From positions 9,756 through 73,755 of the IMG/VR virus record IMGVR_UViG_3300028888_000043: a stretch of 64,000 nt of DNA; one strand, 5' to 3'. Below, one piece after another: positions 1-64,000 of the stretch (positions within the stretch are counted from its first letter, which is position 1; each line of letters starts with the position of its first letter). The notes beneath the pieces are model-generated. The model did not search any database and was not told where the DNA came from. It worked only from the letters and a program-made list of their open reading frames with translations. Position numbers and translations under genes: made by a program. Source of the stretch: a virus (taxonomy: Duplodnaviria > Heunggongvirae > Uroviricota > Caudoviricetes).

Positions 1-599
1 TTCTGTCGGGTGCAGATTGTGTTGCTGTTGGTATTGGTCCTGGTGGTCAGTGCTTGACCAGGGAACAGACTGGTTGTGGAAGACCTCAACTCTCTGCTAT
101 CATCGAGTGTGCGGATGCAGCCCATCAGGTTGGAGGTATGGTCTGTGGAGATGGAGGTATCACTTGCCCTGGAGATTTGGGAAAGGCATTCGGTGCGGGT
201 GCAGACTTCATAATGATAGGAAGTATGTTTGCCGGTACATTGGAAGCAGATGGTGACATTATCACAAAACATATAATTACAAATGAATATGATATAATTA
301 ATGAGTGTCCTCACCTGGAACTGAAAGAATTCAAACAGTTCTATGGTATGAGTTCCACCTTGGCCCAAGAGAAGTTTGGAAATGGTAAACCCAAGTACAG
401 AGCCAGTGAAGGAAGAGTCACTATTGTTCCATATGTGGGATCCATTGATGGTGTCATTGAAGAGCTGCTTGGTGGATTGAGGTCTACTATGACTTTCCTT
501 GGTGCCTGGAAACTGAAGAACATCCCAAAGCAGTGTACATTCTACAAGGTTCACAACCAACTGAACAGAACTTATGAGAAATACACTATAGGTAAATAA
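1..599 (+). CDS. guaC: GMP reductase (GuaC/IMPDH family), 5'-truncated at window edge; about 15-aa insertion relative to E. coli GuaC
   Basis: C-terminal motifs GGMVCGDGGI, GAGADFIMIGSMFAGT, FYGMSS, YRASEG, LGGLRST match GuaC C-terminus; ORF runs to window start in frame 3. Confidence 0.75.
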   Translation, partial: LSGADCVAVGIGPGGQCLTREQTGCGRPQLSAIIECADAAHQVGGMVCGDGGITCPGDLGKAFGAGADFIMIGSMFAGTLEADGDIITKHIITNEYDIINECPHLELKEFKQFYGMSSTLAQEKFGNGKPKYRASEGRVTIVPYVGSIDGVIEELLGGLRSTMTFLGAWKLKNIPKQCTFYKVHNQLNRTYEKYTIGK

Positions 600-601
600 A
601 A

Positions 602-630
602 AGGAGAAGAATAAATCTTCTCCTTTTTTG
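602..630. terminator. Rho-independent terminator between convergent genes (bidirectional)
   Basis: hairpin AGGAGAAGA-ataaat-CTTCTCCT followed by TTTTTT. Confidence 0.7.
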
Positions 631-1560
631 TTAATCACCCCAGTAAGACCCAGGTCTTGAATGATCTATTTGTTTTGTGAACTTGTATCCACTGTTCAAT
701 TCATCATTGTTCACATAACAGGTTGCAGTCTCAACATCATATGGATCTCTTGGACCATGCTCAATGTAAACCACATATTCTGAATCCATCAGGTCATCTG
801 AATTGATGACATCAAGGATTTCCTGGGGAAGGTCTTTCTCTTCCACCTCCACATAGTTGTCAGGGTTTGCTTCCACATCTGCCTTGATTGCATCAACCCT
901 CTTCTGATAAGCGGCATCCTTTTCCTTTTTGAGTTCTTCCGCCTCTCTGTTCAGTCTGGCTTCCTCTTCCCTCTGATTCTCTTTCTCCTCATATTCGGCA
1001 TACAGTGCATCAATCTCTTCCTTGACTGCATCAACACCTGCTGTCCTTATCTTCAACCAGAGTTCAAAGAATCCGATAGCACCATTGTTATTGGCATAAT
1101 AAGAATCATCTATGTGGGCAAAATAGAAATACTTGTTCTCCTTGTTCCAGAGTACATAATAAAGTGAACCTTTCTTTGTGAAGCAAGAACTCACATTCTC
1201 AATCGCCATCGCAGCAAGATATGTAAGGAACTTCTCGGAATCCAAGACATCCTCACCATATTCCTTCTTATAGATGGACATATCAAGATGTGACTTGTCC
1301 GGTGTGAAGGTGACATAATCCTTTCCACATACCTGAAGTTTTTCAATGAATTCATCCGGCACAGTGTCCAGAACTTCCTGATATGCAAAGGCATTTACCA
1401 TCTTTACCTTCATTGTCAGTGTACCAAGAAAGTCATATCCCTTTGACAGGAATCCATTCTTCATATCACTGTAACTTAAATTTCTCTTATTACCCTTGGC
1501 GAGATCTCCCAAAGAGACGGATTCTTTGAGCAGATTATAGTAATTAAAGCTGGGAATCAT
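631..1560 (-). CDS. hypothetical protein, acidic, coiled-coil rich (309 aa)
   Basis: long minus-strand ORF convergent with guaC; E/K-rich predicted coiled coil; no recognisable motif. Confidence 0.5.
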   Translation of the reverse strand: MIPSFNYYNLLKESVSLGDLAKGNKRNLSYSDMKNGFLSKGYDFLGTLTMKVKMVNAFAYQEVLDTVPDEFIEKLQVCGKDYVTFTPDKSHLDMSIYKKEYGEDVLDSEKFLTYLAAMAIENVSSCFTKKGSLYYVLWNKENKYFYFAHIDDSYYANNNGAIGFFELWLKIRTAGVDAVKEEIDALYAEYEEKENQREEEARLNREAEELKKEKDAAYQKRVDAIKADVEANPDNYVEVEEKDLPQEILDVINSDDLMDSEYVVYIEHGPRDPYDVETATCYVNNDELNSGYKFTKQIDHSRPGSYWGD

Positions 1561-1603
1561 ATATTTTTGTTATTTTTATTATGGTTTTTAATATAAGTTA
1601 TTT

Positions 1604-2695
1604 ATGACTAATACTAATTTTCTTGAAGACTTTTTGTTGACTTACAGACCATCAGGATATGAAAAAGATGGTGCAGAACTTTTCCTGAAAGAGACACAGG
1701 AAATTCCTGGTGTGGAATATGAGTTCATGGACAATATGTGGAATGCTTGTGTCAGTGTGGGTAGTTCCCAACCTGATGCCTTGAAGGTTCTCATTTCAGG
1801 ACACTCCGACCAGAACTGTCTCATTGTCACTGAGATAACCAAGAATGGTTTTTTGAAGTATGCCACCCAGGGTGGTATATCTCCAAAGACTGTCATCGAT
1901 ACCGATATGTATGTCCTTGCCCAGGAGGATACAGGTGTAATACCTATCCCTTGTTTCTGTAGCTTCAAGGCAATACACCTTGAAAAACAGGATGATAGGA
2001 AGAAGTGTCCAGAACATAAGGATCTGGTCCTGGATCTTGGATGTACTTCCAAGGAAGAAGTTGAGAAGTTGGGAGTCAGGGTTGGAGATCTTGTTGTCTT
2101 TGACAACTCCAAACTTAATATGAATTTCGGTCCGGATGGTAAGTTCATAGTCGGGTCAGGTCTTGATGATGGTGTTGCCTGTGGTATAGTGTATGATGTC
2201 CTGTCCAAACTTGATGTAGAGAAACTCAAGGAAGACAATATCAGGGTCTATGGTGCATGCATCTCATCAGAGGAGACCGGGGCAAGAGGTGTCGGGCCGG
2301 TAGTGAGGAAAGTTCAACCTTCCATCTCCATTGACATTGATGTCTGTCACGACTCCATCAAGGAAGTTGGAGAAGATGAGACCAGACCTGCCAAGATGGG
2401 TGAAGGCGTGGTCCTGAACTATGGTCCGGACAAACACAGATTACTCAATAATGATTTGAGGAAACTTGCCAAATGGCATGACATCAAGTTCCAGGTCATT
2501 GCCGGCAAGGCTGGAGGAACAAACACCAATTCCATCCAGATGATGTCTGACAACTGTACCACGACTCTCTTGAGTATCCCTTGCAGGTATATGCACAGTT
2601 CCACACATGAGATGGTTCACAAGGATGACATCAATGGTTGTGTCGAACTGATAAGTTATTTCATTCAGGAATTAAAATCATTAGGCAATGAGTAG
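1604..2695 (+). CDS. M42-family (FrvX/YpdE-like) metallopeptidase-like protein
   Basis: metal-ligand pattern in M42 order: ISGHSDQ (H-x-D), GSGLDDGVACG, SSEETGARG (EE), SIDIDVCHD, MHSSTHE; length 363 aa. Confidence 0.6.
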   Translation: MTNTNFLEDFLLTYRPSGYEKDGAELFLKETQEIPGVEYEFMDNMWNACVSVGSSQPDALKVLISGHSDQNCLIVTEITKNGFLKYATQGGISPKTVIDTDMYVLAQEDTGVIPIPCFCSFKAIHLEKQDDRKKCPEHKDLVLDLGCTSKEEVEKLGVRVGDLVVFDNSKLNMNFGPDGKFIVGSGLDDGVACGIVYDVLSKLDVEKLKEDNIRVYGACISSEETGARGVGPVVRKVQPSISIDIDVCHDSIKEVGEDETRPAKMGEGVVLNYGPDKHRLLNNDLRKLAKWHDIKFQVIAGKAGGTNTNSIQMMSDNCTTTLLSIPCRYMHSSTHEMVHKDDINGCVELISYFIQELKSLGNE

Positions 2696-3272
2696 ACCAA
2701 ACAGATGTATCAAGGATGAGAATGGAAATGATGTCTGGGTGTCAAGAAGTACGGTAGTCATTCCCATAGTTTTCAAATTGGAAGAGAAGACAGGTGACAT
2801 CTATACACTTGTAGAGCAGAGAGGTCATGCAGTTTCGCACACCAATGAATGGTGCTGTCCCTGTGGATTCATTGATTGGGATGAAACTCTTGAAGAGGCA
2901 TGTCAAAGAGAGGTGAGGGAAGAGACCGGTCTTCTGCTTGATATGGATAAGATTTATTTTGTTACTGTAAACACAAACCCCAAAAGTACCAGTCAGACAA
3001 TAGACCATTGGTATATGTGTTGGGCGGGAGAAGATAAGGATATTGACAAGAGTGCAATAGAGACTGTAGATGAGGTGATTGATGTGAGATGGTTGAAGGT
3101 TGCCCATGTGTATAAGTCAGGATTCCTGAAAAGAAAAATCAATATGGACATATACAAGAAATCCATATATGACTGCTATGGTACCTGGGCATTCAAGACA
3201 CACAAGGACAGGATCATCGAGATGTTGAAAATGACTGTCAATGGAGGTAAGGTTAAATTATTAGATGAGTAA
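2688..3272 (+). CDS. Nudix hydrolase
   Basis: complete Nudix box G-x5-E-x7-REVREETGL (GFIDWDETLEEACQREVREETGL). Confidence 0.75.
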   Translation: MSRPNRCIKDENGNDVWVSRSTVVIPIVFKLEEKTGDIYTLVEQRGHAVSHTNEWCCPCGFIDWDETLEEACQREVREETGLLLDMDKIYFVTVNTNPKSTSQTIDHWYMCWAGEDKDIDKSAIETVDEVIDVRWLKVAHVYKSGFLKRKINMDIYKKSIYDCYGTWAFKTHKDRIIEMLKMTVNGGKVKLLDE

Positions 3273-4755
3273 GGGTAAAGGAAAATACAAGAATGTCCTG
3301 GACAATGGATATTATGTCTGGTTGGATTTTGTACTCAATGACCAGCAGAAGGAGGTCATCAAGCAGATAAATGACTTCATCACCAATCCTGATGAGTTTG
3401 CTATGACTGTCTCCGGTTGGGCTGGTACAGGTAAGACCACACTGATGGAGATTGTCAACAAGAGGTACTGGATGAGTCACACTGTCCATTTCTGTGCCAC
3501 TACACATAAGGCGGCAGGTGTGTTGAAGGAGAAGGTTGGAAAGAAAGTATCCACTGTCAACTCACTGTTCGGTATTATGATAGAGACAGACATGGAAGGT
3601 GAGAAGTATGATGTGTCCAAGAAGTCCAGGAATCTCTCTGATGACAAGGTGAAACCAAACTCCATCATCATCATTGACGAGGCATCCATGCTGTCCATCC
3701 AGAACTACATTGATGTCATCTTGAAAGCAAAGGAGAAGAAGTGCAAGATTATCTTTATTGGCGATTCTGCCCAGCTCTCACCGGTAAATGAGGATGACAT
3801 ATCCATTGTGTTCAGGAATGTGGACCACAGGATTGTTGAACTCACCAAGGTGATGAGGACGGATGACAACTCCATCCTGAATGAGTCTGCCTCCATCCGC
3901 ACAGGTGACGGGTTCACCTATGAGACACACCTGAATGAAGAAGGGGATGGTGTCAAGTACATCAAGAACACTGATATGCAGGGAATCCTTGATGTCATTG
4001 ATGAACATATAGGTGGTCTCAAGGATGACCCAAACTATTTCAGGGTACTCACCTACACCAACGCCAATGTGGAGAAACTTAATATGGTCATCAGGAAAAA
4101 ACTGGGTTATGATGGTCTGAATCCACAACCGGGAGAACCATTGATGGCATACAGTAACTGGGGTTATGAAGGAATGGGTATATCTGGCGCAGTATATAAG
4201 ATTGTGAATTCCGAGGCATACATATGTAAGGGTATCACTGATGAACACGATGACGATGTGAAGGATATGATCACCTACACAGATGAGAAGACTCTGGATG
4301 ATTACAAACTGCACATCATTGAACTGGATGTTGAAGATTCCCTGGGAAACACCATTGAAGTTCCTTTGATTGATGTGAAGAACAATCCTCACAACAGGGA
4401 GATAGTGGTTGCCCTTGCCTATGAAAAAGTACACCAGTGGAACAGATACAGGGATGCAGACAACAAGAAGGACAAACTGTTATGTCTTGACAAAATTAAT
4501 ACCATTGAAGATTTCCTTTTTGTAAATGACAATGTGTATGATAAGTATGGTACATTGATCCAGGCAAAGGTGATTGACTATGGTTATGCTCACACCATCC
4601 ACAAGAGTCAGGGAAGCACCTTCAAGCATGTACTTATCAATGATGATGACATCAGCAGATGCCTTGACAAGAAGGTCAGGAAACAGTTGAGATATGTCGC
4701 TCTCACAAGGGCACAGAAATCAGCAAATATTATTACTTCACACACAGTAAATTAA
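3265..4755 (+). CDS. SF1B helicase, Dda/RecD-like
   Basis: Walker A GWAGTGKTT, Walker B IIIDEASML, motif III GDSAQLSPV, motif V/VI HTIHKSQGSTF. Confidence 0.8.
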   Translation: MSKGKGKYKNVLDNGYYVWLDFVLNDQQKEVIKQINDFITNPDEFAMTVSGWAGTGKTTLMEIVNKRYWMSHTVHFCATTHKAAGVLKEKVGKKVSTVNSLFGIMIETDMEGEKYDVSKKSRNLSDDKVKPNSIIIIDEASMLSIQNYIDVILKAKEKKCKIIFIGDSAQLSPVNEDDISIVFRNVDHRIVELTKVMRTDDNSILNESASIRTGDGFTYETHLNEEGDGVKYIKNTDMQGILDVIDEHIGGLKDDPNYFRVLTYTNANVEKLNMVIRKKLGYDGLNPQPGEPLMAYSNWGYEGMGISGAVYKIVNSEAYICKGITDEHDDDVKDMITYTDEKTLDDYKLHIIELDVEDSLGNTIEVPLIDVKNNPHNREIVVALAYEKVHQWNRYRDADNKKDKLLCLDKINTIEDFLFVNDNVYDKYGTLIQAKVIDYGYAHTIHKSQGSTFKHVLINDDDISRCLDKKVRKQLRYVALTRAQKSANIITSHTVN

Positions 4756-4759
4756 AATT

Positions 4760-5371
4760 ATGGGATACAGAATAAGTTTATACAGATGTCCTAAAAATGA
4801 TGTTGATGACATCAGGAACATCACTGATGAAGATATTGAAAAGAGTGATTATTCTATTTTTGACATATTAGAGAAGGAAAGAATCAAGTATGACACACTT
4901 GCATATGTACTTGATACAGGAAGAGAAGTTGAAGATGGTCTTTGCAGTAGGATTTTCACAAACAGACTTTCTATGGAAGATGATATGTCATTTTATACAA
5001 TATCAAGGGAACAACTTCTCAATATCATTGAATATATTAGATCCCATAATATATTTGAGTATATGTGGTCTCATACTATTGATTATGATAATAAGATAAT
5101 CGGAAAAGGTCTTACTGGAAAATTTGGTGAACCAGCCACCTGGGATGATGCTGTTAGGAAAGTATGTATGGATTCAAGGTTTGATGCAAGATTATGGAAT
5201 GATTACTGGACAGATGATGATGGGATAAAACATTATATGAACATTGATTTGTCTGATAACAAGTGGTGGATATCTGATGGAATGTCTTATAAATATGCAA
5301 TCTTCAATTTCATTCATATCTTGAAATGCTTTGATTGGGATAATGATTATCTTGTTGCAATTGGAGGATAA
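4760..5371 (+). CDS. hypothetical protein (203 aa)
   Basis: ORF in operon-like chain; no motif recognised. Confidence 0.5.
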   Translation: MGYRISLYRCPKNDVDDIRNITDEDIEKSDYSIFDILEKERIKYDTLAYVLDTGREVEDGLCSRIFTNRLSMEDDMSFYTISREQLLNIIEYIRSHNIFEYMWSHTIDYDNKIIGKGLTGKFGEPATWDDAVRKVCMDSRFDARLWNDYWTDDDGIKHYMNIDLSDNKWWISDGMSYKYAIFNFIHILKCFDWDNDYLVAIGG

Positions 5372-5390
5372 CAATTTACATAAATAAATT

Positions 5391-5831
5391 ATGGGAAAGT
5401 ATCGAATGTACAGTTTGGTATTGAGGCAATTAAGTCCAATACAGAAAGGTGTCCAATCTTCTCACTCCATTGTTGAATACATCAAAAAGTTTTACAAATC
5501 CAGTGAGTATATTCAGTGGGTGAATGTGGACAGAACTATTATCATGCTCGATGGTGGTACCTATCAAGAGATGAAAGAATGTCGTGAAACTCTTGAAAAC
5601 CTTGGAGTTCCATATGCAGTCTTCTATGAAGAAGACCTTGGTAACATTATGACCTCAATCTCTTTCTTGGTTGAAGATAAGGTATGGGATTCTGATGCAT
5701 ATCCTGCATATGAAGAGGAACTTGATGACATTTCTTCTGATTTCGAAAATCCTGTTTGGCTTATTATGATGGGTGGTAGACGGAATCTTGATTTGAGGAA
5801 TTTCCTGAAGAGTAAAAGATTGTCTTCGTAA
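5391..5831 (+). CDS. hypothetical protein (146 aa)
   Basis: ORF followed by strong terminator. Confidence 0.5.
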   Translation: MGKYRMYSLVLRQLSPIQKGVQSSHSIVEYIKKFYKSSEYIQWVNVDRTIIMLDGGTYQEMKECRETLENLGVPYAVFYEEDLGNIMTSISFLVEDKVWDSDAYPAYEEELDDISSDFENPVWLIMMGGRRNLDLRNFLKSKRLSS

Positions 5832-5836
5832 TAAAA

Positions 5837-5863
5837 GTGGTGAAGAGGTTCACCACTTTTTTT
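5837..5863 (+). terminator. Rho-independent terminator with embedded class-B element (TTTTGTTATATTTA at about 5859-5872)
   Basis: GTGGTGAA-gagg-TTCACCAC then T7; ATG of next gene about 6 nt past the element. Confidence 0.65.
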
Positions 5864-5877
5864 GTTATATTTAGGTT

Positions 5878-6450
5878 ATGAATATACAAATTGAATTTAA
5901 CATTGACAAGGTAATATGTGACATAGATGTCAGGTATTATGTGGATTGTTCTTTCTCAAAGGACAATGGTGAAACCTGGGAGAAAGACTTTGAAGATGAT
6001 GACAAATCAGATGAATATGTGAGGTCCCAACTTCCCTGCATGAAGGAGATTTCATATACCCACCACAGCATCTGGAGCGGAAAGGTTACATCGGAGACCA
6101 GACAGGACTGGTGTCCCGTCATTGATGTGAATGAGGGAAAGGTTCTGGACTGGCCTGCTGAATTTGTATTGGTAACCGGATTCAAAGTATGCGACCAGGG
6201 AATCTATGTCTATTCCAACCAGGACGAGTCCCAGCAAATCGTTTCTACTGATTGTGATGAGTATTATGTACCTTCCTGGCTGGATGATGATGGTGACGGT
6301 TATGGAGACTACCTCCAGATCCGAATCAATGGTGATGGTACAATAGAGAACTGGGAAAAATTGAAGAAGAAACTTCTCGACTATGCCAAAAAATATCTTG
6401 ACACTGACAAGATGAAATCATATGTTAACATTTTAGATTACATCAATTGA
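5878..6450 (+). CDS. hypothetical protein (190 aa)
   Basis: ORF; acidic; no motif. Confidence 0.5.
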   Translation: MNIQIEFNIDKVICDIDVRYYVDCSFSKDNGETWEKDFEDDDKSDEYVRSQLPCMKEISYTHHSIWSGKVTSETRQDWCPVIDVNEGKVLDWPAEFVLVTGFKVCDQGIYVYSNQDESQQIVSTDCDEYYVPSWLDDDGDGYGDYLQIRINGDGTIENWEKLKKKLLDYAKKYLDTDKMKSYVNILDYIN

Positions 6451-6451
6451 T

Positions 6452-6763
6452 ATGACTGATCAAGAACTATTTCAATACAGGTGTCTATACCTGGAAGATG
6501 CACTCACATATGAAGAATCAAGAAGCATGGGGTATGAAGGATTCAAGTCATATGTGAGGATGCATGTGTTCCCAATTCCAAAAGCGGAATTGATCGCTGG
6601 TGAAACCTACCCTGGTTATTGCAGAAATGCCAGTAGAGCGACTTGGGATGGAAAGATGTTCCATTATACCCGTGAGAAGTTTGGGTCCAAATTTGAGGAG
6701 AAAATCAACCACTATGAGGATGATAATGGGATGGATGTGTTTGTTCCGATAAAAGAAATTTGA
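6452..6763 (+). CDS. hypothetical protein (103 aa)
   Basis: tightly packed ORF. Confidence 0.45.
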   Translation: MTDQELFQYRCLYLEDALTYEESRSMGYEGFKSYVRMHVFPIPKAELIAGETYPGYCRNASRATWDGKMFHYTREKFGSKFEEKINHYEDDNGMDVFVPIKEI

Positions 6764-6764
6764 T

Positions 6765-7142
6765 ATGAAAGTATATAAAAAGAAAAGTCCTTTCATTCCT
6801 GGGGTGGAAGATAATGTCTATGTCCTTGAAACTATGGAAGACTGGGATGAATATGAGAGGATTTTGAAAGATACTGATCAAGACTTCCTGAAATGGAATC
6901 CCAACTTCTATTCCTTCAAGGAGGATTTCAAAAAGTACATTGGAAAAATCTGGCAGGATAAGAATCAGTTGAGATACACATTCAATGGGAATCCTGTCTA
7001 TGTTGAGTACAAGGTAATCGCTCTGGAAGATGATAATCCCAATTTGGATTGGTATTGGGTGGTCCAGAATGTGGATGATGACAGGGACATCAAGTATGTC
7101 CTTGCAAACAGTTGGGATATGCAAAATGGAATTAAGATATGA
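6765..7142 (+). CDS. hypothetical protein (125 aa)
   Basis: ORF, stop overlaps next start (ATGA). Confidence 0.45.
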   Translation: MKVYKKKSPFIPGVEDNVYVLETMEDWDEYERILKDTDQDFLKWNPNFYSFKEDFKKYIGKIWQDKNQLRYTFNGNPVYVEYKVIALEDDNPNLDWYWVVQNVDDDRDIKYVLANSWDMQNGIKI

Positions 7143-7297
7143 AAGTTTATAAGTACAAAGAGGTTAGAACCAAGACAGATATGGGCGAGGCCAAATTGAA
7201 TGAGTTTGGTAGAAGAGGTTATGAACTTGTCTCTGTCATCACCGATGAGCATGGATTCACATACTATTTCAAGACAGAAGTGGAGAACAATGGGTAA
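7139..7297 (+). CDS. small protein (52 aa), DUF4177-like (MKVYKYKEV...)
   Basis: ATGA overlap with upstream stop; overlaps tdk start (ATGGGTAA); resembles about 50-aa DUF4177 proteins; below ORF-track size cutoff. Confidence 0.35.
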   Translation: MKVYKYKEVRTKTDMGEAKLNEFGRRGYELVSVITDEHGFTYYFKTEVENNG

Positions 7298-7859
7298 ACT
7301 CACATTCACCTATGCATGTATGGGTGCCGGAAAGACAACCCAGATGCTCACTATGTTTGACCAGTACAAAAGAAGGAAGAAGAAACCTCTCATTGTCAAA
7401 CCCTGTATGGATGTAAGGGAGGGAACATTTGCTGGTTGGGGAATCACCAAGTCAAGGATCACCAAGAATGAAGAACCCACTTACTATTACCAGGATTTGA
7501 AATCTGAATTGAACAACCTTGATTTTGGTGTATTGTTTGTGGATGAAGCTCAGTTCCTGTCAAGGGAAGATGTACTTACTCTCTGCGAAGTCTGCGATGA
7601 CAAATGTATAGATGTCTTTTGTTTTGGATTGAAGACAGATGTAACTGGAAATCTTTTTGAAGGCAGCAAGCATCTCCTGGCATTGGCAGATGTCATCAAT
7701 GAAATCCAGACACCTTGTGAGATTGAAGGTTGTAATTGTAATGCTGTCTGTCATATCAGATACATTGATGGTATCAGGGAGACAGATGGAAAATCTGTTG
7801 CTATTGAGACAGGGAATGTCACATATAAGTCTGTTTGCAGGAAACACTGGAGATTATGA
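7290..7859 (+). CDS. tdk: thymidine kinase
   Basis: P-loop CMGAGKTTQML, VDEAQF, Zn-ribbon Cys cluster near C-terminus; start chosen at MGKLTFTYA (ATG 7290), alternative upstream ATG 7200. Confidence 0.85.
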   Translation: MGKLTFTYACMGAGKTTQMLTMFDQYKRRKKKPLIVKPCMDVREGTFAGWGITKSRITKNEEPTYYYQDLKSELNNLDFGVLFVDEAQFLSREDVLTLCEVCDDKCIDVFCFGLKTDVTGNLFEGSKHLLALADVINEIQTPCEIEGCNCNAVCHIRYIDGIRETDGKSVAIETGNVTYKSVCRKHWRL

Positions 7860-8422
7860 GCAGTACAAATTCTCTCCACTATGACCTCTGTGTTGAGGGA
7901 GCAAAGTGGTTACATAGAAGGAAGCATGACTGGCAGAAATGCCAAAATAAGAATTGTCATATACCAGACTTTTGTAAAAACTGTCAGATATATGATTATG
8001 TGGTGGTTGAACTGTGTGTATATGGTGCCGAGAACACCGATGTTTGGGGTTATTGTTGTAGTGATGCAACCAGTGCAGTCATAGAAGTGAAGACATCCCA
8101 CTCTGATTTTATAGCAGACAAGAAGAAATGGTGGAGATCAAAAGAGGCTGAAGATGGAGGATTCCAGGCAGGAACCAGAAGATGGTTTCTCTGTCCAGAA
8201 GGTATCATTAAACCTGATGAACTACCAGAAGGATGGGGACTACTATACTGGGATGGAAAAAAGATAATACATGTGGTTCCACCAAAAGTTACTGACAGGA
8301 ATACATCAAGGGCTGATATGATTATGCTCACATCCATATTAAGAAGGGAAGGTTTCAAGAAGAAAATCTATAACTACAGGTATACAAATCCAAGATTCAA
8401 CCAAGATAATTTGGAATTGTGA
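7856..8422 (+). CDS. putative PD-(D/E)xK-fold nuclease with N-terminal Cys cluster
   Basis: E..D(x14)EVK pattern (VVVELCVYGAENTDVWGY...AVIEVKTS) plus CxxxxC...CxxC; start at ATGA overlap with tdk stop. Confidence 0.35.
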   Translation: MSSTNSLHYDLCVEGAKWLHRRKHDWQKCQNKNCHIPDFCKNCQIYDYVVVELCVYGAENTDVWGYCCSDATSAVIEVKTSHSDFIADKKKWWRSKEAEDGGFQAGTRRWFLCPEGIIKPDELPEGWGLLYWDGKKIIHVVPPKVTDRNTSRADMIMLTSILRREGFKKKIYNYRYTNPRFNQDNLEL

Positions 8423-8467
8423 GAAAAAAATGTTATGTTTGTAACAGAAGATATAGAATTATAAGAT

Positions 8468-8695
8468 ATGACTTACGAGAAATTTATTGCTGAACTCTGG
8501 GAAGAGGTAGCAAAAGCTCCAAAGGCATGGCGTAAAGGTCAGGCTGTGTTCAATGTGATTGACGAAAAATGGAATGTGGCCCGCAAGGTCCAGTTTGAGG
8601 ATGGTGTGGACTGCTTCTATGATGACAAACAGATTGACCTGTTCATTGACAAGGCATGGACCAGAATTTACAACAAGCAGGAGAACATCATCTGA
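8468..8695 (+). CDS. hypothetical protein (75 aa)
   Basis: preceded by -7-like TATGTTTGTAACAG at about 8437-8456. Confidence 0.4.
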   Translation: MTYEKFIAELWEEVAKAPKAWRKGQAVFNVIDEKWNVARKVQFEDGVDCFYDDKQIDLFIDKAWTRIYNKQENII

Positions 8696-8696
8696 T

Positions 8697-9152
8697 ATGG
8701 AAATACTTAAAGGTACAGACTGGATGAATCAGGATCCAGAAGTTGAGCTGGACAAGTTCCTGAAAGAGAATCCTGATATAGATGTTGACAGGGAGACAGC
8801 AGTCCTCCTTGCCAAACACTTTGTAGAATGGTATCAAAATCTTCTTATGAACAAGTACCACATCAGCGGTCCGAGAGGAAGGATGGGTGATGTACCGGAA
8901 GAAATCCGTAAGAGAGCAGATTCATTCCAGGAGACTATGAATCCTCCGTATGATGCTATGGACATCTGCACTGCCTATGAGAAAGGTGCTATGGACCAGG
9001 AGAAGGTTCTGATTGACAATGGTATCCATTGTAAGGTGGACTGGGTGGACGGACCGTTGCTAACATACACACAAGAGCAGCAGGATGATGTCCTTGAAGA
9101 AATCGGTGCGGATATTGATGATGATGTTTCTGTTATCATTAAAAAACTTTAA
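8697..9152 (+). CDS. hypothetical protein (152 aa)
   Basis: start reassigned to ATG right after upstream stop (track ORF 8559 extends into previous gene). Confidence 0.45.
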   Translation: MEILKGTDWMNQDPEVELDKFLKENPDIDVDRETAVLLAKHFVEWYQNLLMNKYHISGPRGRMGDVPEEIRKRADSFQETMNPPYDAMDICTAYEKGAMDQEKVLIDNGIHCKVDWVDGPLLTYTQEQQDDVLEEIGADIDDDVSVIIKKL

Positions 9153-9153
9153 T

Positions 9154-9417
9154 ATGGGAAAGCCAAAGACACAACCTGTGAAAGTATATGGATGCTATGT
9201 CTATAATGCACAGGTGAAAGGTGACAAGATTATCATCCACAAGTGTGAACTGGATAAGGCTATCAAAAGGGTGAAGAACTCCAGAGACCCTTATGGTGAT
9301 GAGTATGTTGCCGGAAAAGAACAAGGATATATCTGGATGATGGAAGATCTCCTTGATATGATTAAGAGGGGAAAAGAAATAGAAAAAGAAAGATACAAGA
9401 ATGAGAAATCTCTTTGA
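9154..9417 (+). CDS. hypothetical protein (87 aa)
   Basis: start at ATG 2 nt after upstream stop. Confidence 0.4.
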   Translation: MGKPKTQPVKVYGCYVYNAQVKGDKIIIHKCELDKAIKRVKNSRDPYGDEYVAGKEQGYIWMMEDLLDMIKRGKEIEKERYKNEKSL

Positions 9418-9497
9418 AAATATTATCGCCTGGCTTGCAAGGAAAAGCAGGGAGATGAATAGTTATCAATGGAGGACTGGTGATTTTTATTAAAATT

Positions 9498-10004
9498 ATG
9501 GGACTTCCACACAGACAATTATATGCCACCAATACAGGTGATGATAAAATCATCCTTACTTCCTGGATACCAGAGAAGAAGGATGATAGATATTATATGC
9601 CCGCCGGTACTCCACTTGGCGGTGACATCTGGGTGAACAACACAATAAACCTTAAAGAGGAAGAGGGAACCGTACCTGTCATGGTCGTAAGGTCAAAGAG
9701 AGTCACAGGTATCTGGATTGTATGTGAGAATGGTTACTTTGCTGCTGAACAATGGTTGTATAACTATAAACCAAGATGGGATGAAAACAAGTTCAGATTG
9801 GATTATGAATGGGCAGAAAAGCACATTGAAGGTGATGACATCTTTGGGATCCATATAATGACAGACATTGAAATGAAACATGGAGATGGTCCCTGGCCTG
9901 TCACTCTTGAAAGGGGAGAATACCCCAAGGAAGAAAAGAAAATACCATTCTGGAAGAAATTCGGTATGGTTCTTGGATTATGTAAGAAAAACAAACAGTT
10001 ATGA
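9498..10004 (+). CDS. hypothetical protein (168 aa)
   Basis: ORF; stop overlaps next start. Confidence 0.45.
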   Translation: MGLPHRQLYATNTGDDKIILTSWIPEKKDDRYYMPAGTPLGGDIWVNNTINLKEEEGTVPVMVVRSKRVTGIWIVCENGYFAAEQWLYNYKPRWDENKFRLDYEWAEKHIEGDDIFGIHIMTDIEMKHGDGPWPVTLERGEYPKEEKKIPFWKKFGMVLGLCKKNKQL

Positions 10005-10627
10005 AAAAGATTATCACTTTACTTTTAGGACTCATCCTGTTTGTATCCTGCGGTGCCACCAGGTACATCAGTCTTGACAATCAGGATGCAGCATTTGATG
10101 CTGTCGAGGTTCTCTACAACAAGTATCCTGAACTGGTAAGATACTATGAGGAAGGTGTACTCCAAATCACGTCACTGAAAGAGGTCAGGACTGAAATGGG
10201 TTATGATTACAAAATCAAGTACAGGTTCATCAAGTATTATTACAGGGATTATGCTGAAAAGATGGCATGCTTGAAGGAGAGATTCCCTGAACTCTACACA
10301 TTGTACACCAATGGTACCATCGAGGTCACATCAATCTACAAATATGTGGATGAGTATGGTGAGATTAGACATCATGCCTCATACAGAAGATTGTATGACT
10401 TCTATTATGACAATGTTCCACTGGTCTATCCTTATGGTGGGTACAGATATTACTACAGGGTGAGACCCATTCCTCCAAGGATGAGTCCACCTCCACCAAA
10501 ACCAAGACCTAATGACAGACCACAGGCAAGACCTAACAATCCACAAACCAGACTGAACAATCCTCCATCTTCAAGACCAAGCAACCCTCCAAGATCAAAT
10601 GGAGGTAATGGAGGAAGGAGAAGATAA
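10001..10627 (+). CDS. lipoprotein with Pro-rich low-complexity C-terminus
   Basis: signal peptide plus lipobox LFVSCG; C-terminal PPRMSPPPPKPRPN... tail. Confidence 0.6.
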   Translation: MKKIITLLLGLILFVSCGATRYISLDNQDAAFDAVEVLYNKYPELVRYYEEGVLQITSLKEVRTEMGYDYKIKYRFIKYYYRDYAEKMACLKERFPELYTLYTNGTIEVTSIYKYVDEYGEIRHHASYRRLYDFYYDNVPLVYPYGGYRYYYRVRPIPPRMSPPPPKPRPNDRPQARPNNPQTRLNNPPSSRPSNPPRSNGGNGGRRR

Positions 10628-10654
10628 TACCACGATGCGAAAATTCTGCGGAAA

Positions 10655-10680
10655 GAGAGTCTTTTGACTCTCTTTTTTGT
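10655..10680 (+). terminator. Rho-independent terminator plus class-B element (TTTTGTTATATTTG)
   Basis: AGAGAGTC-tttt-GACTCTCT then T6. Confidence 0.7.
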
Positions 10681-10715
10681 TATATTTGTATGTGTAAACC
10701 TATATGTAATTTATT

Positions 10716-10973
10716 ATGACAAAAGAAGAAATGATGGATGCCTACTATATCAATGATAATGATGAAAAAAATTATGAAGAGGCACAGAGAAGAATAAAGG
10801 AAGCAATGCAGAATGGAGAAAAATATGTTTATCTCCCAGGAAAGAATAATAGTAGTGGAGAATTTGCATGGGTAGCAACCAGTACCACTATTGGAAGACT
10901 CATTGCTGATGGTTTTGACATTGACAAGGTATGGAATCCTTGGGAATACTGGTCTGTTGAATGGGGATATTAA
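10716..10973 (+). CDS. hypothetical protein (85 aa)
   Basis: ORF after terminator/class-B element. Confidence 0.4.
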   Translation: MTKEEMMDAYYINDNDEKNYEEAQRRIKEAMQNGEKYVYLPGKNNSSGEFAWVATSTTIGRLIADGFDIDKVWNPWEYWSVEWGY

Positions 10974-10993
10974 AATATTAAAATATATTTATT

Positions 10994-11119
10994 ATGGAAA
11001 AAGAATGTAAAGATTGCTGGCACAATTATCATTGCCCAATGCCACAGGAAGGATATGATTATAATCCTGACACATGTCCATACAATCCTGATAACAAAAA
11101 TTTGGAAAATAAAAAATAA
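10994..11119 (+). CDS. Cys-rich mini-protein (41 aa, CxxC..C..C)
   Basis: MEKECKDCWHNYHCPMPQEGYDYNPDTCPYNP...; below ORF-track cutoff. Confidence 0.25.
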   Translation: MEKECKDCWHNYHCPMPQEGYDYNPDTCPYNPDNKNLENKK

Positions 11120-11152
11120 ATTCTTATCTTTGTAGTAGAAATACTATAAGAT

Positions 11153-11353
11153 ATGAAAAGAATCAAATTCAATTTCCAGGGTAAGCAGAGAGTCCACACC
11201 TTCTTCTTTGGTACCAATCCAGGTACAACAGGATTCAGTATCAGAGATGACAAAGGAATCCTCCATGACTGCCTGTTGACAGGTGATATGGTGAACATCT
11301 ATGGATTGGACTCTGACAAACTGGAAGAGAAAAGTAAAGTTGTTGAATTCTAA
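11153..11353 (+). CDS. hypothetical protein (66 aa)
   Basis: preceded by TATCTTTGTAGTAG -7-like motif at about 11125. Confidence 0.4.
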   Translation: MKRIKFNFQGKQRVHTFFFGTNPGTTGFSIRDDKGILHDCLLTGDMVNIYGLDSDKLEEKSKVVEF

Positions 11354-11613
11354 TGAAACTTATTAGTTACAATACCTGGAAGAAGTACAATTATGGTCAC
11401 CCTCTTGCCAATGGGTACAAATTGTGTGGTGAAGATAGAGGATGGAGTCTCTTCAAAAGTGTTTATCCCAAAGACATTGCCAGGGTTATCATCCATAAAA
11501 CATTCAGTGTTGAGGATGAAAAGAAGTATGAGTTTGTCTATTGGCCTCATCCTTATAGAGGTGTAAATTACAGGGAAGATACTATTGACATCTGGTGTAA
11601 GAAAATAAAGTAG
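11353..11613 (+). CDS. hypothetical protein (86 aa)
   Basis: TAATG overlap. Confidence 0.4.
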   Translation: MKLISYNTWKKYNYGHPLANGYKLCGEDRGWSLFKSVYPKDIARVIIHKTFSVEDEKKYEFVYWPHPYRGVNYREDTIDIWCKKIK

Positions 11614-11615
11614 AT

Positions 11616-11921
11616 ATGCTTGCAGTTATATTATTTCCAGTCAAACCGGAGAACAAGGATTATCCATTCTACAAGTCTCCGAAGAAAGTATTGGAGATTG
11701 AAGATGATGAAGCATTCTCCTATACAACTGGGACAAAGGGTGTCTATTATTGGAAACACCACATTGACAATATGGATGGGTTGAGTGACAGAGAGATTAT
11801 AGAACACTACAACTCCATATCAAGTCCAAAGGTACAAATCCTATCCAAGAAGACAGGAAAAGGATATTCAACCGAAGAGAAGAATTATTTTGTAAGGATT
11901 ATAAGATATGCTCACAATTAA
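11616..11921 (+). CDS. hypothetical protein (101 aa)
   Basis: ORF. Confidence 0.4.
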   Translation: MLAVILFPVKPENKDYPFYKSPKKVLEIEDDEAFSYTTGTKGVYYWKHHIDNMDGLSDREIIEHYNSISSPKVQILSKKTGKGYSTEEKNYFVRIIRYAHN

Positions 11922-12507
11922 AGACATCAAAAATGAAGCAGGGATTTACAACATTCCCGCTGATATTCATATCAACAAAAATATCTGTTTTGATTTCCGT
12001 CTATTTGATGCGCTTGTCAATCCTGATTATAAAAATAACCATGATTACAGGTATGATTTTGATATTTATCTTCCCAAATATGGTATCAATCTTCAGAGAC
12101 CTTATGTGTGGGAGGCATGTCAGCAGCAGGAATTTATTTTCTCTATTCTCCTTGAAAAACCGATTGATTCTGTTATCATCAATCAGCACAACAATGATGT
12201 AAACCGTAGTAACACCATCAACCGGGTTATTGATGGGAAGCAGAGGCTCTTGACTATTCGGAAATTCGCTCTCAATGAATTCCCTATCTTCATTGATGGG
12301 AAGGAATATTATTATAAGGATTTCTCAAAAGAACTCCAGCGCTTCTTCCAGTCAAGGGTGAATTATATGACAGGTACTGTCTATTATTCATATGATGACA
12401 TCCCTCTTGATGATGATATGCTCATCCGTCTTTTCAACTTCTACAATTTTGCCGGTACTCCCCAGGCAGAGGAACATAAGATTAAACTTCAAAAACTGTT
12501 AAAGTAA
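11908..12507 (+). CDS. DUF262 (GmrSD N-terminal / ParB-like nuclease superfamily) domain protein
   Basis: LQRPYVWE...IDGKQRLLTI matches the QR-x-Y-x-W and DGQQRL signature motifs. Confidence 0.5.
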   Translation: MLTIKDIKNEAGIYNIPADIHINKNICFDFRLFDALVNPDYKNNHDYRYDFDIYLPKYGINLQRPYVWEACQQQEFIFSILLEKPIDSVIINQHNNDVNRSNTINRVIDGKQRLLTIRKFALNEFPIFIDGKEYYYKDFSKELQRFFQSRVNYMTGTVYYSYDDIPLDDDMLIRLFNFYNFAGTPQAEEHKIKLQKLLK

Positions 12508-12508
12508 T

Positions 12509-12805
12509 ATGTCAAGAAGAAAAAAAATCGAATCTTTCTACAAGTTGTTCTATAATGAATATAGAATGCCTGATAAACTTTCTTATATCATGGATGTGAT
12601 GAGATCCTGTAAAAATCAGGACCAACTGGATGCGACCCTCAAGTGGGGTAAAAAAGTCCTTTGGCAATTCAATGATGTAATGTGCAAGTCTATTATAGAC
12701 CTTTCCATAGAACTCAAACTCCTAAACAGGACTGAACAACTTATAGATACATTAAAAAATTATCATGAATTCCTATCCAAAAGATTCCTCAAATGTCAAG
12801 AATAA
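12509..12805 (+). CDS. hypothetical protein (98 aa)
   Basis: ORF. Confidence 0.4.
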   Translation: MSRRKKIESFYKLFYNEYRMPDKLSYIMDVMRSCKNQDQLDATLKWGKKVLWQFNDVMCKSIIDLSIELKLLNRTEQLIDTLKNYHEFLSKRFLKCQE

Positions 12806-13068
12806 AAGTAGAATGGAATGACAAGCACTCCTGGAAGGTCACCAAGAGACTTGACAAGGATGGTAAGGTTGTCGCTATGAAATTTATGGGAGATTGGTAT
12901 TATCCCAGAAAAGATTATAGTGGTAGAGATTATATGTATGGATCCTGGTATATTGCCAGTGATGTATGTGACAATTGTGCCTTACAGAAGTTCTGTAAAG
13001 GAGACAACCCTATCTGGAATGCCTGCTCTGAAACTGATGAATTAGAAATTAATTGGTATTTATTATGA
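12793..13068 (+). CDS. hypothetical protein (91 aa)
   Basis: ORF. Confidence 0.4.
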   Translation: MSRIKVEWNDKHSWKVTKRLDKDGKVVAMKFMGDWYYPRKDYSGRDYMYGSWYIASDVCDNCALQKFCKGDNPIWNACSETDELEINWYLL

Positions 13069-13289
13069 AAAAATGGAGAATTAAAGAAGTTACGTATCGT
13101 GCTGGAACACCTAATGAAAGTAAAAAGTATCTTGTTGAAAAAAGATTCCTTGGATTTCTTTGGTGGCATGATCCGTTTGAAGATGGTATGTATAGTGATG
13201 GTGAATTCAATACATTTGATGAAACACTTAAACGTGTGCAAAATCACATCACTTACACCAAGAGTAGTAAGATTGTTTGGGAAGTATAA
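13065..13289 (+). CDS. hypothetical protein (74 aa)
   Basis: start at ATGA overlap. Confidence 0.35.
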   Translation: MKKWRIKEVTYRAGTPNESKKYLVEKRFLGFLWWHDPFEDGMYSDGEFNTFDETLKRVQNHITYTKSSKIVWEV

Positions 13290-13301
13290 TAATTATTATA
13301 T

Positions 13302-13841
13302 ATGAAAATTAAACTATCCAATGAGGATTATGAATTCTTGAAGAGTCTTCAGTATGAACTCAATGTGCAGGAGCATGATGGGAATGCAGACCCAGTGTTC
13401 TGGGGTGTAAGTGAGGTATATGAAGAATTCAGAGGTGAAAGTGGAGAATATGGTGGAAAACCATACATCACATATGATGATGGTAAGTATTCTCTTGAAG
13501 AGGCCATTGAAGAAGTTGAAGGTGCATTGAATACAGATGATGATTATGCTGATGTAAAAGAAGAGTGGAAAGAAGTTGATAAATCTGATCCATATGAGGT
13601 TCGTGATTTTATGACTGACCGTATGGGATGGGATAACATCTATGATGTCGTTTATGTAGAAAAGGTAAGGAGAGTCACTGAAAATACCGGCGCATTCCTG
13701 ACAAAAAAGGCATGTAAGGATTATATCAAAAAATACAGGTACAACCACGATGATCCGAAAACCTATGCTATGACCGCATACAGAAACTTTGAACTTGAGA
13801 GACTCCTCAACATCTTAAAGAATCTTAAATTCGAGGAATAA
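13302..13841 (+). CDS. hypothetical acidic protein (179 aa)
   Basis: ORF. Confidence 0.45.
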   Translation: MKIKLSNEDYEFLKSLQYELNVQEHDGNADPVFWGVSEVYEEFRGESGEYGGKPYITYDDGKYSLEEAIEEVEGALNTDDDYADVKEEWKEVDKSDPYEVRDFMTDRMGWDNIYDVVYVEKVRRVTENTGAFLTKKACKDYIKKYRYNHDDPKTYAMTAYRNFELERLLNILKNLKFEE

Positions 13842-13858
13842 GCCTAAAAATAAAGGAT

Positions 13859-14299
13859 ATGATGACATTAAATGAAGCGATAGAACATTGTAGAGAAAAA
13901 GCATGTGGAAATTCAGAGTGCGCTCTTGAACATCAACAACTTGCAGATTGGTTGGAAGAACTTCAAACACTTAAATCGCTACATTGGATTAAGATGAGTG
14001 ATGTTCCTCTTCTTGAAGGTATTGAAGTCATTGGTTATAATAAGGAGTGGGTTGATGAAGACTTTAACCCAACCGGTACCAGGATTGGATTTATTAACAG
14101 TGAAGGTTGGTTTACATCTGCAAAGTGGGTAAATGATCTTGATTGTTATGCGACCTGTTGTGAGGAAGGTGATGATTTTGAAACAACCCAGACTGTAGAT
14201 GGTAAGGAAATCCGTCGTTATTGGAAGAATGGAGAACCAATAGAAGGACATCTTCCAAATATGCCAACACATTATATGATTATACCTAAAGTAGAATAG
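13859..14299 (+). CDS. hypothetical protein, DUF551-like C-terminus (PTHYMIIPK)
   Basis: weak resemblance to the phage DUF551 C-terminal THWMPLP motif. Confidence 0.4.
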   Translation: MMTLNEAIEHCREKACGNSECALEHQQLADWLEELQTLKSLHWIKMSDVPLLEGIEVIGYNKEWVDEDFNPTGTRIGFINSEGWFTSAKWVNDLDCYATCCEEGDDFETTQTVDGKEIRRYWKNGEPIEGHLPNMPTHYMIIPKVE

Positions 14300-14301
14300 T
14301 T

Positions 14302-14574
14302 ATGTATAAAGCTGGAGATTTTCTCTATGAACTTGGAGATAAAGGTATTAAGAAGGACTCACAAAGAGTTTTCATTTATACTGGTCATACAACCGGGGAT
14401 GGATATGGTATCCTCATTGGATTTGATTCTGATGGTAAGCTCAGGAAGTCAACCGGTCCTGGAAATTATCAGTATGGTAATGATGTGAGACTTGCGACAG
14501 AGGAAGAAATCAAGTCCTTCATAAATGATGTATTTAACTATCAGGATCCTATAAGAGAATATGGGAGACCTTGA
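14302..14574 (+). CDS. hypothetical protein (90 aa)
   Basis: ORF. Confidence 0.4.
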   Translation: MYKAGDFLYELGDKGIKKDSQRVFIYTGHTTGDGYGILIGFDSDGKLRKSTGPGNYQYGNDVRLATEEEIKSFINDVFNYQDPIREYGRP

Positions 14575-14667
14575 ATAAGCAATGTATAATGATAAGAATC
14601 TATCATAATTTTGGTGTTGTGGTAGACAATCACAAAATCACAAAAAAGTTGTTTAGGAGTATTAATT

Positions 14668-15402
14668 ATGAAATTTCTGATTCAGACAATCAATAAGCAG
14701 ATTGTCCATGATTTCTCCTGGGAACTCTCCAGATGTGAAGAGTATCACAAGTGGATTGAGGATCCTATCACTCTCCGTTATCATGAGGGAATGGACTTTG
14801 AGCAAATCAAACACCCTGATACATATGTACCCGTCGGGTCTGTGGAGTTTGTGTCAGCATACCTGAACAGGTTTTATCCGGAAGCAAAGGAGGCATTGAA
14901 ACCTCTCAATGTCCCTAAATGTCTGTATCCTTATACCGGCAGAACTATCTCCAATGTGAGAACACCAGAAGATTTCATCCCCTTCTGTAACTATTCGCTT
15001 GTGTTTGCAAAGGATATGAACAAGATTAAAAGTGAAAGAAGCGGGTTCATTGGTCTTCCAACATTTGAACGAGTGAAGGACTGTCAGGTATCATCTGTCG
15101 TTGACTTCCAGTCTGAATGGAGAGTATTTGTATTCCAGGATGGTTTATTGGACTGTCGGTGTTACAGTGGAGACTGTTTTGTCATTCCAAGTAAAGACAA
15201 AATCAAAGAGATGATGAACACATTCAGGACAGAAGGAACTCCTGTTGCATACACACTGGATGTAGGAGTCACCACCAATGGTGAGACTGTAGTTATCGAG
15301 TGTCACCGTTTCTATTCTTGTGGCCTCTATGGATTCAGTCAGCAGAATATTTATCCTGCGATGCTTTCGCAGACCTGGTACCAAATGAGAAATATGAAAT
15401 GA
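14668..15402 (+). CDS. ATP-grasp-like protein (tentative)
   Basis: SEWRVFVFQDGLL and TLDVGV..GETVVIECH resemble the RimK-type ATP-grasp E-RVFV and LEVN regions. Confidence 0.3.
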   Translation: MKFLIQTINKQIVHDFSWELSRCEEYHKWIEDPITLRYHEGMDFEQIKHPDTYVPVGSVEFVSAYLNRFYPEAKEALKPLNVPKCLYPYTGRTISNVRTPEDFIPFCNYSLVFAKDMNKIKSERSGFIGLPTFERVKDCQVSSVVDFQSEWRVFVFQDGLLDCRCYSGDCFVIPSKDKIKEMMNTFRTEGTPVAYTLDVGVTTNGETVVIECHRFYSCGLYGFSQQNIYPAMLSQTWYQMRNMK

Positions 15403-15403
15403 T

Positions 15404-16084
15404 ATGAAGCACTATGATTCCATACCAAGGATCCAGGATGATGGGACACTGAAAGGGGATTATGTCTGGGGGTTCAATAAACTTGATGGACAGAACTTCT
15501 GTGTAACATACAACTGCCGGAAGAAGACCTGGGGTCCATATGGTTCAAGGACTGTCACTGTTGATGAGAACAGCGAGCAGTTTGGTGACACTGTAAAGTG
15601 GTTCAATTGCTCCCACTATCCAGATGTCCTGGAAAAGATTGTCAGGGAACACTCCAGTAAGAAAGAGGTTTTCAATGGTGTAGATGAGGTAACCTTCTTC
15701 TTTGAATGGTATGGTGCAAACTCTTTTGCAGGGAAACATCAGGAAGGTGATGAAATGCATCTGGCACTCATTGATGTGTTCTTGAAAAAGAAAGGTTATA
15801 TGGAGCCTGCTGACTATTACTCCCTATTCTGCCTGAATGATGACATTGAGACACCTGACTTGATTTGCAGGGGGGACTTGGATTCTGAAATTATATCCAT
15901 CATCCAGGAGAATGACTGGACACAACCAGATGCTGAACTTCCAAATGTCAAGGAAGGTGTAGTCTTCAAGAGGAGTACACTTATGAAAGGACAGAGAAGA
16001 CCTTCTGTCAAGGTGAAGACCAAGTGGTGGTTGGACAAACTCCACTCTATGTATAGTGAAGAAGAATGTAAAAAGTTGGAGTAA
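15404..16084 (+). CDS. Rnl2-family RNA ligase nucleotidyltransferase domain (226 aa)
   Basis: motif I FNKLDGQN (KxDG), motif IV EGVVFK, motif V KVKTK about 20 aa later; spacing matches T4 Rnl2. Confidence 0.6.
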   Translation: MKHYDSIPRIQDDGTLKGDYVWGFNKLDGQNFCVTYNCRKKTWGPYGSRTVTVDENSEQFGDTVKWFNCSHYPDVLEKIVREHSSKKEVFNGVDEVTFFFEWYGANSFAGKHQEGDEMHLALIDVFLKKKGYMEPADYYSLFCLNDDIETPDLICRGDLDSEIISIIQENDWTQPDAELPNVKEGVVFKRSTLMKGQRRPSVKVKTKWWLDKLHSMYSEEECKKLE

Positions 16085-16086
16085 TA

Positions 16087-16313
16087 TGGATACAAAATTT
16101 ATTGATGATACTCTTGCTGAATCACAAAATAGACAAAAAAATTATCTTATAAAGATTAGCAAAATCAAAGATGCAATAAAGACACTTGAAGAAGAAGGTA
16201 TTGCTCTACCTGAATCTGTATATGGAACACTTGCATACTATCAGTCAGAGTATGACAATGAATATAGACAATATAGTATTTTACTTAAATTGAATAAATA
16301 TGAAGACTGTTGA
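16087..16313 (+). CDS. hypothetical protein (75 aa)
   Basis: ATG right after upstream stop. Confidence 0.4.
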
Positions 16314-16437
16314 ACTTAAAGTAATCATCAATGTACCTGATGATTATGATTGTGCATATCCATTTGATACATTGGTGGATTCTAATTACAGGGATGATAT
16401 GGAAGTCATTGATGTTGAACTAATTGATGAATATTGA
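16299..16437 (+). CDS. acidic mini-protein (45 aa)
   Basis: MKTVELKVIINVPDDYDCAYPFD...; below cutoff. Confidence 0.25.
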
Positions 16438-16438
16438 T

Positions 16439-16678
16439 ATGGATTACTATATGGCAACTGGTAAATATGAGACACTAACCCGTGTCGTGATTGAACACTA
16501 TGACAAGAGATATATTTTAGAAACTCCTTATAGTGATTCCAATTTACTGGAAGATTTGTTATCTTTAACTTACAATGCGCTTCTTGCCGCTGGTTACCAT
16601 CAAGATACAATCAATCAAGCTCTTGTGGAGATGGCAGAAGAAAAGGGATATAAGGAAGATGAAGAAGAAGAATCCTGA
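16439..16678 (+). CDS. hypothetical protein (79 aa)
   Basis: start trimmed to ATG after upstream stop. Confidence 0.4.
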   Translation: MDYYMATGKYETLTRVVIEHYDKRYILETPYSDSNLLEDLLSLTYNALLAAGYHQDTINQALVEMAEEKGYKEDEEEES

Positions 16679-16922
16679 ATACACTGACATCTGTGACTGT
16701 AATGGTGAACTCATTCCATATGGTGCCCTGCTGGATTTTATCTGGTGGGCATACAATGGTAGTGAGGTGGAACTCCATTATGTGGCCAAGATAAGGAAGA
16801 GAAAATCCGGTGACATCTTTGAATTCATCAAGGATGACAGGGGAAGAGACTGTCACTTCACACATAGATTGACATCCCTGAACTGGTGTAGTGATGACCT
16901 TGAACTGATAAAGGAGAATTGA
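16659..16922 (+). CDS. hypothetical protein (87 aa, CxC motif)
   Basis: start trimmed to MKKKNPEYTDICDC. Confidence 0.4.
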   Translation: MKKKNPEYTDICDCNGELIPYGALLDFIWWAYNGSEVELHYVAKIRKRKSGDIFEFIKDDRGRDCHFTHRLTSLNWCSDDLELIKEN

Positions 16923-16923
16923 T

Positions 16924-17076
16924 ATGGACAAGATTCTTGAAGAACTACATAAGAAATATTGCTGTGAATGCGGATCGCAGAGATGTACAGGTGAGGATGA
17001 ATGGTTGAATGGGTGTCCACATTACAGAGAATTGAAAGAAAGATATGGGAAACTGGAGAAAAATAATCTTCCTTGA
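16924..17076 (+). CDS. Cys-rich mini-protein (50 aa; CCECGSQRC...C)
   Basis: below cutoff; overlaps start of next gene. Confidence 0.25.
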   Translation: MDKILEELHKKYCCECGSQRCTGEDEWLNGCPHYRELKERYGKLEKNNLP

Positions 17077-17569
17077 CATTGACGGGGTGATGGCATCCAT
17101 ACCTTACCTGTGTAAAGGGAAAGGATATATAGACCCGAAGAAATGTAAACTCCTCAACACCCTTGAAGACATAGGTGTTGAGATTGTTATATCATCTTCC
17201 TGGGGATACGACAATGGCCGCACGGAGAAATCCCTGCGAGACTGCGGTCTCACCATACCTATCATTGGTTACACACAACATCTCCATTTCAACTGGGAAT
17301 GGGCATGCCGAGGTAATGAGATTGAAAAATGGATTCAGGACAACTTCAAGGGGATGGGAACTAAGTGGGGTTATGATGATGAAGGAGTATCATATCACAG
17401 ACACCATCCTCATAATACCGACATTGATTATGAGTATGTCATCTTTGATGATGGGGAAGATATGCTTCTTGGTCAGAAGGATAACTTCATTAAGATACAT
17501 GATTATCAAGGTATAACAAAAAGAGATATTAACAAAGCAAGAAAAATATTGACAAGGGATGAAAAGTAG
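17045..17569 (+). CDS. HAD-superfamily phosphatase (polynucleotide 3'-phosphatase-like)
   Basis: N-terminal FLDIDGV (DxDG nucleophile motif), ISSSWG, FDDGEDM. Confidence 0.55.
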   Translation: MGNWRKIIFLDIDGVMASIPYLCKGKGYIDPKKCKLLNTLEDIGVEIVISSSWGYDNGRTEKSLRDCGLTIPIIGYTQHLHFNWEWACRGNEIEKWIQDNFKGMGTKWGYDDEGVSYHRHHPHNTDIDYEYVIFDDGEDMLLGQKDNFIKIHDYQGITKRDINKARKILTRDEK

Positions 17570-17834
17570 AAGTGAAAATGAGATTAAAATATGGCTCATC
17601 ACAAGGTCTTGGTACAAGAAATATATGTACAACCTGATGAAAGAAAACCCTGATGAGGCAGATAACTACCTTGATGGGAAGATGGGTCCATACACTCTGT
17701 CCAGTGCCTTTACATACAGGAACACACCTGAGGGTGTTGAGTACTGGGGGAAGAAAGAAGAAAAGTTCCTTATCTGGTATTATCACCAGAAGAAAGAGGT
17801 ATTCCGTTGCAGATGGTTCACAATTCAAATCTAA
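17559..17834 (+). CDS. hypothetical protein (91 aa)
   Basis: ORF. Confidence 0.4.
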   Translation: MKSRSENEIKIWLITRSWYKKYMYNLMKENPDEADNYLDGKMGPYTLSSAFTYRNTPEGVEYWGKKEEKFLIWYYHQKKEVFRCRWFTIQI

Positions 17835-17839
17835 ATATT

Positions 17840-18232
17840 ATGGCACACAAGAAATTTATGAAGCACCTTGGTGATAGGTATGAAGTCCTCACTGGCTGGC
17901 AGACAGCCAATCTGATTATTAAAACTATGAAGGACAGAGCTCCATTGACATCTAATCAGGAAAGAGTCTTGAAAGAAGAATTTGGTGATTCTGGTATTAA
18001 AGGAAACCTGGATATGCCATTCCTTGCCTATTCCTGGAAAGAGGAAAAGAAAGCAGGTAAATTCATATGGAGACTCACCACCCCCATATTCTTCCTGTAT
18101 GTTTTCATTGTTATGATTACTGTATTACCTCTCAAATGGATTTTAACAGGTTACTATGGATTGTCCAGGGACAGTAAGTTTGGACAGTTCAATGTCAACT
18201 GGTATCAGAAAATATACAATGAACGCTGGTAA
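17840..18232 (+). CDS. membrane protein (1 TM)
   Basis: hydrophobic helix PIFFLYVFIVMITVLPLKWIL. Confidence 0.45.
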   Translation: MAHKKFMKHLGDRYEVLTGWQTANLIIKTMKDRAPLTSNQERVLKEEFGDSGIKGNLDMPFLAYSWKEEKKAGKFIWRLTTPIFFLYVFIVMITVLPLKWILTGYYGLSRDSKFGQFNVNWYQKIYNERW

Positions 18233-18286
18233 TTTTTGGAAATGTGAAAATAATATATTATATTTGTATTGAAAATGTGATTGTAT

Positions 18287-19084
18287 ATGGAAACTGAAAA
18301 GAAAGAAGAAAAGCAGGTAATCACCCCGAGTCAGTATTTTGAACATCTGAAAGGTGCAAAGAATGAGATTACCTCGGAAGACCTGAAGGAGTCCATCAAT
18401 GCCTTTGTCATCCTGGCAGACAAATATGAAAAGACCGGTCAGACTCTGGCCACGGATAAGCTGATCTACCTGTCAGAGGTTATGAAGAAGGAAGAGCAGC
18501 TCATCAGTATGGGTATCAACACCTTCATCTATAAGGATGTTATCGAGGACTACATCACCAAGGTGGCGGACAAGACTGTCAAGATCGTTGAACTGTCTCG
18601 TTATATGAGAGAGTTGCCGGATGAGATTGTGGAGACCGTCGCCAAGGTCAAGGGTATCTTCGATGAACTCTATGTGGTTTTTACCGACTACACCGGTAAG
18701 GAAGAAAGAAAGGTGGAGAAGGAGAGACGGGACAAGGACCCCATCCTCTTTGGCGTGTTCAAGAACAATGCTGTGGTTGCTGACCGCTTCTATTTCCTTG
18801 GTGACTGGGTTGATGAGTACTGCGACCTCACCTTGGACAAACTCATTGACCAATATAAGGACAAGGAAGGATTCTCTCCGCTTATCACTACCAGCATCCC
18901 AAAGAATGTAGATGAACTGGTTGAACTGATGAAGACCTACAAGGTGGATGAGAAGAAACAGAAGGTTGTGTTAAGTGGTGACAATTTTATCTCATCTACA
19001 GAAATCCATGCCTTCAATGTGGATCCTCAAGTGAAACCGAAGAAGAGTTTCTTTGACAAGATTCGCAGTATCCTCAAGAAGTAA
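18287..19084 (+). CDS. hypothetical protein (266 aa)
   Basis: ATG start (track start 18281 is TTG); -7-like TATATTTGTATTG upstream. Confidence 0.5.
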   Translation: METEKKEEKQVITPSQYFEHLKGAKNEITSEDLKESINAFVILADKYEKTGQTLATDKLIYLSEVMKKEEQLISMGINTFIYKDVIEDYITKVADKTVKIVELSRYMRELPDEIVETVAKVKGIFDELYVVFTDYTGKEERKVEKERRDKDPILFGVFKNNAVVADRFYFLGDWVDEYCDLTLDKLIDQYKDKEGFSPLITTSIPKNVDELVELMKTYKVDEKKQKVVLSGDNFISSTEIHAFNVDPQVKPKKSFFDKIRSILKK

Positions 19085-19500
19085 TGTTACCTCCTAACAT
19101 AGACCTGACTGAAAACAGGGACTTCAATGAAGGAAATCTCTGGTTTGACATCAATTTTGGTGATGAACTGGAGGCCTTATTTGTAGATGAATATATGACA
19201 TCTGACCAGTATGAAACTCTCAAGAGATATGAGAGCATCTTTGGAAAAAGGAGGCACAAGAATCAGGCGAGAGAACTACTTGGAGATTTGTATGATATGC
19301 CTTTTTCTGTTCCGGTAAACTGGAACAGAACCTGTGTCAGATGTGGGAAACCTTTACTTCCCTGGAACAATCTCGGTGGAATATGCCGAGAATGTGATGG
19401 AGAACTGAACCAGTCATATGGATATGGAGGTTTCCCTTGGGCAGTTTACAATACTCCAAATGACCCCAGGTCGGCTATGGACATTTTCACATTAAGATAA
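19084..19500 (+). CDS. hypothetical protein with C-terminal CxxC..CxxC
   Basis: TAATG overlap; CVRCGKP...CRECDG. Confidence 0.45.
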   Translation: MLPPNIDLTENRDFNEGNLWFDINFGDELEALFVDEYMTSDQYETLKRYESIFGKRRHKNQARELLGDLYDMPFSVPVNWNRTCVRCGKPLLPWNNLGGICRECDGELNQSYGYGGFPWAVYNTPNDPRSAMDIFTLR

Positions 19501-19501
19501 T

Positions 19502-19699
19502 ATGAGTATCTGGGCAGACATGCACCGTAGAAGTAACGGTGTACAGGAAAGAAAGGAGAACAAGATAAAGGAATGGGATGATGAAATCACTTGGCCTCAT
19601 GTACTGAAAGTATATAGCAAAACCATTTCCGGTAATATTGTATCAGTACAACCAATGTCCCCACCAATAGGTAAGTTATTTTATACAGATTTCAAATGA
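19502..19699 (+). CDS. MSIW-leader family member 1 (65 aa)
   Basis: N-terminus MSIWADMHRRSNGVQERKE. Confidence 0.6.
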   Translation: MSIWADMHRRSNGVQERKENKIKEWDDEITWPHVLKVYSKTISGNIVSVQPMSPPIGKLFYTDFK

Positions 19700-19863
19700 G
19701 TATCTGGGCAGACATACACAGAAGAAGTAATGGTCTTCAGGAAAGGAGAGAAGATATCCTTGCGAGAATAAAGTATCAGGAATATCTTTCATACTTGAAA
19801 AGTCCACAAAAATTTATGGATGAATATGTAGTTATTTTTCCTCCACATTCTAACAAAGAATAA
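19696..19863 (+). CDS. MSIW-leader family member 2 (55 aa)
   Basis: MSIWADIHRRSNGLQERRED...; ATGA overlap; below ORF-track cutoff. Confidence 0.45.
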   Translation: MSIWADIHRRSNGLQERREDILARIKYQEYLSYLKSPQKFMDEYVVIFPPHSNKE

Positions 19864-19864
19864 T

Positions 19865-20257
19865 ATGAGTATCTGGAGAGACATACATAAAAGGAGTAAT
19901 GGTCTAACACAAAGAAAGGAAGACCAGATTGATAAGAGTCCTTATGCAACAAGGGCAGATGTTGAATCCATCATACAACCAATCACATATGCTGGAATTG
20001 TAAACTCACAAAGTCAATTACCACAGTCGGCAGCAGTAGGGGCAATCTTCTATGCCCAGGGTACTGGTGAATTTTATATCTACACCAATAATGGTTTTGA
20101 GTTAATCTCATCTGTAACTACTTGCGACAATAATTTGGATTATATTGATGACTCCATTGGTCAACCTATTAAACCATTTGAACCCACTATCGTATCTGTT
20201 GAAACAAAAAATGGAATTTATTATGAAACTATCTTTAGAGAACATAACTATCAATGA
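19865..20257 (+). CDS. MSIW-leader family member 3 (130 aa)
   Basis: MSIWRDIHKRSNGLTQRKED. Confidence 0.6.
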   Translation: MSIWRDIHKRSNGLTQRKEDQIDKSPYATRADVESIIQPITYAGIVNSQSQLPQSAAVGAIFYAQGTGEFYIYTNNGFELISSVTTCDNNLDYIDDSIGQPIKPFEPTIVSVETKNGIYYETIFREHNYQ

Positions 20258-21503
20258 CCACAAGATATTTGACCAGGAGGGAAAGTATAGGGGTGAAATC
20301 CTGTATGAGTACATCCGCGGATCCCATCTCTATGGTACCAATGTTGCCACTTCCGATGAGGATAGGGGAGGTATATACATTATGCCCAATGACAATCTCC
20401 TCGGTCTTGGTTTTGATTATCAGAACGAAATCAAGGATGCCAGTAATGACAAGTGCATCTGGGAACTTGGTCGGTTCCTGGAACTGGCGCTCTCTTCCAA
20501 CCCTACGGTCCTGGAAGCCCTATTTGTTCCTGATGACAAGGTTATCTATGAGCACCCTGTCATCAAGGATATCCGTTCGTACCGTGACGAGTTTGTGACC
20601 AAGAAGTGCTTCGCTCCATTCGGAGGATATGCAGAACAACAGATCAAAAAAGCCCAGGGTCAGAACAAGAAGATTCACTGGGATATGGAAGATGTTCAGA
20701 GAAAGAACCCTCTTGACTTCTGCTACACCTTCAAGAATCAAGGAAGTCAGAACATCCAGGACTTCCTGAAGGAGAACAAACTCGATCAGAGATACTGTGG
20801 TCTCGTGAACATCCCCAAGATGAAGGATGTCTATGGTGTGTACTATGACTTCGCTGCTTACTTCCACTTCGAGAACATTGACTGGTATGATGTGAGCTTC
20901 CAATCTGGTGGTGTCAAAGCACCATATAACAAATTCATCAAAGATGGTCAGTGGAGTGATGAGATTTCACTCCGTATCAGTCAGCATGCCTTCTATGGTT
21001 ATGCGGGCATCGTCAACCCGGAGGATCCCACCAAGTCCAATGAGGTAAGACTCTCTTCCATCCCAAAGGGTGAACACCCCATCTGCTTTATGGCCTACAA
21101 CTCCGATGGTTATGCTCATCACTGCAAGAAGTACAAGGAGTATGATGAGTGGAGACAGAAGAGGAACAAGGCCAGATATGAGTCCAATATGGATGGTGAG
21201 AAGTCTGGTGACCCTGATATGAAGTATGACTGCAAGAATATGATGCACTGCTTCCGTCTGATGTCGATGGCGAAGGAGATTGCTGAAGGTAAGGGTATCC
21301 TTCTTGACAGGACAAACATAGACAGGGAATTCCTCCTGGATGTAAGAAACAGGAAGTTTGGTTATTCAACCCTCAGCGAACTGATGCTCAACCTGAAAGA
21401 CAAGATGGACGAGGCAATCAAGAACTCCACCATCAAGGAGGAGATTGACCGGAAGATGGTCAATGAGATTCTGTTGAATGCAAGAAAACAATTTAATCAA
21501 TAA
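20223..21503 (+). CDS. predicted nucleotidyltransferase (COG3541 / RNA-repair-associated Pol-beta-like family)
   Basis: RGSHLYGTNVATSDEDRGGIYI is the minimal NTase signature GS...D.D; start uncertain (ATG 20211 or 20223; track start 20145 is TTG). Confidence 0.5.
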   Translation: MKLSLENITINDHKIFDQEGKYRGEILYEYIRGSHLYGTNVATSDEDRGGIYIMPNDNLLGLGFDYQNEIKDASNDKCIWELGRFLELALSSNPTVLEALFVPDDKVIYEHPVIKDIRSYRDEFVTKKCFAPFGGYAEQQIKKAQGQNKKIHWDMEDVQRKNPLDFCYTFKNQGSQNIQDFLKENKLDQRYCGLVNIPKMKDVYGVYYDFAAYFHFENIDWYDVSFQSGGVKAPYNKFIKDGQWSDEISLRISQHAFYGYAGIVNPEDPTKSNEVRLSSIPKGEHPICFMAYNSDGYAHHCKKYKEYDEWRQKRNKARYESNMDGEKSGDPDMKYDCKNMMHCFRLMSMAKEIAEGKGILLDRTNIDREFLLDVRNRKFGYSTLSELMLNLKDKMDEAIKNSTIKEEIDRKMVNEILLNARKQFNQ

Positions 21504-21508
21504 AAACT

Positions 21509-21784
21509 ATGTCAGCATTAACTATCATTTGTATTATTCTCAGTTCTCTTTTCATTATCATTGATCTCATCAAGGGTGAAATTGGATGGGTGTTAATATG
21601 GATTATCATCCTTGGTCTTAACATCTTCACAGGTATCAATGAGATTAAAAAAAAAGAAAAGAAACTCAATGGAGATGTAGAAACCTATGTCATCCATGAT
21701 GTAAAGGGGTTCAAGGCAGACACCACGACCATCATTAATGGTACTGATACCACTAAGACTTATATACTAACATATTGGAAATAA
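21509..21784 (+). CDS. small membrane protein (2 TM)
   Basis: hydrophobic N-terminus LTIICIILSSLFIIIDL..WVLIWIIILGLNIF. Confidence 0.45.
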   Translation: MSALTIICIILSSLFIIIDLIKGEIGWVLIWIIILGLNIFTGINEIKKKEKKLNGDVETYVIHDVKGFKADTTTIINGTDTTKTYILTYWK

Positions 21785-21796
21785 TTTTTTAAAGAT

Positions 21797-22255
21797 ATGA
21801 CAGAAGATAACAAAATCAAATTGCTTAAGAGTGTAAAACTTCTTAAATCCCTTCATTTCAAACCAGAAAATATTATGGTCACAGGTAGTGTTGCCCTGGA
21901 TGCACATGGTATCCTCCCTTCCAATAGAAAATCACATGATGTGGACTTCATCATCAAGATGAACAATGACACCTGGGGTTGTCTCAAACTGATTGAAGCA
22001 ATGGTGAGACCTGATGATGAACCATTACAGGAATATGAATCCAAAATCAGGAAAGAGATAGTCTTTTTGACAATGAATGATGGTACAACCATCAACATCT
22101 GGAGATACAATGCCAGTTATGATTGGTCAGACATTAAGGATGCGGACACCGGTGTCTTTGTGGCGACTGTGGATCACATCATCAAAGCCAAGAAGAAATA
22201 TGGTCGGGCAAAAGACCTGAAAGACATCAATGACATTGTGAAAGGATTGTTATGA
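21797..22255 (+). CDS. minimal nucleotidyltransferase (Lnu/KNTase-like fold)
   Basis: TGSVALDAHGI...SHDVDFII is the GS-x9-13-D-x-D NTase motif; C-terminal pattern like lincosamide NTases. Confidence 0.45.
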   Translation: MTEDNKIKLLKSVKLLKSLHFKPENIMVTGSVALDAHGILPSNRKSHDVDFIIKMNNDTWGCLKLIEAMVRPDDEPLQEYESKIRKEIVFLTMNDGTTINIWRYNASYDWSDIKDADTGVFVATVDHIIKAKKKYGRAKDLKDINDIVKGLL

Positions 22256-22482
22256 AATTCAAATTCAATGGCGGAAATGGTGCAATCCTCTGTGGAAGAT
22301 GTGGAGTCATCCTCAAATCAGGAAGACAAATCCCGGAGTATGTGTGGGAGGCGGTCAGGAATGGTACTGTTGATAAACTACCGGATATGTACTGTGAAGA
22401 CAACTGTGAGAGAAGCATGAAAGTACTTGCAGAGTGTGACAGGATTATGAACAAGATAAAAGAAGAAAACAAAAATAAATGA
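22252..22482 (+). CDS. small Cys-containing protein (76 aa)
   Basis: CGRCG...CEDNCER. Confidence 0.35.
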   Translation: MKFKFNGGNGAILCGRCGVILKSGRQIPEYVWEAVRNGTVDKLPDMYCEDNCERSMKVLAECDRIMNKIKEENKNK

Positions 22483-23048
22483 AGCATTTAATAAGTGAAT
22501 CCTTATTCGCCGGTATCCTAATTGGAGTTGGTGCATTTGGATACCTTTCCCTTGGTGGGATTCAGGGTGCAATCATCTTTACATTCGGTCTGGTTGGTGT
22601 TGTACTCACCAGGACTCTCCTCTACACTGGTCAGGCAGGTATCCTCAATAATATTTGGGATGTGACCAAAATCTGGTTCTTCAACATTCTCGCCTGTGTT
22701 GTGATTGGATTGATGGCATTGTATCTTGGTGGAGAACCGGTTGAGAGGGCAAGAACTGTTGTAGAAGGAAGACTTGCCGTTGAACCAATCAAAGTGTTCC
22801 TCAAAGCTCTCGGATGTGGACTCATCATAGACATTGCCTGTTTCACTTATAGGGAATCAGGAAGTATCATTCCTGTACTGTTTGGTGTCCCTCTCTTCAT
22901 CCTATGTGGGTTTTATCACTCCATTGCCGATGTGGTTTATATAGTGGCGGCAGGAAACTGGGATAAAGGATTACTCTGGTATTATCCTCTGATTGTCTTG
23001 GGAAACTATGCTGGTTGTAATGTAAGAAGAATTGTATTAAAAAGATAA
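22479..23048 (+). CDS. polytopic membrane protein (about 6 TM), possible small-solute transporter
   Basis: hydrophobic throughout; no family assignable by eye. Confidence 0.5.
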   Translation: MKHLISESLFAGILIGVGAFGYLSLGGIQGAIIFTFGLVGVVLTRTLLYTGQAGILNNIWDVTKIWFFNILACVVIGLMALYLGGEPVERARTVVEGRLAVEPIKVFLKALGCGLIIDIACFTYRESGSIIPVLFGVPLFILCGFYHSIADVVYIVAAGNWDKGLLWYYPLIVLGNYAGCNVRRIVLKR

Positions 23049-23052
23049 AGTT

Positions 23053-23865
23053 ATGTATTTCAAAACATTAAAGGATAAATGTGAATTTTATCGTTCGCTC
23101 ACAGACTACAAGCTGATGCCGAACAGTTATGTCCTTGCTATGGTGGATGGTCACTGTTTCAGCAGGATGATCAAGAACAAGTTTGACAAGCCATTTGATG
23201 ATATGTTCATCAATATGATGAATGAGACTGCCAAGTATCTATGTGAAAACATACAGGGTGCCAAGTTTGCTTATACACAGTCTGATGAGATCAGTATCCT
23301 CATCACGGACTTTGACACACCAATGACTGATTCATTCTTCAGTTTCAGACTCTGCAAGATGCAGTCTCTCATTGCTGCGATGGCGACTGCGAAATTCAAC
23401 CAGATGTATGCAAAATTGGCAGATGACTATAAGGGTTTCGGTCTCAAGAAGTTTGATATGAAAGAATACCCGACTTGTACCTTTGACTGCAAGGTCTGGA
23501 CTGTTCCCAATGCCAATGATGCCTATGCCTGGTTCCTGTACAGACAGACCGACTGCATCAAGAACTCCAAGGCCCAGACTGCACAGACATATATCCCTCA
23601 CAAAGACCTGATTGGACTCACTGCTGATGAGATGATAGTCAAGTTGAAGGATGAGAATGGCATTGACTGGAATACATTTGAGAATGGAAAGAAATATGGT
23701 CGTGTCATCATGAAGGTTGAGACCAATATGGAGAAAGACCTTCCGAATGGACAGCACATTGAGTTTGTCAGGAATGTGTGGACTCCTGTGGATGCAGTGG
23801 ATCTGAAAGATGACAATGAATGGTTGAGACAATTAATCCCAGGATATAATGAACAAACAAGTTGA
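23053..23865 (+). CDS. Thg1-like protein (tRNA-His guanylyltransferase / 3'-5' polymerase family)
   Basis: YVLAMVDGHCFSRMIKN..FDKPFDDMFINMMNETA...AYTQSDEISILI parallels Thg1 VVRIDGRNFH..FEKPND..AYGQSDEYSFV. Confidence 0.5.
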   Translation: MYFKTLKDKCEFYRSLTDYKLMPNSYVLAMVDGHCFSRMIKNKFDKPFDDMFINMMNETAKYLCENIQGAKFAYTQSDEISILITDFDTPMTDSFFSFRLCKMQSLIAAMATAKFNQMYAKLADDYKGFGLKKFDMKEYPTCTFDCKVWTVPNANDAYAWFLYRQTDCIKNSKAQTAQTYIPHKDLIGLTADEMIVKLKDENGIDWNTFENGKKYGRVIMKVETNMEKDLPNGQHIEFVRNVWTPVDAVDLKDDNEWLRQLIPGYNEQTS

Positions 23866-24037
23866 TCTGGAACCTCCAATAAGAGAAGCAGTCTTACAAT
23901 TATTGAAGGATAAACTTTCAATCAGTACTGATATTGATTGGGAATATGATACAAAAATACTGACCACAAGACTTTTTTTTGATGGGAAGGAAATAAGCAG
24001 AGACCAGGTTATACTTTGTCATGATGATGATTTTTAA
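23849..24037 (+). CDS. hypothetical protein (62 aa)
   Basis: ORF. Confidence 0.3.
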   Translation: MNKQVDLEPPIREAVLQLLKDKLSISTDIDWEYDTKILTTRLFFDGKEISRDQVILCHDDDF

Positions 24038-24040
24038 GAT

Positions 24041-24445
24041 ATGATTATAGCTATAGATTTTGACGGGACTTGCGTGAAGCATGCCTATCCCAAGATTGGT
24101 GAGGACATTGGAGCCATACCGGTACTTAAAAAAATGGTTAAGGATGGTCACCAGTTGGTATTGAACACAATGAGATCGGGTGATCTCCTTGATGAAGCAG
24201 TCAAATGGTTTGAGGATAACAGTATAAAACTATCAGGTGTGAACCACACACCAGGTCAATCCACCTGGACTACATCACCAAAGATTTATGCACAAGTGTA
24301 CATTGATGATGCCGCCCTTGGTTGCCCAACAGTTATGGATGAACAGGGTAGAATCTTTGTGGATTGGAGGATTGTTGCCAAGGTATTCGGATATGATTAT
24401 GATAAACTAATCAATGATGGAATCAGACCTGTTGAAAAGCAGTAA
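24041..24445 (+). CDS. HAD-like phosphatase (small)
   Basis: IAIDFDGT nucleophile motif, C-terminal YIDD. Confidence 0.5.
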   Translation: MIIAIDFDGTCVKHAYPKIGEDIGAIPVLKKMVKDGHQLVLNTMRSGDLLDEAVKWFEDNSIKLSGVNHTPGQSTWTTSPKIYAQVYIDDAALGCPTVMDEQGRIFVDWRIVAKVFGYDYDKLINDGIRPVEKQ

Positions 24446-24565
24446 TAAAAGAACTGCACAGATATTGATGTCTCAAATTAATGGTGAGATTGAATACATT
24501 GAAGAGTATCTTTCAAAATTAAAAATGAAAGTATCTGAATTAGAAACAATTATAAATGAGTTATA

Positions 24566-24742
24566 ATGGATCCAAAAGACATTGTAATTGGTAAAAAGGT
24601 TTATTATCACCCCATCATTGGCGGTCCTGAAAAGAAAGAAGTGACCATCACAAGTGAGGTTTTTGAAATCTGTGGCACATCTTGTTGTATGGTGGATTCT
24701 GTTTCAGGATGTGTTGCTATTGAAGCATTAACGGAAATTTAA
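24566..24742 (+). CDS. small Cys-containing protein (58 aa)
   Basis: MDPKDIVIGKKVYYHPIIGG...; preceded by a 32-aa ORF at 24468-24566. Confidence 0.25.
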   Translation: MDPKDIVIGKKVYYHPIIGGPEKKEVTITSEVFEICGTSCCMVDSVSGCVAIEALTEI

Positions 24743-24743
24743 G

Positions 24744-25400
24744 ATGGAAATAAAAACTAATATTATGGAACTTGGAACAAACAAACAATGTGATTCAATA
24801 TGGAACGAGATTGATCCTTTAAATAACACTGACATCAGGTTATTTGGTATCTGTCTCCTTCCCCATGTCCCGGAATATTTCTTTCATATTCCTGCCAGTT
24901 CATCTGGTAAGTATCACCCGGTTGGTGATCTTGGAGAGGGTGGTCTGGTCAGGCATTCCATCGCTGTCAAAAGGATGCTCACACATATCCTGGAACTGAA
25001 CGGGTACTATGAATTCACAGACAGACAGAAGGAACTCCTTCAATTGGCGGCACTGTTCCATGATTGTATGAAGTCCGGCACCCAGGAGGACTATGAAAAG
25101 AATCCACACACAAAATTCCTCCATCCTATCCTGGCAGCCAACTTCATCATGTACTATGCCTGTATGTATGAGTTTCCATATGAAGATGCTGTGTTTATGG
25201 CATCTGCCATCGCCTCCCATATGGGACAATGGAACACAAGTAAGCATGAAAGCGGATTGCTTCCTTTGCCCAAAGAACCTCACCAGAAGGTTCTCCATCT
25301 GGCAGACTATCTTGCTTCAAGGCAGGACATCAATATTGTCATTGAGGAGGAACAGGAAATCAAAGATGAAACAGATAAGGTAGAAATTGTAAAAGAATAA
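24744..25400 (+). CDS. HD-domain phosphohydrolase
   Basis: SGKYHP...GGLVRHS...AALFHDCMKS...LAD (H, HD, D motifs). Confidence 0.6.
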   Translation: MEIKTNIMELGTNKQCDSIWNEIDPLNNTDIRLFGICLLPHVPEYFFHIPASSSGKYHPVGDLGEGGLVRHSIAVKRMLTHILELNGYYEFTDRQKELLQLAALFHDCMKSGTQEDYEKNPHTKFLHPILAANFIMYYACMYEFPYEDAVFMASAIASHMGQWNTSKHESGLLPLPKEPHQKVLHLADYLASRQDINIVIEEEQEIKDETDKVEIVKE

Positions 25401-25913
25401 ATGATGAAAACTATGTTCAAAGCAATCAGAAAACACATTTACCAGTATTTCCTAAACCAGAAGCTCAGGAATCTGGATGCCAGAAAACTCTTCCGTATTA
25501 TGGAGGAGTATGATAAACTGTATGAACGACCTGTTGATACCAACATCAAAACAGATGAACTCATTGGGTTCAACATCGGTGACAACTATGACATCTTCTA
25601 TAAGAATGTCCATCTTCACTATATGGAGACACCGGAACATATGATCACCCGTGTGTCAATCAAACAGAATGATGATACCTGGAAGATTGGTAATACTTTC
25701 TCGGAGGATAATGATGTGATGGAGGTCTATCTCACCTATGACATTGAAGTCCTTGGTGGATTGAGATGTACCAATACCATCCTGAAGAACGGGACCTGGA
25801 ATGAATATGTCTTCAAGACTCTGGATGAGATTGAGCAGATTGTGTTCAGTTATACCAGGGAGGCAAAGTTCAACAGGGCATATGATTATGTTCCAAGTAC
25901 CAGTACCAATTAA
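25401..25913 (+). CDS. hypothetical protein (170 aa)
   Basis: ORF. Confidence 0.45.
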   Translation: MMKTMFKAIRKHIYQYFLNQKLRNLDARKLFRIMEEYDKLYERPVDTNIKTDELIGFNIGDNYDIFYKNVHLHYMETPEHMITRVSIKQNDDTWKIGNTFSEDNDVMEVYLTYDIEVLGGLRCTNTILKNGTWNEYVFKTLDEIEQIVFSYTREAKFNRAYDYVPSTSTN

Positions 25914-25935
25914 ACCTTGCGATTGCGAACCACGA

Positions 25936-25969
25936 AAAAGGAGAATGATTTGCTTCATTCTCCTTTTTT
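25936..25969. terminator. bidirectional terminator preceded by TTGCGATTGCGAA element
   Basis: AAGGAGAATGA-tttgct-TCATTCTCCTT then T6; convergent genes on both sides. Confidence 0.7.
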
Positions 25970-25972
25970 ATA

Positions 25973-26263
25973 TTAAATGCTATGTGTTTCTTCATATTCT
26001 TCTTCAGACTCACCATAATCATTCCCCTGTATCGGTGTACTGTATCTTTTCTCAAACACTCCTATGCCAAGAAGTGCAAATGCTCCAATCATCATTGTGA
26101 GTATCGCTTCTCCAAGCCAGGTACCTTCATATCCAGTAAACACACAAATAACTATGACAGTAAGAAGTACAAGAAGAATAAAAACACCAAGGACTCTCTT
26201 TGAAGAGATTCTTCCATTGGCTCCGGTGAACATTGTTCCCCAAAATCTACTTTTCTTTCCCAT
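25973..26263 (-). CDS. small 2-TM membrane protein with acidic C-terminus (holin-like topology)
   Basis: two hydrophobic helices, C-terminal ESEEEYEE. Confidence 0.45.
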   Translation of the reverse strand: MGKKSRFWGTMFTGANGRISSKRVLGVFILLVLLTVIVICVFTGYEGTWLGEAILTMMIGAFALLGIGVFEKRYSTPIQGNDYGESEEEYEETHSI

Positions 26264-26293
26264 GCTGTTATGTCCTTTTTAATATTTATGAAC

Positions 26294-26336
26294 AAATATT
26301 TGGATATATCAGAAAAAATATGTATCTTTGTAATAG
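26294..26336 (+). promoter_or_regulatory. class-A consensus promoter (AAATATTTGG, about 20 nt, TATCTTTGTAATAG)
   Basis: Bacteroidetes -33 TTTG / -7 TAnnTTTG grammar; one of 13 near-identical copies. Confidence 0.6.
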
Positions 26337-26354
26337 GTAAACAAGACAGAAGTT

Positions 26355-26672
26355 ATGAATCTCAAATTTAAAATTGGTCAATTTATTGTTATTAAATGGA
26401 GACCTGTTGAAAATGTGTATCCTACTCCTCTCGGATTGATGTATTCTGAAAAGAATGAATCCAAATATGGTGTTTGGAGGATTGATCCTTACAAACCCGA
26501 TTATTTCAACAGTATTGACTATAAGATGCATCTGGTCCCGGTTGGTGAGTCTGCCAATATTTTCCTTCCTATGGACAGATACACTATTGATTACAATGAT
26601 TTGAAAGATGAATTCATCTTTGATGACCAGCATCTTGCTGAAAAGTTTGTAAAAGAATTTTTAACTGATTAA
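26355..26672 (+). CDS. hypothetical protein (105 aa)
   Basis: first ORF after class-A promoter. Confidence 0.5.
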   Translation: MNLKFKIGQFIVIKWRPVENVYPTPLGLMYSEKNESKYGVWRIDPYKPDYFNSIDYKMHLVPVGESANIFLPMDRYTIDYNDLKDEFIFDDQHLAEKFVKEFLTD

Positions 26673-26682
26673 ACTCTATACT

Positions 26683-26847
26683 ATGGTGTACATTTATGAA
26701 AAAAATCTCAACACTAACCAGTCCCGCTTCTATATGTCAGTTGAGAATGAGAACCAGGCAAAGAAAATGGTCCGGGAAATGAACCTTGACTCCCTCTATG
26801 ATGACAAATTCTACTTTATTGGAGAAAATCCAAAAGAAAAAGAGTAA
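26683..26847 (+). CDS. small ORF (54 aa)
   Basis: MVYIYEKNLNT...; below cutoff. Confidence 0.2.
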   Translation: MVYIYEKNLNTNQSRFYMSVENENQAKKMVREMNLDSLYDDKFYFIGENPKEKE

Positions 26848-26890
26848 AAAATTTGGAATTGTCAAAAAAATGTATTATCTTTGTAACAAG
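26846..26890 (+). promoter_or_regulatory. class-A consensus promoter
   Basis: AAAAATTTGG...TATTATCTTTGTAACAAG. Confidence 0.55.
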
Positions 26891-26910
26891 AAATAAAAAC
26901 TCATACAATT

Positions 26911-27096
26911 ATGAATGACAAGGAACTTTTTATCGAGGTATTTAACCGCTTCCAGGCCCGCCACAAGGGTCTCACCCTCTCCGGTACTCTGGTTTACTAC
27001 AACCATGACTGCAAGTTCAACATCGATGGATTCAACCTGGAGTACAATCTCCTCCGTCTCACCAGACTTCTGGATGAAGAGGGAGAGCTCCGCTAA
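26911..27096 (+). CDS. hypothetical protein (61 aa)
   Basis: ORF after promoter. Confidence 0.4.
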   Translation: MNDKELFIEVFNRFQARHKGLTLSGTLVYYNHDCKFNIDGFNLEYNLLRLTRLLDEEGELR

Positions 27097-27108
27097 TCAA
27101 TAAAGAAT

Positions 27109-27330
27109 ATGAAAACCATAAAGGTAAAAGACTCCAATGGAGTAACCCACAACTACAACCCCAAGTACATCAAAGATATACAGGAGGTTGAAAACCATCA
27201 TAACAATGAATGGTGTATCAACATCATTCTTGATGGTGAAGGAGAGCACATCAATTCCATTCTCTGTAAATCCAAAGAAGAGATGGAGACATTACGGGAT
27301 GCACTTATCTTCTGTATGGAATCTGTCTAA
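27109..27330 (+). CDS. hypothetical protein (73 aa)
   Basis: ORF. Confidence 0.4.
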   Translation: MKTIKVKDSNGVTHNYNPKYIKDIQEVENHHNNEWCINIILDGEGEHINSILCKSKEEMETLRDALIFCMESV

Positions 27331-27348
27331 CCCATAACAATCAAGACA

Positions 27349-27894
27349 ATGGGAAAGTTCTTCAAAAAACTTTTTAGAGAATACTATATTTTCACAGTCC
27401 TTGCCATTGCATTTGCAATTGCCATTGCAATTGTAGTATGGGGCATCACAATGAAACCTTATCAGCAGAAGGAAATGGAGAAACTGATTGTCTCCAATGT
27501 GGATGCCCGGGGTTTCTCTGACTTCAAGAAATATGATGTCACCTTCATCAAGGATGATGTCAAAGACAGTATCCTCTATTACAGAATGAAAACCAGCTGG
27601 GATGAGACCTTCCTGGATCTCTACCAGAATGTCTATGATGAACCTGCCAAACGGGAATACTACCAGAAGGAAGTCATCGAGGACAAGGAGAGACATGACT
27701 ACTTCAATGATATGGAAACCAACCATCCAGATTTATGGAATGAGATTGCCATCACCACTTACCGTATCAACTACCTATACACTGATGAGACTGGTAATGA
27801 CAAGATTGAAATCTGTGATGCCAAATTCAATAACAAGAATGAGATGCTGGAATACCGTATCACATCTCAATCTGACTGGGTGAAAATAAAATAA
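27349..27894 (+). CDS. membrane-anchored protein (N-terminal TM)
   Basis: IFTVLAIAFAIAIAIVVWGI helix. Confidence 0.45.
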   Translation: MGKFFKKLFREYYIFTVLAIAFAIAIAIVVWGITMKPYQQKEMEKLIVSNVDARGFSDFKKYDVTFIKDDVKDSILYYRMKTSWDETFLDLYQNVYDEPAKREYYQKEVIEDKERHDYFNDMETNHPDLWNEIAITTYRINYLYTDETGNDKIEICDAKFNNKNEMLEYRITSQSDWVKIK

Positions 27895-27901
27895 CAAGTA
27901 T

Positions 27902-28624
27902 ATGAAACTCAAACATATCACATTCACAGGTATTGATGCCAAGACTGATCTCAATGCTCTGAAAGAAATCCAGAAGAAGTATCGCTTTGCAGAATTTGGT
28001 GTCCTCACCAGTTATCACTGGTATGAGAATGGAAACCGCTACCTGGATCCACAGATTATCGACAACCTCCGGTCATATGACCTCAAGCTTGCCCTCCATG
28101 TCTGTGGAAAGGCAGCCAGTGATGCTGCCATCGGGCACTGGCACAGAATCAACAAGTTGGTCTGGACCAACCTTGACATCTTCAAGCGCATCCAGCTCAA
28201 TGTCTCCGGCAGGAAGGACTGCACCAATGTCTGTCATGCCCCTATGTACAACAATCAGGAGGTCATTATCCAGGAAAAAGATGTGGAGAATGTCAAACGC
28301 TACACTGACACCATCAACTACTATGAACACTCCTTCATACAGGATGAGTTCTCAATGCTCCTGGACGGATCCGGTGGTCGAGGTGTGGACACAGGTCTGA
28401 CCATCTATCCTTCTGACAGGAAAATCGGTTATGCCGGCGGGTTCAACCCTGACAATGTAGGTGGTAAACTGTCATACCTCCTGGAGAATGTCAAGACTGG
28501 TACCTTCTGGATAGATATGGAGTCTGGAGTAAGAACAGATGACTGGTTTGACCTTGACAAGGTGACCAAGGTCCTGGAAACCTGTGAACTTGTCATAAAA
28601 GACTATTACAATACTACTTCATAA
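27902..28624 (+). CDS. TrpF-like (phosphoribosylanthranilate isomerase family) TIM-barrel protein
   Basis: LLDGSGGRG...GYAGGFNPDNV...FWIDMESGVRT.DDWFDLDKV parallels TrpF LLDS.GGSG..AGGL.P.NV...GLD.NSAVE..G.KD. Confidence 0.45.
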   Translation: MKLKHITFTGIDAKTDLNALKEIQKKYRFAEFGVLTSYHWYENGNRYLDPQIIDNLRSYDLKLALHVCGKAASDAAIGHWHRINKLVWTNLDIFKRIQLNVSGRKDCTNVCHAPMYNNQEVIIQEKDVENVKRYTDTINYYEHSFIQDEFSMLLDGSGGRGVDTGLTIYPSDRKIGYAGGFNPDNVGGKLSYLLENVKTGTFWIDMESGVRTDDWFDLDKVTKVLETCELVIKDYYNTTS

Positions 28625-28634
28625 ATTATTTTTC

Positions 28635-28666
28635 AAGGGATTCGCTGGGAAGTGCATCCCTTTTTG
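28635..28666 (+). terminator. terminator hairpin plus class-B element
   Basis: AAGGGAT-loop-ATCCCTT then T5 then GTTATATTTAATG. Confidence 0.5.
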
Positions 28667-28679
28667 TTATATTTAATGT

Positions 28680-29543
28680 ATGATTATTCCTCCCATCAAA
28701 ATACAGGGAAAGAAAACCAAACTTGTTCCCAAGATAATGGAGATTGCCAACAATCTCCTGGACAATCATAAGGATATTGACACCTGGGTTGAACCATTCC
28801 TGGGTTCTGGAGTTGTTGCCTTCAACTGTCCGACCAGGATAAAGAAAGTGATAGTGAATGACATCAATCCTCACATCATCAAGTTCTACAAGAGCATAGC
28901 AGATGGTGAGATAACATCACAGAAAATCCATGATGTCTTTGAGGAACACAACAGGAGACTCATCAATGATGGTGGTCTGTACTACACGGAAATAAAAGAC
29001 AGGTTCAACCAGACTTTTGACACAATGGACTTCCTCTTCCTCACCAGAACTGGATTCAATGGGGTGATGAGGTTCAATGGTTCCGGAAAATGGAATGTCC
29101 CTTTCTGCAAGCTCAATGACAGACTCTCCAAAACGGTCATAGATGACCTAAAGAAGACCGTAGATGAGCTTTCACAACTCTTCCTGACCAAGGAGTTCAC
29201 TTTCTACAACAAGTCATTTGAGGAGGTTTTAGAGGCATCTCCTGCCAATTCTATTTTCTACTGTGATCCTCCTTATTATGGACTCCAAGTCCAGTACTTC
29301 AAGGGATGGGGAAAGGAAGATGAGATAAAACTAAATCAGATGCTGAAAGACAAGGTGTTCATCTACTCCACCTGGCTCAATGACAGTCACAGGGATAACC
29401 CTATGATAAATGAATACTGGGGAGACTATATGATAGAGTCAAAGCAGCACAAATATAATGTAGCGGAAAAGTCAAGTGAACGGGCACAAGTCCAGGAAGG
29501 TCTCATCTATCCTGGTGTTCCAAATGAATATGCTCTGTTTTAA
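28680..29543 (+). CDS. dam: Dam-family N6-adenine DNA methyltransferase
   Basis: IQGKK...EPFLGSGVV (motif I), FYCDPPY (motif IV DPPY). Confidence 0.8.
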   Translation: MIIPPIKIQGKKTKLVPKIMEIANNLLDNHKDIDTWVEPFLGSGVVAFNCPTRIKKVIVNDINPHIIKFYKSIADGEITSQKIHDVFEEHNRRLINDGGLYYTEIKDRFNQTFDTMDFLFLTRTGFNGVMRFNGSGKWNVPFCKLNDRLSKTVIDDLKKTVDELSQLFLTKEFTFYNKSFEEVLEASPANSIFYCDPPYYGLQVQYFKGWGKEDEIKLNQMLKDKVFIYSTWLNDSHRDNPMINEYWGDYMIESKQHKYNVAEKSSERAQVQEGLIYPGVPNEYALF

Positions 29544-29544
29544 T

Positions 29545-29596
29545 CTGCGATTGCGATCTGCGAAGGTGGAGATTGAAGAAATCTTCACCTTTTTTC
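29545..29596 (+). terminator. TGCGA tandem repeat (CTGCGATTGCGATCTGCGAA) plus terminator hairpin
   Basis: GGTGGAGATT-gaaga-AATCTTCACC (one G-U pair) then T6. Confidence 0.7.
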
Positions 29597-29597
29597 A

Positions 29598-29642
29598 TTT
29601 TTATTTGGATATGTCATTTTTTTGTTGTATCTTTGTATCAGA
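29598..29642 (+). promoter_or_regulatory. class-A consensus promoter
   Basis: TTATTTGG...TTGTATCTTTGTATCAG. Confidence 0.55.
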
Positions 29643-29655
29643 AATAAATGAGATT

Positions 29656-29973
29656 ATGAACTACAAGATTTATCAACTTGACATCGACAATATCAATGTT
29701 CTTAGTGACCACAGACTCTTTGAGTCCTGGGATATGCTAAACAGAACATGTGGGTTCAGCAAGCACTGCTACAAGAAAGTCTATGAAGGTGAAGTCACTG
29801 CAAACACAATCGTCGGAGCGCTTGATTCCCTTTTCTGGAAATTCAATCTCAATCACCCTGAAGACTTCCATGGTCACTCCCTGTCTGTATCTGATGTGGT
29901 TGAATTGGATGGAGTCTGGTATTATTGTGACTCCATTGGCTGGGTGAACATCAAAACAGAAGAAAAACTATAA
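29656..29973 (+). CDS. hypothetical protein (105 aa)
   Basis: start trimmed to first ATG after promoter (track ORF extends back over dam). Confidence 0.45.
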   Translation: MNYKIYQLDIDNINVLSDHRLFESWDMLNRTCGFSKHCYKKVYEGEVTANTIVGALDSLFWKFNLNHPEDFHGHSLSVSDVVELDGVWYYCDSIGWVNIKTEEKL

Positions 29974-30016
29974 AAATATTTGGATATACCAATTATTTGT
30001 ATTATCTTTGTAACAG
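29973..30016 (+). promoter_or_regulatory. class-A consensus promoter
   Basis: AAAATATTTGG...TATTATCTTTGTAACAG. Confidence 0.55.
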
Positions 30017-30031
30017 AATCAGAAACAGTAT

Positions 30032-30415
30032 ATGAAAACTAACGAACAGTTACTCAATGAGATTTATTCTCATTTCCCCGAGTCTGAAGACAAGAATGAG
30101 ACTCTTTGCAGTCTTATCACTGACTCCCTGGCCGCCATCGGTTATTGGAACACCAAGGATCCTGAACCGGAAGATCAGACCAAGTACTACTGGGAGGACC
30201 GCATCTGGGAAGATGTGAAGGCAGGTAAGTCTCTTACCTTCGGTGATGAGGACAATCATGGTGAACTCAACCTGGCGAACATCGCCAAGGCACTCAACAT
30301 CATCAAGAAACATGACCCTGACACCTATGAAGACATCCAGAATGAAGACTGGGATGCAGATTCCTGCGATGTCTTCTTCCAGATTGCTGTCTTCGGGGAA
30401 GTGGTATTCGGTTAA
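30032..30415 (+). CDS. hypothetical acidic protein (127 aa)
   Basis: ORF after promoter. Confidence 0.45.
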   Translation: MKTNEQLLNEIYSHFPESEDKNETLCSLITDSLAAIGYWNTKDPEPEDQTKYYWEDRIWEDVKAGKSLTFGDEDNHGELNLANIAKALNIIKKHDPDTYEDIQNEDWDADSCDVFFQIAVFGEVVFG

Positions 30416-30433
30416 ACTCAAAACAACAAGACA

Positions 30434-30928
30434 ATGAAACCAATCAAGTTATCAATCAAGTCAGTAGTACTTATCATCTCTCTGACAATCAACATCTTCA
30501 GTGCATTCTATCTCAGGAATGCCAAGTCACCGGAGACCATCCAAGCAGAAGCGGAACTTCTTGCCCAGGCAGACACCCTTTCTGAGTGGGACATCTTCAC
30601 CCTTGCCCTGATGAAGGTGGAGTCAGAATATGACAACAGTGCAGTCTCATCTGTTGGTGCAAGAGGATACTTCCAGATGACTCCCATCTATGTCAAGGAG
30701 GTAAACCGAGTCCACAATACCAACTACACCTTTGACCAGGTGACTGACTTTGACACTGCCTATGAGATTTTCGACCTTATGCAGCAGGCCCACAATCCCA
30801 ATTACAATCTGGACAAGGCACTGGAACTCCATAATGGGAAGCATGCCTGGTACAACCGCCGGGTATATAAGGAGATGAAGAATATCCAGCAGTATGAAGA
30901 AATGAGAAACAAAGTTAAGAATATTTGA
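30434..30928 (+). CDS. lytic transglycosylase (SLT domain) with N-terminal signal/anchor; endolysin candidate
   Basis: ALMKVESEYDNSAVSSVGARGYFQMTP matches the SLT catalytic motif ES...S.AGA.GLMQ. Confidence 0.7.
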   Translation: MKPIKLSIKSVVLIISLTINIFSAFYLRNAKSPETIQAEAELLAQADTLSEWDIFTLALMKVESEYDNSAVSSVGARGYFQMTPIYVKEVNRVHNTNYTFDQVTDFDTAYEIFDLMQQAHNPNYNLDKALELHNGKHAWYNRRVYKEMKNIQQYEEMRNKVKNI

Positions 30929-30930
30929 TT

Positions 30931-31176
30931 ATGAAAAAGTTCATTATTCTCCTCGCCCTCTCCATCATACTCTCAAGTTGCGGAGTCACCTATTACACCT
31001 ACTATGAGGTGGATGATGTGGACAAGGCCAACACAATCTCCAAGCAGGATGCCGAGTGGTCTCAAAGACATATCTCACCGTCACGAGTGATCGCAGCATA
31101 CACAGACTCCACCGGACATATGGTCTATCTCATTGAGACCAAGATCTATGACACCGGTAAAATTGATTATGAATAA
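30931..31176 (+). CDS. small lipoprotein (o-spanin-like position)
   Basis: signal peptide plus lipobox ILSSCG immediately downstream of the lysin gene; ATG start (track start 30925 is TTG). Confidence 0.5.
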   Translation: MKKFIILLALSIILSSCGVTYYTYYEVDDVDKANTISKQDAEWSQRHISPSRVIAAYTDSTGHMVYLIETKIYDTGKIDYE

Positions 31177-31191
31177 AAATCCAATACAGTC

Positions 31192-31377
31192 ATGATTTAC
31201 AAATTAGTTATCGGCGCCATTCTGTTGGCCACCATCCTTTACTATTTCTTCTGCTTTATGGAGATTTTTGGTGCAATCAAGTTCACGGACAAGAACACCA
31301 CCATCAAGATTCCACAGATGTTCATCCCCTTCTACTACCTTATCCACAGTGATAAGCCCAAGTCCAATGAAAAGTAA
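31192..31377 (+). CDS. small membrane protein (holin / i-spanin candidate)
   Basis: 61 aa, N-terminal TM helix, charged C-terminus. Confidence 0.45.
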   Translation: MIYKLVIGAILLATILYYFFCFMEIFGAIKFTDKNTTIKIPQMFIPFYYLIHSDKPKSNEK

Positions 31378-31415
31378 AACCAATCAATAATTTTTTAATT
31401 TAACCCTTTTTAATT

Positions 31416-32600
31416 ATGTTTGAATTAAGCAAAGGCAAAGTCATTGCCATTATCACCGGCATTTTCGTCATCATCGTCCTCGCCCTTATGGGAAGTGCAG
31501 CGGAGGATGTGAAGAACGAGCAGATTGTCATCAACCAGTACCCTTTCTCCGGAAAGATGGCATACTGGACCGAGCCAGGCATGCACTGGCAGGGATTCGG
31601 TCGCAAGACTGAGTACTACAAGACCCAGCAGTTCTGGTTTGGAGGTAAGGATGTGGACGGTGAGTCCCATGGTAACCCCATCAAGGTCATTTTCAATGAT
31701 GCTTCCGTCGGTTACATCTATGGATCCCTCCGAGTCATCCTCCCTACCGATACCGAGCACCTGAAACTCATCCAGACAGCATACACGGGTATGGACCGTC
31801 TTATGAATGACCTGGTTGCCCAGAATGTTGTGAAAGTCATCTATGCTTCCGGACCTCTGATGTCGGCATTTGAGTCCTATGCAGAGAAGAAGAATGATAT
31901 GGTGTTCTATATTACCGACCAGTTGACCTATGGTGTGTACAAGACCACAGTCCGTGAGGAGGATACTGTCGATTCCTTCACTGGTGAAGTCAAGAAGGTC
32001 AAGGTTGCGTCCCTGGTACAGAATGAAGATGCTCCTAATGGTTATGTGCGTTCAGAGAAGTCTCCTTTCTCCTCCTATGGTGTGATTATCGACCAGGTGT
32101 CCATCACTGAAATCACTTATGATGAGAAGGTAACCCAGCAGATCCAGACACAGCAGCAGGCCAATATGTCTATCCAGACCAAGAAGGCAGAGGCCCTTGC
32201 CGCCCAGCAGGATGCCATCAAGGCAGAGGCAGAAGGTAAGGCTGCTGCCGCCAAGGCCAAGTGGGAACAGGAGAAGGTGAAGGCAACCGAGGTGACCAAG
32301 GCTGAACAGGAACGGGAAGTTGCCCGCCTGGCAGCAGAGAAGGCAGAGTTTGACAAGAAGAAGATTATTGCCGAGGGTGAAGCGGAGGCGGCTGCCAACC
32401 GTGCGAAGGTCTCCGCTGGTCTGACTCCTCAGGAACGTGCAGAGTGGGAATACAAGACCAAGGTTGGTGTCGCTGACGCTCTTGCCAAGACCAACTGGCC
32501 GAAGATTGTGATGAGTGGAGGTAATGGAGGTGCATCCGGCGCACTGGATGTCATCACCCTGGAGAGGATGAATGCACTTGTCAAGAGTATGTCTGACTAA
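31416..32600 (+). CDS. SPFH/band-7 (HflK/C-, prohibitin-like) membrane protein
   Basis: N-terminal TM, central SPFH-like region, A/E/K-rich coiled coil at C-terminus; C-biased codon usage. Confidence 0.55.
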   Translation: MFELSKGKVIAIITGIFVIIVLALMGSAAEDVKNEQIVINQYPFSGKMAYWTEPGMHWQGFGRKTEYYKTQQFWFGGKDVDGESHGNPIKVIFNDASVGYIYGSLRVILPTDTEHLKLIQTAYTGMDRLMNDLVAQNVVKVIYASGPLMSAFESYAEKKNDMVFYITDQLTYGVYKTTVREEDTVDSFTGEVKKVKVASLVQNEDAPNGYVRSEKSPFSSYGVIIDQVSITEITYDEKVTQQIQTQQQANMSIQTKKAEALAAQQDAIKAEAEGKAAAAKAKWEQEKVKATEVTKAEQEREVARLAAEKAEFDKKKIIAEGEAEAAANRAKVSAGLTPQERAEWEYKTKVGVADALAKTNWPKIVMSGGNGGASGALDVITLERMNALVKSMSD

Positions 32601-32617
32601 ACACTATGAAAAGAAAA

Positions 32618-32654
32618 ATGTGGCATGCAGGTTACTGTGTGCCACATTTTTTTA
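32618..32654 (+). terminator. Rho-independent terminator
   Basis: ATGTGGCA-loop-TGCCACAT then T7. Confidence 0.65.
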
Positions 32655-32690
32655 TGTATTGCCATAAATATTTTTATATAATTATAAGTT

Positions 32691-35072
32691 ATGGCAGATA
32701 CAATATCATATATAAAAATTGGAAATCAAACACATCCAATAGATGCAGTGACAGTCAATGGTATAACCATCTCACAACAAGAAAAGAACACATGGAATTC
32801 AAAACAAAATGCATTATCCTTTGACTCAATCCCTACAGAGAACTCTAACAACCTGGTGAAGTCAGGTGACCTCTACACTGTCATAGTTGACAATGAGGAG
32901 GTGACAGCAGCTGCTCTCAATGACCTCAATGACAGGATGATAAATGTGGAGAATGGTATGGTAACTGAAGAATATGACCCTGTATTCTCCTCATCTGCTG
33001 CTGCATCAATCACATCAGCCAACATCTCCAACTGGAACAGTAAGACCAGTAACACTGGTACCCTCACTGGTATCTCTATGAATGGGGTGAGTAAAGGTAC
33101 AAGCGGTAACATCAATCTTGGTACTGTCGTCACAGGTATAACTTTCAATGGTTCAAATGTATCTGTAAGTAAAGGTGTAGCAGCAATTAGTGTTTCTATC
33201 CCTGCCGCAGTGACATCAAATACAGTAGCAGGTTGGGGATTTACCAAAAATTCTGCACCTGGAACACTGACAACAACTGCAACTACATCTTTGTCAACTG
33301 CAACCAATGAGGCATTATCTGGGAACATCAGTCTCCACAAGATTGCCAAGACTGGTACTTATTCGGACCTGGTTGGAAAACCAGACCTACCAATGGCTGC
33401 TTACTTCAATCCTGCCAATGAGACTATGTATTTCTTCAAGTCAACAGCAGACAGGGATTCATTTGTGGCAAATAGAACACAAACAAGTCTGGTAATGTTT
33501 TCAACACAGATGTCACCATATATCAAGTTTAAAGACCCGAATGTTTTATCAGTCTTACTTACAAAAAACATAGGTGATGGTGTCGGAATAACTGAAACAC
33601 AGGCAGCCGCCGTTACAAGTATGAATAATGTTTTTGACGGCAATACAGGCATCAGTACCTTTGATGAGGGAGAGTATTTCACGGGATCTGACAGTTGGGC
33701 CAGTGCTTTCCGCAACTCAACTGTCACAAGGGTAAAACTTCCGATGGGTCTCCGCACAACCAATGCCTCTGGAGCATGGTCATATATGTTCTATGGATGT
33801 ACATCGTTGCAGGAGATTAATTTTGCTGATATGCAAAGAGGTACAGAGGCAGCACAGGCTGCACAATTCCAATGGTTTACTGGTTGCTCCACTCTTACAA
33901 CAATCAGTTTTGACAATATTGAGCAGATTTGTAAGTTTGTACCTACACGTTATCTTTTGTCAGATGTTCCATTTGGCTATAATACTAACACTCACCTTGT
34001 CAACTTGAATGGTCACGAACTCATAAATGTGGTTATTCCTTCAACCATTACTTCGATACGACCTTGCACCTTCTATCGTTTTAATAGGATTGTTTCTGTA
34101 ACAAACATAGCATCTGTGACAACAATAGGTCAATATGCATTCTACCAATGTACATCACTTACAACTGTTACAGAACCCACATCTTTAACAACAATAGAAC
34201 CATATACATTCAGTCAATGTACCAGTCTAAAATCAATATCCTTACCAGTGGCAACAACTATTGGTAACTGTGCATTCAATCAATGTACCAGTCTTTCTTG
34301 TGATTTGCCATTACCAGTGGCAACAACTATTGGAAAATATGCATTTTATCAGTGTCCTATTACAAATCTATCATTACCTGTTATTGAGACAATAGGTGAA
34401 TATGCATTTAGTGATTGTACTGAAATCACTTCCCTCACATTACCTTCAACAATAACAACAATAGGTAATGGTGCATTCAAGGGGTGTTCAAAATTAGTTA
34501 ATGTAACAATAAACAACAGTGTAAATTGTGGAAGAGATTGTTTTGTATCATCAGGAACAGGAGAAGGTACATTTACAATAAATGGTAATTATACAGAAAC
34601 TGTAGGAAGTTCATATAACAGACTTGGTTATTACAAACATTACAATATCACTGGGGATTTAAGTTCATGGACTACATATTGGACATTTGATTCAAAGTTT
34701 GAAACAATCAGAATAGGTGGTAATATAATTGGACAAAATACAACTGCATGTGTATTCAGAGATAGTAGTTATAGTCAAAAATTAAAATTTTTTGAATTGA
34801 TGGGAACATCCAACATCAATTTATGTTCTGCATTTCCACAATCAATTGAAAGTGGATTCATAGCTCACTTTGGATATAGTGATATTGCTATGACAGCAGC
34901 ACAAGCACATATATCTGATTCAAAGTTCTCAAAACTATATGTTGGTGATGGAACATCTGCTGCTGCCGATCAAGCAGTATTGAATAAATATCTTGCTGAT
35001 TCCACTTGGTCTCCATACTCATCAAAATTAGATCTCTGGTATAATTACACAGGTACATACAAAACCAGTTAA
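32691..35072 (+). CDS. tail fibre / receptor-binding protein with C-terminal BspA-type leucine-rich repeats
   Basis: N-terminal module shared with next gene; repeated xTxIGxxAFxxCxSLxxI(S/T)LP units near C-terminus. Confidence 0.6.
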   Translation: MADTISYIKIGNQTHPIDAVTVNGITISQQEKNTWNSKQNALSFDSIPTENSNNLVKSGDLYTVIVDNEEVTAAALNDLNDRMINVENGMVTEEYDPVFSSSAAASITSANISNWNSKTSNTGTLTGISMNGVSKGTSGNINLGTVVTGITFNGSNVSVSKGVAAISVSIPAAVTSNTVAGWGFTKNSAPGTLTTTATTSLSTATNEALSGNISLHKIAKTGTYSDLVGKPDLPMAAYFNPANETMYFFKSTADRDSFVANRTQTSLVMFSTQMSPYIKFKDPNVLSVLLTKNIGDGVGITETQAAAVTSMNNVFDGNTGISTFDEGEYFTGSDSWASAFRNSTVTRVKLPMGLRTTNASGAWSYMFYGCTSLQEINFADMQRGTEAAQAAQFQWFTGCSTLTTISFDNIEQICKFVPTRYLLSDVPFGYNTNTHLVNLNGHELINVVIPSTITSIRPCTFYRFNRIVSVTNIASVTTIGQYAFYQCTSLTTVTEPTSLTTIEPYTFSQCTSLKSISLPVATTIGNCAFNQCTSLSCDLPLPVATTIGKYAFYQCPITNLSLPVIETIGEYAFSDCTEITSLTLPSTITTIGNGAFKGCSKLVNVTINNSVNCGRDCFVSSGTGEGTFTINGNYTETVGSSYNRLGYYKHYNITGDLSSWTTYWTFDSKFETIRIGGNIIGQNTTACVFRDSSYSQKLKFFELMGTSNINLCSAFPQSIESGFIAHFGYSDIAMTAAQAHISDSKFSKLYVGDGTSAAADQAVLNKYLADSTWSPYSSKLDLWYNYTGTYKTS

Positions 35073-35077
35073 CTGAA

Positions 35078-35112
35078 AAAGACTCACCAACAAGTGAGTC
35101 TTTCTTTTATTT
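35078..35112 (+). terminator. Rho-independent terminator
   Basis: AAAGACTCAC-caacaa-GTGAGTCTTT then CTTTTATTT. Confidence 0.6.
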
Positions 35113-35163
35113 GTCATTCCCCATAAATACCTATATAGTATCAGAAAACTAATTCTAAACAAT

Positions 35164-37656
35164 ATGGCTGAATCAATTTCTTATATCAAAGTAGGTAACC
35201 AGGACCATCCAATTGATGCTGTAACCGTCAATGGTTTGACCCTTACATCACAAGAAAAAAGTTCTTGGAATGAAAAACAAGATGCTCTGACATTTGATTC
35301 AATACCAACAGAAAATTCAGATAACCCTGTCAAGTCTGGTGGAGTCTATGAGATGATAGTAGACAATGAGTATGTAATCTCTACTGCACTCAATGACCTC
35401 AATGACCGTCTGTTGGATGTTGAAGGTAATTCTCTCACAAGTGAAAGTGACCCGGTGTTTATGTCATCACCTGCATCAAGTATCACTGTTGCCAACATTT
35501 CTGCATGGAATGCCAAGCAGGATGCTCTCACTTTTGACTCACTTCCAACAGAGAACTCTGACAATATGGTGAAATCAGGTGCACTTTACACAGTCCTCAC
35601 AAATACTGAACTTGTTGTGGCAACTGCACTCAATGACCTCAACCAGAGGGTGAGTAGCAATCAAAGTTCCATTTCCAATTTATATGAGGAAATTGACAGG
35701 GCATTGACAGCAGTCCTTACTTACAAGGGTACAGTTGGTTCAAATGGTGATTACACATCTCTTCCTTCATCACATGAGGTTGGTGATGTCTATGTTGTTT
35801 CATCTGCCGGTACTTTTGCAGGTCAGTCTTGCGAGGTTGGTGATTACATCATCTGTAAGACCTCCCGTTCAACTGCATCTGACAATGACTGGAATGTTGT
35901 CAATGGTGAGAACCAGGTGTCCAACAGTGCTGCCACCTTGGCAGCAGCAGGTTCAAATGTGACCATAGCAACAGTGGATGGTACCAACATCACTATCTCC
36001 ACTCCTGCATCCTGGACTGGTGTGAGTAAGAATGGTACACTCACTGGTGTGACATTCAATGGTGTTTCTGCATCTGTAAGTAATGGTGTGGTATCAATCA
36101 GTCTCACCTATGACTCCATCCCTACTGAGAATTCAGACAATCTTGTCAAATCAGGTGACCTCTACACTGTCATAGTTGACAATGAGGAGGTGACAGCAGC
36201 CGCACTCAATGACCTCAATGACAGGATGATAAATGTGGAGAATGGTATGGTGAACTTCTCTGAACAAGACCCTATCTTCTCAAATTCAGCAGCAGCATCA
36301 ATCACCAATTCCAACATCTCATCCTGGAATGCCAAACAGGATGCACTCTCATTTGACTCTATTCCTACTGAAAACTCAACCAACCTTGTGAAGTCAGGTG
36401 ACCTCTATACTGTCATCACACAGAACGAATTCGTCGCGGCCGCAGCACTCAATGACCTGAATGACAGGGTGGAAGTACTTGAAGAAAACCAGTATAGTTT
36501 TGATTCACTCCCTACTGAAAATTCAGAGAACCTGGTGAACTCTGGTGCTCTTTATGGTGTCATAGTAAGTAATGAAAGGGTGGTTGCTACAGCACTCAAT
36601 GATGTCAATGACAGACTGATGGTATTGGAAAATAATATGAGTGATTCCTTTGAAGATGTCAACAGTGATGTGGCATCATTGGCAAGTACACTCCAAACAT
36701 CAGAAGAAGTGACAGCAGCAGCACTTAATGACCTGAACAGTAGAGTTACCACTCTTGAAAGTGGTTCAGGTAGTGGAACTGGTGGTGGTATCACAGGTGT
36801 CACCTTCAATGGTACAGCAGCATCCATCAGTAATGGTATTGCAAGTATAAGTGTAAGTATCCCAGCGGCTGTAACAGAAGCAACTGTATCAGGATGGGGA
36901 TTCACCAAGAATACAGGTACTCTCACTACACATGCCTCACATAAACTTACAGCAACAAACAGTACTGCAACCTCAATCAGCCAAGGTACAGAAATCACAT
37001 TCATAGAGTCTCTCACCGGTACTACAACAGCAACATCAGGAGACCTCACAGTGACTGCAACCAGAAAGAAAGTGACCATCCCTACCGCTGTCACAGAAGC
37101 AACTGTGTCTGGCTGGGGATTCACCAAGAATGCCGGTACACTCACAACACATGCATCACATAAACTTACAGCAACAAACAGTACAGCAACTTCTGTCAAC
37201 CAGGGAACTGAAATCACATTCATAGAGTCTCTTACTGGTACAACCACAGCAACATCAGGAAACCTTACAGTAACTGCAACCAGAAAGAAAGTTACAATTC
37301 CTACTGCTGTCACAGAAGCAACTGTCTCCGGTTGGGGATTCACCAAGAATACTGGTACATTGACAGGTATCTCTATGAATGGTGCCGCAGTTTCTGTATC
37401 CAATGGTGTTGCCAATCTTGGAACAGTCCTGACATCTCATCAGAGTATCAAGACCATCAACAGTCAGACAATGACAGGTTCAGGTAATGTTACAATCAGG
37501 GAGATTCCTGCCTGTACCAGTTCAGACAATGGAAAGATTCTCCAAGTGGTGAACGGATCCTGGACTCTTGTTACACCTGTTAGTATCTATAGTGGTAACG
37601 GTTCACCAAATAATAGTCAGGGAACTAATGGTGATTTATATATACAAACAAGTTAA
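35164..37656 (+). CDS. tail fibre-like protein with reiterated DS(I/L)PTENS..LNDLNDR units and a 219-nt tandem repeat
   Basis: N-terminus MAESISYIKVGNQDHPIDAVTVNG paralogous to upstream gene; at least 5 copies of an about 80-aa unit; 2.3 tandem copies of a 73-aa unit. Confidence 0.6.
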   Translation: MAESISYIKVGNQDHPIDAVTVNGLTLTSQEKSSWNEKQDALTFDSIPTENSDNPVKSGGVYEMIVDNEYVISTALNDLNDRLLDVEGNSLTSESDPVFMSSPASSITVANISAWNAKQDALTFDSLPTENSDNMVKSGALYTVLTNTELVVATALNDLNQRVSSNQSSISNLYEEIDRALTAVLTYKGTVGSNGDYTSLPSSHEVGDVYVVSSAGTFAGQSCEVGDYIICKTSRSTASDNDWNVVNGENQVSNSAATLAAAGSNVTIATVDGTNITISTPASWTGVSKNGTLTGVTFNGVSASVSNGVVSISLTYDSIPTENSDNLVKSGDLYTVIVDNEEVTAAALNDLNDRMINVENGMVNFSEQDPIFSNSAAASITNSNISSWNAKQDALSFDSIPTENSTNLVKSGDLYTVITQNEFVAAAALNDLNDRVEVLEENQYSFDSLPTENSENLVNSGALYGVIVSNERVVATALNDVNDRLMVLENNMSDSFEDVNSDVASLASTLQTSEEVTAAALNDLNSRVTTLESGSGSGTGGGITGVTFNGTAASISNGIASISVSIPAAVTEATVSGWGFTKNTGTLTTHASHKLTATNSTATSISQGTEITFIESLTGTTTATSGDLTVTATRKKVTIPTAVTEATVSGWGFTKNAGTLTTHASHKLTATNSTATSVNQGTEITFIESLTGTTTATSGNLTVTATRKKVTIPTAVTEATVSGWGFTKNTGTLTGISMNGAAVSVSNGVANLGTVLTSHQSIKTINSQTMTGSGNVTIREIPACTSSDNGKILQVVNGSWTLVTPVSIYSGNGSPNNSQGTNGDLYIQTS
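36868..37380 (+). repeat. 219-nt tandem repeat (about 2.3 copies, near-identical) inside fibre gene
   Basis: copies begin near 36868, 37087, 37306 (GCTGT[A/C]ACAGAAGCAACTGT...GGGGATTCACCAAGAAT). Confidence 0.75.
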
Positions 37657-37658
37657 TA

Positions 37659-38441
37659 ATGTCATCCATACTTTGTAAAGTAAATGATAGTTGGGTGCCT
37701 ACATCAAAATATTATAAAAAACAAAATGGAGAATGGGTGGAGATAAGTTATCAAGTATTTGAAAATTATGTTGAGACTTTATCTCCATTCATTTATCAAG
37801 GTCATACCCAATCCGAAACAGGTCCTGTAGTAGTCGATGAAACATATGACCCATCTAATCCTCCGGCACCAAATTCAGATGTCATCTATACCAACACTCC
37901 AGGTAGTCCAGAAGTGAAGACCAGTTCATCTGGAGAAGTCATTGAATACACATTCACAGATACATCCGGAAATACTACAAGTGATGTTGATACAGGCATA
38001 ATTGCCTTTGATAGCAACAACCCTGGCTGGACTCTTCATCTGGTCGTGGAAATGACACCAAATACAAACAACAACAAGAACATAATTGAAGCATATAACA
38101 CCACAAATAGGAGAGGACTGTATATATACACATCAGACAACTACCTGTACAAGAAAATACAGACAGCAAACTACAGCACCAACTCTTCATATGTAGCCTG
38201 GTCAAGGTTAAGTCCAACCGGTAAAGACTCAAATTACTATAAGACTTTGAACACCATCACATTTGATATAACATATACAAATGATAAGAAATTATCACTA
38301 TATGTAAACAATGTGGCACACTTTGAAAACTTCGATGTAGATGACACTACATTCCAAAATCTTACCATCAAAGTGGGTGTTGGAATGAGTGGATTTAATA
38401 TAAAAGAATTCACTGTTGTAAGAACAAATGTGAACACATAA
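37659..38441 (+). CDS. fibre-associated structural protein (260 aa)
   Basis: N-terminus KVNDSWVPTSKYYKKQNGEWVEI shares a motif with the C-termini of the next two genes. Confidence 0.5.
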   Translation: MSSILCKVNDSWVPTSKYYKKQNGEWVEISYQVFENYVETLSPFIYQGHTQSETGPVVVDETYDPSNPPAPNSDVIYTNTPGSPEVKTSSSGEVIEYTFTDTSGNTTSDVDTGIIAFDSNNPGWTLHLVVEMTPNTNNNKNIIEAYNTTNRRGLYIYTSDNYLYKKIQTANYSTNSSYVAWSRLSPTGKDSNYYKTLNTITFDITYTNDKKLSLYVNNVAHFENFDVDDTTFQNLTIKVGVGMSGFNIKEFTVVRTNVNT

Positions 38442-38467
38442 ATAATTATATTATAAGTGATTAACCA

Positions 38468-40852
38468 ATGAGCAGACCTGTAAACATATCAGATACTCTG
38501 ACATTCAATCCTACCGGTTATACTGGTGCATACAATATGTCATTGTCCAATCCGACCAATGGATATCATGGTTCAGATTGGACATCAAATTATGCAACAA
38601 TAACTTTAAGTAGTACAACATCTGGATATGTATATTTCACATTTACAATTTCTGATATACCTTCAAATGCAACAATTACAAGTGTAACTTGTTCTGTAAG
38701 AGAACGTGCAAATCAGAGTAACCGTGTATCCAATGCATCAATACAATTATATAGCAATACAACTGCAAAGGGTAGTGCTACAACAACATCATTATCCACA
38801 AATGCCACAGTTTATAATATCACAAATGCAGGAACATGGACAGTATCAGAATTAAGTAACATAAGGTTAAGGATTAATGGTCGAAAAGCAAATACCCAAA
38901 ATTCAGGAAATATTCGTTTCTATGGTGCAACTCTCTCAATAACCTATTCCATCCAGGGGACTGAATATGAAATCATCTCCACACTCAGTACTGATGATGT
39001 GGACTCCATTGATCCTGCCGGACTCACATATGTAATGGGTGGTGATGGTTATGAACTGAATATTTATACAGACAGCCTGGATGATATAAATGTATTGGAC
39101 AATGATGTGGATGTGACAAGTCAACTTGTACTTACTCATTCAACAGGAGAGTCATCCACAGACACTTTCATCCCAACATCATATGATTCCAACAACTCAT
39201 CATATGACAGTATCTATGAAGGTTCACCCACAAATGGTCTTACTGCTCACACAGATTCAAACAGAATATGTGCTTATGTCACACAGACCGCCTATGCAGA
39301 GGCAAGACTCACTTACAATTTTGACTGTTCTTCAATCCCACAAAATGCAATAATCAGTAGTGTGACCTGTATTGCTAATGCCGCTTGTTTCAGTAATGGA
39401 CAATATTTTGACACCAAGACACTACAACTATATTCAGGAAGTACTGCAAAGGGTTCAGCAGTAACAATAACTGGAACAGGAAATACAAGTACAAGTCATA
39501 ACATTAATGGAGGGTCCTGGACCAGGGCTGAACTTGACAATGCCAAAATTGTTGTTTATATACAAAGAGGAAACGACACAACACAGGCATCCTTCTCATT
39601 CTGGGGAGCAACATTGTCCGTTACTTACAGTCTACCTGCTGATGACTATTATGTCTACACTCTTTCCAATGTCAGTGCAGACCATACCATCATCATAGCA
39701 AATGCCATCATAGAAATCCCAGAGGAGGATCCCCAGTATGACTACTACCCGATAACCATATCCAGTATCAATGCTTCCACCACGCCTGGTCGTGGTACGG
39801 TTCGCATCGTAGAAGGAACAAACCAAACAATCACCATCTACCCGGATGACCCGCAACTCACACTGGCGACAGACAATGGAACAGACATCTCCAACCAGTT
39901 GGTCCAGCATGGTGGCACAATACCTGACCCGACAGTTGCGACTGCGACCGGCGCATCATATGGATTCACACTGAACAGTTCAACAGGATATTATACATCT
40001 ACAAACAATGGTGTGAATTCATCAGCTGCTGTCTGCCATGTGACTTTCAATTTACCAGTGAGATGCCTTGTCACCATCAATTACATCAACTATGCAGAGG
40101 CAACTTATGATTTTGGTGTATTTGGAAACATTGATACTGCATTGAATACAAACAACTATGCTGCCGGTTCAAATGGTGCGACCATAACAGATACAAATTA
40201 CAAACTTGCTTGTAACACGTCTTCATACAATACAGCATCAGTACAAACCATTACATATGAGATTCCTTCTGGACAACATTACATAGACATCAAGTATTCA
40301 AAAGATGATGCAACTGCTTCAAACAATGACTCCCTCCAGTGGAAGATCGCATCCATAGAACCCCTGGAGAACAACAACTATTACACATACACACTGTCAA
40401 ACATTCAGGAATCACATTCCCTGATATTTGTCTTTGGTAATATCTCCTACTACTTTGTGAACTCTTCCAGTTCAGGTGCCAAGCTCTATCCGAATGGATC
40501 AATGGTCCATCTCCAGGGTGACTCCTACCGCCTGACAATAGTGCCTGATGACTACACATACAATGTCAGTGTGACAGACAACAATGTCAATGTCTCCTCC
40601 CAGGTGCAGAGAAAGGAAGAGCAGGTGACAAAGGAAGGGAACACCTACACTGTGGTGAACTTCATATACACTCTAAACAACATCCAGGCAACCCACAACA
40701 TAGTGGTCATCTGCACCGCAAGTGAGTCACTTCACCTGAAAGTGAACAACAGTTGGGTGAGGGTGTCAAAAATCTACAAGAAAATCAACAATGTCTGGAC
40801 AGAGGTCACCCTGGATTCACTCACAGAACCAAGCATTTACATAAAAAAATAG
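38468..40852 (+). CDS. large fibre/structural protein (794 aa), S/T/N-rich
   Basis: paralogous segments with 40902 gene; C-terminal KVNNSWVRVSKIYKKINNVWTEV. Confidence 0.55.
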   Translation: MSRPVNISDTLTFNPTGYTGAYNMSLSNPTNGYHGSDWTSNYATITLSSTTSGYVYFTFTISDIPSNATITSVTCSVRERANQSNRVSNASIQLYSNTTAKGSATTTSLSTNATVYNITNAGTWTVSELSNIRLRINGRKANTQNSGNIRFYGATLSITYSIQGTEYEIISTLSTDDVDSIDPAGLTYVMGGDGYELNIYTDSLDDINVLDNDVDVTSQLVLTHSTGESSTDTFIPTSYDSNNSSYDSIYEGSPTNGLTAHTDSNRICAYVTQTAYAEARLTYNFDCSSIPQNAIISSVTCIANAACFSNGQYFDTKTLQLYSGSTAKGSAVTITGTGNTSTSHNINGGSWTRAELDNAKIVVYIQRGNDTTQASFSFWGATLSVTYSLPADDYYVYTLSNVSADHTIIIANAIIEIPEEDPQYDYYPITISSINASTTPGRGTVRIVEGTNQTITIYPDDPQLTLATDNGTDISNQLVQHGGTIPDPTVATATGASYGFTLNSSTGYYTSTNNGVNSSAAVCHVTFNLPVRCLVTINYINYAEATYDFGVFGNIDTALNTNNYAAGSNGATITDTNYKLACNTSSYNTASVQTITYEIPSGQHYIDIKYSKDDATASNNDSLQWKIASIEPLENNNYYTYTLSNIQESHSLIFVFGNISYYFVNSSSSGAKLYPNGSMVHLQGDSYRLTIVPDDYTYNVSVTDNNVNVSSQVQRKEEQVTKEGNTYTVVNFIYTLNNIQATHNIVVICTASESLHLKVNNSWVRVSKIYKKINNVWTEVTLDSLTEPSIYIKK

Positions 40853-40880
40853 AGAGCCTTTTAACTCTCTATTTTTTTTT
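40850..40880 (+). terminator. Rho-independent terminator
   Basis: TAGAGAG-ccttttaa-CTCTCTA then T9. Confidence 0.7.
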
Positions 40881-40901
40881 GAAATTATCCATAAATAATT
40901 T

Positions 40902-42788
40902 ATGAGTCAAAGAGTAATAGATACAACACAAACAGTAACATTCGTACCGGTATCCAGGGACAGAGAAAATAGTAATTTCTATTCCTGGACTATCGGTGGT
41001 GGATCTGGACCATTCCGCGCGGCCGATGCAAGTTCTACTACCAATTATGACACTCTACAATATGTGAGGACAACCGGCGCAGATTCTTATTTTTATTATG
41101 ACTTCAATGTCACCGGAATTCCATCATCGAATGTACTTATAAATTACATAGGCGGTAGGGTACAAATCCGTGTCGCCAATACATCATCATCATACTTTCA
41201 GGTAAAAGAAGTATATTTCACCAACCAGCTACAGAAGCTGACAAGTTCCGGTAACATAAATTCAGCATTGGCACAGAACATAGTCACCATCCCGTCTTAT
41301 GATGATTCCGGCTTGGAGGATTTGGATTTGAATGACATCAAACTGTGTGTCCATCTCGTAAAAGGAACTTCAAACAACAACTCATCAGCATATATCTATG
41401 GCGCAAACCTGGACATCAATTACTCCACATATCATTATGAGTATGACATCACTGTTCTGAACAATACTGACAAAGTGTCAGTGACAGGTGACTCATATAC
41501 TTTATCAGAAGGACAGTCGCAGACAATCTCGTTCGTAATCGCCAATCTCAATGCCATCGCTATCGAGGACAATTTCCAGGACATCAAATCACAACTGGTC
41601 AACACAACCGGGAACACATATACTTATACCATCTCGAATATAGATGATGATCACATCATCACCTGTGAAGACCGGGCGATAGACATCAGTGATGAGGATC
41701 CCAATTATGATTACCACACATTGTCCATTTCAGGAATAAACATCAGTACCGTGCCGGCATTCGGGTCACACAGATATGTGGATGGCAGTAATGTGGTCAT
41801 CAATCTCAATCCTGATGAACCAAATTTGAAACTGGCATTGGACAATGGTGTAGACATCTCAAACGATTTGGTCATCACATCATCATACACCTACACATAT
41901 ACAACATCCAATGTCTCTGGTACTACTTCCTGGACAAACAACAATGGTGTATATTCAAATGGAAATGCTGGAAACAACAGTACAAGATCAACAATACAGT
42001 TCAACTTCAATACGAGCATTCCCTGTCTGGTGACTTTCTATTACTGGGGCGCACTGACCGGAAACGATGCCATCTGCTTTGGAAATCTCAATCAGACCCT
42101 GACAACGGATGGCACACAGGATTCAGCATCAATAAGAAAACATTGGAAGGGCGGCACATTCACATATGCTGAAGCGGATGCATTTGCAGTAAGTTACGAG
42201 AATGTTGAAGGATCCAATTTCGTCCAGGTGAAGGTGAGAAGAAACAACAACACAAGCGGAGCAAGTTACCACACTGCATATGTGAGAGTGGAAATCACCC
42301 CGATGGTACCCGAGACATATCAGTATACTATCTCAAATATGGACACCGATCATTCGCTGGTGTTCGTCTTCGGTGATGTGGTTTATTACACTGTCCAGGA
42401 AACGACATCCCTCACCGGATTAACCGTCTTCCCGACAGGATCCTGGGTGGTACTTCCTGATGATTCATACAAACTGACAGTGATACCGGACAATTCCCTC
42501 ATCCAGTTGGAAGTGGAGGACAACGGAACCACACAGCAGATGGAAAGAGTCGAGTATGTGAATGATAATGATGATGTTATCATCAATTATGTGTATAAAT
42601 TGTTTAACATAAATGAGAATCACATCATCAATATCGTGGAGAAAACACCGGATGTGAAATTATATATGAAGATAAATGGTATATTCACAGAGGTATCGCA
42701 AGTATATAAGAAGATAAATGGAGAATGGATGCCACAGGAAGATATCCTGAATCTGTTCGGGTCAAATGTTGTTTATATAAGCAAGTAA
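40902..42788 (+). CDS. large fibre/structural protein (628 aa), paralog of 38468
   Basis: shared blocks (YTYTLSNI..H.L.FVFG..YY.V......L...P.GS.V.L..DSY.LT..PD); C-terminal KINGIFTEVSQVYKKINGEWMP. Confidence 0.55.
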   Translation: MSQRVIDTTQTVTFVPVSRDRENSNFYSWTIGGGSGPFRAADASSTTNYDTLQYVRTTGADSYFYYDFNVTGIPSSNVLINYIGGRVQIRVANTSSSYFQVKEVYFTNQLQKLTSSGNINSALAQNIVTIPSYDDSGLEDLDLNDIKLCVHLVKGTSNNNSSAYIYGANLDINYSTYHYEYDITVLNNTDKVSVTGDSYTLSEGQSQTISFVIANLNAIAIEDNFQDIKSQLVNTTGNTYTYTISNIDDDHIITCEDRAIDISDEDPNYDYHTLSISGINISTVPAFGSHRYVDGSNVVINLNPDEPNLKLALDNGVDISNDLVITSSYTYTYTTSNVSGTTSWTNNNGVYSNGNAGNNSTRSTIQFNFNTSIPCLVTFYYWGALTGNDAICFGNLNQTLTTDGTQDSASIRKHWKGGTFTYAEADAFAVSYENVEGSNFVQVKVRRNNNTSGASYHTAYVRVEITPMVPETYQYTISNMDTDHSLVFVFGDVVYYTVQETTSLTGLTVFPTGSWVVLPDDSYKLTVIPDNSLIQLEVEDNGTTQQMERVEYVNDNDDVIINYVYKLFNINENHIINIVEKTPDVKLYMKINGIFTEVSQVYKKINGEWMPQEDILNLFGSNVVYISK

Positions 42789-42793
42789 AACCA

Positions 42794-42848
42794 CTGCGAT
42801 TGCGATATGCGAATTGGTCCGTCCATCTGGGCGGATCAATTTTTTTTG
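42794..42848 (+). terminator. TGCGA repeat (CTGCGATTGCGATATGCGAA) plus terminator hairpin plus T8
   Basis: TTGGTCCGTCC-atct-GGGCGGATCAA (2 G-U pairs) then T8 then GTAAAAAAGTG. Confidence 0.7.
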
Positions 42849-42859
42849 TAAAAAAGTGT

Positions 42860-42906
42860 AAAAAAAATTTGGTAGTCTCGTTTTTTTGTTGTATCTTCGT
42901 ATCAGG
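42860..42906 (+). promoter_or_regulatory. class-A consensus promoter (variant -7 TATCTTCG)
   Basis: AAAAAAATTTGG...TTGTATCTTCGTATCAG. Confidence 0.5.
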
Positions 42907-42926
42907 AAATAAAAAGAACAGATATT

Positions 42927-43691
42927 ATGAAAAAGTCCGACATCATCGACGCCCACAATGCCCTCCTCAACAAGCTCAAGACCGTCCTTGCAGAGTACAA
43001 GGCACTCACAGGTCTGGACTATCCCAAGGCAGACTACCTCATCTCCCAGCTTGGTCCCTACACGATGAACTGGGGCAAGGAATCCCTCCAGAATCGCCTC
43101 AATGAGCGTCAGAATGCCATCATCACCATCCCCCAGGAGGCTGACATCTATGTCAAGACCGAAGAGATGAAGTCCTCCGAGGAAGGTCAAGCTTTCATCG
43201 CCTCCCTGGAGAAGTGCCAGACTGACATCTTGGCAGAGATTCACAATCTCTCCAAGGATTTTGTCGCCAAGTTCAATGAGATGCTTGCCATCTGTGGTCT
43301 CAAGGACTGGGAGATTGTCACCTATAAGAACCTCGAGAAGAACGCCCTCCCCCATATCCTTCCTTCTTTCGGCAAAGAGTTCTTTGACATCGTGAAGAAG
43401 GACATGATGTATGCCAGAGTCCATATCCACATCGGTTGTGACCATGGTGAATGGAAGATGAGTGTGGCTGCCGGTATCAACGGAGGAACTGTCCTCGGCG
43501 AGAATGGCGAAGAGTATCAGCAGTTCAAGGCATACATCACCATCTGCGACCATGCCAAGGCCTTCCAGATTTGGATGAACAACACCTATAATAAGATGGC
43601 CGAACAGATGAAGTCCCTCCTGGCTGCCCTTGACAAGGCTGACGAGGCAGTCCGTGACCCATACGCTGCCTGGATTGCATCAAAGAACTAA
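42927..43691 (+). CDS. hypothetical protein (254 aa), C-biased codon usage
   Basis: ORF after promoter; antisense ORF 42762-43553 rejected. Confidence 0.5.
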   Translation: MKKSDIIDAHNALLNKLKTVLAEYKALTGLDYPKADYLISQLGPYTMNWGKESLQNRLNERQNAIITIPQEADIYVKTEEMKSSEEGQAFIASLEKCQTDILAEIHNLSKDFVAKFNEMLAICGLKDWEIVTYKNLEKNALPHILPSFGKEFFDIVKKDMMYARVHIHIGCDHGEWKMSVAAGINGGTVLGENGEEYQQFKAYITICDHAKAFQIWMNNTYNKMAEQMKSLLAALDKADEAVRDPYAAWIASKN

Positions 43692-43763
43692 AAAAGTCAA
43701 GATTCTTTGAAACTTTTTCCAGGATTACAGGTATTATATAGTGAACCTTTAGAAGACACAGAC

Positions 43764-44588
43764 ATGATTAACTACACCAACATCACAGAGAACATCAACA
43801 TCTATTTCCGTGAAATCCGCAAGTTCCAGAACATGACCAAGGAAGATGAGGATATCCTTTTCTTCCGGGTGTCTCAGGGAGACAACTCTGCCGTCACTGA
43901 AATCTTCAACAAGATGGCGAAGCTCGCAGTCGCAACTGCAAAGACCTATACATCCGACCCAGACCTCCTTCAGGATCTCATCCAGGAGGCAAACTGCGGA
44001 ATCCTGGAGGCCATCCGGAAGTTCAACCCTTCAATGGGCTTCCGCTTCTCCTCCTATGCCCGCTGGTGGATGAAGGCGAACATCTCCAAGTTCCTTAATG
44101 AGAGCATGACTGTCCATCCTTCCAATGGGAGACTGATAATCATCGCCAAGAGAATCCGCCAGGAGTTCTTCAAGGAGAACCAGAGGGAAATCACCGAGTG
44201 TGAACTGATGGATCTCCTGGAAGAGAGAGGAGAGGTAGTCACTGACATCACCGCCATTTTGTCAGTCACTGTCGACAGTATTGACAAAGTGTCAGGTGAC
44301 GATGACAGCACCTTTGAGCAGTCCAAACTGTTCAACTCCAGGTCCGCCATCGACAATGACTATCTGTGTGTGGAGGAGAATGAGAGTCTCTCCGATGACA
44401 TTGATGGTCTGCTGAACAGACTCACCATCCGTGAAAGGACTATGGTGAAGATGAAGTTCGGTATCGGCTTTTCCGAGATGGAATATCCCGACATCGCCAA
44501 GAAGTGGGCAAGGATGACCGGTGAGAAGGTGATGAGTGCGGAGAGAGTCCGTCAGATCGTGGTAGGCGCTCTCAAAAAAATGAAGTAA
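43764..44588 (+). CDS. sigma-70 family RNA polymerase sigma factor (regions 2-4)
   Basis: DLIQEANCGILEAIRKFNPSMGFRFSSYARWWMKANI (region 2.1-2.4); LTIRERTMVKMKFGIG...SAERVRQIVVGALKKM (region 4.2); ATG start (track start 43707 is TTG). Confidence 0.75.
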   Translation: MINYTNITENINIYFREIRKFQNMTKEDEDILFFRVSQGDNSAVTEIFNKMAKLAVATAKTYTSDPDLLQDLIQEANCGILEAIRKFNPSMGFRFSSYARWWMKANISKFLNESMTVHPSNGRLIIIAKRIRQEFFKENQREITECELMDLLEERGEVVTDITAILSVTVDSIDKVSGDDDSTFEQSKLFNSRSAIDNDYLCVEENESLSDDIDGLLNRLTIRERTMVKMKFGIGFSEMEYPDIAKKWARMTGEKVMSAERVRQIVVGALKKMK

Positions 44589-44607
44589 CCCATAAAACAG
44601 AAAAGAT

Positions 44608-45213
44608 ATGAAAAGCAACTCTGACATCATCTACGTCATCAGCGCCCTGGTCGTGGTCGTCATCTTCCTGGGAGGTCTTAAACTTTTCATCGACCAGGAC
44701 AACAAGGATAAGGTGACCGAGACCATCATCGAACCCTCCCAGCAGGAACAGGTTGTTGACTTCAGTCATAATCCCGACCTCTACTACCAGTCTCTCCTCT
44801 ACAAGAGTGACAAGGGATTCAAGGAGATTGGTCTCTACACCATCCTCGGTCCCGACTATGACAAGTTCAACTATGTGGTGGATGCCGATCCTGAAATCCA
44901 GGAATATATGGACAAGACCCTCAAGGGATACTGCCACCAGACTCTCAACCTGTTCAATATGGCCTGGAATGATATGAAAGAGAATGACCTCTATGACGGT
45001 CATATGATCAATGTCCTGGAATCCATCATCCGGCAACAGAAAATGTTCCTGAATAAGTATGGATCTGCCAATGTGAAGGAATATGCCAAGACCAATATCT
45101 TCCGGGATGAGAATATCAACCTCGCTGCAGCCTATGAGACAGCTGCAAAGATGAAGAAGGTTGAAATGCTCGACCACTTCACTACAGAATATGAATTAAA
45201 AAACACCAAATAA
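44608..45213 (+). CDS. membrane-anchored protein (201 aa)
   Basis: N-terminal TM IIYVISALVVVVIFLGGL. Confidence 0.45.
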   Translation: MKSNSDIIYVISALVVVVIFLGGLKLFIDQDNKDKVTETIIEPSQQEQVVDFSHNPDLYYQSLLYKSDKGFKEIGLYTILGPDYDKFNYVVDADPEIQEYMDKTLKGYCHQTLNLFNMAWNDMKENDLYDGHMINVLESIIRQQKMFLNKYGSANVKEYAKTNIFRDENINLAAAYETAAKMKKVEMLDHFTTEYELKNTK

Positions 45214-45218
45214 AGACT

Positions 45219-45437
45219 ATGTTCAAGAATTACATCAGCGTGTCCTTCCAGGTTGTAGGAGGTAACTTCGGATGTGTGTACACGGCCATCAGAGGAAAGT
45301 TCACCTTTGATGAACTCAAACAGAAGATCTCCAAATTCGCCAATGACAAGTATGGTTACAATGTCGATCCGAAAGACATCACCATCACCGGCATCAGTGA
45401 AATCTCCCGGAGACTGTACAAACGATTAACCAAGTAA
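45219..45437 (+). CDS. hypothetical protein (72 aa)
   Basis: ORF. Confidence 0.4.
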   Translation: MFKNYISVSFQVVGGNFGCVYTAIRGKFTFDELKQKISKFANDKYGYNVDPKDITITGISEISRRLYKRLTK

Positions 45438-45442
45438 GACCT

Positions 45443-45823
45443 ATGATCAGGAAGACCGGAGAATACTCCAAGATGAAGAAAATGGATCTATCCAAGTGGG
45501 TGGTGACCAAGTTCTACCACTACACATCCTGTGCAAGGGATGTCTTTGCCGAGTATGATCCATTCTGGCATGAACCTGCCTGGGGTGACCCCTATGTGAA
45601 AGAGGTGTATGACCATTTCCTGAAATGTGCCGATGCCTACCTCAACTATCCAAAGATAGATTTTGCATCCCTGGGCAACCAGAACAAGACAACCATAGAG
45701 ATTTTCAACATCAAGACCGGAGAGAAACTATACCTCACCCAGTATGACGGCCGCTACTCCATCGGCAGGGATGTGTGGAGTGAGTTCGGTTATGTAACAG
45801 AATTTGGAATCATCAAGAAATGA
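45443..45823 (+). CDS. hypothetical protein (126 aa)
   Basis: ORF; ATGA overlap with next. Confidence 0.45.
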   Translation: MIRKTGEYSKMKKMDLSKWVVTKFYHYTSCARDVFAEYDPFWHEPAWGDPYVKEVYDHFLKCADAYLNYPKIDFASLGNQNKTTIEIFNIKTGEKLYLTQYDGRYSIGRDVWSEFGYVTEFGIIKK

Positions 45824-46191
45824 GTGTCTGGGCAGACATACACAAGAGGAGTAACGGCACCACTGTCCGGAAAGAAGATCTTCCCCAGGGGTATGATCCA
45901 ATCCTGGAAGAGAGGATGAAGAAGTATGAAGAGGAGAGGAAAATAGAGGTGGCAAAAGCAGAGAAAGAACAAAGGTTCCTGGACATCTGGGACAGTATCT
46001 GTCTTGCTATGGTCATCATCATGATTTTCTCTTCTGTAGTGACTGTAACCTGTGTCTTGATGTATGGTAATTATTTACCCATCTGGCTGATGGTGATCTT
46101 TTGTTCGTCCGCATTCGCCAGTATGGTAATGTCCATTGGTGGAATGTATTTCAATGATATGAGAAGTCATATACGAAAATATCTGGAATGA
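45820..46191 (+). CDS. MSIW-leader family member 4 (123 aa; C-terminal 2 TM)
   Basis: MSVWADIHKRSNGTTVRKED; hydrophobic C-terminal half. Confidence 0.6.
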   Translation: MSVWADIHKRSNGTTVRKEDLPQGYDPILEERMKKYEEERKIEVAKAEKEQRFLDIWDSICLAMVIIMIFSSVVTVTCVLMYGNYLPIWLMVIFCSSAFASMVMSIGGMYFNDMRSHIRKYLE

Positions 46192-46445
46192 GTATCTGGT
46201 CTGACATACACAGAAGATCCAATGGTCTTGCCATCAGGAAAGAGGATGACATCCAGCAGGAACCGCCGATAATAGACCTGGACTTTTCATCCTTATATCC
46301 AAGGACCATAATCTTTGATCATCCGGAATCACTGTCTGATGGTTCAGGTCAGAATCATACACAGGCAGACTTTGATGAGTTGTTGAAAAAATATTTAAAA
46401 GAATTAAGAGATGAGCGTCTGGGCAGATATACACAAGAGGAGTAA
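46188..46445 (+). CDS. MSIW-leader family member 5 (85 aa)
   Basis: MSIWSDIHRRSNGLAIRKED. Confidence 0.55.
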   Translation: MSIWSDIHRRSNGLAIRKEDDIQQEPPIIDLDFSSLYPRTIIFDHPESLSDGSGQNHTQADFDELLKKYLKELRDERLGRYTQEE

Positions 46446-46932
46446 CGGTGTCTCCTTGAAAAAAGAGAAGGTCGTCTTCAAGGAGATGGTCTATTCTTCT
46501 TACAGGGAAATTGAAATCATTGCCCGCAATGTCTACAAGGGAGTCGAGTACTTTGTTGTGAACATCGGAATCCATCCCTGTGCATATGTGGTCTGTGAGA
46601 AGGAATTCCTTGACAAGCATAGAGATGAATGGGGTGACATCGATGGCATCAGTGTCCATGGAGGAGTGACCTATACTGGAAAACTCTCTGCTCTATCTGC
46701 TTTCGATGATGACCTGGAGCTGGAAGATGTATATTGCTTCGGTTGGGACTATGGCCATTGCGGCGACTGGTCAGGATACCTGACTGACTTCCAGAATGGT
46801 GAAAACAGGAAGTATGATACTTGGATGGTGGTTGATGATTGCAAGTCTGCCATCGACCAGTACCTGGAAAAGAAGAAACAGGATGACTCACTGGCAACCC
46901 TGACCTACACCGGATCATACTGGGTGGCATAA
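46411..46932 (+). CDS. MSIW-leader family member 6 (173 aa); C-terminal domain paralogous to stand-alone gene 46998-47684
   Basis: MSVWADIHKRSNGVSLKKE; shared GIHPCAYVVC..VHGGVTYTG..CFGWDY..DW domain. Confidence 0.6.
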   Translation: MSVWADIHKRSNGVSLKKEKVVFKEMVYSSYREIEIIARNVYKGVEYFVVNIGIHPCAYVVCEKEFLDKHRDEWGDIDGISVHGGVTYTGKLSALSAFDDDLELEDVYCFGWDYGHCGDWSGYLTDFQNGENRKYDTWMVVDDCKSAIDQYLEKKKQDDSLATLTYTGSYWVA

Positions 46933-46939
46933 ATATCAG

Positions 46940-46974
46940 AGGCGATGTCAAGGCATCGCTTTTGTTATATTTAA
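46940..46974 (+). terminator. terminator hairpin plus class-B element TTTTGTTATATTTAA
   Basis: GGCGATG-tcaagg-CATCGCT then TTTTG. Confidence 0.55.
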
Positions 46975-46997
46975 ATGATATAAAAGTGTTTCAGGTT

Positions 46998-47684
46998 ATG
47001 AAGGAAATCATCTACAACCATCAGCCCAATTTCTTCGAGATAGTTGATGAGGGTGAATACAAGGGTGTGAATTACATCTGTATCAACAGGGGAATCCATC
47101 CGGCAGCATGTGTCATCTGTGATGAGAGGTTTCTCAAGAAGCACACCAGTAAGGGAGGTATCATAGAGTGCATCACTGTCCATGGAGGGATGACCTATTG
47201 TGGTGACATCAGTAAGGTGAAGCAACTTGAGGGTCACACTGGTCATTGCTTTGGCTGGGAGTACAACAGGAACAATGACTGGGCCGGATTCTGGACAGAT
47301 GAGGAGAACATCAAGGCGGGCAACCACAAATGGACAACCAAGGAACTGGTATATGACTGTCACCGGGCTATCGACCGCTACCTGGAGATTATGGAGAAGG
47401 ATAATATCCTCGACCCGGTGACCAGTCCGCTCATCACCAAGGATGATCTCAAGAACCTGGGATTCCACTCCATCTATGAGATGATGAAGAATGATGAGGA
47501 GAGTGCCTTCCAGTTAAATGGAGTCAATGATGGGAACAAGTGGTCCATCTATGTGGATCTCCAGACTCCCAGTCTGTCCTATGCCAGGAATCAGAGTCCG
47601 AGAAGGAAGTATGAAGGAAGTATCCTGACTATGGAGGAACTCCGGATGGTGGTGGATCTCTGTGACATCCCTATAGATATTTGA
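46998..47684 (+). CDS. hypothetical protein; paralog of the C-terminal domain of MSIW member 6, lacking the leader
   Basis: GIHPAACVICDERFL..VHGGMTYCG..CFGWEY..DWAGFW; ATG start (track start 46962 is TTG inside the class-B element). Confidence 0.5.
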   Translation: MKEIIYNHQPNFFEIVDEGEYKGVNYICINRGIHPAACVICDERFLKKHTSKGGIIECITVHGGMTYCGDISKVKQLEGHTGHCFGWEYNRNNDWAGFWTDEENIKAGNHKWTTKELVYDCHRAIDRYLEIMEKDNILDPVTSPLITKDDLKNLGFHSIYEMMKNDEESAFQLNGVNDGNKWSIYVDLQTPSLSYARNQSPRRKYEGSILTMEELRMVVDLCDIPIDI

Positions 47685-47691
47685 CGAATCT

Positions 47692-47718
47692 GCGATTATG
47701 CGATTGCGGCCAGAATTT
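47692..47718 (+). repeat. TGCGA tandem-repeat element (CTGCGATTATGCGATTGCGG)
   Basis: same element family as 29545, 42794, 49152, 61516, 63034. Confidence 0.6.
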
Positions 47719-49195
47719 CATCTGTAATTGCATAAATCTTTTTCTTATATGAACTCCAACCAGCAGCGGCCTTATAAGCATCCACAGATTCTGCTGGAAC
47801 ATAGTAGCCACTCACCATATACCATTGAGAACCATTTCCAGTCGCTTCCCTTGTAGGAGGAGTAGTTGCAAGACATACCACCTTGAGACCATTTGCAGCA
47901 TACTGACCTGATCTATCACCGATATATGTCAAAGTAGAAGGGAAGACAATGTACTGACAGACCTCATTGTTCTTGTCATACCAGGGACAGACCTGTGTGT
48001 ATGCACCATTGTCCATCTTTGCCATAAAATCCCTGAACGATCCGGCCATCAGTTTGGTGACACCTTCCGCTATCTTGACTACATTCTGCTTTGACAGACC
48101 ATAATCAGCACCGCCATAACAGATAGTTCCATCCTTGGAGTAGACAATGTTGTTGACTGCTTTGAAGTTTGGATTGTTTTCATCTATGGTGATGGTCTCA
48201 AGCATATCCCAGAAGACGTCATTGTATTGACCGGTATAATCTGCGCCATTACCCAGTGTCTGAAGTCTTTCACCAATGTGTATCTCTCTCGGTGAAAATT
48301 GATTTGAAAACACTTCTTCACCAAACAACATCAATCTTGGAAGGTTCAATATCTCCTGGAATTTACCTGGATATGTATCATAGATATTGGAAAATGCGCC
48401 GTGACCTATATATGTAAGAGTATCCGGGAGTAATTGAGTACCTCCTGGAATACCTGATGTCTGGGCATATCCTATACTTGAACCAGCAAAAGCATAATTC
48501 TGGATAACATTCAATCCCTGGTTCATATTCACATGGGACAATTCACCACAGAAGGCGAACGCCTGTACGCTCACCTGCTTCAGTGTGGACGGGAAGGTAA
48601 TCTCCTTCAGTTTGCTGTTCCTGAAACAGTAGTTTCCGATTATCATCATACTTGGAGGAAGAGTTATACTCTCAAGGTCATATGCACCGAAGAATCCACC
48701 CTGCTTGGCTGCCTGTTCTTCATATGTGGTGTCTGTGAAAGTGGTCTTCGTGACATTCACAAAGAACTGGAACTCATCAAAATGCTTCAGGTTGGCAAAA
48801 GTGAGAGACCTGTAACCTCCAGGTGTGGATGAATCCGACACAAGTATGTTGGCTGCATTGAATGAATCATTTGTAACAGCAATCGCCTGGTCAATGGTCA
48901 TGAATGTGTCTGTCTGTCCCACCCAACCGGCATTCCTGGCGATTTCCATCGCTTCCGGGTTGGACTGGTTGGTCATTATCTTCCTGTAGAAGATTTTCTT
49001 CTTCCATTTTTCTGTGTCTGTCGTCTTCAATGTACACAAAGTAGGATAGTTCACCGGGTTTTCCGAGACATCTTGGATGTATTCATCCACTGTATTGTAT
49101 TCTTTTAAATACTTCATAACATAATAGTCCTTTATATTATTTATGACCTTTCTGCGAATCTGCGACTGCGATATGCGATAGACTGAAATCCACAT
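47696..49195 (-). CDS. BspA-type leucine-rich-repeat protein (499 aa), minus strand
   Basis: repeated I(G/Q)NYAF..C..L..I.(L/F)P units (ITLPPSMMIIGNYCFRNSKLKEITFPSTLKQV...); both ORF ends lie inside TGCGA-repeat elements. Confidence 0.55.
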   Translation of the reverse strand: MWISVYRISQSQIRRKVINNIKDYYVMKYLKEYNTVDEYIQDVSENPVNYPTLCTLKTTDTEKWKKKIFYRKIMTNQSNPEAMEIARNAGWVGQTDTFMTIDQAIAVTNDSFNAANILVSDSSTPGGYRSLTFANLKHFDEFQFFVNVTKTTFTDTTYEEQAAKQGGFFGAYDLESITLPPSMMIIGNYCFRNSKLKEITFPSTLKQVSVQAFAFCGELSHVNMNQGLNVIQNYAFAGSSIGYAQTSGIPGGTQLLPDTLTYIGHGAFSNIYDTYPGKFQEILNLPRLMLFGEEVFSNQFSPREIHIGERLQTLGNGADYTGQYNDVFWDMLETITIDENNPNFKAVNNIVYSKDGTICYGGADYGLSKQNVVKIAEGVTKLMAGSFRDFMAKMDNGAYTQVCPWYDKNNEVCQYIVFPSTLTYIGDRSGQYAANGLKVVCLATTPPTREATGNGSQWYMVSGYYVPAESVDAYKAAAGWSSYKKKIYAITDEILAAIA

Positions 49196-49228
49196 AATCT
49201 GATGGTGGATTTTTTTTGTAAAAAAGTG
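49152..49228 (+). terminator. TGCGA repeat x4 plus GACTGAAATCC plus hairpin plus T7 plus GTAAAAAAGTG
   Basis: AATCCAC-ataatctgatg-GTGGATT then T7. Confidence 0.6.
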
Positions 49229-49274
49229 AAGAAATATTTGGCGGTCTCGTTTTTTCTTTGTATCTTTGTAACAG
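49229..49274 (+). promoter_or_regulatory. class-A consensus promoter
   Basis: GAAATATTTGG...TTGTATCTTTGTAACAG. Confidence 0.55.
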
Positions 49275-49293
49275 AAACAAGAGAGATACTGAA

Positions 49294-49446
49294 ATGAACA
49301 AGGTTTACATCTACAAGAAGAACTGCAACACCGGTGATACTAAACCTTATACCTATGTCAACTCCGAGGAAGATGCAAAAAGTACAGTCAGTGAACTGAA
49401 CCGCTGGGCACCTTATCCCTACACTTATTTCTATCTTCCTAACTAA
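49294..49446 (+). CDS. hypothetical mini-protein (50 aa)
   Basis: first ATG after promoter (MNKVYIYKK...). Confidence 0.35.
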   Translation: MNKVYIYKKNCNTGDTKPYTYVNSEEDAKSTVSELNRWAPYPYTYFYLPN

Positions 49447-49457
49447 AAAAAAGGCAA

Positions 49458-49501
49458 GAAATATTTGGATATTACAGAAAAAAGTATTATCTTTGTAATA
49501 G
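49458..49501 (+). promoter_or_regulatory. class-A consensus promoter
   Basis: GAAATATTTGGATAT...TATTATCTTTGTAATAG. Confidence 0.55.
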
Positions 49502-49517
49502 AAAAAGAGACATAACC

Positions 49518-49739
49518 ATGAGAGTTGAAATCATCACCAAGAAAGACAAGAAAGGTTGCACTACCGAGTCCTATCAGTTCAGGGTCGACCAGGACATCAA
49601 AGCTGCCAATGGCATCCAGGTGGAGAAATCTGTCTATGGGAAGAACTTTGAAATCGACTACTCCAAGGACAAGGCAACCTGGTGGTGGAATGCCCTGCCT
49701 AACATGAGGACCGAGACCGACATTATCTATAAAGACTAA
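49518..49739 (+). CDS. hypothetical protein (73 aa)
   Basis: ORF after promoter. Confidence 0.45.
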   Translation: MRVEIITKKDKKGCTTESYQFRVDQDIKAANGIQVEKSVYGKNFEIDYSKDKATWWWNALPNMRTETDIIYKD

Positions 49740-49752
49740 AAATACAGATACC

Positions 49753-50331
49753 ATGAATTACAATTACCTTTCCGATTCAGAGAAAATCCTCATTGTCCTT
49801 GACAAGATGGGAGCAGTATCCCCCGAGACCGCAATCACCACAGAAGAGATGGTGGGAAAGGGTATCGAACTGGGAATGACAAAAGAAGTTCTCACTGACA
49901 ACTGGCATGGTCACAAGGAAGGTGATCATCCCTGGTGGCTTCTCCTGGCGGCCATGTCCGGCACAGGTTCCGAAGAGGAAGTGGCCAAGCACAATGTCCC
50001 CTACCTCCACCGCCAGAAAGTCCAGAGGATGAAGAATGGCCGCAAGACCAAGGTGATGGTGTACTGGTATGATGAGTCCTACACTCATGAAATAACCTAC
50101 ACCGGAAAGGAATACAAGCAGAAACTGATCCGCCAGCAGGAAATTAAGGACATCCTGGAAAAAACCAAAGGACTTCCCAAGTCCAAGGAGGAGAGGATGG
50201 AGCAGATGAGGAGAGATCCCAACTATGTGGAGATTGACGGAAAGTTCTACACTGCGAAGTTCGTCATCGCACATCCGGAGAAGTTCAACCCGGTGATGGT
50301 GATGATGGTGCAAGAGAACATCAACAGATAA
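49753..50331 (+). CDS. hypothetical protein (192 aa)
   Basis: ORF. Confidence 0.45.
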   Translation: MNYNYLSDSEKILIVLDKMGAVSPETAITTEEMVGKGIELGMTKEVLTDNWHGHKEGDHPWWLLLAAMSGTGSEEEVAKHNVPYLHRQKVQRMKNGRKTKVMVYWYDESYTHEITYTGKEYKQKLIRQQEIKDILEKTKGLPKSKEERMEQMRRDPNYVEIDGKFYTAKFVIAHPEKFNPVMVMMVQENINR

Positions 50332-50336
50332 GAGAT

Positions 50337-50675
50337 ATGGATTACAATGAAATCAAGAAGAGATTGGGGATGAACTCCAGAACAGAGACTGTCAAGTGCA
50401 GTTGCTGCGGCAAGGAGCTCACTGTCCCCAATATGTACAAGAGACAGGACCTGGACATCCTAAAACCCTACTGTGGTGCAGCAACCGTGCTCACTATCCA
50501 GTGGATGATTCATCACGGGTGGCACATCACCGCCCTGGATGATGAACACAAGAGTCGTTTCTACTGCCCAGACTGTTTCCTGGAAGGAACACCGGAGTAC
50601 CAGGAAGCACCTTATGCAAAAGACTGGTGTGAGCAGGCCGGAGAGTGGATGAAGGAGAATGATGGCAAGCAATGA
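50337..50675 (+). CDS. Cys-rich Zn-finger-like protein (112 aa)
   Basis: CSCCGKE...YCG...YCPDCF. Confidence 0.4.
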   Translation: MDYNEIKKRLGMNSRTETVKCSCCGKELTVPNMYKRQDLDILKPYCGAATVLTIQWMIHHGWHITALDDEHKSRFYCPDCFLEGTPEYQEAPYAKDWCEQAGEWMKENDGKQ

Positions 50676-50908
50676 GCATCTGGGCTGACATGCACAGGAG
50701 ATCCAACGGTACTTCCATCAGGAAGGAAGATAAGGTGATTCCTGAAAAACCACAGGAGAACTGTATGCATGGTAGACCGTTGAGTTATGATTACGGGAGT
50801 AAAATCTACAAGACATACACCTGTGATTTTGGGAGTAAAATCTACAAGACCTCAGATCTTGATGACATGTTGGACAATTTAAAGAAGGATTATTATTTCT
50901 TTTACTAA
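50672..50908 (+). CDS. MSIW-leader family member 7 (78 aa)
   Basis: MSIWADMHRRSNGTSIRKED; C-terminus contains duplicated SKIYKT motif. Confidence 0.55.
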   Translation: MSIWADMHRRSNGTSIRKEDKVIPEKPQENCMHGRPLSYDYGSKIYKTYTCDFGSKIYKTSDLDDMLDNLKKDYYFFY

Positions 50909-50934
50909 TTAGTTTAACCCCTAAAATATTTAAT

Positions 50935-51540
50935 ATGCTTCAGAAAGTAAGCAAGGCCAATATCAAGGCCATCAACAACATTCTTCAGCAGCAGGCGCAA
51001 CTCGGAATCATCCTCGGGGTGACCAACATCCAGCAGAACCGCTATATGCGTGACTGTTCCACTGGCGAGATGGTGGGTGTCGACAAGATGAACACCGACC
51101 TCCATGGCTGGGATGGCATCTTCAAGAATGGAAAGTACTTTGAGAACAAGAACGTGAAGGTAAATGCCAAGGCAGGTACTTCCTACTCCCTCACTTTCCG
51201 TGACACCTCCGCTGGAAAGCTCATTGAGATGACCGATGGTGTCATCGCTGTCCAGTCCTTCTGGGGAGATGACGGCAAGCGTGCCTTCTCTATGGTTGGT
51301 AACACCAACTATGTCGGTGATTACCTGGAGGAAGCCTGGAATCCTGACTCCAGGTACACCACATCTGTCAGCATGTCCCGCTGCCTCAAGCGTGGATTCA
51401 AGCTGGTCGCCGGCACTTACACCAAGCAGCAGGTCATCGACACCATCAAGGAGAAATTCCCCCGGCTCGGCAGTACCCTGACACCTGCTGACATCTACAC
51501 CGAGAAGCAGGCCAAGAAACTGGTTGCATCAATGATGTAA
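50935..51540 (+). CDS. hypothetical protein (201 aa), C-biased codon usage
   Basis: ORF. Confidence 0.5.
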   Translation: MLQKVSKANIKAINNILQQQAQLGIILGVTNIQQNRYMRDCSTGEMVGVDKMNTDLHGWDGIFKNGKYFENKNVKVNAKAGTSYSLTFRDTSAGKLIEMTDGVIAVQSFWGDDGKRAFSMVGNTNYVGDYLEEAWNPDSRYTTSVSMSRCLKRGFKLVAGTYTKQQVIDTIKEKFPRLGSTLTPADIYTEKQAKKLVASMM

Positions 51541-51542
51541 TC

Positions 51543-51603
51543 TTCTGCGGTCACGAACTGCGAATACCAGGGGACTGAAAAAAAGTGGAAAAAAGTCCCC
51601 TGG
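51543..51603 (+). terminator. degenerate TGCGA element plus long-loop hairpin overlapping the -33 region
   Basis: CCAGGGGACT-16 nt-AGTCCCCTGG; no T-run. Confidence 0.4.
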
Positions 51604-51645
51604 AAATTTGGAAAATCCGGAAAAAAGCATTATCTTTGTAACAGA
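51601..51645 (+). promoter_or_regulatory. class-A consensus promoter
   Basis: GGAAATTTGG...GCATTATCTTTGTAACAG. Confidence 0.5.
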
Positions 51646-51760
51646 AAGGAAGACATAAAGGTTCATACCGCAACAATCGCCAAAAGATGTTAAAGTAAAC
51701 AAGAAACCCTTTGGAACCTTGTTAACTATCTTCCTAATGAACCAAAAAAGAGTAACAGTC

Positions 51761-52009
51761 ATGAAAAAAGTCACTGCCGAAGAACTGCACAAGATGCTCT
51801 GCCAGGGAACTGTCAAGTTCCAGTACACCAAGAATGACGGTTCGGTCCGCACCGCAGTCGGAACCCTCAAGTCCTCCCTCATCACACGGAAGCCCGGCGG
51901 CGGAGAGAACAAGGTCAAGGGTGCAGGGTACACCACATATTTCGATCTGGAGAAAGATGCATTCCGCTGCTTTGCAGAGTCCAAACTCCTGGGTGTGATT
52001 GAGAAGTAA
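51761..52009 (+). CDS. hypothetical protein (82 aa); stand-alone paralog of the C-terminal domain of MSIW member 8
   Basis: VKFQYTKNDGSVRTAVGT...GYTTYFDLEKDAFRCF..LLGV; start uncertain (ATG 51719, 51737 or 51761). Confidence 0.4.
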   Translation: MKKVTAEELHKMLCQGTVKFQYTKNDGSVRTAVGTLKSSLITRKPGGGENKVKGAGYTTYFDLEKDAFRCFAESKLLGVIEK

Positions 52010-52029
52010 ATCATCAAAAGGAGAAAGAT

Positions 52030-52572
52030 ATGAATCTCGTCACAGTCACACTCGACATCAGTTGGGATGAATCTCCCAAGTATGTCATCCCTACATCCAA
52101 CTTCCACAATGCCTACATCATCGGTGTCCCCTGCAAAATCCTGGCCTCCCCGTATGTCGGGAAATGGACCAACTATGTCCGCACCAGGATGACAAAGCTC
52201 ATCGATATCCAGTCCTGTGTGACAGGTATCAAGTACACCATCCCATATGAGTGGGTAAGGTCTTTCAAGTCACTGGTGGACGCCAATGACCAGGCCGAGA
52301 TTATCGGGCATCACTTCCCGGAGGTGACAGACCTCATCGGAAAACCCTACTGGCCCAGGGATGACTCCTATATCTCCGACCTTGACGGCAATTCCTCTGG
52401 AAGACTTTTTCATCAGCGGTGCGAAATCGTCTCCGTCCCGTTTGATGACACTATCAAGGATATGGTGGGTAAGGACATCACATATAAGTTCATCCTGGTG
52501 AGATATGAGGGAAAAATCTACAGAACTCTCTTTCAGGAATATGCACTCTATGAACCGGAGAGTCGATGGTGA
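52030..52572 (+). CDS. hypothetical protein (180 aa)
   Basis: ORF. Confidence 0.45.
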   Translation: MNLVTVTLDISWDESPKYVIPTSNFHNAYIIGVPCKILASPYVGKWTNYVRTRMTKLIDIQSCVTGIKYTIPYEWVRSFKSLVDANDQAEIIGHHFPEVTDLIGKPYWPRDDSYISDLDGNSSGRLFHQRCEIVSVPFDDTIKDMVGKDITYKFILVRYEGKIYRTLFQEYALYEPESRW

Positions 52573-52633
52573 ATTTATGATTTATGAATTGCAAATCGCT
52601 ATAAATACTGTATACAATCAAATCCAGTAAACT

Positions 52634-53017
52634 ATGAGCATTTGGTCTGACATGCACAAGAAGAGCAATGGTGAATTCCGTAGGGAAGATGCTTTCATCT
52701 TCCAGGAGATCACTCCGGAAGAACTTGCCAAGATGTTCACCAAGGGTATCGTGCATTTCAAATACAGGAAGAAGGCGAAGAAAGGTCAGCCCTGGGACAG
52801 CGGAGTCGAGAGAGAGGCCTGGGGGACCAAGAATATGAGTGTGGTCTCCAAGATTCCTCACGGAGGTTACTGTCCTCCAAAGCAGGCTGGTTACACTATC
52901 TACTTCGATGTGGAGAAGGCAGACTGGAGAGCATTTTCCGATTACCTGCTGCTTGGTGTCTGTTCACATATCTTCACAGAAGAAGAGTACACTAAATTCA
53001 TCAATAATGAAATGTAA
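52634..53017 (+). CDS. MSIW-leader family member 8 (127 aa)
   Basis: MSIWSDMHKKSNGEFRRED; C-terminal IVHFKYRKK...GYTIYFDVEKADWRAF..LLGV domain. Confidence 0.6.
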   Translation: MSIWSDMHKKSNGEFRREDAFIFQEITPEELAKMFTKGIVHFKYRKKAKKGQPWDSGVEREAWGTKNMSVVSKIPHGGYCPPKQAGYTIYFDVEKADWRAFSDYLLLGVCSHIFTEEEYTKFINNEM

Positions 53018-53052
53018 TAACAATTGTTGTTAACCTTTAAAATCTTTAAAAC

Positions 53053-53298
53053 ATGCGCAAGTACAAGTCTATCCGCACCATCCTGCTGGACTTCGTGGCG
53101 AACAATGGTCCGCAGACCTGGAATGAACTCCACAAGGTTGTCCTCACTGTCGCCGGTCAGCCTCTGACCCGCAACGAGTATGGCAGCTCCTACCTTGACC
53201 AGGTATCCGAGGGCACTTCCGTCTGCTTCCCGACCCGCACCGAGCGCCGCTACCTCTACAAGCGAGAGGACGGTCTCTATGACATCGCCAGTCTGTAA
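53053..53298 (+). CDS. hypothetical protein (81 aa) with markedly GC-rich codon usage
   Basis: about 57 percent GC versus about 40 percent surroundings; strong terminator downstream. Confidence 0.5.
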   Translation: MRKYKSIRTILLDFVANNGPQTWNELHKVVLTVAGQPLTRNEYGSSYLDQVSEGTSVCFPTRTERRYLYKREDGLYDIASL

Positions 53299-53327
53299 AA
53301 CCCAGACAAACAGGTGCAAAAAAATCG

Positions 53328-53366
53328 TCACCAGGATGTAAATCCTGGTGATTTTTGTTATATTTA
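53328..53366 (+). terminator. Rho-independent terminator plus class-B element
   Basis: TCACCAGGAT-gtaa-ATCCTGGTGA then T5 then GTTATATTTAATG. Confidence 0.75.
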
Positions 53367-53398
53367 ATGTGTAAGTAATTCTAATAGAAAGTAAAAGT

Positions 53399-54010
53399 AT
53401 GGATAAACTCAATTATGCCCTTGGTCTTTATGTGGGGACATATATGGTAAGAGGAGGAATCGAGAAGGTTGATTCCGTTGATGATTTTATGGCAGGTATC
53501 AACACTGTCCTCAACGATACGGATCTCGCAATCCCGCAGGAGGAGGTGAATGAGACTCTCAAGTCCTTCTTTGGTGAGGTTCTCAGGAAGAGGGAAGAGC
53601 AGGAAAAGAAGGAAGCCGCGGAGAATCTCAAGAGAGGTGAGGAGTATCTCAAAGAGAACCTCACCAAAGAAGGCGTGAAGAAGACCGACTCCGGACTCCA
53701 GTACAAGATCCTCCGGGAAGGAACTCTGATGAAATGGCCTAACGCCCACAGCAGAGTGAGAGTCCACTATGAGGGCAAGTTCATTGACGGTACAGTGTTC
53801 GACTCCTCCTACCAGCGTGGAGAACCAGTCGAATTCGGACTGGACCAGGTGATCCCTGGGTGGTCAGAGGGTGTATGCCTGATGAAACCTGGAGCGAAGT
53901 ATGAACTCACATTGCCGGCACATCTGGCATATGGTGAAGTGGGTGTCCCCGACAGGATTCCTGGGAACAGTGTCCTGATTTTCACTGTTGAACTCCTTGA
54001 CATCCTGTAA
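53399..54010 (+). CDS. FKBP-type peptidyl-prolyl cis-trans isomerase (FkpA/Mip-like)
   Basis: GLQYKILREG..P.....V.VHYEGKFIDGTVFDSSYQRGEPVEFGLDQVIPGWSEG...PGAKYELTLPAHLAYG. Confidence 0.85.
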   Translation: MDKLNYALGLYVGTYMVRGGIEKVDSVDDFMAGINTVLNDTDLAIPQEEVNETLKSFFGEVLRKREEQEKKEAAENLKRGEEYLKENLTKEGVKKTDSGLQYKILREGTLMKWPNAHSRVRVHYEGKFIDGTVFDSSYQRGEPVEFGLDQVIPGWSEGVCLMKPGAKYELTLPAHLAYGEVGVPDRIPGNSVLIFTVELLDIL

Positions 54011-54012
54011 CT

Positions 54013-54441
54013 ATGGAAATCAAGATCAATATTGATGAGTCCAAGTTCCAGGAAGTCCTGGAAAAGGAACTCGGAGCATTCACCCAGGATGAACTCCATA
54101 AAATCCTTGTTGAGGCAATGAAGGAGTACCTCAACAAAGAGGATGTCATCAAGGCATACCTGGAAAAGAATGAGGTGGATAGATGGGGATCACCGGTAAG
54201 AGGATCCAGTACTATGGATAAACTCATCCAGAATGTAGATCTGAATGATGTCCTGGCAGAACCAAAGGAGAAAATCAAGAAGATTATCTCTGAAAATAGT
54301 ACTTTGAAGAATGTGGCCATAGAACTCCTGGCAAATATGTTCAAAAGTAATTTCAGGAATGCCTTCATCCAGGATTACCAGTTTATGGAAGAACTTGCGG
54401 GAAGAGTAGCATACTCGCTTGAACAGATGAAGCAGAGATGA
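54013..54441 (+). CDS. hypothetical protein (142 aa)
   Basis: ORF. Confidence 0.45.
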   Translation: MEIKINIDESKFQEVLEKELGAFTQDELHKILVEAMKEYLNKEDVIKAYLEKNEVDRWGSPVRGSSTMDKLIQNVDLNDVLAEPKEKIKKIISENSTLKNVAIELLANMFKSNFRNAFIQDYQFMEELAGRVAYSLEQMKQR

Positions 54442-54454
54442 GTCTGATGTAATG

Positions 54455-54545
54455 TCCTGAAACCGTAGACGACGTAGACACCGTATACGGTATACGTGTA
54501 TACGTGTATACTGAAGTAGACTGAAGTCCAGAGACCTGGACAGAA
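54455..54545. repeat. array of short palindromic/direct repeats (CGTAGACGA CGTAGACAC CCGTATACGG TATACGTG TATACGTG; TGAAGTAGAC TGAAGTCCAG; GTCCAG-agac-CTGGAC)
   Basis: read directly; replaces the usual hairpin in the inter-unit cassette. Confidence 0.6.
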
Positions 54546-54626
54546 TGTCAGGATATGAAATCCACTGACGACCATCTGCCATCTGCGACGACGAACTGCG
54601 AAAGAAAGATTTTTGAAAAAATGTGA

Positions 54627-54670
54627 GAAATATTTGGATATGTCGTTTTTTTGTAGTATCTTTGTAATAG
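54627..54670 (+). promoter_or_regulatory. class-A consensus promoter
   Basis: GAGAAATATTTGGATAT...GTAGTATCTTTGTAATAG. Confidence 0.55.
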
Positions 54671-54698
54671 AAAAAGAAACCAACAGAAAAACAAAGAC

Positions 54699-54953
54699 AT
54701 GAAACTCATTGCTGACATTTTCAACTACATCCTCCTTACCGGAGCGTTCCTTTTTGCAGTGGCGCTTTTCATCCAGACGAACAGAGAACTCTGGGAGAAC
54801 TTCAAGGAAGACTATGGTGACTGGTTCAAGAGCACCAGAATCGGGATGTGGTTCAACAACAGGAAGAATGGAGTAACCATCCTCACAGACGATGAATATG
54901 AGAATCTCCAAATGACTGGAAAGATTATTCCCATTGAAGTTGTGGAGGATTAA
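54699..54953 (+). CDS. small membrane protein (84 aa)
   Basis: TM helix LLTGAFLFAVALFI. Confidence 0.45.
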   Translation: MKLIADIFNYILLTGAFLFAVALFIQTNRELWENFKEDYGDWFKSTRIGMWFNNRKNGVTILTDDEYENLQMTGKIIPIEVVED

Positions 54954-54956
54954 GTT

Positions 54957-55127
54957 ATGGCAAGAGAGAAGAAAATCTTTGACATCTATGTCGACTATGA
55001 GTATGGTTGTGATGAGACCTACACCGTTGAGGCATACACCCTGGCAGAGGCCAAGAAGAAGGCAAAGAACCGCTTTATGAGGGAATACTTCAAGAAGTCC
55101 TATGTAAAGGCTTTAAAAGCATACTGA
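54957..55127 (+). CDS. basic mini-protein (56 aa)
   Basis: MAREKKIFDIYVDYEYGCDETY...; below cutoff. Confidence 0.3.
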   Translation: MAREKKIFDIYVDYEYGCDETYTVEAYTLAEAKKKAKNRFMREYFKKSYVKALKAY

Positions 55128-55139
55128 TACAAGTTCCGA

Positions 55140-55270
55140 AGCGGTCTGGAATAAACCGTTCGGTTCCATAAGATTGCAGAGGAACTTTTATATGTTGTTT
55201 TCATGTTGTTATGTGTTTTTGGGGTGTCAGTATGTTGGGAAATATACTGACACCATTTTTTTAAGAAATT
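55140..55270 (+). terminator. intergenic double hairpin (CCGAAGCGG..CCGTTCGG; GGTGTCAGTAT-gttgggaaa-TATACTGACACC then T7)
   Basis: second hairpin is a 11-12 bp stem followed by a T-run. Confidence 0.55.
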
Positions 55271-55278
55271 TTATTATT

Positions 55279-55770
55279 ATGAAACATATCGCAAACCGCA
55301 TCGCAGATGACTTCCTGAATGACAAGGAATTCCAGAGTAAGATTGACACTGTGGTTCTCGGCATCAGACAGAACTCCAGTATCATCGCCAAGAAATATGG
55401 TGAACTGTTCACCGATGCCAAAAAGGAGTTTCTTCTGGTTGAAAGGTCTTTAATCGCCAAGATTGTCACCAGCGTTTATAATGAGACCAAGGAAATCCGG
55501 AAGAGAATCAAGAAGAAAGAAACCGGTTTGAATGATGTTCCGATCCGCATCGACATCAACATCGAGCGGTGGAAGGAATTGAAGGTCTATGGAAGAATGC
55601 TCGACCTGAACAAATATGGAATATCCCTTGCCGGCAAGCTCAATGAATCACTGAAGAAGTATCACCTGGATGGAATAGTCAAGGCGTATTATGATGTCCC
55701 ATATTTCTCCGGAAATGGACAGATGTTTATAACCTTTCAGGTGACAGATCCTCAAGAATTTACTGAATGA
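55279..55770 (+). CDS. hypothetical protein (163 aa)
   Basis: start trimmed to ATG downstream of hairpins (track ORF 55174 spans the terminator). Confidence 0.45.
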   Translation: MKHIANRIADDFLNDKEFQSKIDTVVLGIRQNSSIIAKKYGELFTDAKKEFLLVERSLIAKIVTSVYNETKEIRKRIKKKETGLNDVPIRIDINIERWKELKVYGRMLDLNKYGISLAGKLNESLKKYHLDGIVKAYYDVPYFSGNGQMFITFQVTDPQEFTE

Positions 55771-55790
55771 GATTATAAGAAACTGTAATT

Positions 55791-56141
55791 ATGAAATGGA
55801 CTGACATTTGGAGACCTCCCTTCCGGAATGACCACTATGGTTATATCTGGGACAGAGACAATGTGATGACATTCAGTGTAGATGATCTCACAGAGGAGAA
55901 TGACCGGCAGATGCAGGACTTCTGTGACAACCTGGTCAAGGCGCTGAATGGTGAGGAGTGCATGAAATATCCTGATCTCCAGGTGAAGGATGGATGTGAC
56001 CTGTACAGAGGAGAGGAACTCCTGGGATCCTTCAGAGGATGGGGACATCTCACCGGTGGGTTGAAGATGAAACCGGAAGAAGCGGCCGCTGTCCAGGATC
56101 AGCTGATTAGTTTTGCATTGGACAAGATTGCAGAGAGATGA
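55791..56141 (+). CDS. hypothetical protein (116 aa)
   Basis: ORF. Confidence 0.45.
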   Translation: MKWTDIWRPPFRNDHYGYIWDRDNVMTFSVDDLTEENDRQMQDFCDNLVKALNGEECMKYPDLQVKDGCDLYRGEELLGSFRGWGHLTGGLKMKPEEAAAVQDQLISFALDKIAER

Positions 56142-56377
56142 GTATCTGGGCGGACATACACAAGAGAAGTAACGGGTTCAAGCTGAAAGCAGAGGACAGG
56201 GTATCTGTGAAAGCAGAGACATTTGACGATTTCGTGAAGATTCTTGAAGATGCATATACAGCAGGAGATGAAAGCCGTGTTCAGATGATTTTTATCGCTA
56301 ATCCCAAGTATAGCAGAATATATGACATTGATGCCCTGATGAAAAATCTCAAATATAAAAAGTCATTAAATTTATGA
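56138..56377 (+). CDS. MSIW-leader family member 9 (79 aa)
   Basis: MSIWADIHKRSNGFKLKAED. Confidence 0.55.
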   Translation: MSIWADIHKRSNGFKLKAEDRVSVKAETFDDFVKILEDAYTAGDESRVQMIFIANPKYSRIYDIDALMKNLKYKKSLNL

Positions 56378-56628
56378 GTGTTTGGGTTGACATGCACAAG
56401 AGAAGCAATGGAGCGGCAGTCCGGAGAGAAGACTCAGACTGGTGGATAGGAATTCCTGGAATCAGAGTCATTGATCATGGAGAATGGGCAGATTTAGAGT
56501 TGTCATATCAAGGAAAGACACTGAACTTCTATGAGGTGATTGAGATTGCTGAAAGATGGTACAAGGAGACATATAATGTAGAAACAGTTCCTTTGTCCAG
56601 TTTAGTGAAATTCATCAGGCTGGAGTAG
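56374..56628 (+). CDS. MSIW-leader family member 10 (84 aa)
   Basis: MSVWVDMHKRSNGAAVRRED. Confidence 0.55.
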   Translation: MSVWVDMHKRSNGAAVRREDSDWWIGIPGIRVIDHGEWADLELSYQGKTLNFYEVIEIAERWYKETYNVETVPLSSLVKFIRLE

Positions 56629-56653
56629 AAAAGAATAAAAGCATTATTTAGAG

Positions 56654-57001
56654 ATGGAAAATTATATTGAACAATTGAAGGATATCATCCTGGAGAACAA
56701 CTACTTTGATACCCTTGCCGGTGAACGGTTCAGGGAGTGGAATGGTATCCGCAACATCAAGGCCGTCATCGCATTCGCCGGCAGATCCAAGAAGCAGCAG
56801 AGTTACCGGTTGACATCCGGGTCAGAGAGCGATACCATCTATGTGACTCATCTGTACATTGATATGTTTGGTGAGGTGAAGGCCCAACTCGGGTCAGAGG
56901 ACAATGATGACTTCACATCCATCCTCCATCCCAGTGATGAACCTGTTGATGCATATGGTGAGGAGATACTCCAAGAGTGGGTTGACCTGTTGACATATTA
57001 A
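56654..57001 (+). CDS. hypothetical protein (115 aa)
   Basis: ORF. Confidence 0.45.
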   Translation: MENYIEQLKDIILENNYFDTLAGERFREWNGIRNIKAVIAFAGRSKKQQSYRLTSGSESDTIYVTHLYIDMFGEVKAQLGSEDNDDFTSILHPSDEPVDAYGEEILQEWVDLLTY

Positions 57002-57013
57002 TCTGACATTGCA

Positions 57014-57190
57014 ATGAGTATCTGGAGAGACATTCACCGGCGGAGCAACGGTCTCCAGGTGAGGCAGGAAGACACTGTTCAGGATGACTTGGATTATATC
57101 CAGGAGAAGTTTGTGAAGATCCTCAAGATACCAAGAGGATGGATGAATCCTTTATCTAATATTGACATTCAAAAAGATCTCAAGATATGA
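57014..57190 (+). CDS. MSIW-leader family member 11 (58 aa)
   Basis: MSIWRDIHRRSNGLQVRQED; below ORF-track cutoff. Confidence 0.45.
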   Translation: MSIWRDIHRRSNGLQVRQEDTVQDDLDYIQEKFVKILKIPRGWMNPLSNIDIQKDLKI

Positions 57191-57396
57191 GTGTTTGGAG
57201 AAAGATGCATGAACATTCCCTTGGTGAACCGAGGAAAGAGGATACCATACAACCAGTAACCTGGAAAGCATATATACAGATGGCCGGGCAAATGAAAGAA
57301 CTCAAAATGAGAATCCAAGTCTTGGATAAGGAAATGAAGAAACTTGCGAAATTAAATAATAAATTGTATCATGAGTGTTTGGACAGATCTACATAA
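57187..57396 (+). CDS. MSIW-leader family member 12 (69 aa, degenerate leader)
   Basis: MSVWRKMHEHSLGEPRKED. Confidence 0.45.
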   Translation: MSVWRKMHEHSLGEPRKEDTIQPVTWKAYIQMAGQMKELKMRIQVLDKEMKKLAKLNNKLYHECLDRST

Positions 57397-57832
57397 AAAG
57401 AGTAATGGGATTACAGTGTCCCAGGAAGACTTCCATCTTATATACGGTGAAAGGGATGATGTAGACACCCTCTGTGAAGAGAATTACAAGGATGGGACAT
57501 ACGAGGTGAAGACCAATGGGATGTACCCCTTCCTGGAGATCATCTTCAACAGGGGACTCTCCATCTTCTCCGGAAAGGATGTGGTCAGACTGAAGTCTGA
57601 CTCCGGAGAGTATTATGACCTGGGAAGATATTACGGTGATGGACATACTGTCTTCAACTATTGGTTCAACAAGCCGGAGGATTATATTGGGACAGGATCT
57701 GACCCGGAAACGATGATTGTGAAACCTCACCCTGGTCACAAGTATACACTGGATGAACTGAAGCAGATTGCCGAGATGTTCATTGACCTGATTCACCAAT
57801 GTGAGAGTGAACTGACCAATCATATGGAGTAG
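57371..57832 (+). CDS. MSIW-leader family member 13 (153 aa)
   Basis: MSVWTDLHKKSNGITVSQED. Confidence 0.55.
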   Translation: MSVWTDLHKKSNGITVSQEDFHLIYGERDDVDTLCEENYKDGTYEVKTNGMYPFLEIIFNRGLSIFSGKDVVRLKSDSGEYYDLGRYYGDGHTVFNYWFNKPEDYIGTGSDPETMIVKPHPGHKYTLDELKQIAEMFIDLIHQCESELTNHME

Positions 57833-57840
57833 TGAATTCC

Positions 57841-57900
57841 TGCGACGGCGACCTGCGATTGACTGAAATCCGGGCGAACTGCAATTTTTTTTGAAAAAAA
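57841..57900 (+). terminator. TGCGA element plus GACTGAAATCC plus T8 (hairpin degenerate)
   Basis: CTGCGACGGCGACCTGCGATTGACTGAAATCC...AATTTTTTTTG. Confidence 0.35.
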
Positions 57901-57904
57901 TTCA

Positions 57905-57948
57905 AAAAAATTTGGTAAATCAAAAAAATTGTTGTACCTTTGTAGTGG
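57905..57948 (+). promoter_or_regulatory. class-A consensus promoter (variant -7 TACCTTTG)
   Basis: AAAAAAATTTGG...TTGTACCTTTGTAGTGG. Confidence 0.5.
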
Positions 57949-58001
57949 GGAAAGGAAAGAATCCCAAACAGAAAGTTTAACAACAGAAAACACAGAATAC
58001 C

Positions 58002-58568
58002 ATGAAAGCAGTCAAACTCAGCAAGATTAATTGGAATCTTGATAGCGTTAAGAAAGAAGACAGAGAGAAAGTCCTTGCCACCCTCCCCAAGTTCAAGGGA
58101 TTTATGGCAGCAGATGACTTCAATGTGATAGAGAAAGTTCCGGCTCTCCTTGAAAAGAAATACGGATACAGTGTCTTCACCTATTCCTATGTGGAACTCC
58201 GGGTAGTCGACAATGTTGAGGATCTTCTCCTCCTCTGCAACCCCAAGGGTGAGAAACCCAAGAAACTCTTCCTCAAGAATGGAGAACTCTCCGCCTATGG
58301 TGAAGAGATGGTGAAATCCCTTGAATCCAACATCAAGCAGAGACTCCGCCTTGAATTCAGAGGAACTCCTGTGGAGAGCATGCCCACCCTCCTGGATGAG
58401 ATCCAGATTGGTGTAGAGAAGATCACAGGTATGAACTGGGAGAAGCACACCGTTGAGGAGTTGATGTCCCCCATTATGAACAAGATTCGCTTTGCCAAGG
58501 CCGCCAACCTGGTTGACAAGTATGGTGAAGACATCTCCGATGAGGAGGAGTATGGGGACGAGGACTAA
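58002..58568 (+). CDS. hypothetical protein with acidic C-terminal tail (DEEEYGDED), C-biased codons
   Basis: ORF after promoter; antisense ORF 57780-58670 rejected. Confidence 0.5.
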   Translation: MKAVKLSKINWNLDSVKKEDREKVLATLPKFKGFMAADDFNVIEKVPALLEKKYGYSVFTYSYVELRVVDNVEDLLLLCNPKGEKPKKLFLKNGELSAYGEEMVKSLESNIKQRLRLEFRGTPVESMPTLLDEIQIGVEKITGMNWEKHTVEELMSPIMNKIRFAKAANLVDKYGEDISDEEEYGDED

Positions 58569-58604
58569 ATCGCAAACCGCAACCGCAAAAAAAAAATCTG
58601 AAAT

Positions 58605-59225
58605 ATGCCGACTGGTTACACAAGTTTTATTGAAGACGGAAAGGTGAAAGATGCAAAGCAGTTCCTTCACCTCTGTCTGAGAGCATTCGGAATCCTTGCC
58701 TTTATGAGGGATTCAAGTCTGGAAATCAAGGATGATTATACAGATGACATCATCAAGGACTATGAGAATGAAAAGCAGTATCATCAGAAGAGTCTGAAAC
58801 AGGCACTGACAGATCTTTCCAAGGTGCATAACCTGACAGATGATGAACTCTATGAGATGTTCATCAAGGAGGAGAATTATGATGCAGACTACTATGCAAA
58901 CCAATTACAGCATAATGAACTCTATGACAAGATCGCCGGTGAAATCCGCAACTGGGACTGTGACTCTGAACTGGAAGGTCTGAAGAACTTTGCCCTGGAG
59001 CAGATAGAAATCTCCAGGTATAAACCCGACACATCAGGACAACTCCACACATCCAAGAAGGAATTCCTGAAAAAGAAGAAGGATGAGTACAGAAAGCGGG
59101 TCATCGAACATGCACAGTGGGAGGTGGATTATCACACCGAGGAGTTGGAGAAGGTGGAGAACCGCTATGCGGATCGCATCGCCTACTATAACAAGGTAAA
59201 AGAAGAACTTAAAAAACTGGATTAA
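58605..59225 (+). CDS. hypothetical protein (206 aa)
   Basis: ORF. Confidence 0.45.
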   Translation: MPTGYTSFIEDGKVKDAKQFLHLCLRAFGILAFMRDSSLEIKDDYTDDIIKDYENEKQYHQKSLKQALTDLSKVHNLTDDELYEMFIKEENYDADYYANQLQHNELYDKIAGEIRNWDCDSELEGLKNFALEQIEISRYKPDTSGQLHTSKKEFLKKKKDEYRKRVIEHAQWEVDYHTEELEKVENRYADRIAYYNKVKEELKKLD

Positions 59226-59226
59226 T

Positions 59227-59727
59227 ATGAAAGAGTACAATGAGGTATACGGTTATCTGCCGGAATCGGTGATCAATCATCTATCAGAGGATGACAAGCG
59301 TCTGGCATTCCTGTCCTGGCTTACCAAGAAACCGTCAGCTGCCGGAATGTTCATCGCCCAGGTCACCATCAAGGCGCTCGGCCCGGAGTTCATCGAATTC
59401 CTGACACTCCAGGTGGCGCAGGCCAATGAGGACAATGATGTCCCCCTCACCAGGGAACTGCTGATCAGCGAGGTCAAATGTCTGCTGGAAGAGTTCGCCA
59501 CTGACTCCAACATCCTGTGCAGTTATGTCGCTGACTTCCTGGAAGAGCATGAGTCTGATCAGGCAACCATCTCCCGTGTGAAGGAGGAGATGTCTCTCCG
59601 GAACTGGAAGCAGAACCCAGGAATCATGGAACAGTTCAAGAAGACACTGGTCAATGAGAAGACATCTGTACAGAACAAACCTATCAGAGATCCAAAGACC
59701 GGTCGGTTCATCAAAAAGAACAAGTGA
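59227..59727 (+). CDS. hypothetical protein (166 aa)
   Basis: ORF. Confidence 0.45.
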   Translation: MKEYNEVYGYLPESVINHLSEDDKRLAFLSWLTKKPSAAGMFIAQVTIKALGPEFIEFLTLQVAQANEDNDVPLTRELLISEVKCLLEEFATDSNILCSYVADFLEEHESDQATISRVKEEMSLRNWKQNPGIMEQFKKTLVNEKTSVQNKPIRDPKTGRFIKKNK

Positions 59728-59753
59728 TGACCTGAAATCTGCTGACAATGAAT

Positions 59754-59794
59754 GAATTCCCTGGAGAAACCCAGGGAATTTTGTTATATTTAAA
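59754..59794 (+). terminator. Rho-independent terminator plus class-B element
   Basis: AATTCCCTGG-agaaa-CCAGGGAATT then TTTGTTATATTTAAA. Confidence 0.7.
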
Positions 59795-59879
59795 TAGAAG
59801 GCGATTATGGTCATACCCATAAATAATATATAGGCAAATCTGCATTTGCCTGAAATATAATGAAACACACATAACGACT

Positions 59880-60677
59880 ATGATGACGCTGGAACAAGCT
59901 ATTAACAGGTTGGAAGACATGGTTTCAGGATGCTATCAGCAGCAGTTCCCGAAATCAGAGTTGAGATCCAACACCAAGGAGGCTGTTGACTTGATAAGGT
60001 TCAACTTCAACACCATCCTTAAGATACGAAACGAAGATGTCCGTGCCGCGGCATTCGACACCATCCTCCACACTGTCCTGGATGATACTCCTCTACCAAA
60101 ATCCTGGCAGAAGAAGGGAATGAAGACTTATCTGGATTTGTGTAAGATGAAGGCGAGGGATCAGAGAATCATGCAATTCCCTGATGTTGCAGAGGAGTGC
60201 CTCGATACATGCAATGTCATTCTCCAGAGACTGGGAGAAGACGGGTCAGATGTGGACATAGAGGATCAAGCATTGCGTGAACTCAACAGGAGATACCATC
60301 ATAAGTATTTCTACTTCAGGAACAATGACATCGGATCGCAGTTCGTGTGGATAAAGGCCATCAAGAAAGATGAAATGTCCCACTTCATTGTTGATGGAAC
60401 AGTCATCTTCACCAATGGCGTGAACAACACTATCGGTCTGTATGAAGTGAAGGATTACCCAATAGAGAACTTCTACAACTTCGGTGACCAGGAAAACAGA
60501 TTCACCGAGTGTGAAGACCTTGAAAAGGCATTGATGCAACCGATGGATACCAGACTCAAGAGTCATGTGGTGAACAGCAGGGAGGTGGCGGAAGACATCC
60601 TGTTCACCTTCACCTGGTTCTATGAGATTCACATCCCAGACCTGGCAAAGATTCTCAAAACCCTGAAATTTGATTAA
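59880..60677 (+). CDS. hypothetical protein (265 aa)
   Basis: ORF. Confidence 0.5.
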   Translation: MMTLEQAINRLEDMVSGCYQQQFPKSELRSNTKEAVDLIRFNFNTILKIRNEDVRAAAFDTILHTVLDDTPLPKSWQKKGMKTYLDLCKMKARDQRIMQFPDVAEECLDTCNVILQRLGEDGSDVDIEDQALRELNRRYHHKYFYFRNNDIGSQFVWIKAIKKDEMSHFIVDGTVIFTNGVNNTIGLYEVKDYPIENFYNFGDQENRFTECEDLEKALMQPMDTRLKSHVVNSREVAEDILFTFTWFYEIHIPDLAKILKTLKFD

Positions 60678-60691
60678 CACTTTAAATTTAA

Positions 60692-61504
60692 ATGATCACA
60701 GACATCAAATACCTGATAATCCCGGATGTGCATGGCCGGGATTTTTGGATGAACCCAGTGGAGGAGACTCTCCTGCGGACGACAGCAAAGATCATCTTCT
60801 TGGGAGACTTCCTCGACCCCTATCCAACCGAGTGGGAATCTGATACTGTATCCAGAAGAGATGCTCTTCAACTGTGCAGATCTGTAGCCCTGGAGCGGTT
60901 CAAGCAGATCCTTGAGCTCAAGAAGCAGTATCCTGGAAGAGTGACTCTCCTCCTGGGAAACCATGACTGTGGATATGCCATCGGATCTGACATCTGTGAT
61001 TGCAGAACCGACCATAAGAACTACAATGAGATAGAGTCACTCTTCCAGGATAACAGGGAACTGTTCCAGATTGCAGAGGAGTGCCATCTGGGTGGCAGAC
61101 ATTTCATCTTCAGTCATGCAGGAATCCTGAAAGGCTGGGTGGATCAGATCTATGACATCAGGGACATACAAAGCAACCCGATGAAGTACAACCCGGTGAA
61201 CTACCTCAACAATGCATGGCTGACAGAAGACTTCAGAGTCCTGAACTTCCTTGGTGATTATGACAGATACCGCGGCTACCTCGGATACAAGTACGGGTCA
61301 CCAGTGTGGTCTGACCTCATGTCCTGGCAGAGTGTGACAGAGGAGGAGACATTCAGCTTCAACATCTGTGGCCACACCCAGGTGAAGCAACCAGTGGTCC
61401 TGGACCAGATCTGCTGTCTGGACTGTAGGAAAGCTTTCTACCTTGACAAGGATGGAATCATCCGGTACTATGACTCCGGTGATGAGGTGAAGAATCCTCA
61501 ATGA
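60692..61504 (+). CDS. calcineurin-like metallophosphoesterase (lambda-PPase / Pnkp-phosphatase-like)
   Basis: IPDVHG, LGDFLDP, LLGNHD, FSHAG, CGHT motifs in canonical order. Confidence 0.7.
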   Translation: MITDIKYLIIPDVHGRDFWMNPVEETLLRTTAKIIFLGDFLDPYPTEWESDTVSRRDALQLCRSVALERFKQILELKKQYPGRVTLLLGNHDCGYAIGSDICDCRTDHKNYNEIESLFQDNRELFQIAEECHLGGRHFIFSHAGILKGWVDQIYDIRDIQSNPMKYNPVNYLNNAWLTEDFRVLNFLGDYDRYRGYLGYKYGSPVWSDLMSWQSVTEEETFSFNICGHTQVKQPVVLDQICCLDCRKAFYLDKDGIIRYYDSGDEVKNPQ

Positions 61505-61515
61505 CCTACAATTTT

Positions 61516-61568
61516 CTGCGATTGCGACTTGCGAATGATGGATTATCGTCCATCATTTTTTTTGTAAA
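61516..61568 (+). terminator. TGCGA repeat (CTGCGATTGCGACTTGCGAA) plus hairpin plus T8 plus GTAAAAAGGTG
   Basis: AATGATGGA-ttatcg-TCCATCATT then T8. Confidence 0.7.
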
Positions 61569-61576
61569 AAGGTGTA

Positions 61577-61620
61577 GAAATATTTGGTGGATTCAAAAAA
61601 AAGTTGTATCTTTGTAATAG
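61577..61620 (+). promoter_or_regulatory. class-A consensus promoter
   Basis: GAAATATTTGG...TTGTATCTTTGTAATAG. Confidence 0.55.
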
Positions 61621-61662
61621 GAAAAGAGAACAACGGATTTTTAACGATAAACTATAACAGCA

Positions 61663-61863
61663 ATGAAAAAGAAAGAACTTGACAGCTGGTTCAACAGTCT
61701 GGACACCTTTGAGCTGGGACTGATGTTTCCCGGTGAATATGAGGAAACCCTGGAATCCGCCGAACCCGGAGTAAACATCAACACCTTTGTCAGGGAAGTG
61801 AAGGCGATGTGGAAGAATCTCTCCCTGGAAGAGAAAGTGGAACTCTATGAGCAGTACAAGTAA
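61663..61863 (+). CDS. hypothetical protein (66 aa), MKKKELDSWFN family, copy 1
   Basis: first 33 nt identical to next gene. Confidence 0.45.
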   Translation: MKKKELDSWFNSLDTFELGLMFPGEYEETLESAEPGVNINTFVREVKAMWKNLSLEEKVELYEQYK

Positions 61864-61864
61864 T

Positions 61865-62050
61865 ATGAAAAAGAAAGAACTTGACAGCTGGTTCAATCTG
61901 GACCCAGATGGCAAGTACATCCACTATCAGACCTGGAATCAGGAGCACCCTGTGGCGCTCCGTTTCGGGTTTACTGAAATCGCTATGACCAAGGAGAACC
62001 TTGAAGAACTCAAGAAAGAAATCAATGAAGCACTTAAACACATCAAGTAA
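61865..62050 (+). CDS. hypothetical protein (61 aa), MKKKELDSWFN family, copy 2
   Basis: tandem paralog; start trimmed to ATG after upstream stop. Confidence 0.45.
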   Translation: MKKKELDSWFNLDPDGKYIHYQTWNQEHPVALRFGFTEIAMTKENLEELKKEINEALKHIK

Positions 62051-62051
62051 T

Positions 62052-62504
62052 ATGAAAAGACTCACCATCATTGCGGTCATCGTCATCGCAGTAATGTCCA
62101 TCCCCTATTGGGTGATGAGACCGACCATCAAGAGAATCAACATCCACCAGCAGACCAAGACAGAGTGCATGAAGTATCAGATGCAATACTCTGCGCTGTC
62201 CCCGACCAAGGCATATGATCAGGAGAACTATCTCCAGCAGTCATATGAAATCTACTGCGGGCTGTGTGACATCCTGATGAGAATCAAGTCAGATGATGAA
62301 TCTGTCTATCTCAAGGAATCCATCAGGTATTCCCTGGATGAGATCTTCCAGGACCAGGTGGCATCCATCAAATCATTAGATGACATCCTGTTGCAATCCA
62401 AGTACATCAGAGATATCCTGTCCAAGGAGATGGAACTCCTCCATCAGGTTGGTGACCAGTATGAGGAGATGGCGATGGATGAATTGAGGAGGATGAACAT
62501 ATGA
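62052..62504 (+). CDS. membrane-anchored protein (150 aa)
   Basis: N-terminal TM LTIIAVIVIAVMSIPYWV. Confidence 0.45.
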   Translation: MKRLTIIAVIVIAVMSIPYWVMRPTIKRINIHQQTKTECMKYQMQYSALSPTKAYDQENYLQQSYEIYCGLCDILMRIKSDDESVYLKESIRYSLDEIFQDQVASIKSLDDILLQSKYIRDILSKEMELLHQVGDQYEEMAMDELRRMNI

Positions 62505-63010
62505 ACCAGCAGAATCAGTTAAAGGAACACAACCGGTGGTGGGACTTCTCCACTCCAGTGTGGGTGGGAATCGCCTTCATCATTTTCTGCATTGAGATGG
62601 CGATAGTCGCAATGACTACTGTGGCAAGAAACCAGGAATCCCGTATAGAACTCCGGACATCATCCCAGTTGTCATATGACCCGAATGACTACTTCCAACC
62701 GGATGGTGGAACAAAGATGGTCTACTGGAGAGTGAAGCAGTCTGAAGTCCCCAGATGGAAGAGACCGACCAACAGGTGGCACAAGCTCAAGTATGCCTAC
62801 CCCTTCAAGAGATGGAACAGACAGGATGCAATTATGAGGGATGACTACACTGTCGAGGAATACCTGGAACTCAAGAAGAATCTCCTGACAGTGGGTGATG
62901 TCAGGAGATATCAGAAGAGGCAGGAAAAGATCTACCGGAAGAACAACCAGAAGGAAATAGAGAAGGCAAAGATAAAGCATGCCAAGAAGATGTGGGATGA
63001 TGTGGGATAA
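62501..63010 (+). CDS. membrane protein (169 aa)
   Basis: TM helix VWVGIAFIIFCIEMAIVAM; basic C-terminus. Confidence 0.45.
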   Translation: MNQQNQLKEHNRWWDFSTPVWVGIAFIIFCIEMAIVAMTTVARNQESRIELRTSSQLSYDPNDYFQPDGGTKMVYWRVKQSEVPRWKRPTNRWHKLKYAYPFKRWNRQDAIMRDDYTVEEYLELKKNLLTVGDVRRYQKRQEKIYRKNNQKEIEKAKIKHAKKMWDDVG

Positions 63011-63033
63011 TGTGGAATGACATTGTGCGATTG

Positions 63034-63057
63034 CGATTTGCGAATATGAAATCCGCT
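63034..63057 (+). repeat. TGCGA tandem-repeat element (GTGCGATTGCGATTTGCGAA) plus GAAATCC
   Basis: no clear hairpin here. Confidence 0.5.
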
Positions 63058-63069
63058 GAAAAAACCTAA

Positions 63070-63113
63070 AATAAATTTGGTGGAATCAAATCTTTTTTGT
63101 ATCTTTGTAATAG
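63070..63113 (+). promoter_or_regulatory. class-A consensus promoter
   Basis: AAATTTGG...TTGTATCTTTGTAATAG. Confidence 0.55.
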
Positions 63114-63140
63114 AAAAGGAAACCAATAAAACACAGAGAT

Positions 63141-63686
63141 ATGAAAACCCAGGTCCGCAACAGTTTCATCAAGTCCCTTGCAGATGTCATTGACAAGTAT
63201 GTTTACACTTGTGACCTTTTCAATGGAGGGTGCTGCTACTCCGCCTATGTACTGGCCAAGGTTCTGAAGCAGGCCGGAATCAAATACAAGGTGAAGATGT
63301 TTCAGTACAAGGATGTCCTGAAAGTCAATGAGTTCAATACCGCCATCAACGGTAATGGTGTAGCTCATGTCGCCATCGCAGTCAGACAGGACAAGGAATG
63401 GAAAGTGTTCGGTTCCTGTGATGGTATCTACAATCACTTCGCTTTCACCGGTGAGGCATTCAAAATCAGGACATACAGCAACATCACTCCGGAGCAGCTG
63501 CTTGAAGGATATGAGAACAATGATTGGAACAGTATGTATGACACCGAGAACAACAAGAGTCTGGTAAAGGAAATCAACAAGGTGGCGTCCAAGTACATCA
63601 GCGTTGACAAGAAAGCGGTCAAGGTGGTCATCAAGCACAATGAGTTAGACATCTTCAAGCAGATTGTTAATCTCATCTTTGGATAA
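63141..63686 (+). CDS. hypothetical protein (181 aa)
   Basis: ORF after promoter. Confidence 0.5.
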   Translation: MKTQVRNSFIKSLADVIDKYVYTCDLFNGGCCYSAYVLAKVLKQAGIKYKVKMFQYKDVLKVNEFNTAINGNGVAHVAIAVRQDKEWKVFGSCDGIYNHFAFTGEAFKIRTYSNITPEQLLEGYENNDWNSMYDTENNKSLVKEINKVASKYISVDKKAVKVVIKHNELDIFKQIVNLIFG

Positions 63687-63730
63687 AAAATATTTGGATA
63701 TTCCAGAAAAAAACATTATAATTGTAATAG
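63687..63730 (+). promoter_or_regulatory. class-A consensus promoter (variant -7 TATAATTG)
   Basis: AAATATTTGGATAT...CATTATAATTGTAATAG. Confidence 0.45.
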
Positions 63731-63759
63731 AAGAAATCTGACGAAATCCGCAGTCGCAT

Positions 63760-64000
63760 ATGAAAAAGGAATTCTACATCATCCATTCAGAATATGTTCA
63801 GCATGGACTCACCTTTAACAGTGAGAACCGATATGCCGAGAACCAGGAGAAAGCAGATGAAGTTTTCGATGAGGTGCTCAACAGTATGAAGCTGGATAAC
63901 AAGGACATGCTGGAGGACAAGGAGTACTACAAGGTGACCAAAAGCAACAGGAAGGGGAAGAAGTACTTCAGTTGCTATTACAAATATCAGCCGGGTATAT
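63760..64000 (+). CDS. hypothetical protein, 3'-truncated at window edge
   Basis: MKKEFYIIHSEYVQ...; preceded by GAAATCCGCAGTCGCA element. Confidence 0.4.
   Translation, partial: MKKEFYIIHSEYVQHGLTFNSENRYAENQEKADEVFDEVLNSMKLDNKDMLEDKEYYKVTKSNRKGKKYFSCYYKYQPGI

Follow-up and report, generated by a model that had tools for sequence, protein, structure and literature searches.

Organization of the locus

Within the analysed window, a contiguous stretch of 64 kb, five adjacent open reading frames are confirmed on the plus strand, which together look like the fibre and adhesin cassette of a rumen megaphage of about 411 kb. The genes and the signals next to the first of them are as follows.

32663-32670, plus strand: promoter-like motif CATAAATA, upstream of g1
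32691-35072, plus strand: g1, fibre-like protein of 793 amino acids
35078-35103, plus strand: terminator-like hairpin after g1
35164-37656, plus strand: g2, fibre-like shaft protein of 830 amino acids
37659-38441, plus strand: g3, 260 amino acids
38468-40852, plus strand: g4, all-beta multidomain protein of 794 amino acids
40902-42788, plus strand: g5, paralog of g4, 628 amino acids

The ATG of g3 is located 2 nt past the g2 stop codon. Three contigs, taken from assemblies at JGI and ENA, contain the exact g3 protein; the two longest measure 410,934 and 411,604 bp. Since, in addition, the repeat copies described below are diverged and in frame, an assembly artefact, named in the earlier note as the finding that would undo its view of the repeats, is unlikely. 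The neighbours of the cassette in the window are non-structural genes, encoding a Dam methylase, SLT, SPFH, a sigma factor, a helicase and a thymidine kinase.

The cassette appears to be transcribed from late-promoter-like sites of its own. The octamer CATAAATA, which we take to resemble the T4 late promoter TATAAATA, recurs at 35122-35129 before g2, at 38437-38444 before g4 and at 40890-40897 before g5. Ten copies are found in the window against 2.85 expected, a number reached in none of 100 shuffles, and four of the ten sit 4-34 nt 5' of module start codons. Hairpins with T-runs similar to that after g1 occur before g1 (~32620-32652), after g4 (~40851-40880) and after g5 (42811-42842); across the region, terminator-like sites are no more numerous than chance would give, and only where they fall, at the ends of genes, is suggestive.

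Common anchor and shaft repeats of g1 and g2

As had been proposed, g1 and g2 share their N-terminus, with 67% identity in the first 110 amino acids and 54% over 171. In g1, this anchor is followed by one DSIPTENS...ALNDLN unit, a BspA-type leucine-rich repeat (LRR) block and a C-terminal domain of 150 amino acids. The LRR block spans amino acids ~440-640 (nt 34017-34610) and matches Pfam LRR_5 with an E value of 5e-44 and the PDB entries 4fs7, 4gt6 and 6mlx (TpLRR) with E values of 1e-34 to 1e-17. The repeat type is thus as originally described, while the statement that g1 ends in it has to be amended for the ~150 residues beyond the block. In g2, the anchor precedes five DS(I/L)PTENS units (at 35291, 35531, 36107, 36350 and 36497) and a partial copy at 36703-36737, which bears out the earlier count of one unit in g1 and about five in g2; a knob segment and 73-amino acid tandem repeats (36859-37358) are also present. 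A recognisable head domain is absent from g2, and searches of Pfam, PHROGs and NCBIfam gave no match for it. Its C-terminal ~50 amino acids match fibres of related megaphages of 920 (L004), 736 (L085) and 781 amino acids (L090).

One unit of either gene lies in a DNA block that is nearly identical between them.

32818-32962, plus strand: 145-nt block, g1 copy, 92% identical to 36107-36251
36107-36251, plus strand: 145-nt block, g2 copy, partner of 32818-32962

Other copies of the unit are only 66-69% identical. The right-hand ~100 nt of the block contain two differences, and identity falls abruptly at 32962/36251, as expected of a conversion tract. The pair of segments, previously regarded as a recombination substrate, is therefore a probable gene-conversion tract.

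Predicted structure of g3, g4 and g5

In a six-frame translation of the whole window, a double-hairpin motif occurs exactly three times, at the N-terminus of g3 and at the C-termini of g4 and g5. This agrees with the claim that the terminal motif of g4 and g5 also begins g3, except that g4 reads YKKINNVW and not YKKING(E/V)W.

37671-37745, plus strand: two N-terminal beta-hairpins of g3 (amino acids 5-29), followed by a short helix, a low-confidence linker and a concanavalin-A-like jelly roll (amino acids ~57-255)
40727-40810, plus strand: two C-terminal hairpins of g4 (amino acids 754-781), preceded by two jelly-roll N-domain copies, Ig-like spacers and a highly conserved CBM-like domain (amino acids ~489-632)
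42669-42728, plus strand: two C-terminal hairpins of g5, in which the N-domain is single

For g3, the AlphaFold2 model (pLDDT 81.7) predicts the ConA-like jelly roll, for which Foldseek retrieves the lectin-like subdomain of botulinum neurotoxin Hc and PL7 lyases (E ~1e-6, probability 1.0). The N-terminal hairpins are retained across 28 aligned homologs, with W12, K21 and W26 invariant. g4, whose N-terminal domain is duplicated internally, and g5 are predicted to be chains of CBM-like and Ig-like beta-sandwich domains. The g4 model (pLDDT 87.5) matches reelin repeats, carbohydrate-binding domains of BcsB, SGBP-B and CBM-bearing glycosidases, and, in BFVD, phage tail, receptor-binding (RBP) and evolved-Dit proteins; the g4 family comprises 2,193 clusters at 50% identity. 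The proposed paralogy of g4 and g5 is upheld by BLASTP (residues 229-794 versus 9-628, E 5e-73, 28% identity over 640 amino acids). Their description, and that of g3, as fibres is not, AlphaFold2 giving globular, beta-sandwich, lectin-like proteins in place of fibres. The predicted folds of the cassette, namely LRR, ConA-like and chains of CBM-like and Ig-like domains resembling phage tail and RBP proteins, would suit adhesion.

Genetic pairing of the hairpins with a C-terminal tail motif

The g2 protein ends in IYSGNGSPNNSQGTNGDLYIQTS, directly before the stop codon.

37579-37653, plus strand: C-terminal tail motif of g2, VSIYSGNGSPNNSQGTNGDLYIQTS and then the stop codon; would form the socket half of a split repeat

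It is the only ORF of the window ending in the pattern G..[GN]D[IVL][YWF][ILFV].{1,6}$. There is strong comparative support for this tail, at the extreme C-terminus of the fibre gene directly 5', as the putative partner motif of the KINGEW hairpin, and the pairing is retained in more than 60 other phage loci. Among 83 related loci selected by g4 (1,679 ORFs), the tail motif ends 58 ORFs, in each case with a hairpin-motif or g4-family gene next, and is essentially never internal. Forty-five of the 58 are found directly 5' of a full g4-like gene, with gaps of mostly -1 to 21 nt; behind the remaining 13 come g4-like genes in fragments or shorter proteins, and hairpins are also present in those shorter proteins whose C-termini could be read. 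A recognisable tail-motif gene is missing upstream of 10 of 65 full g4-like genes, and another C-terminal motif, SQDSTTK(V/I)L(S/T)IS, precedes six further ones. In a second, independent sample of 23 loci, for which the tail motif was the sole criterion of choice, 21 have it at the extreme C-terminal end. The next gene carries hairpins, be it N-terminally, internally or C-terminally, in 17 of these 21, and in three it is g4-like, broken by in-frame stops.

Cassette content varies among close relatives, while the order of tail and then hairpin is constant. The tail is borne on shafts of 70 to 1,063 amino acids and the hairpin module on unrelated effector domains. Mini-adaptors of 70-116 amino acids, with an N-terminal anchor and the tail as their sole parts, are encoded by close relatives. 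In L090, one of these relatives, an 89-amino acid mini-adaptor joins the N-terminal anchor of g1 and g2 to the tail motif and contains nothing else; it is followed after 3 nt by a 553-amino acid protein with N-terminal hairpins. Tail-motif proteins of 70-125 amino acids are found in sixteen further loci, in ten of which a neighbouring ORF has the same N-terminal ~45 amino acids. Distances between tails covary with those between hairpins (r 0.35, versus 0.19 and 0.20 with the g4 core; partial r 0.32, permutation p ~0.01; n=31), a modest effect confounded by linkage and shared ancestry. No entry in Pfam, PHROGs, NCBIfam or PDB covers the tail motif, the hairpin motif or the g4 family.

Tail and hairpin are also found colinear in one chain, in proteins of Erwinia phage pEp_SNUABM_01 and Streptomyces phage phiBT1 annotated as tail fibres, and in split form in Ochrobactrum phage ZX86, where they are divided between a 'minor tail protein' and the next structural protein. 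For these cultured phages, the label of tail fibre was itself assigned by homology. When split pairs are fused virtually, they align colinearly with the natural single-chain units. In single-chain fibres, tail and hairpin are halves of one repeat. Alternatively, the hairpins could be self-contained, foldon-like homotrimerisation tags, with the tail serving the fibre in the equivalent way; the two motifs would then never touch, and their adjacency would reflect only the clustering of fibre genes. Such tags would agree with the foldon-like pattern AP..G..Y.[RKQ]..G.W, with a weak, sub-threshold match of a triple-hairpin peptide to Pfam Collagen_trimer (E 0.0013), and with AlphaFold2 folding the hairpins of g3 and g4 alone as a four-stranded meander, with no obvious need for a partner. 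They would leave unexplained the strict gene order with near-zero spacing, the 70-125-amino acid anchor and tail proteins, the N-terminal, internal or C-terminal position of hairpins on monomer-like globular proteins, and the halves of one repeat in single-chain fibres; this possibility is considered rather doubtful.

Proposed docking of g3, g4 and g5 on the g2 tail

With moderate confidence, we consider g1 and g2 to be virion fibres with a common anchor, and g3, g4 and g5 to dock in trans on the g2 tail. Through the common N-terminal anchor, both fibres would presumably attach at the same virion site, and the DS(I/L)PTENS...ALNDLN units would form their shafts. g1 would bear its own binding head, the BspA-type LRR block, while g2 would be headless. 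The 25-residue tail peptide of g2 (IYSG..P....G..GDLYIQTS) would represent the first half of a fibre repeat of about 40 residues, and the second half, one or two Y.K.NG.W beta-hairpins, would be provided in trans by g3, g4 and g5. The hairpins would dock by beta-strand complementation, and therefore one shaft could show several separately encoded, exchangeable receptor-binding heads. The sequences, the paralogy, the predicted folds, the near-obligate gene adjacency, the single-chain version and the mini-adaptors are observed; physical docking, a trimeric state, stoichiometry, virion position and receptor binding are inferred. The earlier idea of a docking peptide shared by different fibre subunits is retained, given the genetic coupling and the contiguous repeat elsewhere, with the modification that the target is most likely the C-terminal tail of g2 rather than fibre subunits in general. 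Why a single tail protein is matched with one, two or three hairpin proteins is not explained by the docking model.

In the classic arrangement for a chaperone, the gene located directly 3' of a fibre gene encodes a protein that binds the tip of the fibre. g3, g4 and g5 might accordingly be assembly chaperones or transient tip-binders, like Tfa, Mu U, T4 gp38 or Pam3 gp25, acting on the fibre C-terminus during folding and not remaining as stable parts of the virion. Assembly of the Pam3 tail fibre is described as chaperone-assisted (PMC9608196). The proteins in question are, however, adhesin-like, with 260 to 1,200 amino acids and lectin-like, CBM-like or Ig-like domains, and match no tail-fibre assembly protein in Pfam or PHROGs; one fibre is trailed by up to three different ones, and mini-adaptors would have nothing to assemble. 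A chaperone function is thus improbable.

The position on the virion is a separate matter. Location in the tail, as opposed to neck or head, is not established from the gene context, because the cassette lies amid non-structural genes and the g4 family is found beside head genes in T4-like relatives. The same docking might thus take place on neck whiskers or collar fibres like T4 fibritin, or on head fibres, decorated by g3, g4 and g5; the role would then be environmental adhesion, as proposed for T4 Hoc, and not primary receptor binding at the tail. In the T4-like relatives (L002-L005, L007, L029), fibre and g4-like genes are located between the gene for a gp23-type major capsid protein and the TerL/gp13/portal genes, and the predicted g4 chain of beta-sandwich domains recalls Hoc, which is such a beads-on-a-string chain. 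Against the two motif profiles, the foldon of T4 reaches 8.2 and 6.5 bits, above all 500 shuffles; this likeness of tail plus hairpin to the fibritin foldon is weak and not database-significant, because Pfam Fibritin_C is not matched and none of the many foldon-tagged chains in the PDB comes up in profile searches. Neither Hoc nor head-fibre families of Pfam give a match above threshold. In smaller phages, moreover, the pair adjoins Dit and a 1,994-amino acid tail-type protein, or an endolysin, the contiguous repeat belongs to proteins with tail-fibre or minor-tail annotations, and the g1/g2 anchor is unrelated to that of the fibres of T4-like relatives. Placement at neck or head is unlikely, yet deserves consideration.

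The non-structural surroundings, together with BspA-type LRR and lectin-like folds, which are frequent in bacterial surface proteins, would also fit secreted or cell-surface adhesins made from the phage genome during infection. This is very improbable in view of the common N-terminal anchors and coiled-coil-like shaft repeats, the tail motif at the end of related-megaphage proteins with fibre-type features (HxH motifs, ETDPTVPAWAK repeats), the linkage of the pair to tail genes in other phages, and N-termini in which no obvious signal peptide was seen by eye.

Comparison with known systems

The foldon of T4 fibritin (wac), known as a homotrimerisation unit and not as a heteromeric dock, has in common with the docking element preferred here a short beta-hairpin, AP...G..Y.(R/K/Q)..(D/N)G.W, at a coiled-coil fibre end, with identical spacing from Y to W (YVRKDGEW versus YKKQNGEW). 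Foldon-like 'AP.DG..Y.RKDG.W' segments are present in gp60 and gp61 of Cellulophaga phage phi17:1 and in the Schickermooser tail fibre. The present element differs in being split over two polypeptides, in an extra GD.Y.Q strand and in usually having two tandem hairpins.

In fibres with a separate tip adhesin or chaperone (gp37-gp38 of T2, T6 and S16, S-U of Mu, H-G of P2, Stf-Tfa of lambda, and gp24-gp25 of Pam3), the gene order is the same, with the partner gene directly 3' of the fibre gene. The downstream product binds the C-terminal fibre tip, where the T2 type stays attached as adhesin. The partners described here have no sequence or family match to those proteins; they are much larger, lectin-like and multidomain, one to three of them follow each fibre, and the interface would be a two-part linear motif on unrelated shafts and heads.

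Branched multi-RBP systems (CBA120 tailspikes, G7C gp63.1/gp66, phi92, PhiKp24) likewise involve sister proteins with common N-terminal anchors, and different RBPs are mounted on one virion via conserved adaptor modules and N-terminal docking domains. Their RBP N-termini carry globular T4gp10-like or XD domains, whereas the joint proposed here would consist of a C-terminal peptide of ~25 amino acids and hairpins of ~25 amino acids at either end of the partner. The tail-fibre arrangement of PhiKp24 is described as unusually complex (PMC9700779).

With BspA-type LRR surface proteins (LRR_5), g1 shares the repeat type, but the block is borne on a phage fibre-type anchor and shaft. The cohesin-dockerin pair of cellulosomes is unrelated in sequence and fold, and is a functional analogy rather than a case of membership. 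The likeness is in the logic, by which a small portable docking module mounts varied binding or catalytic domains on a scaffold; both systems are prominent in rumen organisms.

Gene Organization of the Cassette

The five adjacent genes g1 to g5 of this rumen megaphage are best supported as a fibre and adhesin cassette. They comprise the following open reading frames.

32691-35072, plus strand: g1, fibre-like, 793 aa
35164-37656, plus strand: g2, fibre-like, 830 aa
37659-38441, plus strand: g3, lectin-like, 260 aa
38468-40852, plus strand: g4, paralog of g5, 794 aa
40902-42788, plus strand: g5, paralog of g4, 628 aa

The ATG of g3 is located 2 nt past the stop codon of g2. The exact g3 protein is found on the JGI metagenome contig Ga0310697_10000001 (410,934 bp) and on an ENA contig (411,604 bp); the window comes from the JGI contig and so is part of a megaphage-sized genome. 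The upstream neighbours of the cassette are an SLT-domain transglycosylase and an SPFH/Band-7 protein (30434-30928 and 31416-32600); on the downstream side, a protein that weakly matches the Arn DNA-mimic domain (E 0.0013, below the cutoff) is followed by a sigma-70-like factor that has regions 2 and 4 (42927-43691 and 43707-44588). These flanks are also kept in two relatives, the IMG/VR loci L090 and L092. The remaining window genes are likewise non-structural, encoding an M42 aminopeptidase, a Dda/PIF1-like helicase, a thymidine kinase, an R2K ATP-grasp protein, RlaP, Thg1, and a Dam methylase. Neither tRNA genes nor near-identical DNA or any DNA-level similarity to GenBank phages was found for the window. 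The search for a host via prophages was set aside, with just 4 matches among 185,579 species genomes, all of them ruminant MAG bins of Clostridia/Lachnospiraceae/Firmicutes.

A motif scan of the window located the octamer CATAAATA at these positions.

1599-1606, 26283-26290, 49138-49145, minus strand: octamer copies
5379-5386, 32663, 35122, 38437, 40890, 46928, 59818: other octamer copies

These 10 copies compare with 2.85 expected, and none of 100 shuffles reaches that number. The octamer mostly lies just 5' of start codons, including those of all cassette transcription units and of a second LRR gene; g1, g2, g4, and g5 each have a copy upstream (4 of the 10). It may be a late-type promoter of this phage group, comparable to the T4 late promoter TATAAATA. 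Terminator-like hairpins are present at the ends of g1, g4, and g5, and together with the octamer sites they suggest separately promoted, co-regulated cassette units.

The Fibre-Like Proteins g1 and g2

The N-terminus that the earlier note had described as common to g1 and g2 is borne out, with 67% identity across the first 110 aa and 54% across 171 aa, and is referred to here as the anchor. The reiterated unit DS(I/L)PTENS...ALNDLN, also described there, occurs once in g1 and in five copies plus a partial one in g2; presumably, it resembles the AATPxAVK repeat of phage tail fibres. The near-identical DNA segment reported for the two genes was recovered at 32818-32962 and 36107-36251 with 92% identity, against 66-69% for other copies of the unit. 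Its right-hand 100 nt or so contain 2 differences only and end abruptly, as would be expected, from the sequence pattern, of a gene-conversion tract. An assembly artefact as the source of the repeats is rejected as unlikely in view of the diverged copies, the intact reading frames, and the presence of the exact g3 protein in separate JGI and ENA assemblies.

BspA-type leucine-rich repeats had been claimed for g1 and are clearly present (Pfam PF13306 LRR_5, 149.6 bits at a cutoff of 27.7, E 5.3e-44, in three stretches; solved BspA-like LRR proteins in the PDB, E 7e-34 to 1e-16). The protein does not end in them as had been stated, since about 150 residues follow. Within g2, a unit of 219 nt (73 aa), IP.AVTEATVSGWGFTKN.GTLT..., is repeated in tandem about 2.3 times at 36859-37358 with 85-87% identity, and the start of this unit, IPAAVT..GWGFTKN, recurs in g1 at 33198-33259. 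Pfam Phage_fiber_2 does not match g1 or g2 at E<=0.1, and tblastn of g1, g2, and g4 yielded just short domain-level matches in unannotated faecal contigs. A second BspA-type LRR_5 protein is encoded on the minus strand at 47696-49195 (E 2.5e-22), without the g1/g2 anchor; it probably starts at its second methionine (MKYLKEY..., about nt 49117), just 3' of an CATAAATA site.

Families and Predicted Folds of g3, g4, and g5

The paralogy of g4 and g5, proposed earlier, is confirmed (E 5e-73), and g4 additionally contains an internal duplication of its N-domain. The K(V/I)N...ING(E/V)W motif noted at the start of g3 and at the ends of g4 and g5 does occur at all three places, but its wording had to be corrected for g4, which reads YKKINNVW. 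In the six-frame translation of the window, the double-hairpin motif is found at exactly these three sites. AF2 predicts the hairpins at aa 5-29 of g3 and aa 756-780 of g4.

A search with g4 retrieved more than 1,149 homologs from metagenomes, and a profile search placed the family at 2,193 clusters at 50% identity, among whose members there are no Pfam domains or informative source names. In the g4 model (pLDDT 87.5), jelly-roll and Ig-like domains make up an all-beta chain that ends in two hairpins. The closest solved folds are reelin repeats, carbohydrate-binding domains of BcsB, Bacteroides SGBP-B, and CBM-bearing glycosidases; the closest viral models are tail proteins, receptor-binding proteins, evolved Dit, and F5/8-type-C proteins. 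The TM-scores of these matches are low because the model is multidomain. A CBM-like domain at about aa 489-632 (...PVRCLVTI.YINYAE.TYDFG.FG.ID...) is the family's most conserved part, with many invariant residues among 31-56 sequences. Such conservation exceeds expectation for a host-range determinant, and the domain could be enzymatic or bind a conserved ligand.

The g3 model (pLDDT 81.7) starts with two hairpins at the N-terminus, followed by a helix, a linker of low confidence, and a C-terminal domain which, as modelled, is a ConA-like/LamG jelly roll at fold level only. Foldseek matches this domain in the PDB with the lectin-like subdomains of botulinum neurotoxin Hc, PL7 alginate lyases, and NEL (E 1.5e-6 to 1e-5, probability 1.0; 218 matches at E<=1e-3); Pfam Laminin_G does not match g3. 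The g3 family is narrow, comprising 36 homologs, and the N-terminal hairpins are kept in all 28 that were aligned.

Searches of Pfam, PHROGs, and NCBIfam gave no meaningful match for g2 to g5, and none of these libraries or the solved structures covers g2 to g5, the hairpins, or the tail motif (the C-terminal peptide ending g2).

Pairing of the Tail Motif with Hairpin Genes

In the loci compared, the g4 family nearly always ends in tandem hairpins, IY.KVNGSW....KVYKKVNGSWVEQ...NY.K, and the gene directly upstream (70 to 1,063 aa) ends ...YYTGSSAPSSSLG.NGDIYLQ. before its stop codon. The end of g2, VSIYSGNGSPNNSQGTNGDLYIQTS and stop, matches this upstream pattern. A split pair was defined as an ORF ending in Y.G..P....G..GD.Y.[QK], at most 6 residues from the stop, directly followed by an ORF with at least one Y.K.[NS]G.W hairpin; the window fits this definition with the g2 tail followed by g3, g4, and g5.

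The first sample consisted of 79 IMG/VR loci with g4-family genes and several contigs obtained by exact protein look-up, and the tail was counted in 83 loci with 1,679 ORFs. It ends 58 of these ORFs and is practically never internal. Directly downstream of 45 of the 58 is a full g4-like gene, at gaps of -1 to 62 nt that are mostly <=21 nt. The other 13 are followed by g4-like genes interrupted by in-frame stops or by shorter proteins, most of whose readable C-termini carry hairpins. Counting such fragments and shorter proteins, the split-pair rule applies to 58/58. Since this sample had been chosen by g4, a second one was drawn by the tail motif alone. Here, 21 of 23 loci have the tail at the very C-terminus, and hairpins follow in the next gene in 17 of the 21, positioned N-terminally in 5 (with the near-identical L094 and L095 counted apart), internally in 1, and C-terminally in the rest; the other 4 comprise three fragmented g4-like genes and one locus with nothing recognisable.

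Exceptions are 10 of 65 full g4-like genes without a recognisable upstream tail gene, and a further 6 whose upstream gene has a different terminal motif. At L064, L065, L068, L073, L077, and L084, the upstream gene ends in (P)xVSQDS(T/S)TK(V/I)L(S/T)IS before a short g4-like gene of about 430 aa, and in four of these six loci the hairpins stand closer together (KVNG.W.E..V[YW][KR]KV.GSWQ). The VSQDS...LxIS ending may be a second socket type. At L008, L010, L019/L024, L036, L041, L049, L101, and L114, g4-like and neighbouring genes are split by in-frame stops under code 11 into many short ORFs with homology still recognisable, a pattern that suggests stop-codon reassignment in these rumen phages.

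Among 31 non-redundant pairs, tail and hairpin distances correlate with r 0.35, and with the g4 core at 0.19 and 0.20, respectively; the partial r is 0.32 (permutation p about 0.01). This covariation lends modest support to the pairing and is confounded by linkage.

A g2-g3 fusion by frameshift or readthrough was also considered. Although g3 is in the -1 frame and 9 open codons precede it, there is no slippery heptamer. In most loci, moreover, the hairpins end the downstream protein, and a fusion would leave the two motifs apart; this reading is therefore rejected.

The motifs are contiguous in two cultured phages. In tail-fibre-annotated proteins of Erwinia phage pEp_SNUABM_01 and Streptomyces phage phiBT1, the hairpin follows the tail directly (e.g., WYNGSGAPASATGANGDFYLDTTALDVYKKVSNAWSV). 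In Ochrobactrum phage ZX86, the two are split exactly as in the window, with a "minor tail protein" ending in ...YYQGTAAPNNSVGANGDIYLRFA and stop, and the next structural gene starting with MPIHIKGTNWGG..LHLKQDGVYREVDEAYTKVNGVWRLF. The proteins of these three phages fall into tail-fibre and minor-tail PHROGs families. When split pairs are fused in silico, they line up colinearly with the units that are contiguous in nature; tail and hairpin are halves of one repeat.

Genomic Context and Mini-Adaptors

In T4-like relatives, the fibre and g4-like genes are found between a gp23-type capsid gene and the genes for TerL, gp13, and the portal; the g4-like gene follows gp23 in 6 such loci, which is not so in the window. 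In smaller phages, the pair adjoins Dit and a 1,994-aa protein, or endolysin, portal, or terminase genes. An identical docking mechanism sited on the neck or head would be compatible with the T4-like gene order. The cassette flanks in the window are non-structural genes, and with such neighbours the proteins could also be read as non-virion adhesins. Two gene arrangements bear on both readings, namely the strict order of tail and hairpin genes and the occurrence of very small tail proteins.

The latter are best seen in L090, whose g4 is 74% identical to that of the window and whose synteny from YodL to the sigma factor is identical. Its cassette begins with an LRR fibre resembling g1 and a tail-bearing fibre resembling g2; g3 is replaced by a g4 paralog of 538 aa, after which comes g4. 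There follows an 89-aa protein made up of only the g1/g2 anchor (TISYIEVNGVQHPIDAMTV) and the tail (..GKDGDIFIQIETEA and stop), and 3 nt past it a 553-aa protein with hairpins at its start. This mini-adaptor has no meaningful Pfam, PHROGs, or NCBIfam match. L092 (g4 90% identical) is without g5, and in L085 a tail-bearing fibre is followed by a g3-like gene and a g4-like protein with internal hairpins. Tail-motif proteins of 70-125 aa are present in 16 further loci, in 10 of which the N-terminal 45 residues or so are common to a neighbouring ORF; the shared N-terminal module is thus a general design, with an anchor that differs by phage group.

Neither the two readings just mentioned nor two others account as well for the mini-adaptors and the strict gene order. 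Were the hairpins self-contained trimerisation tags, their foldon likeness would fit, and were g3 to g5 chaperones, so would the place of g3 directly behind a fibre gene; a separate tail gene of anchor-plus-tail size in front of a hairpin gene is poorly explained by either. The fibre and adhesin cassette thus remains the best-supported reading.

Fibres of the T4-like relatives L004 (7217-9979) and L085 (7685-9895) contain HxH motifs (RGNH(S/T)HS) and reiterated ETDPTVPAWAKE..KPSYT segments; the tail motif at their C-terminus is that of g2. Their N-terminus, LDYGEIAINF..SIKND..EI, loosely recalls that of T4 fibritin. In L002-L005 and L029, the fibre/g4-like genes are followed immediately, in opposite orientation, by a Tad2-like gene (Pfam PF11195; anti-Thoeris family by name), accompanied in L004/L005 by a Dam methylase, also on the opposite strand; this position is between head genes and terminase. 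L091, a related megaphage contig, encodes an IS605 OrfB/TnpB-like protein (811-2052; OrfB_IS605, Cas12f1-like_TNB) a few kb upstream of its fibre cassette.

Proposed Assembly

According to the proposed scheme, g1 and g2 would share a common virion anchor; g1 would carry its own LRR head, while g2 would offer its tail only, as a dock for g3, g4, and g5, whose hairpins would join it by strand complementation. Tail peptide and Y.K.NG.W hairpins would each form one half of a foldon-like fibre repeat that has been split, and together they would work as plug and socket in portable form. With three tails on offer, a trimeric shaft could take up to three different, separately encoded lectin-like heads at once (here g3, g4, g5). 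Host range would be re-tooled through swaps of whole head genes or through minimal 70-125-aa anchor-plus-tail adaptors. Directly supported are the sequences, the predicted folds, the gene adjacency, the contiguous form, and the mini-adaptors; from there we infer the contact, the oligomeric state, the stoichiometry (one, two, or three hairpin proteins per tail protein), the location, and receptor binding. The whole reading, from the split plug and socket with up to three heads per shaft to the swapping of head genes, is advanced tentatively, as a possibility rather than an expectation.

The split system appears widespread in rumen phages and is present in at least one alphaproteobacterial phage. 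If docking is real, it would provide a simple sequence rule by which fibre shafts could be matched to their separately encoded receptor-binding heads in uncultured phages, where host-range genes otherwise have no annotation: a GD.Y.Q tail at the C-terminus and, in the next gene, Y.K.NG.W hairpins. A large family that is so far unannotated, with about 2,200 clusters at 50% identity and without a solved structure, would also gain a role. The peptide pair of about 25 residues would be an attractive engineering handle for phages or display scaffolds with exchangeable binding domains, and structural biologists would take an interest in a relative of the widely used foldon tag that is split and heteromeric. 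The interest of the finding hinges on demonstrating contact.

Comparison with Known Systems

Neither the g4 family nor a motif split into two parts in this way and portable between unrelated shafts and heads was found in the libraries and literature searched, and literature searches on motif strings or a described docking motif of this type returned nothing relevant. Sequence and profile searches of solved structures with g2, g4, the contiguous unit, and two motif profiles, A4 (tail plus hairpin) and A6 (hairpins), gave nothing significant, and the PDB searches with A4 and A6 retrieved no foldon-tagged chain. T4 Hoc gave no sequence match; a head-module position that would suit Hoc-type capsid decoration is seen for the g4-like gene behind gp23 in the six T4-like loci, as opposed to the window and to phages in which it adjoins Dit or endolysin. 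The placement of g3 directly downstream of the fibre gene g2 matches that of Tfa/gp38-type genes, whereas the Tfa, Caudo_TAP, and gp38 families themselves have no Pfam, PHROGs, or NCBIfam match to g3, g4, or g5.

A further comparison is that with the foldon of T4 fibritin, YVRKDGEWVLLS. The hairpin (YKKQNGEWVEIS) weakly resembles it, and the tail its AP.DG lead-in. The T4 foldon scores 8.2 bits against A4 and 6.5 bits against A6, far below database significance, with none of 500 composition-matched shuffles scoring as high; Pfam Fibritin_C matches neither g2 to g5 nor the motif peptides, even at E up to 10. At sequence level, the resemblance is weak, amounting to likeness and not to membership. 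Cellulophaga phage phi17:1 and Escherichia phage Schickermooser have tail proteins that contain foldon-like AP.DG..Y.RKDG.W segments. Modular fibres that share anchors are of a known kind, and so are tip adhesins encoded by genes of their own.

Follow-up and report, generated by a model that had tools for sequence, protein, structure and literature searches.

What divides the accessory, ORFan-rich part of a large phage genome into short transcription units, and why do so many of the boundaries begin with the same tandem repeat? The window analysed here, a stretch of 64,000 nucleotides, is part of a 410,934-bp metagenome contig, an uncultivated phage genome of about 411 kb, whose host was probably a Bacteroidota bacterium. 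The preliminary description listed eight intergenic cassettes (29545, 42794, 49152, 51543, 54568, 57841, 61516, and 63034), and all of them were found. The cassettes recur in the 345-kb IMG/VR contig 3300021387_000661 and in 13 metagenome loci, and are conserved across relatives with 33-68% amino-acid identity, the range between the proteins of this contig and those of the phage. They are absent from bacterial genomes, a search of GTDB having yielded 0 matches in 185,579 species genomes.

Each cassette consists of a three-unit TGCGA-like array, an optional hairpin and T-run abutting the third unit, an A-tract, and a promoter of the Bacteroidota type. In 29 of 32 cassettes (window and relatives), the array begins at -2 to +15 nt relative to the stop codon that precedes it; a start right after a stop codon had been noticed earlier. 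The cassettes are clearly homologous copies; "near-identical", as they had been called, is too strong, since columns are on average 62% identical and nothing is invariant besides the CG cores, the T and A runs, and the promoter. The three to four TGCGA copies first described are three partly degenerate units with a 6-7-nt period, a fourth being present at 49153.

The eight cassettes lie on the plus strand. In the first (29546..29635), the array TGCGA T TGCGA TC TGCGA (29546-29563) stands 2 nt past the TAA of gene 28680..29543 and is followed by a hairpin (29562-29592; -18.7 kcal/mol, z -2.8), a T-run (29590-29595), the promoter (29604-29635), and the next gene from 29656. The second (42795..42899) has its array at 42795-42812, 6 nt past the stop of gene 40902..42788, a 14-bp hairpin (42811-42842; -23.6 kcal/mol, z -4.2), T8 at 42840-42847, GTAAAAAAGTG at 42848-42858, and a promoter at 42868-42899 with the -7 variant TATCTTCG; the next gene begins at 42927. 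In the third (49153..49268), the four-unit array (49153-49178) precedes GACTGAAATCC (49181-49191), here forming the 5' hairpin arm, T8 (49210-49217), GTAAAAAAGTG (49218-49228), the promoter (49237-49268), and a gene from 49294. The fourth (51546..51638) starts 5 nt past a TAA stop with the array TGCGG T CACGA AC TGCGA (51546-51563); its GC-rich 10-bp hairpin (about 51567-51603; -25.4 kcal/mol, z -5.0) holds the A-tract boxes inside the loop and has no T-run, and its promoter (51607-51638) is followed by gene 51761..52009, encoding a WYL_2 protein. The fifth (54557..54664) has a GAAATCCACTG box (54557) ahead of its array (54584-54601), then GAAAAAATGTG (54615-54625) and the promoter (54633-54664), with the next gene from 54699; folding gave no structure. 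The sixth (57841..57942) has its array (57841-57858) 8 nt past a TAG stop, GACTGAAATCC at 57861-57871, a decayed hairpin (z -1.1), T8 (57885-57892), a promoter (57911-57942), and the next gene from 58002. The seventh (61517..61614) comprises the array (61517-61534), a hairpin (61533-61558), T8 (61556-61563), GTAAAAAGGTG (61564-61574), and the promoter (61583-61614), before a gene from 61663. The eighth (63026..63107), again without a folded structure, has its array at 63026-63043, a GAAATCCGCTG box at 63048, and a promoter at 63076-63107; the next gene begins at 63141.

Three further sites had been taken for partial copies. That at 25918 contains an array (25918-25935) and a bidirectional 15-bp hairpin (about 25934-25969; -22.3 kcal/mol, z -6.8), and belongs to a split plus-strand cassette (25918..26332) with a same-class promoter at 26299-26332 and a minus-strand gene for a 96-aa product (25973..26263) in its interior. 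The site at 47692 is an array. The one at 63738, with a single unit-like pentamer, is unconvincing as a cassette copy.

The promoter module is made of A-tracts, a -33 TTTGG, a 19-nt spacer, and a -7 TAYCTTTGTA. Its general form (-33 TTTG, -7 TAnnTTTG) matches the published Bacteroidota sigma-A consensus TTTG/TAnnTTTG (PMC6847099), and the module is a predicted promoter on this ground. The consensus promoter proposed earlier is present, but it is of this type and not sigma-70; sigma-70-type sites showed no enrichment. In the window, the strict pattern occurs 12 times against 0 expected, always on the plus strand and co-oriented with the genes, and start codons lie 20-60 nt downstream of the promoters. 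The window has 16 intergenic promoters of this type, eight of them with neither array nor hairpin, and a second class of cassettes (hairpin plus TTTTGTTATATTT) also punctuates the region. The cassettes do separate units of one to a few genes in an ORFan-rich region, but, because of these bare promoters and the second class, the "one gene per cassette" layout was overstated.

Strong hairpins were found in five cassettes (29545, 42794, 49152, 51543, and 61516), four of them followed by T6-T8 (all except 51543), while that at 57841 is weak and those at 54568 and 63034 are missing; a strong hairpin with a T-run in every cassette, as first reported, is thus not the rule, two or three cassettes lacking a hairpin. 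The cassette hairpins range from about -15 to -25 kcal/mol (z-scores -2.2 to -6.8), the stem beginning at the GA(A) of the third array unit. Promoter and terminator activity of the cassettes is predicted from these sequence features. The supposedly frequent GACTGAAATCC box is exact in 2 cassettes only, which is not above chance, and mostly coincides with the 5' arm of the hairpin; a looser GAAATYCRCTGA box in relatives is usually this arm as well.

The array itself follows the pattern xRCGR-Y-TRCGR-NY-TGCGA. In the window, TGCGA-N1-2-TGCGA was observed 13 times against 0.02 expected, and the relaxed three-unit RCGR array 12 times against 1.1 +/- 0.95 in shuffles. The 6+7-nt spacing holds in 26 of 28 arrays, and G is almost absent from the spacers. 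CpG observed/expected is 0.41 in the genome, and against this background the arrays stand out as CpG clusters. Six orthologous cassettes downstream of a metallophosphoesterase gene have three unrelated stems between them, while CG cores, spacing, and the T preceding the third unit do not vary. The earlier view that the array is too regular to be a mere terminator flank is borne out by this comparison: since hairpin stems are swapped and the cores and spacing stay, the array is a separately conserved element. It is therefore very improbable that the array is functionless in itself, simply carried along with its terminator as the conserved 5' part of a repeat that was amplified recently. Such an origin would agree with the homology of the cassettes, including a hairpin-less subfamily nearly identical across loci; however, arrays are kept next to replaced stems in genomes whose proteins have diverged to 33-68% identity and where CpG is otherwise strongly depleted, and they survive alone and inverted.

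The preliminary description had placed a whole reverse-orientation cassette at 58568. What lies there is an inverted array without hairpin or promoter (58570..58587, minus strand), 1 nt past the stop of gene 58002..58568; the plus strand reads TCGCA AA CCGCA A CCGCA, with 7+6 spacing, and the array is kept at the orthologous junction in three relatives (L126, L127, and L123). Stop-adjacent arrays without a promoter comprise about four distinct cases in forward and about five in inverted orientation, the latter mostly with the mirrored 7+6 spacing, and inverted arrays are enriched beside stop codons (7 of 17, p ~3e-5). At position 1669 of locus L133, the array stands downstream of the T-run and upstream of the promoter. 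The array is thus autonomous and occurs in both orientations. Lone and inverted arrays with mirrored spacing argue against a purely 3'UTR role and favour recognition as duplex DNA; of the two roles suggested at first, a site in the 3'UTR and a DNA operator, the former is weakened by these arrays and by the one behind the T-run. Inverted arrays are richer in GCGG units (13 of 18, against 17 of 78 in forward arrays) and so may not be equivalent to the forward sites.

Other observations count against a DNA operator. With 6+7-bp spacing the three sites fall on different faces of B-DNA, an arrangement uncommon among duplex operators and more often seen with ring proteins that bind single-stranded RNA. 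Of the stop-proximal arrays, about 80% run in the direction of transcription (about 32 sense against about 8 inverted) and abut the terminator stem, as expected of an RNA element. TRAP targets (eleven G/UAG repeats) and HutP targets (three UAG, twice) are sense RNA of 5' leaders that work through alternative hairpins; like them, the array has short purine-containing repeats with 1-4-nt spacers and adjoins an intrinsic terminator. Three UGCGA units in 3'UTR or inter-cistronic RNA could be bound by an oligomeric protein of the TRAP/HutP type, candidates being two small Sm-like WYL_2 proteins encoded nearby (51761..52009 and 52634..53017); seated against the hairpin base, the protein would alter termination, read-through, or mRNA 3'-end stability, and with it the timing of early units. 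We consider this possible but rather unlikely. The period, the purine-degenerate units typical of single-strand recognition, the position 5' of the hairpin and in contact with it, and the promoter-only junctions without arrays are in its favour. However, phage arrays follow stop codons and persist without a hairpin (54568, 63034, and many in relatives), the RNA of inverted arrays kept at orthologous junctions would read YCGY, the L133 array comes after the T-run, the window encodes no member of the TRAP or HutP families, and Rfam gave no match.

Fur-box GATAAT hexamers and the heptads of the pSM19035 omega repressor are bound cooperatively as at least three contiguous 6-7-bp units in either orientation, and the array resembles them in its three tandem 6-7-bp units and its occurrence in both orientations. 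The operators of Fur and omega overlap promoters, whereas the array is located at gene ends, at least 19-61 nt from the -33 element, or has no promoter. This distance is variable and lacks 10-bp phasing, which speaks against classical activation or repression of the promoter. That the array is an upstream operator, activating the cassette promoter or shutting early promoters off later in infection, thus seems quite improbable. It does precede 8 of the window's 16 intergenic same-class promoters and about 55% of those in relatives, and where a cassette has no hairpin the distance from the array to the -33 element varies little (29-36 nt); in a census of loci retrieved with the array-plus-promoter pattern, it was present at 26-28 of 48 promoters once the retrieving cassettes were left out, the genome sample still being biased. 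But half of the promoters have no array, a hairpin is often interposed, and arrays also occur with no promoter nearby. Among about 110 ORFs of the window, no DNA-binding protein able to read the array was found, nor any Fur-like or ribbon-helix-helix protein; the 53053 protein, proposed earlier as a binder, has no family match and an AF2 model with pLDDT 59.

The variable gene content between cassettes, noted at the outset, is confirmed by the relatives, in which genes are gained, lost, swapped, and reordered with junctions at cassettes or arrays; the repeats are present there and gene order is not conserved, the opposite of the genomic pattern that the preliminary description had named as counter-evidence. 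A BspA-type LRR_5 gene (47696..49195, minus strand; likely true start about 49119) has arrays on both flanks. The left-junction array (47683..47709, plus strand; GACGA..TGCGA..TGCGA.TGCGG) begins within the TGA of gene 46998..47684 and extends into the 3' end of the LRR gene. This gene is missing from a 98%-identical variant (L120), where one cassette occupies the empty site; compared with that site, an 11-bp array segment is duplicated at both junctions. In L126, a 69%-identical LRR paralogue is inserted at a different cassette, behind the stop codon and ahead of the array. Each of the four junctions of these two LRR insertions is within an array or at its edge. An additional gene directly follows a cassette promoter in L126, and another sits precisely at the inverted-array junction in L123. 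Cassettes also lie at the junctions where gene order differs in L123, L124, L127, L128, L129, L131, and L136. The array could then be a recombination element, a helicase-nuclease or recombinase hotspot or a preferred microhomology, focusing exchanges at gene ends; whole genes would move as cassettes, and conservation would reflect spread with mobile genes, not regulation. Besides the LRR and L123 junctions, this would account for arrays at gene junctions in either orientation, regardless of promoter or terminator, and for unit variants that look homogenised within each genome. We nevertheless regard it as unlikely: outside arrays, TGCGA is found 24 times on each strand (18-27 expected), and, with neither skew nor excess, is not a Chi-like skewed oligomer; the invariant CG, degenerate purines, and fixed 6+7 spacing suggest protein recognition and not homology; some indel junctions fall in the promoter and not in the array; and the window yielded no integrase, recombinase, or homing endonuclease.

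Morons of lambdoid phages, described by Hendrix and colleagues, are reportedly single accessory genes inserted between neighbours as independent transcription units. The minus-strand genes inside cassettes (25973..26263 and the LRR gene, which share a 19-nt upstream element of their own) are comparable insertions, but morons are said usually to bring their own promoter and terminator, and here the flanks are the resident cassette array, hairpin, and promoter. The PeSL cassettes of T4-type phages (Arbiol et al., 2010, PMC2839356; Comeau et al., 2014, PMC4122927) are likewise short composite intergenic motifs with a host-sigma early-type promoter, a stem-loop terminator, and an AT-rich upstream tract, present in dozens of copies concentrated in plastic ORFan-rich regions, and indel or replacement junctions between related genomes fall in them. 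The analogy with PeSLs drawn earlier holds as a resemblance in working, because insertions, swaps, and reorderings in relatives have their junctions at cassettes or arrays, but not as family membership. The two kinds of cassette are unrelated in sequence, the promoter here has the Bacteroidota -33/-7 form and not that of sigma-70, the hairpin lies upstream of the A-tract and not mostly between or over the promoter hexamers, and the conserved three-unit RCGR array has no counterpart in PeSLs. Reiterated classes of intergenic repeats with promoter motifs are also described for halovirus HF2 (PMC8707807), an archaeal virus with other motifs; the abstract of that work describes neither an array nor a terminator module.

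The explanation we favour, tentatively and at slightly under even confidence, is that of modular terminator/promoter cassettes serving as gene joints, combined with an array selected separately as a duplex-DNA recognition element. The array, hairpin, and T-run would form the terminator module and the promoter module would be read by the host primary sigma factor, so that at every cassette transcription of the upstream unit would end and that of the next gene restart. Homologous copies of the cassettes may have spread within and between related genomes, where they would act as joints for gene insertion, loss, and reordering, PeSL-like in working and unrelated by descent. The array would mark gene ends and would most likely be read as DNA, not RNA, by a putative phage-family-specific protein binding cooperatively to the three tandem 6-7-bp units, much as Fur hexamers or omega heptads are bound; once bound, the protein may hold back read-through at gene junctions, as a regulated block or as an insulator. 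The array, a conserved three-unit TGCGA-like repeat at the cassette start, is not explained by any known element.

All eight cassettes reported for the window (29545, 42794, 49152, 51543, 54568, 57841, 61516 and 63034) are present, each consisting of an array of three TGCGA-like (RCGR) units, an optional hairpin with T-run, an A-tract and a promoter with -33 and -7 elements. TGCGA-N1-2-TGCGA occurs 13 times in the window against 0.02 expected, and the relaxed three-unit pattern RCGR-N2-3-RCGR-N2-4-RCGR 12 times, where shuffled sequence gave 1.1 +/- 0.95. Of these 12 arrays, eight stand ahead of a promoter, one is at 25918, one is inverted (58570-58587), and two are intragenic and probably due to chance. 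The preliminary description had called the cassettes near-identical, but their mean column identity is just 62%; the columns without variation are those of the three CG cores and their flanks, of TTTGG at -33 and of TAYCTTTGTA at -7.

Strong hairpins (-15 to -25 kcal/mol, z -2.2 to -6.8) were found downstream of the array at 25918, 29545, 42794, 49152, 51543 and 61516. By sequence, all of them except the one at 51543, which lacks a T-run, qualify as intrinsic (Rho-independent) terminators, T6-T8 following the hairpin. The hairpin and T-run ascribed earlier to the cassettes hold for 29545, 42794, 49152 and 61516, while 51543 has no U-tract, 57841 has a weak, decayed hairpin, and 54568 and 63034 have none. 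Promoter, A-tract and hairpin occur together in 5-6 of the eight window cassettes, with GTAAAAAAGTG-like A-tracts downstream of the hairpin. Since the stem starts at GA(A) of array unit 3, which pairs with the T-run, array and hairpin are contiguous. The proposed box GACTGAAATCC was rejected as an independent element, as it has only two exact copies, no more than chance gives, and mostly coincides with the 5' stem arm; the looser GAAATYCRCTGA box of related loci is usually the 5' stem arm too. Hairpin-less cassettes retain the GAAATYCRCTGA box without the 3' arm and T-run and, judging from their sequences, look like a subfamily that arose by deletion and was then copied in its turn. One cassette is split: an array and a bidirectional hairpin at 25918 are followed by a - strand gene for a 96-aa protein (25973..26263) and a promoter at 26299. 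In the long spacer ahead of the fifth cassette (54462-54515), short repeats surround the palindrome GTATAC (GTAGACGACGTAGAC, then ACCGTATACGGTATACGTGTATACGTGTATAC), and a duplicated ACTGAAGT comes after them.

The cassette promoter is TTTGG-N19-TAYCTTTGTA. The consensus of the Bacteroidota primary sigma factor (sigma-A) is TTTG at -33 and TAnnTTTG at -7 (PMC6847099), and the cassette promoter fits this type in both elements, in its spacer of ~19-21 nt and in its co-oriented location shortly upstream of a gene. All 14 exact intergenic matches in the window are on the + strand, and the strict promoter pattern has 12 matches there against 0 expected; sigma-70-type sites occur in the window at chance level only. 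Together with the BspA-type LRR genes, this match suggests a Bacteroidota host. Sixteen intergenic promoters of the cassette class were identified in the window, half of them preceded by an array. The others (8410, 11101, 18235, 26299, 26852, 29979, 49464 and 63693) stand directly after a stop codon without array or hairpin, which makes the earlier picture of one gene per cassette an overstatement. Two side observations concern this promoter class. The spacer between -33 and -7 takes two forms at one position, a T-run (TCRTTTTTTTGTTG) or an A-run (TCAAAAAAAAGTTG; compared at 29617-29623, 42881-42887 and 54646-54652 vs 57924-57930 and 61596-61603). In the related metagenome locus L132 (- strand, 1933/2043 and 3680/3780), promoters are in tandem, a full cassette being followed after ~100 nt by an array-less promoter of the same class, with a conserved segment of ~35 nt (GTGTCAAAGGGAGAGAAACCCAAGACAACC) between them.

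The window lies inside a JGI metagenome contig of 410,934 bp (Ga0310697_10000001, sample 3300032030), window position 1 being at about record position 9072, and nearly all of its genes are on the + strand. No megablast match to GenBank phages, no Rfam match at the gathering threshold and no tRNA was found in the whole window, in which CpG is strongly depleted (observed/expected 0.41) and GC (0.62) and TA (0.65) are also low. Recognisable enzymes are encoded in the left 30 kb, including a Dda-like helicase and an RNA-repair/tRNA-related cluster at ~3265-25900 with a RlaP-type nucleotidyltransferase (20148..21503) and matches to Thg1, RNA ligase, HAD_SAK_2 and PTH2. The same stretch holds a Dam-class methyltransferase, thymidine kinase, and NUDIX, GmrSD_N and IMPDH-domain proteins; families were scored there over the scanned ORFs, with assignment to a particular ORF given for the RlaP-type protein alone. 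The region at 32-43 kb encodes large proteins, one of them a BspA-type LRR protein. Nearly all ORFs at 42.9-64 kb are small and have no family assignment, apart from those for a sigma factor (43707..44588), two WYL_2 proteins, an FKBP and a metallophosphoesterase. Of the eight cassettes, seven fall in 42.8-63.1 kb, and a scan of 30 ORFs of that region left 24 without Pfam match (E <= 0.01). Five small ORFs (gene starts 52634, 56138, 56374, 57014 and 57187) share the N-terminal motif MSxWxDxHxRSNG..R.ED and differ downstream of it; with a further occurrence in the related contig L123 (2885-2980), they resemble a family of paralogous ORFans that have one N-terminal module in common.

A search with the array and promoter combined yielded one IMG/VR contig (3300021387_000661, 344,746 bp, L123) and 13 metagenome loci (L124-L136), while the pattern was absent from 185,579 GTDB species genomes. 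The same proteins are also encoded on two other contigs, each longer than 200 kb. Other searches were less productive. First, a scan of IMG/VR with TGCGATTGCGA-N1-2-TGCGA returned only Cys-Asp coding repeats and chance matches, none beside a Bacteroidota promoter. Second, the strict A-tract and promoter pattern had no match in IMG/VR. Third, the array combined with a GAAATYC box gave 120 noise loci and no true cassette. Finally, a related-locus search with one protein gave no relative. The L123 proteins are 33-68% identical to those of the window, and its junctions bear the same modules with more degenerate units (e.g., GACGA, TACGA and TGCGG). Gene orders vary, and the combination that would speak against the cassettes, repeats missing from relatives with gene order conserved, was not seen.

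Indel and replacement junctions between the window and its relatives (L120, L126 and the L123-L136 set; a small sample) fall in cassettes. In L120, a locus 98% identical to window 42868-45848, the - strand LRR gene 47696..49195 is missing and a single intact cassette marks the empty site; the inserted gene of the window has arrays on both sides and the segment CGAATCTGCGA at both junctions. L126 matches window 57793-63624 at 92% identity. In it, an LRR paralogue (- strand, 69% identical) is inserted after the stop codon of the 62501..63010 homologue and ahead of the 63026 array, and the promoter of the 61516 cassette is followed directly by an extra gene of ~80 aa, whose leader resembles that of the 57841 cassette. 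L123, L124, L128 and L129 have homologues of 61663 and 63141 in one order or the other, mostly each behind its own cassette. The cassette ahead of the 54699 homologue comes after the 54013 homologue in the window, L123 and L127, and after a 22479 homologue in L136; in L131, FKBP is joined to the 22479 homologue. At the junction where the window has its inverted array, L123 has an extra gene.

The two - strand genes inserted at cassettes in the window (25973..26263 and the LRR gene, 47696..~49119) have in common a 19-nt element upstream of their start codons (26272-26290 and 49127-49145 in + strand coordinates; GTCCTTTWTAWTATTTATG on the + strand, CATAAATAWTAWAAAGGAC on the gene strand; 0 expected by chance), and a shortened form occurs in L126. 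The element probably serves these antisense-oriented, moron-like genes as a common promoter or leader, the likeness to morons lying in the - strand insertions. A second cassette class consists of a hairpin followed directly by TTTTGTTATATTT, with the start codon 15-40 nt downstream. Six exact copies were found in the window, all on the + strand (5860, 10675, 28662, 46960, 53353 and 59779) and never with an RCGR array, against 0 expected; others are in the loci L257 (17906), L128, L129 and L131. This may be a second promoter class, perhaps, as a guess, for the phage sigma factor 43707..44588. Outside the window, a gene-poor stretch dense in short CCAAAA/TTTTGG-type repeats (e.g., GGCCAAAATGCCCAAAAATGGCC) adjoins an array-like TGCGATCGCGACTGACGA (L129 ~8790-9530, L133 ~6770, L257 ~14500-14840); it could be an origin-like or other repeat region.

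Over 26 arrays not used for retrieval, the consensus is xRCGR-Y-TRCGR-NY-TGCGA-W, in which the search pattern itself fixes C and G; at the unconstrained positions, T precedes unit 3 in 25/26, the spacers are nearly G-free, and A or T follows unit 3. The spacing is 6+7 in 26 of 28 arrays, and unit 1 is often GACGA fused with a TGA stop codon (cTGACGA). The location directly after stop codons, noted in the preliminary description, was confirmed: measured from the stop codon of the preceding ORF, the array begins at -2 to +15 nt in 29 of 32 cassettes. In 161.5 kb of sequence taken in sense orientation, 32 of the 56 distinct forward arrays are within -4 to +16 nt of the stop codon of a long ORF (p ~1e-24). 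The suggestion that the array is more than a terminator flank is upheld by six orthologous cassettes behind the metallophosphoesterase gene, which have three unrelated stems while the CG cores, spacing, T-run, A-tract and promoter are kept. Replacement of stems around a retained array, together with the genome-wide CpG depletion (0.41), argues that the array is under selection of its own.

We tentatively propose that the array would be a tandem-unit duplex DNA site for a protein marking gene ends, the most economical effect of the bound protein being a regulated block to read-through; on the sequence evidence, this statement as a whole is quite possibly true, if short of probable. Recognition as DNA is favored by lone arrays between co-directional genes (~4 distinct forward and ~5 inverted), by the mirrored 7+6 spacing of inverted arrays (5/6 examples examined), by the conservation of the window inverted array (58570-58587) at the orthologous junction in L126, L127 and L123, by the retention of arrays in cassettes without hairpin, and by a cassette in L133 (1669) with the array between T-run and promoter. 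Inverted arrays lie 0-12 nt after stop codons in 7 of 17 cases (p ~3e-5). They are richer in GCGG units than forward ones and hence may not be equivalent to them, and the 6+7-bp spacing is awkward for B-DNA. The serious rival, which we consider unlikely, is an RNA element: the 6-7-nt period, the purine-degenerate units, the location at the ORF end touching the terminator stem, the sense orientation of most copies and the lack of arrays at promoter-only junctions all agree with it. The array resembles TRAP and HutP targets in period; however, such repeats act in sense RNA only, and here inverted copies are conserved at gene junctions. No TrpBP/HutP family protein was matched in Pfam among ~110 window ORFs. 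RNA-RNA pairing of forward with inverted arrays was set aside, as most units would need A-C mismatches, and comparison by eye with the 16S rRNA 3' end and the ops element gave no convincing complementarity or context.

That the array is an operator of the cassette promoter is improbable. It shares with Fur hexamer and omega heptad operators at least three contiguous units of 6-7 bp occurring in either orientation (6+7 in forward and mostly 7+6 in inverted arrays). Such operators, however, overlap or adjoin the core of the regulated promoter and have a cognate repressor encoded, whereas the array is either 19-61 nt upstream of -33 or without a promoter in its neighbourhood, and the window yielded neither a ribbon-helix-helix nor a Fur protein. 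The distance to -33 has no 10-bp helical phasing, and the idea of a fixed-face activator was therefore dropped. Chi-like hotspot oligomers are over-represented and strand-skewed genome-wide; outside arrays, TGCGA occurs 24 times on each strand (18-27 expected), with no skew or excess. Integron attC sites are imperfect inverted repeats that fold as a hairpin next to an integrase; the array, unlike them, is a direct repeat without dyad symmetry, and no integrase was found in the window ORFs. No plausible array binder was found among ~110 window ORFs, where the only nucleic-acid-binding leads are the two WYL_2 proteins and a weakly HMG-box-like protein of 66 aa. The 53053 protein, suggested earlier as a binder, had no Pfam, PHROG or PDB match, and its single-sequence AF2 model had a pLDDT of 59.

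The preliminary description compared the cassettes with promoter-early stem-loop elements (PeSLs) of T4-type phages. A PeSL is a composite intergenic motif in which a stem-loop terminator is joined to a promoter for the host primary sigma factor with an AT-rich tract upstream; PeSLs occur in many copies in hyperplastic regions rich in ORFans, usually immediately ahead of one, and indel or replacement junctions between related genomes fall in them (PMC2839356). Further marks of PeSLs are promoter and terminator activity in reporters and the formation of mini-circles. The analogy stands for the promoter, A-tract and hairpin composite (5-6 of eight window cassettes), the concentration in the ORFan-rich 42.8-63.1 kb and, in a small sample, the gene-shuffling junctions at cassettes. 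It does not extend to family membership, as promoter type and lineage differ and the array is an extra module: PeSLs have an E. coli sigma-70 promoter in a T4-like myovirus genome, the window cassettes TTTG/TAnnTTTG in a genome without megablast match among GenBank phages. By analogy, then, the cassette would work like a PeSL, outside the PeSL family. No paper describing the cassette or the array was found, nor a described counterpart in the literature of an array of three CpG-containing units at gene ends, which possibly has a new function.

Very large phages of gut and rumen-type communities have hundreds of unknown small genes, whose expression and exchange are, to our knowledge, largely unexplored. 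The locus offers for such a phage a concrete, predicted regulatory grammar of repeated parts, with a host-type promoter pointing to a Bacteroidota host, a terminator module and a second promoter class, as well as natural examples of genes inserted or swapped at cassettes. The idea of a mobile regulatory cassette is thereby extended past T4-type phages of Proteobacteria. As the array is a defined, synthesisable target of 18 bp for binding and reporter assays, its function is directly testable even though the phage is uncultivated. A bolder version, which we regard as improbable, is that the array is the site of a dedicated protein system of the megaphage lineage marking gene ends, either as a protein-dependent terminator/insulator or for site-directed recombination of array-bounded cassettes. 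If true, such an array-recognising system would be a new class of genome punctuation, and its recombination version, moving accessory genes bounded by arrays, would be the phage equivalent of integron gene cassettes.

Follow-up and report, generated by a model that had tools for sequence, protein, structure and literature searches.

Which promoters does a phage-encoded sigma factor read in a host whose own promoters are unusual? The question is raised by a gene at 43764..44588 (+ strand) of a 64,000-nucleotide stretch of viral DNA, which was analysed as a whole and is called the window here. It comes from a phage of Bacteroidales with a genome of about 411 kb, which has its own full-length sigma factor and three promoter-like motifs, referred to below as classes A, B and C. 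The sigma gene and the three motifs are real and conserved. To our knowledge, the transcription programmes of huge phages infecting Bacteroidota are essentially unknown, and we found nothing specific in the literature on the sigma factors of Bacteroidota phages or on the present phage group. The RNA polymerase of Bacteroidota has an unusual primary sigma factor and uses unusual promoters, in which a -33 box (TTTG) and a -7 box (TAnnTTTG) are 19-21 nt apart. This -33/-7 promoter motif is cited in PMC6847099.

A full-length sigma-70-family factor

The open reading frame runs from an ATG at 43764 to 44588 and encodes 274 amino acids; its start codon fits homologues opening with MNYTN or MINYTN. 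Among the Pfam models, Sigma70_r2 passed its cut-off (1.8e-13, 50.5 bits; cut-off 24), Sigma70_r4 (1.4e-3, 18.6 bits; cut-off 24.1) and Sigma70_r1_2 (0.21) stayed below theirs, and Sigma70_r3 did not match. The helix-turn-helix of region 4 was recognized by other means: PF04545 is on record for many homologues, ERVRQ corresponds to E585-Q589 of sigma-70, and the AF2 model has helices at 211-273. The NCBIfam models of RpoS, RpoD and RpoH aligned with the protein from end to end (1e-32 to 1e-26) and, together with sigmaS and sigmaA from the PDB, covered residues 2-273. The best equivalog score was 111 bits against a cut-off of 379; judged from its sequence, the phage factor is a separate clade and orthologous to none of the named cellular sigma factors. 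Foldseek alignments of the AF2 model (pLDDT 77) with sigmaS, sigmaA and sigma32 extended over about 275 columns. Region 1.2 and sigma2 occupy residues 4-113, followed by sigma3 (122-169, a helical domain), a disordered 3.2 linker (172-208) and sigma4 (211-273).

ECF sigma factors lack region 3 and the 3.2 linker, both of which are present between sigma2 and sigma4 of the phage factor. Because regions 1.2, 2, 3 and 4 are all there, the factor is RpoD/RpoS-like and non-ECF. The first-pass annotation had read regions 2 and 4 in this gene, and the Pfam region 2 match, the full-length alignments, the AF2 model and Foldseek bear this out. It had also considered that an ECF-like factor would undo its proposal; the protein proved to be a genuine non-ECF member of the sigma-70 family. 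Like Bacteroidota sigma-A, it is short and has no region 1.1. By analogy, it presumably recruits the host core RNA polymerase.

Homologues of the phage factor form more than 120 clusters with identities of 49-96%. Cellular sigma factors from 185,579 genomes were at most 31% identical over near-full-length matches, and a search with the single protein revealed no close cellular relative. With the family alignment, best-segment matches to cellular sigma factors had 23-45% identity and were spread over many phyla; therefore, they support neither a host assignment nor a prophage. Sigma factors of deposited phages were at most 28% identical, and no near-identical DNA to the window was found among these phages. 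A peptide-pattern search of IMG/VR found no sigma relatives.

We also compared the residues that would contact promoter DNA. The -10 melting residues Y430, W433 and W434 are kept within FRFSSYARWWMKA, a motif that does not vary in the family; FRFSSYARWW, which holds their equivalents, showed no variation among 19 family members. In E. coli sigma-70, the TG of an extended -10 is read by H455 and E458 of region 3.0. The phage family lacks these TG contacts: the H455 position is an invariant Asn, which was also found in one Bacteroidota RpoD-like sigma factor, and the E458 position is variable (R/A/T/Q/D/K/V). Sigma4 retains the canonical -35 contacts E585, R586, R588 and Q589. At Q437, T440 and R584, the phage factor departs from E. 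coli sigma-70 as well as from the Bacteroidota sigma factor; the window copy has Q437A, T440S and R584A, which are contact positions of regions 2.4 and 4.2. We dropped an argument for a TG/TA difference at -6/-5 that rested on region 1.2 (YFREI in the phage, YITDV in Paludibacteraceae), because only a single Bacteroidota sigma factor was compared.

The sigma locus

The sigma gene is the second gene of an operon headed by a class A promoter, TTTGG-N19-TATCTTCG, at 42868..42899 (+). TGCGA repeats (42796) and a terminator (42811-42842) lie upstream of this promoter. The first gene of the operon, a 254-aa ORF at 42927..43691 (+), is present in some relatives only and had no significant family match (best DM_Arn, 1.3e-3, below the cut-off). 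A conserved box, GTATTATATAG, at 43731..43741 (+) ends 22 nt before the sigma ATG, and a related box, aGTATATATAG, occurs at the matching position in nine of nine relatives. Possible roles of this box are those of a sigma-proximal promoter or a regulatory element. As a separate, dispersed class of motif in the window, GTATATA was not supported. The first-pass annotation had suggested looking for an anti-sigma or partner gene nearby, and none was found with Pfam, PHROGs and NCBIfam in 42927-47684 and among the small class A genes; the genes adjoining sigma are not conserved among relatives. The window and eight related loci yielded no second sigma factor.

Three classes of promoter-like motifs

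An unbiased search for enriched intergenic 8-mers recovered exactly three families, classes A, B and C. Their octamers share a common register, and several of the B or C octamers sit 4 nt before an ATG. The B and C octamers are discrete, with TT or AA at positions 5-6, and intermediates are not in excess. A conserved upstream element, a -35-like box, accompanies class A only.

Class A, TTTGG-N19-TATCTTTG, has 15 sites in the window against 0.08 expected. It matches the Bacteroidota pattern exactly (TTTG-N20-TAnnTT[T/C]G), and by their sequence these sites are canonical Bacteroidota sigma-A promoters.

Class B consists of TTTTGTTATATTTA directly behind six stable hairpins in the window. Six terminators, each directly followed by the motif, had been described before, and all six stood up to folding: GC-containing hairpins of -13.9 to -18.4 kcal/mol (z-scores -2.9 to -6.0) are followed by a T-run, as in intrinsic terminators. 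TTTTGTTATATTTAA is exact at 28662, 46960, 53353 and 59779, has one mismatch at 5860 and two at 10675, and is always on the + strand. With up to two mismatches, eight copies were found (these six, 1565 and 16554) against 0.27 expected, and none of 100 shuffles reached eight. Immediately outside the window, on its upstream side, an IMPDH gene is preceded by a seventh class B copy (L214 7847). The unit at 5833..5873 (+) carries TTTTGTTATATTTA, with 4 nt between the 14-mer and the ATG of a 190-aa ORF of the thymidine kinase operon; at 28635..28675 (+), the ATG of a Dam-type DNA methyltransferase (28680) is likewise 4 nt past the 14-mer. A variant, TTTTGTTATATTTG, is found in the unit at 10650..10688 (+). 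The unit at 46937..46973 (+) precedes a conserved 228-aa gene and has a class C octamer (46928) overlapping the upstream stop codon, and the unit at 59754..59792 (+) has a class C octamer (59818) 25 nt further on. The remaining unit, at 53327..53366 (+), stands before an FKBP-type PPIase gene and has an orthologous unit in eight of eight relatives. The ATG of the long ORF that comes next is 3, 26, 3, 23, 31 and 86 nt away from the 15-mer, so the range of 5-35 nt given previously is only roughly right.

The FKBP site is the most informative for conservation. In the eight related phages, the 14-mer is nearly invariant, while the sequence of the hairpin is wholly different; folded sequence by sequence, the hairpins are always stable (-15 to -19 kcal/mol). 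The class B element is therefore under selection. The nine phages with class B at this site have sigma factors that are only 52-96% identical. A column-wise count of covariation in these hairpins was abandoned, as the register of the MAFFT alignment was off by one in L208 and L209.

At all sites, class B reads TTTTG-T-TATATT, that is, TG, one base and a TAnnnT hexamer. In sequence anatomy this is an extended -10 (TGn) promoter, which needs no -35, and the earlier reading as TG-N-TATATT fits this anatomy; the motif is real, selected, strand-specific and gene-proximal. It differs from the E. coli system in that the TG-reading residues of region 3.0 are not conserved in the phage factor. In the standard promoter register, the predicted start falls on the A of the ATG at two sites (5878 and 28680). 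The additional claim that such -10 hexamers are not of the Bacteroidetes sigma-A type was overstated. The core TATATTTA equals the host -7 box TAnnTTTG except for the final base (five of the six specified bases in common), and site 10675 reads TATATTTG, a full match. In five of the six window sites, A replaces the final G. Class B differs from the host promoters also in having no -33 element; this position lies in the variable hairpin.

The genes behind class B (IMPDH, the thymidine kinase operon, Dam methylase, FKBP and a metallophosphatase operon) are of the middle-gene type. With up to one mismatch, class B is absent from 145 kb of the sigma-less Bacteroides phages B40-8 and crAss001, compared with seven copies in the 64-kb window. 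Scanning IMG/VR for the exact 14-mer gave mostly single chance matches in AT-rich contigs. L020 (four copies), L045 and others are unrelated contigs with no sigma factor in their stored parts, and the layout of hairpin, TTTTGTTATATTTA, 4 nt and ATG recurs in unrelated low-GC viral contigs. These matches show only that a hairpin plus TTTTGTTATATTTA arises elsewhere too.

Class C is the octamer YATAAATA. The first-pass annotation had pointed to a TATAAT before the first fibre gene. This hexamer is indeed present at 32677-32682, within TATTTTTATATAATTAT (32669-32685); what is conserved upstream of the large 'fibre' genes is YATAAATA instead. CCATAAATA is common to large genes, at 32662, 35121, 40889 and 59817. 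All on the + strand, class C octamers precede a 793-aa BspA-type LRR protein (CATAAATA, 32663..32670), an 830-aa gene (35122..35129), a 794-aa gene (38437..38444), a 628-aa gene (40890..40897) and a 146-aa hydrolase-like gene (5379..5386), in the last two cases 4 nt before the ATG. The second WYL_2 gene is preceded by TATAAATA (52600..52607, +) and then CTGTATA, an arrangement conserved in L125, L207 and L209. One octamer stands 7 nt before the mature 5′ end of tRNA-Ala. In the DNA of the family, YATAAATA occurs on the + strand 31 times in intergenic and six times in coding sequence. A bipartite class C, with a downstream TAnnnT box, was rejected as a rigid structure, the spacing being 0-6 nt across contexts.

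In sequence, class C matches the T4-type late promoter exactly, with the octamer NATAAATA at -10 and no -35. Late promoters of T4-type phages are NATAAATA/TATAAATA and are read by gp55 (PMC2984593). The likeness extends to the promoter-like distance to genes and tRNAs. Unlike the T4-type system, in which gp55 acts with gp33 and gp45 (PMC2984593), the present phage showed no homologue of gp55, gp33 or gp45 (the sliding clamp) among the ORFs scanned in the roughly 84 kb covered, out of 411 kb; this part contained no capsid or tail genes either. A T4 affinity of the phage was not supported, as its best protein matches, the helicase and an SPFH protein, are to crAss-like phages.

Promoters that the phage factor may read

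The first-pass annotation proposed that the phage factor recognizes class B. This pairing is plausible from the sequences, and we put it forward tentatively, with classes A and C remaining candidates. We infer that class B is a promoter with the following timing. The phage factor would bind the host core RNA polymerase. As its gene lies in a class A operon, the host RNA polymerase can make it first, and the factor would be produced early. It would then direct transcription from phage promoters without the host -33 element, for which the terminator-fused class B is the best single candidate. The terminator would stop early read-through, and its T-tract plus G would provide the extended -10-like element TTTTG-T-TATATT, so that RNA polymerase would start again about 7 nt past the hexamer, directly behind the terminator. 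The resulting mRNAs would be leaderless (5878 and 28680) or have short leaders of about 15-30 nt. The middle genes would be those of class B, for nucleotide metabolism, for DNA methylation and for a chaperone, and the late genes those of class C, whose octamer would be read by the phage sigma factor or by a separate gp55-like factor encoded elsewhere in the 411-kb genome. Since class C is of the T4 late type and jumbo phages carry both gp55-like and complete sigma factors, class B would be left for the complete one.

Several observations seem to favour the pairing, which we hold with reserve: Y430, W433 and W434 are kept, the sigma gene is in a class A operon and the FKBP site is conserved. 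The absence of class B from B40-8 and crAss001 and the middle-type genes behind it may be counted on the same side, with equal caution. Against the pairing, H455 and E458 are replaced and the class B core is only one base off the host -7 box. The gp55-like factor was not seen in about 84 kb, and the phage is without clear T4 affinity, which also tells against so provisional a scheme. Moreover, the retained E585, R586, R588 and Q589, together with an upstream element found only in class A, hint that the factor could read class A-type promoters.

An alternative that we consider unlikely is that the phage factor reads class C, a late-type class before large LRR/fibre-like genes and tRNAs, and that host sigma-A, with or without a phage co-factor, reads class B as a -33-less variant of its own promoter. 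The closeness of the class B core to the host -7 box would be expected, and neither the window nor the eight related loci revealed a second sigma factor. CATAAATA is the most enriched intergenic octamer (+ strand, 20 intergenic against one coding) and is located at promoter-like distances before large variable genes and a tRNA. At the orthologous 228-aa gene, classes B and C stand in for one another: the window and L002 have class C, a hairpin and class B upstream of it, whereas L208 has class C alone. However, with the A of the ATG as +1, -7 would be A and not T, which is atypical for a sigma factor with canonical regions 2.3-2.4, and class B is missing from two Bacteroides phages that depend on the host RNA polymerase. 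T4-type phages read the octamer with the minimal gp55 and not with a full-length sigma factor (PMC2984593, PMC7824862).

It seems improbable that the phage factor is a surrogate primary sigma that reads class A and replaces or outcompetes host sigma-A, as could happen if the phage disabled the host sigma factor. A collinear Bacteroidota RpoD-like sigma factor of similar size (285 aa) is 29% identical over 266 aa, and sigma4 keeps its -35 contacts while the -35-like box is conserved in class A only. Class A (TTTGG-N19-TATCTTTGTAAYAG, with fixed spacing) is also much more uniform than the host-type promoters of phage B40-8. A precedent is reported in PMC7162821, in which huge phages encode sigma-70 while targeting that of the host. 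However, the phage factor is no closer to Bacteroidota sigma-A than to sigma factors of other phyla (25-31% throughout), and Q437, T440 and R584 are changed. In addition, host sigma-A must carry out at least one initial round of class A transcription, because the sigma gene itself has a class A promoter in front of it.

It is very unlikely that class B is no promoter at all, being an extended terminator tail or a site for another protein or RNA factor (antitermination, RNA processing) while the sigma factor has unrelated targets. In favour of this reading, every class B copy adjoins a terminator, TTTTGTTAT could act as a U-tract and three copies have a class C octamer 1-30 nt downstream that is possibly the real promoter. 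Against it, the ATATTTA part is absent from most window terminators, and the motif lacks symmetry, is confined to one strand, is rich in AT and resembles a -10. Its spacing to the ATG (4 nt at two genes, 24-32 nt at all FKBP orthologues) fits a promoter better, and at FKBP and the Dam methylase no further promoter-like motif separates the terminator from the ATG. A T-run followed by G also occurs at terminators without class B, including those preceding class A promoters; therefore, part of the 14-mer may belong to the terminator and not to the promoter.

If the phage factor does read class B, the phage could have a three-tier code, which as a whole is doubtful: host sigma-A would use canonical -33/-7 promoters early (some with upstream TGCGA-repeat operators), the phage factor would use -35-less, terminator-fused promoters in the middle phase, and YATAAATA would serve late genes and tRNAs. 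The upstream half of the middle promoter would be the terminator T-tract, and the unit would therefore both end early transcription and launch leaderless or short-leader middle mRNAs. Such a code, if it exists, might combine a deep-branching sigma factor with a T4-late-like class in a phage that is not T4-like.

Comparison with known systems

In Bacillus phage SPO1, the gp28 and gp33/34 cascade uses an early sigma factor, made by the host sigma factor, to switch RNA polymerase to distinct, highly conserved phage promoters, and the middle promoters have both -35 and -10 boxes. By analogy, the proposed scheme would resemble this cascade, as a phage sigma factor made early by the host sigma factor would be followed by a distinct conserved promoter class. 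Class B differs from the SPO1 middle promoters in having no conserved -35 and in being fused to a terminator hairpin.

RpoD-like ('complete') and minimal gp55-like sigma factors are already known in jumbo phages (Iyer et al. 2021, PMC7824862), and Al-Shayeb et al. 2020 (PMC7162821) describe sigma-70 encoded by huge phages that target the host's own. As in those accounts, a full-length sigma-70 occurs in a very large genome with no phage RNA polymerase in view. Unlike them, the present family is at most 31% and 28% identical to cellular and deposited-phage sigma factors, respectively, and the host is a member of Bacteroidales with unusual -33/-7 promoters. The cognate promoters are not defined in the portions of PMC7824862 and PMC7162821 consulted.

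Our analysis yielded three sharply defined promoter-like motifs and a candidate sigma factor, all conserved in a large metagenomic family. Together, they make a concrete and testable model of gene timing in such a phage. If class B depends on the phage sigma factor, the compact terminator-promoter unit and an orthogonal sigma factor would be useful for engineering Bacteroides. If class B is independent of it, the analysis would still have shown that the phage has a late motif like that of T4 as well as early promoters of the host type with a repeat operator.

Promoter-like classes

An unbiased count of the 8-mers enriched in the intergenic DNA of the window and seven relatives revealed three families and no others of note. 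The first, class A, reads TTTGG-N19-TATCTTTG-TAAYAG, i.e. TTTG-N20-TAnnTT[T/C]G, and occurs at 15 sites, all on the plus strand and with invariant spacing. With a stricter search pattern, 0.08 matches would be expected; 15 were found, of which one (33909) is intragenic. Judged by its sequence, class A is the -33/-7 promoter of Bacteroidota. One copy (42868-42899, +) heads a 254-aa ORF and the sigma gene (43764-44588, +). At 26286-26633 (-), the longest ORF was probably called in error; a better fit is a plus-strand ORF from about 26350 together with a class A promoter at 26299.

The window also has eight TGCGA clusters where shuffles predict 0.38 (23377, 29547, 42796, 47692, 49154, 57842, 61518 and 63027; all +). 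In each, (C)TGCGA is repeated in tandem 3-4 times at a period of 6-8 nt. Six class A sites have a cluster 49-83 nt ahead of their -33 box, in the stretch from the preceding stop codon to the terminator, and four related loci (L002, L125, L208 and L209) have similar clusters. These repeats look like an operator for a phage regulator. Another box, aGTAT(A/T)TATAG, falls outside classes A, B and C. It lies at 43731-43741 in the window, and all relatives (L001-L004, L125 and L206-L209) have it at the same position, about 22-30 nt ahead of the start codon of sigma. It could serve as a regulatory site or as a promoter of the sigma gene itself.

Class B is fused to terminators. The first-pass annotation had described such an element directly behind strong terminators, and a stable hairpin does abut every copy. 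Nine phages were compared at the FKBP gene (the window, L001, L002, L004, L125, L206, L207, L208 and L209, with sigma identity down to 52%). In every one the gene is preceded by a hairpin with a stability of -15 to -19 kcal/mol, and TTTTGTTAT(A/T)TTTA comes directly after it. The sequences of the nine hairpins have almost nothing in common; the 14-mer is invariant except for one A-to-T change in L206, and the ATG follows 24-32 nt downstream. This pattern marks a terminator conserved in its structure and an adjoining site conserved in its sequence.

Two Bacteroides phages without a sigma gene, B40-8 (45 kb) and crAss001 (100 kb), were used as controls. Host-type class A-like sites were present in them. 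No class B site was found in the two genomes within one mismatch, and a single weak hairpin-linked site appeared at two mismatches. Class C octamers did not exceed background on either strand. An exact scan of IMG/VR showed that a hairpin plus TTTTGTTATATTTA, sometimes followed by 4 nt and ATG, also occurs in unrelated low-GC contigs: L020 (IMGVR_UViG_3300026522_000033), which has four copies in 11.5 kb, and L025, L038, L090 and L124, with the 4 nt and ATG in three cases. In those contigs the arrangement resembles an ordinary extended -10 promoter behind a terminator.

Class C is the octamer YATAAATA, often followed by (G)TATATA, and was found across the family 31 times in plus-strand intergenic DNA versus six times in plus-strand coding DNA. 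It precedes the large genes at 32691, 35164, 38468 and 40902, the second WYL_2 gene and tRNAs. At tRNA-Ala, a copy stops 7 nt short of the mature 5′ end. The perfect TATAAT noted earlier before "fibre gene 1" is present at 32677, but the other large genes have none, and class C precedes each. The late promoter of T4-type phages is TATAAATA/NATAAATA (PMC2984593), and its octamer is identical to that of class C.

Exactly 4 nt separate the octamer from ATG at class B sites 5860 and 28662 and at class C sites 5379, 40890, L206 11975, L209 14723 and L214 7452 (L214 includes DNA just upstream of the window). With the A of ATG as +1, the octamers align at -12 to -5 as TATCTTTG (A), TATATTTA (B) and YATAAATA (C). 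On this alignment, class B differs from the host box only in having A for G at -5 and in lacking a -33 box; class C additionally has AA for TT at -8/-7. The intermediates TATATATA and TATAATTA do not rise above background, so classes B and C are discrete. They may also be joined, as hairpin-TTTTGT-TATAAATA at L209 14717, or succeed each other, class B first (window 59779/59818, L209 6848/6876, L004 5756/5771). An orthologous 228-aa gene has class C, a hairpin and class B in the window and L002, and class C alone in L208.

The sigma factor

The gene, which encodes 274 aa, was correctly recognized in the first-pass annotation as a member of the sigma-70 family. In Pfam, Sigma70_r2 scored well above threshold and regions 4 and 1.2 were sub-threshold. 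Residues 2-273 were aligned by the NCBIfam RpoS, RpoD and RpoH models and by PDB sigmaS and sigmaA chains; all NCBIfam equivalog cut-offs were missed by a wide margin. An AlphaFold2 model built from a 19-sequence family alignment (pLDDT 77) predicted a region 1.2/sigma2 bundle (4-113), a three-helix sigma3 (122-169), a disordered 3.2 linker (172-208) and sigma4 (211-273), and Foldseek matched sigmaS, sigmaA and sigma32 across about 275 columns. The full-length alignments, the four-part model and the Foldseek matches show that the protein is not of the ECF type.

Among 185,579 cellular genomes, the closest sigmas showed 23-31% identity in near-full-length matches and were spread across unrelated phyla; a 285-aa RpoD-like sigma of a Paludibacteraceae MAG is collinear with the phage protein at 29% identity. 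The best match in deposited phages was 28%. Metagenomes contain many members of this family: the best 120 clusters were 49-96% identical and 266-331 aa long (mostly 269-296), on contigs of up to 178 kb. Only one sigma was found per locus in the window and eight related loci. A search for an anti-sigma or partner gene, as had been suggested, revealed no recognizable anti-sigma among the neighbors, and the flanking genes vary between relatives.

Contact residues were assigned through the RpoS alignment and named by the standard numbering of E. coli sigma-70. Y430, W433 and W434 are retained, and the motif FRFSSYARWWMKA is invariant across the family. Q437 is replaced by Ala, A438 by Asn and T440 by Ser. 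At the extended -10 contacts, H455 is replaced by an invariant Asn and E458 by a variable residue. Of the region 4.2 contacts, R584 is variable, and E585, R586, R588 and Q589 are invariant.

Gene content and host

The window corresponds to about 9.07-73.07 kb of a 410,934-bp metagenomic contig (JGI 3300032030, Ga0310697_10000001), so this is a huge phage. Nearly all genes in the window are on the plus strand, and their content is of auxiliary and replication type: an M42 peptidase, a NUDIX hydrolase, thymidine kinase, a Dam-type methylase, an SLT lysozyme, two WYL_2 proteins, an FKBP PPIase, a metallophosphatase and two BspA-type leucine-rich-repeat (LRR) proteins (32691-35072, +; 47696-49195, -). 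No capsid or tail genes were found within the window, and the supposed fibre genes had no tail-fibre family match. The block at 32.7-42.8 kb, from the Band_7 gene to sigma, is the most variable region among relatives.

A Dda/PIF1-like helicase (3265-4755) has its best match in the crAss-like phage cr50_1 (33.5% identity), and an SPFH/Band_7 protein (31416-32600) is 44.7% identical to that of crAss001, which suggests that Crassvirales and this megaphage lineage share genes. Two findings point to a Bacteroidales host: the 15 perfect Bacteroidota sigma-A promoters and the best protein matches, which are to crAss-like Bacteroides phages.

An RNA ligase (14668-16084), an RlaP nucleotidyltransferase (20148-21503) and a Thg1-like tRNA-His guanylyltransferase (23053-23865) form an RNA-repair-type set, and a large tRNA array lies just upstream of the window, with 16 tRNA genes in 8.4 kb (L214 1-8400), several directly flanked by class C octamers. 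Small ORFs at 19866, 45820, 46188 and 46411 share the N-terminus MS[IV]W[AS/R]DIH[KR]RSNG, also seen in L125, L207 and L209, which points to a paralogous family scattered through the genome.

A proposed staged transcription programme

This anatomy fits a staged transcription programme. Host sigma-A would fire class A, the sigma operon included, and terminators would then insulate the downstream genes. Class B would re-launch IMPDH, the thymidine kinase operon, Dam methylase, the 228-aa gene, FKBP and the metallophosphatase operon; class C would re-launch the large LRR/fibre-like genes, the second WYL_2 gene and the tRNAs.

From the roughly 20% of the genome covered, we tentatively favor the earlier proposal that the sigma reads class B, while holding it short of probable. 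It seems the most economical assignment, because class C is the T4-late motif, whose known reader is a minimal gp55-type factor, and jumbo phages are known to carry both minimal and complete sigmas (PMC7824862). Against it, the canonical TG-reading residues are missing from region 3.0, sigma4 retains -35-type contacts for which class A alone offers a site, and a T-run followed by G is a general terminator feature of this genome. It is rather doubtful that the sigma reads class C. That it acts as a surrogate primary sigma on class A-type promoters, as has been suggested for other huge phages (PMC7162821), is unlikely. Slightly less likely still is that class B is no promoter at all.

Temporal switches driven by sigma factors are long established, SPO1 and T4 being examples. 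RpoD-like sigmas encoded by very large phages are also documented (PMC7824862, PMC7162821). The sigma gene is thus a deep-branching addition to a known type. The new details are the explicit three-class promoter map of a Bacteroidales megaphage, a class B unit fused to terminators, for which comparative support is strong, and the presence of a T4-late-like motif although the phage has no evident T4 affinity.
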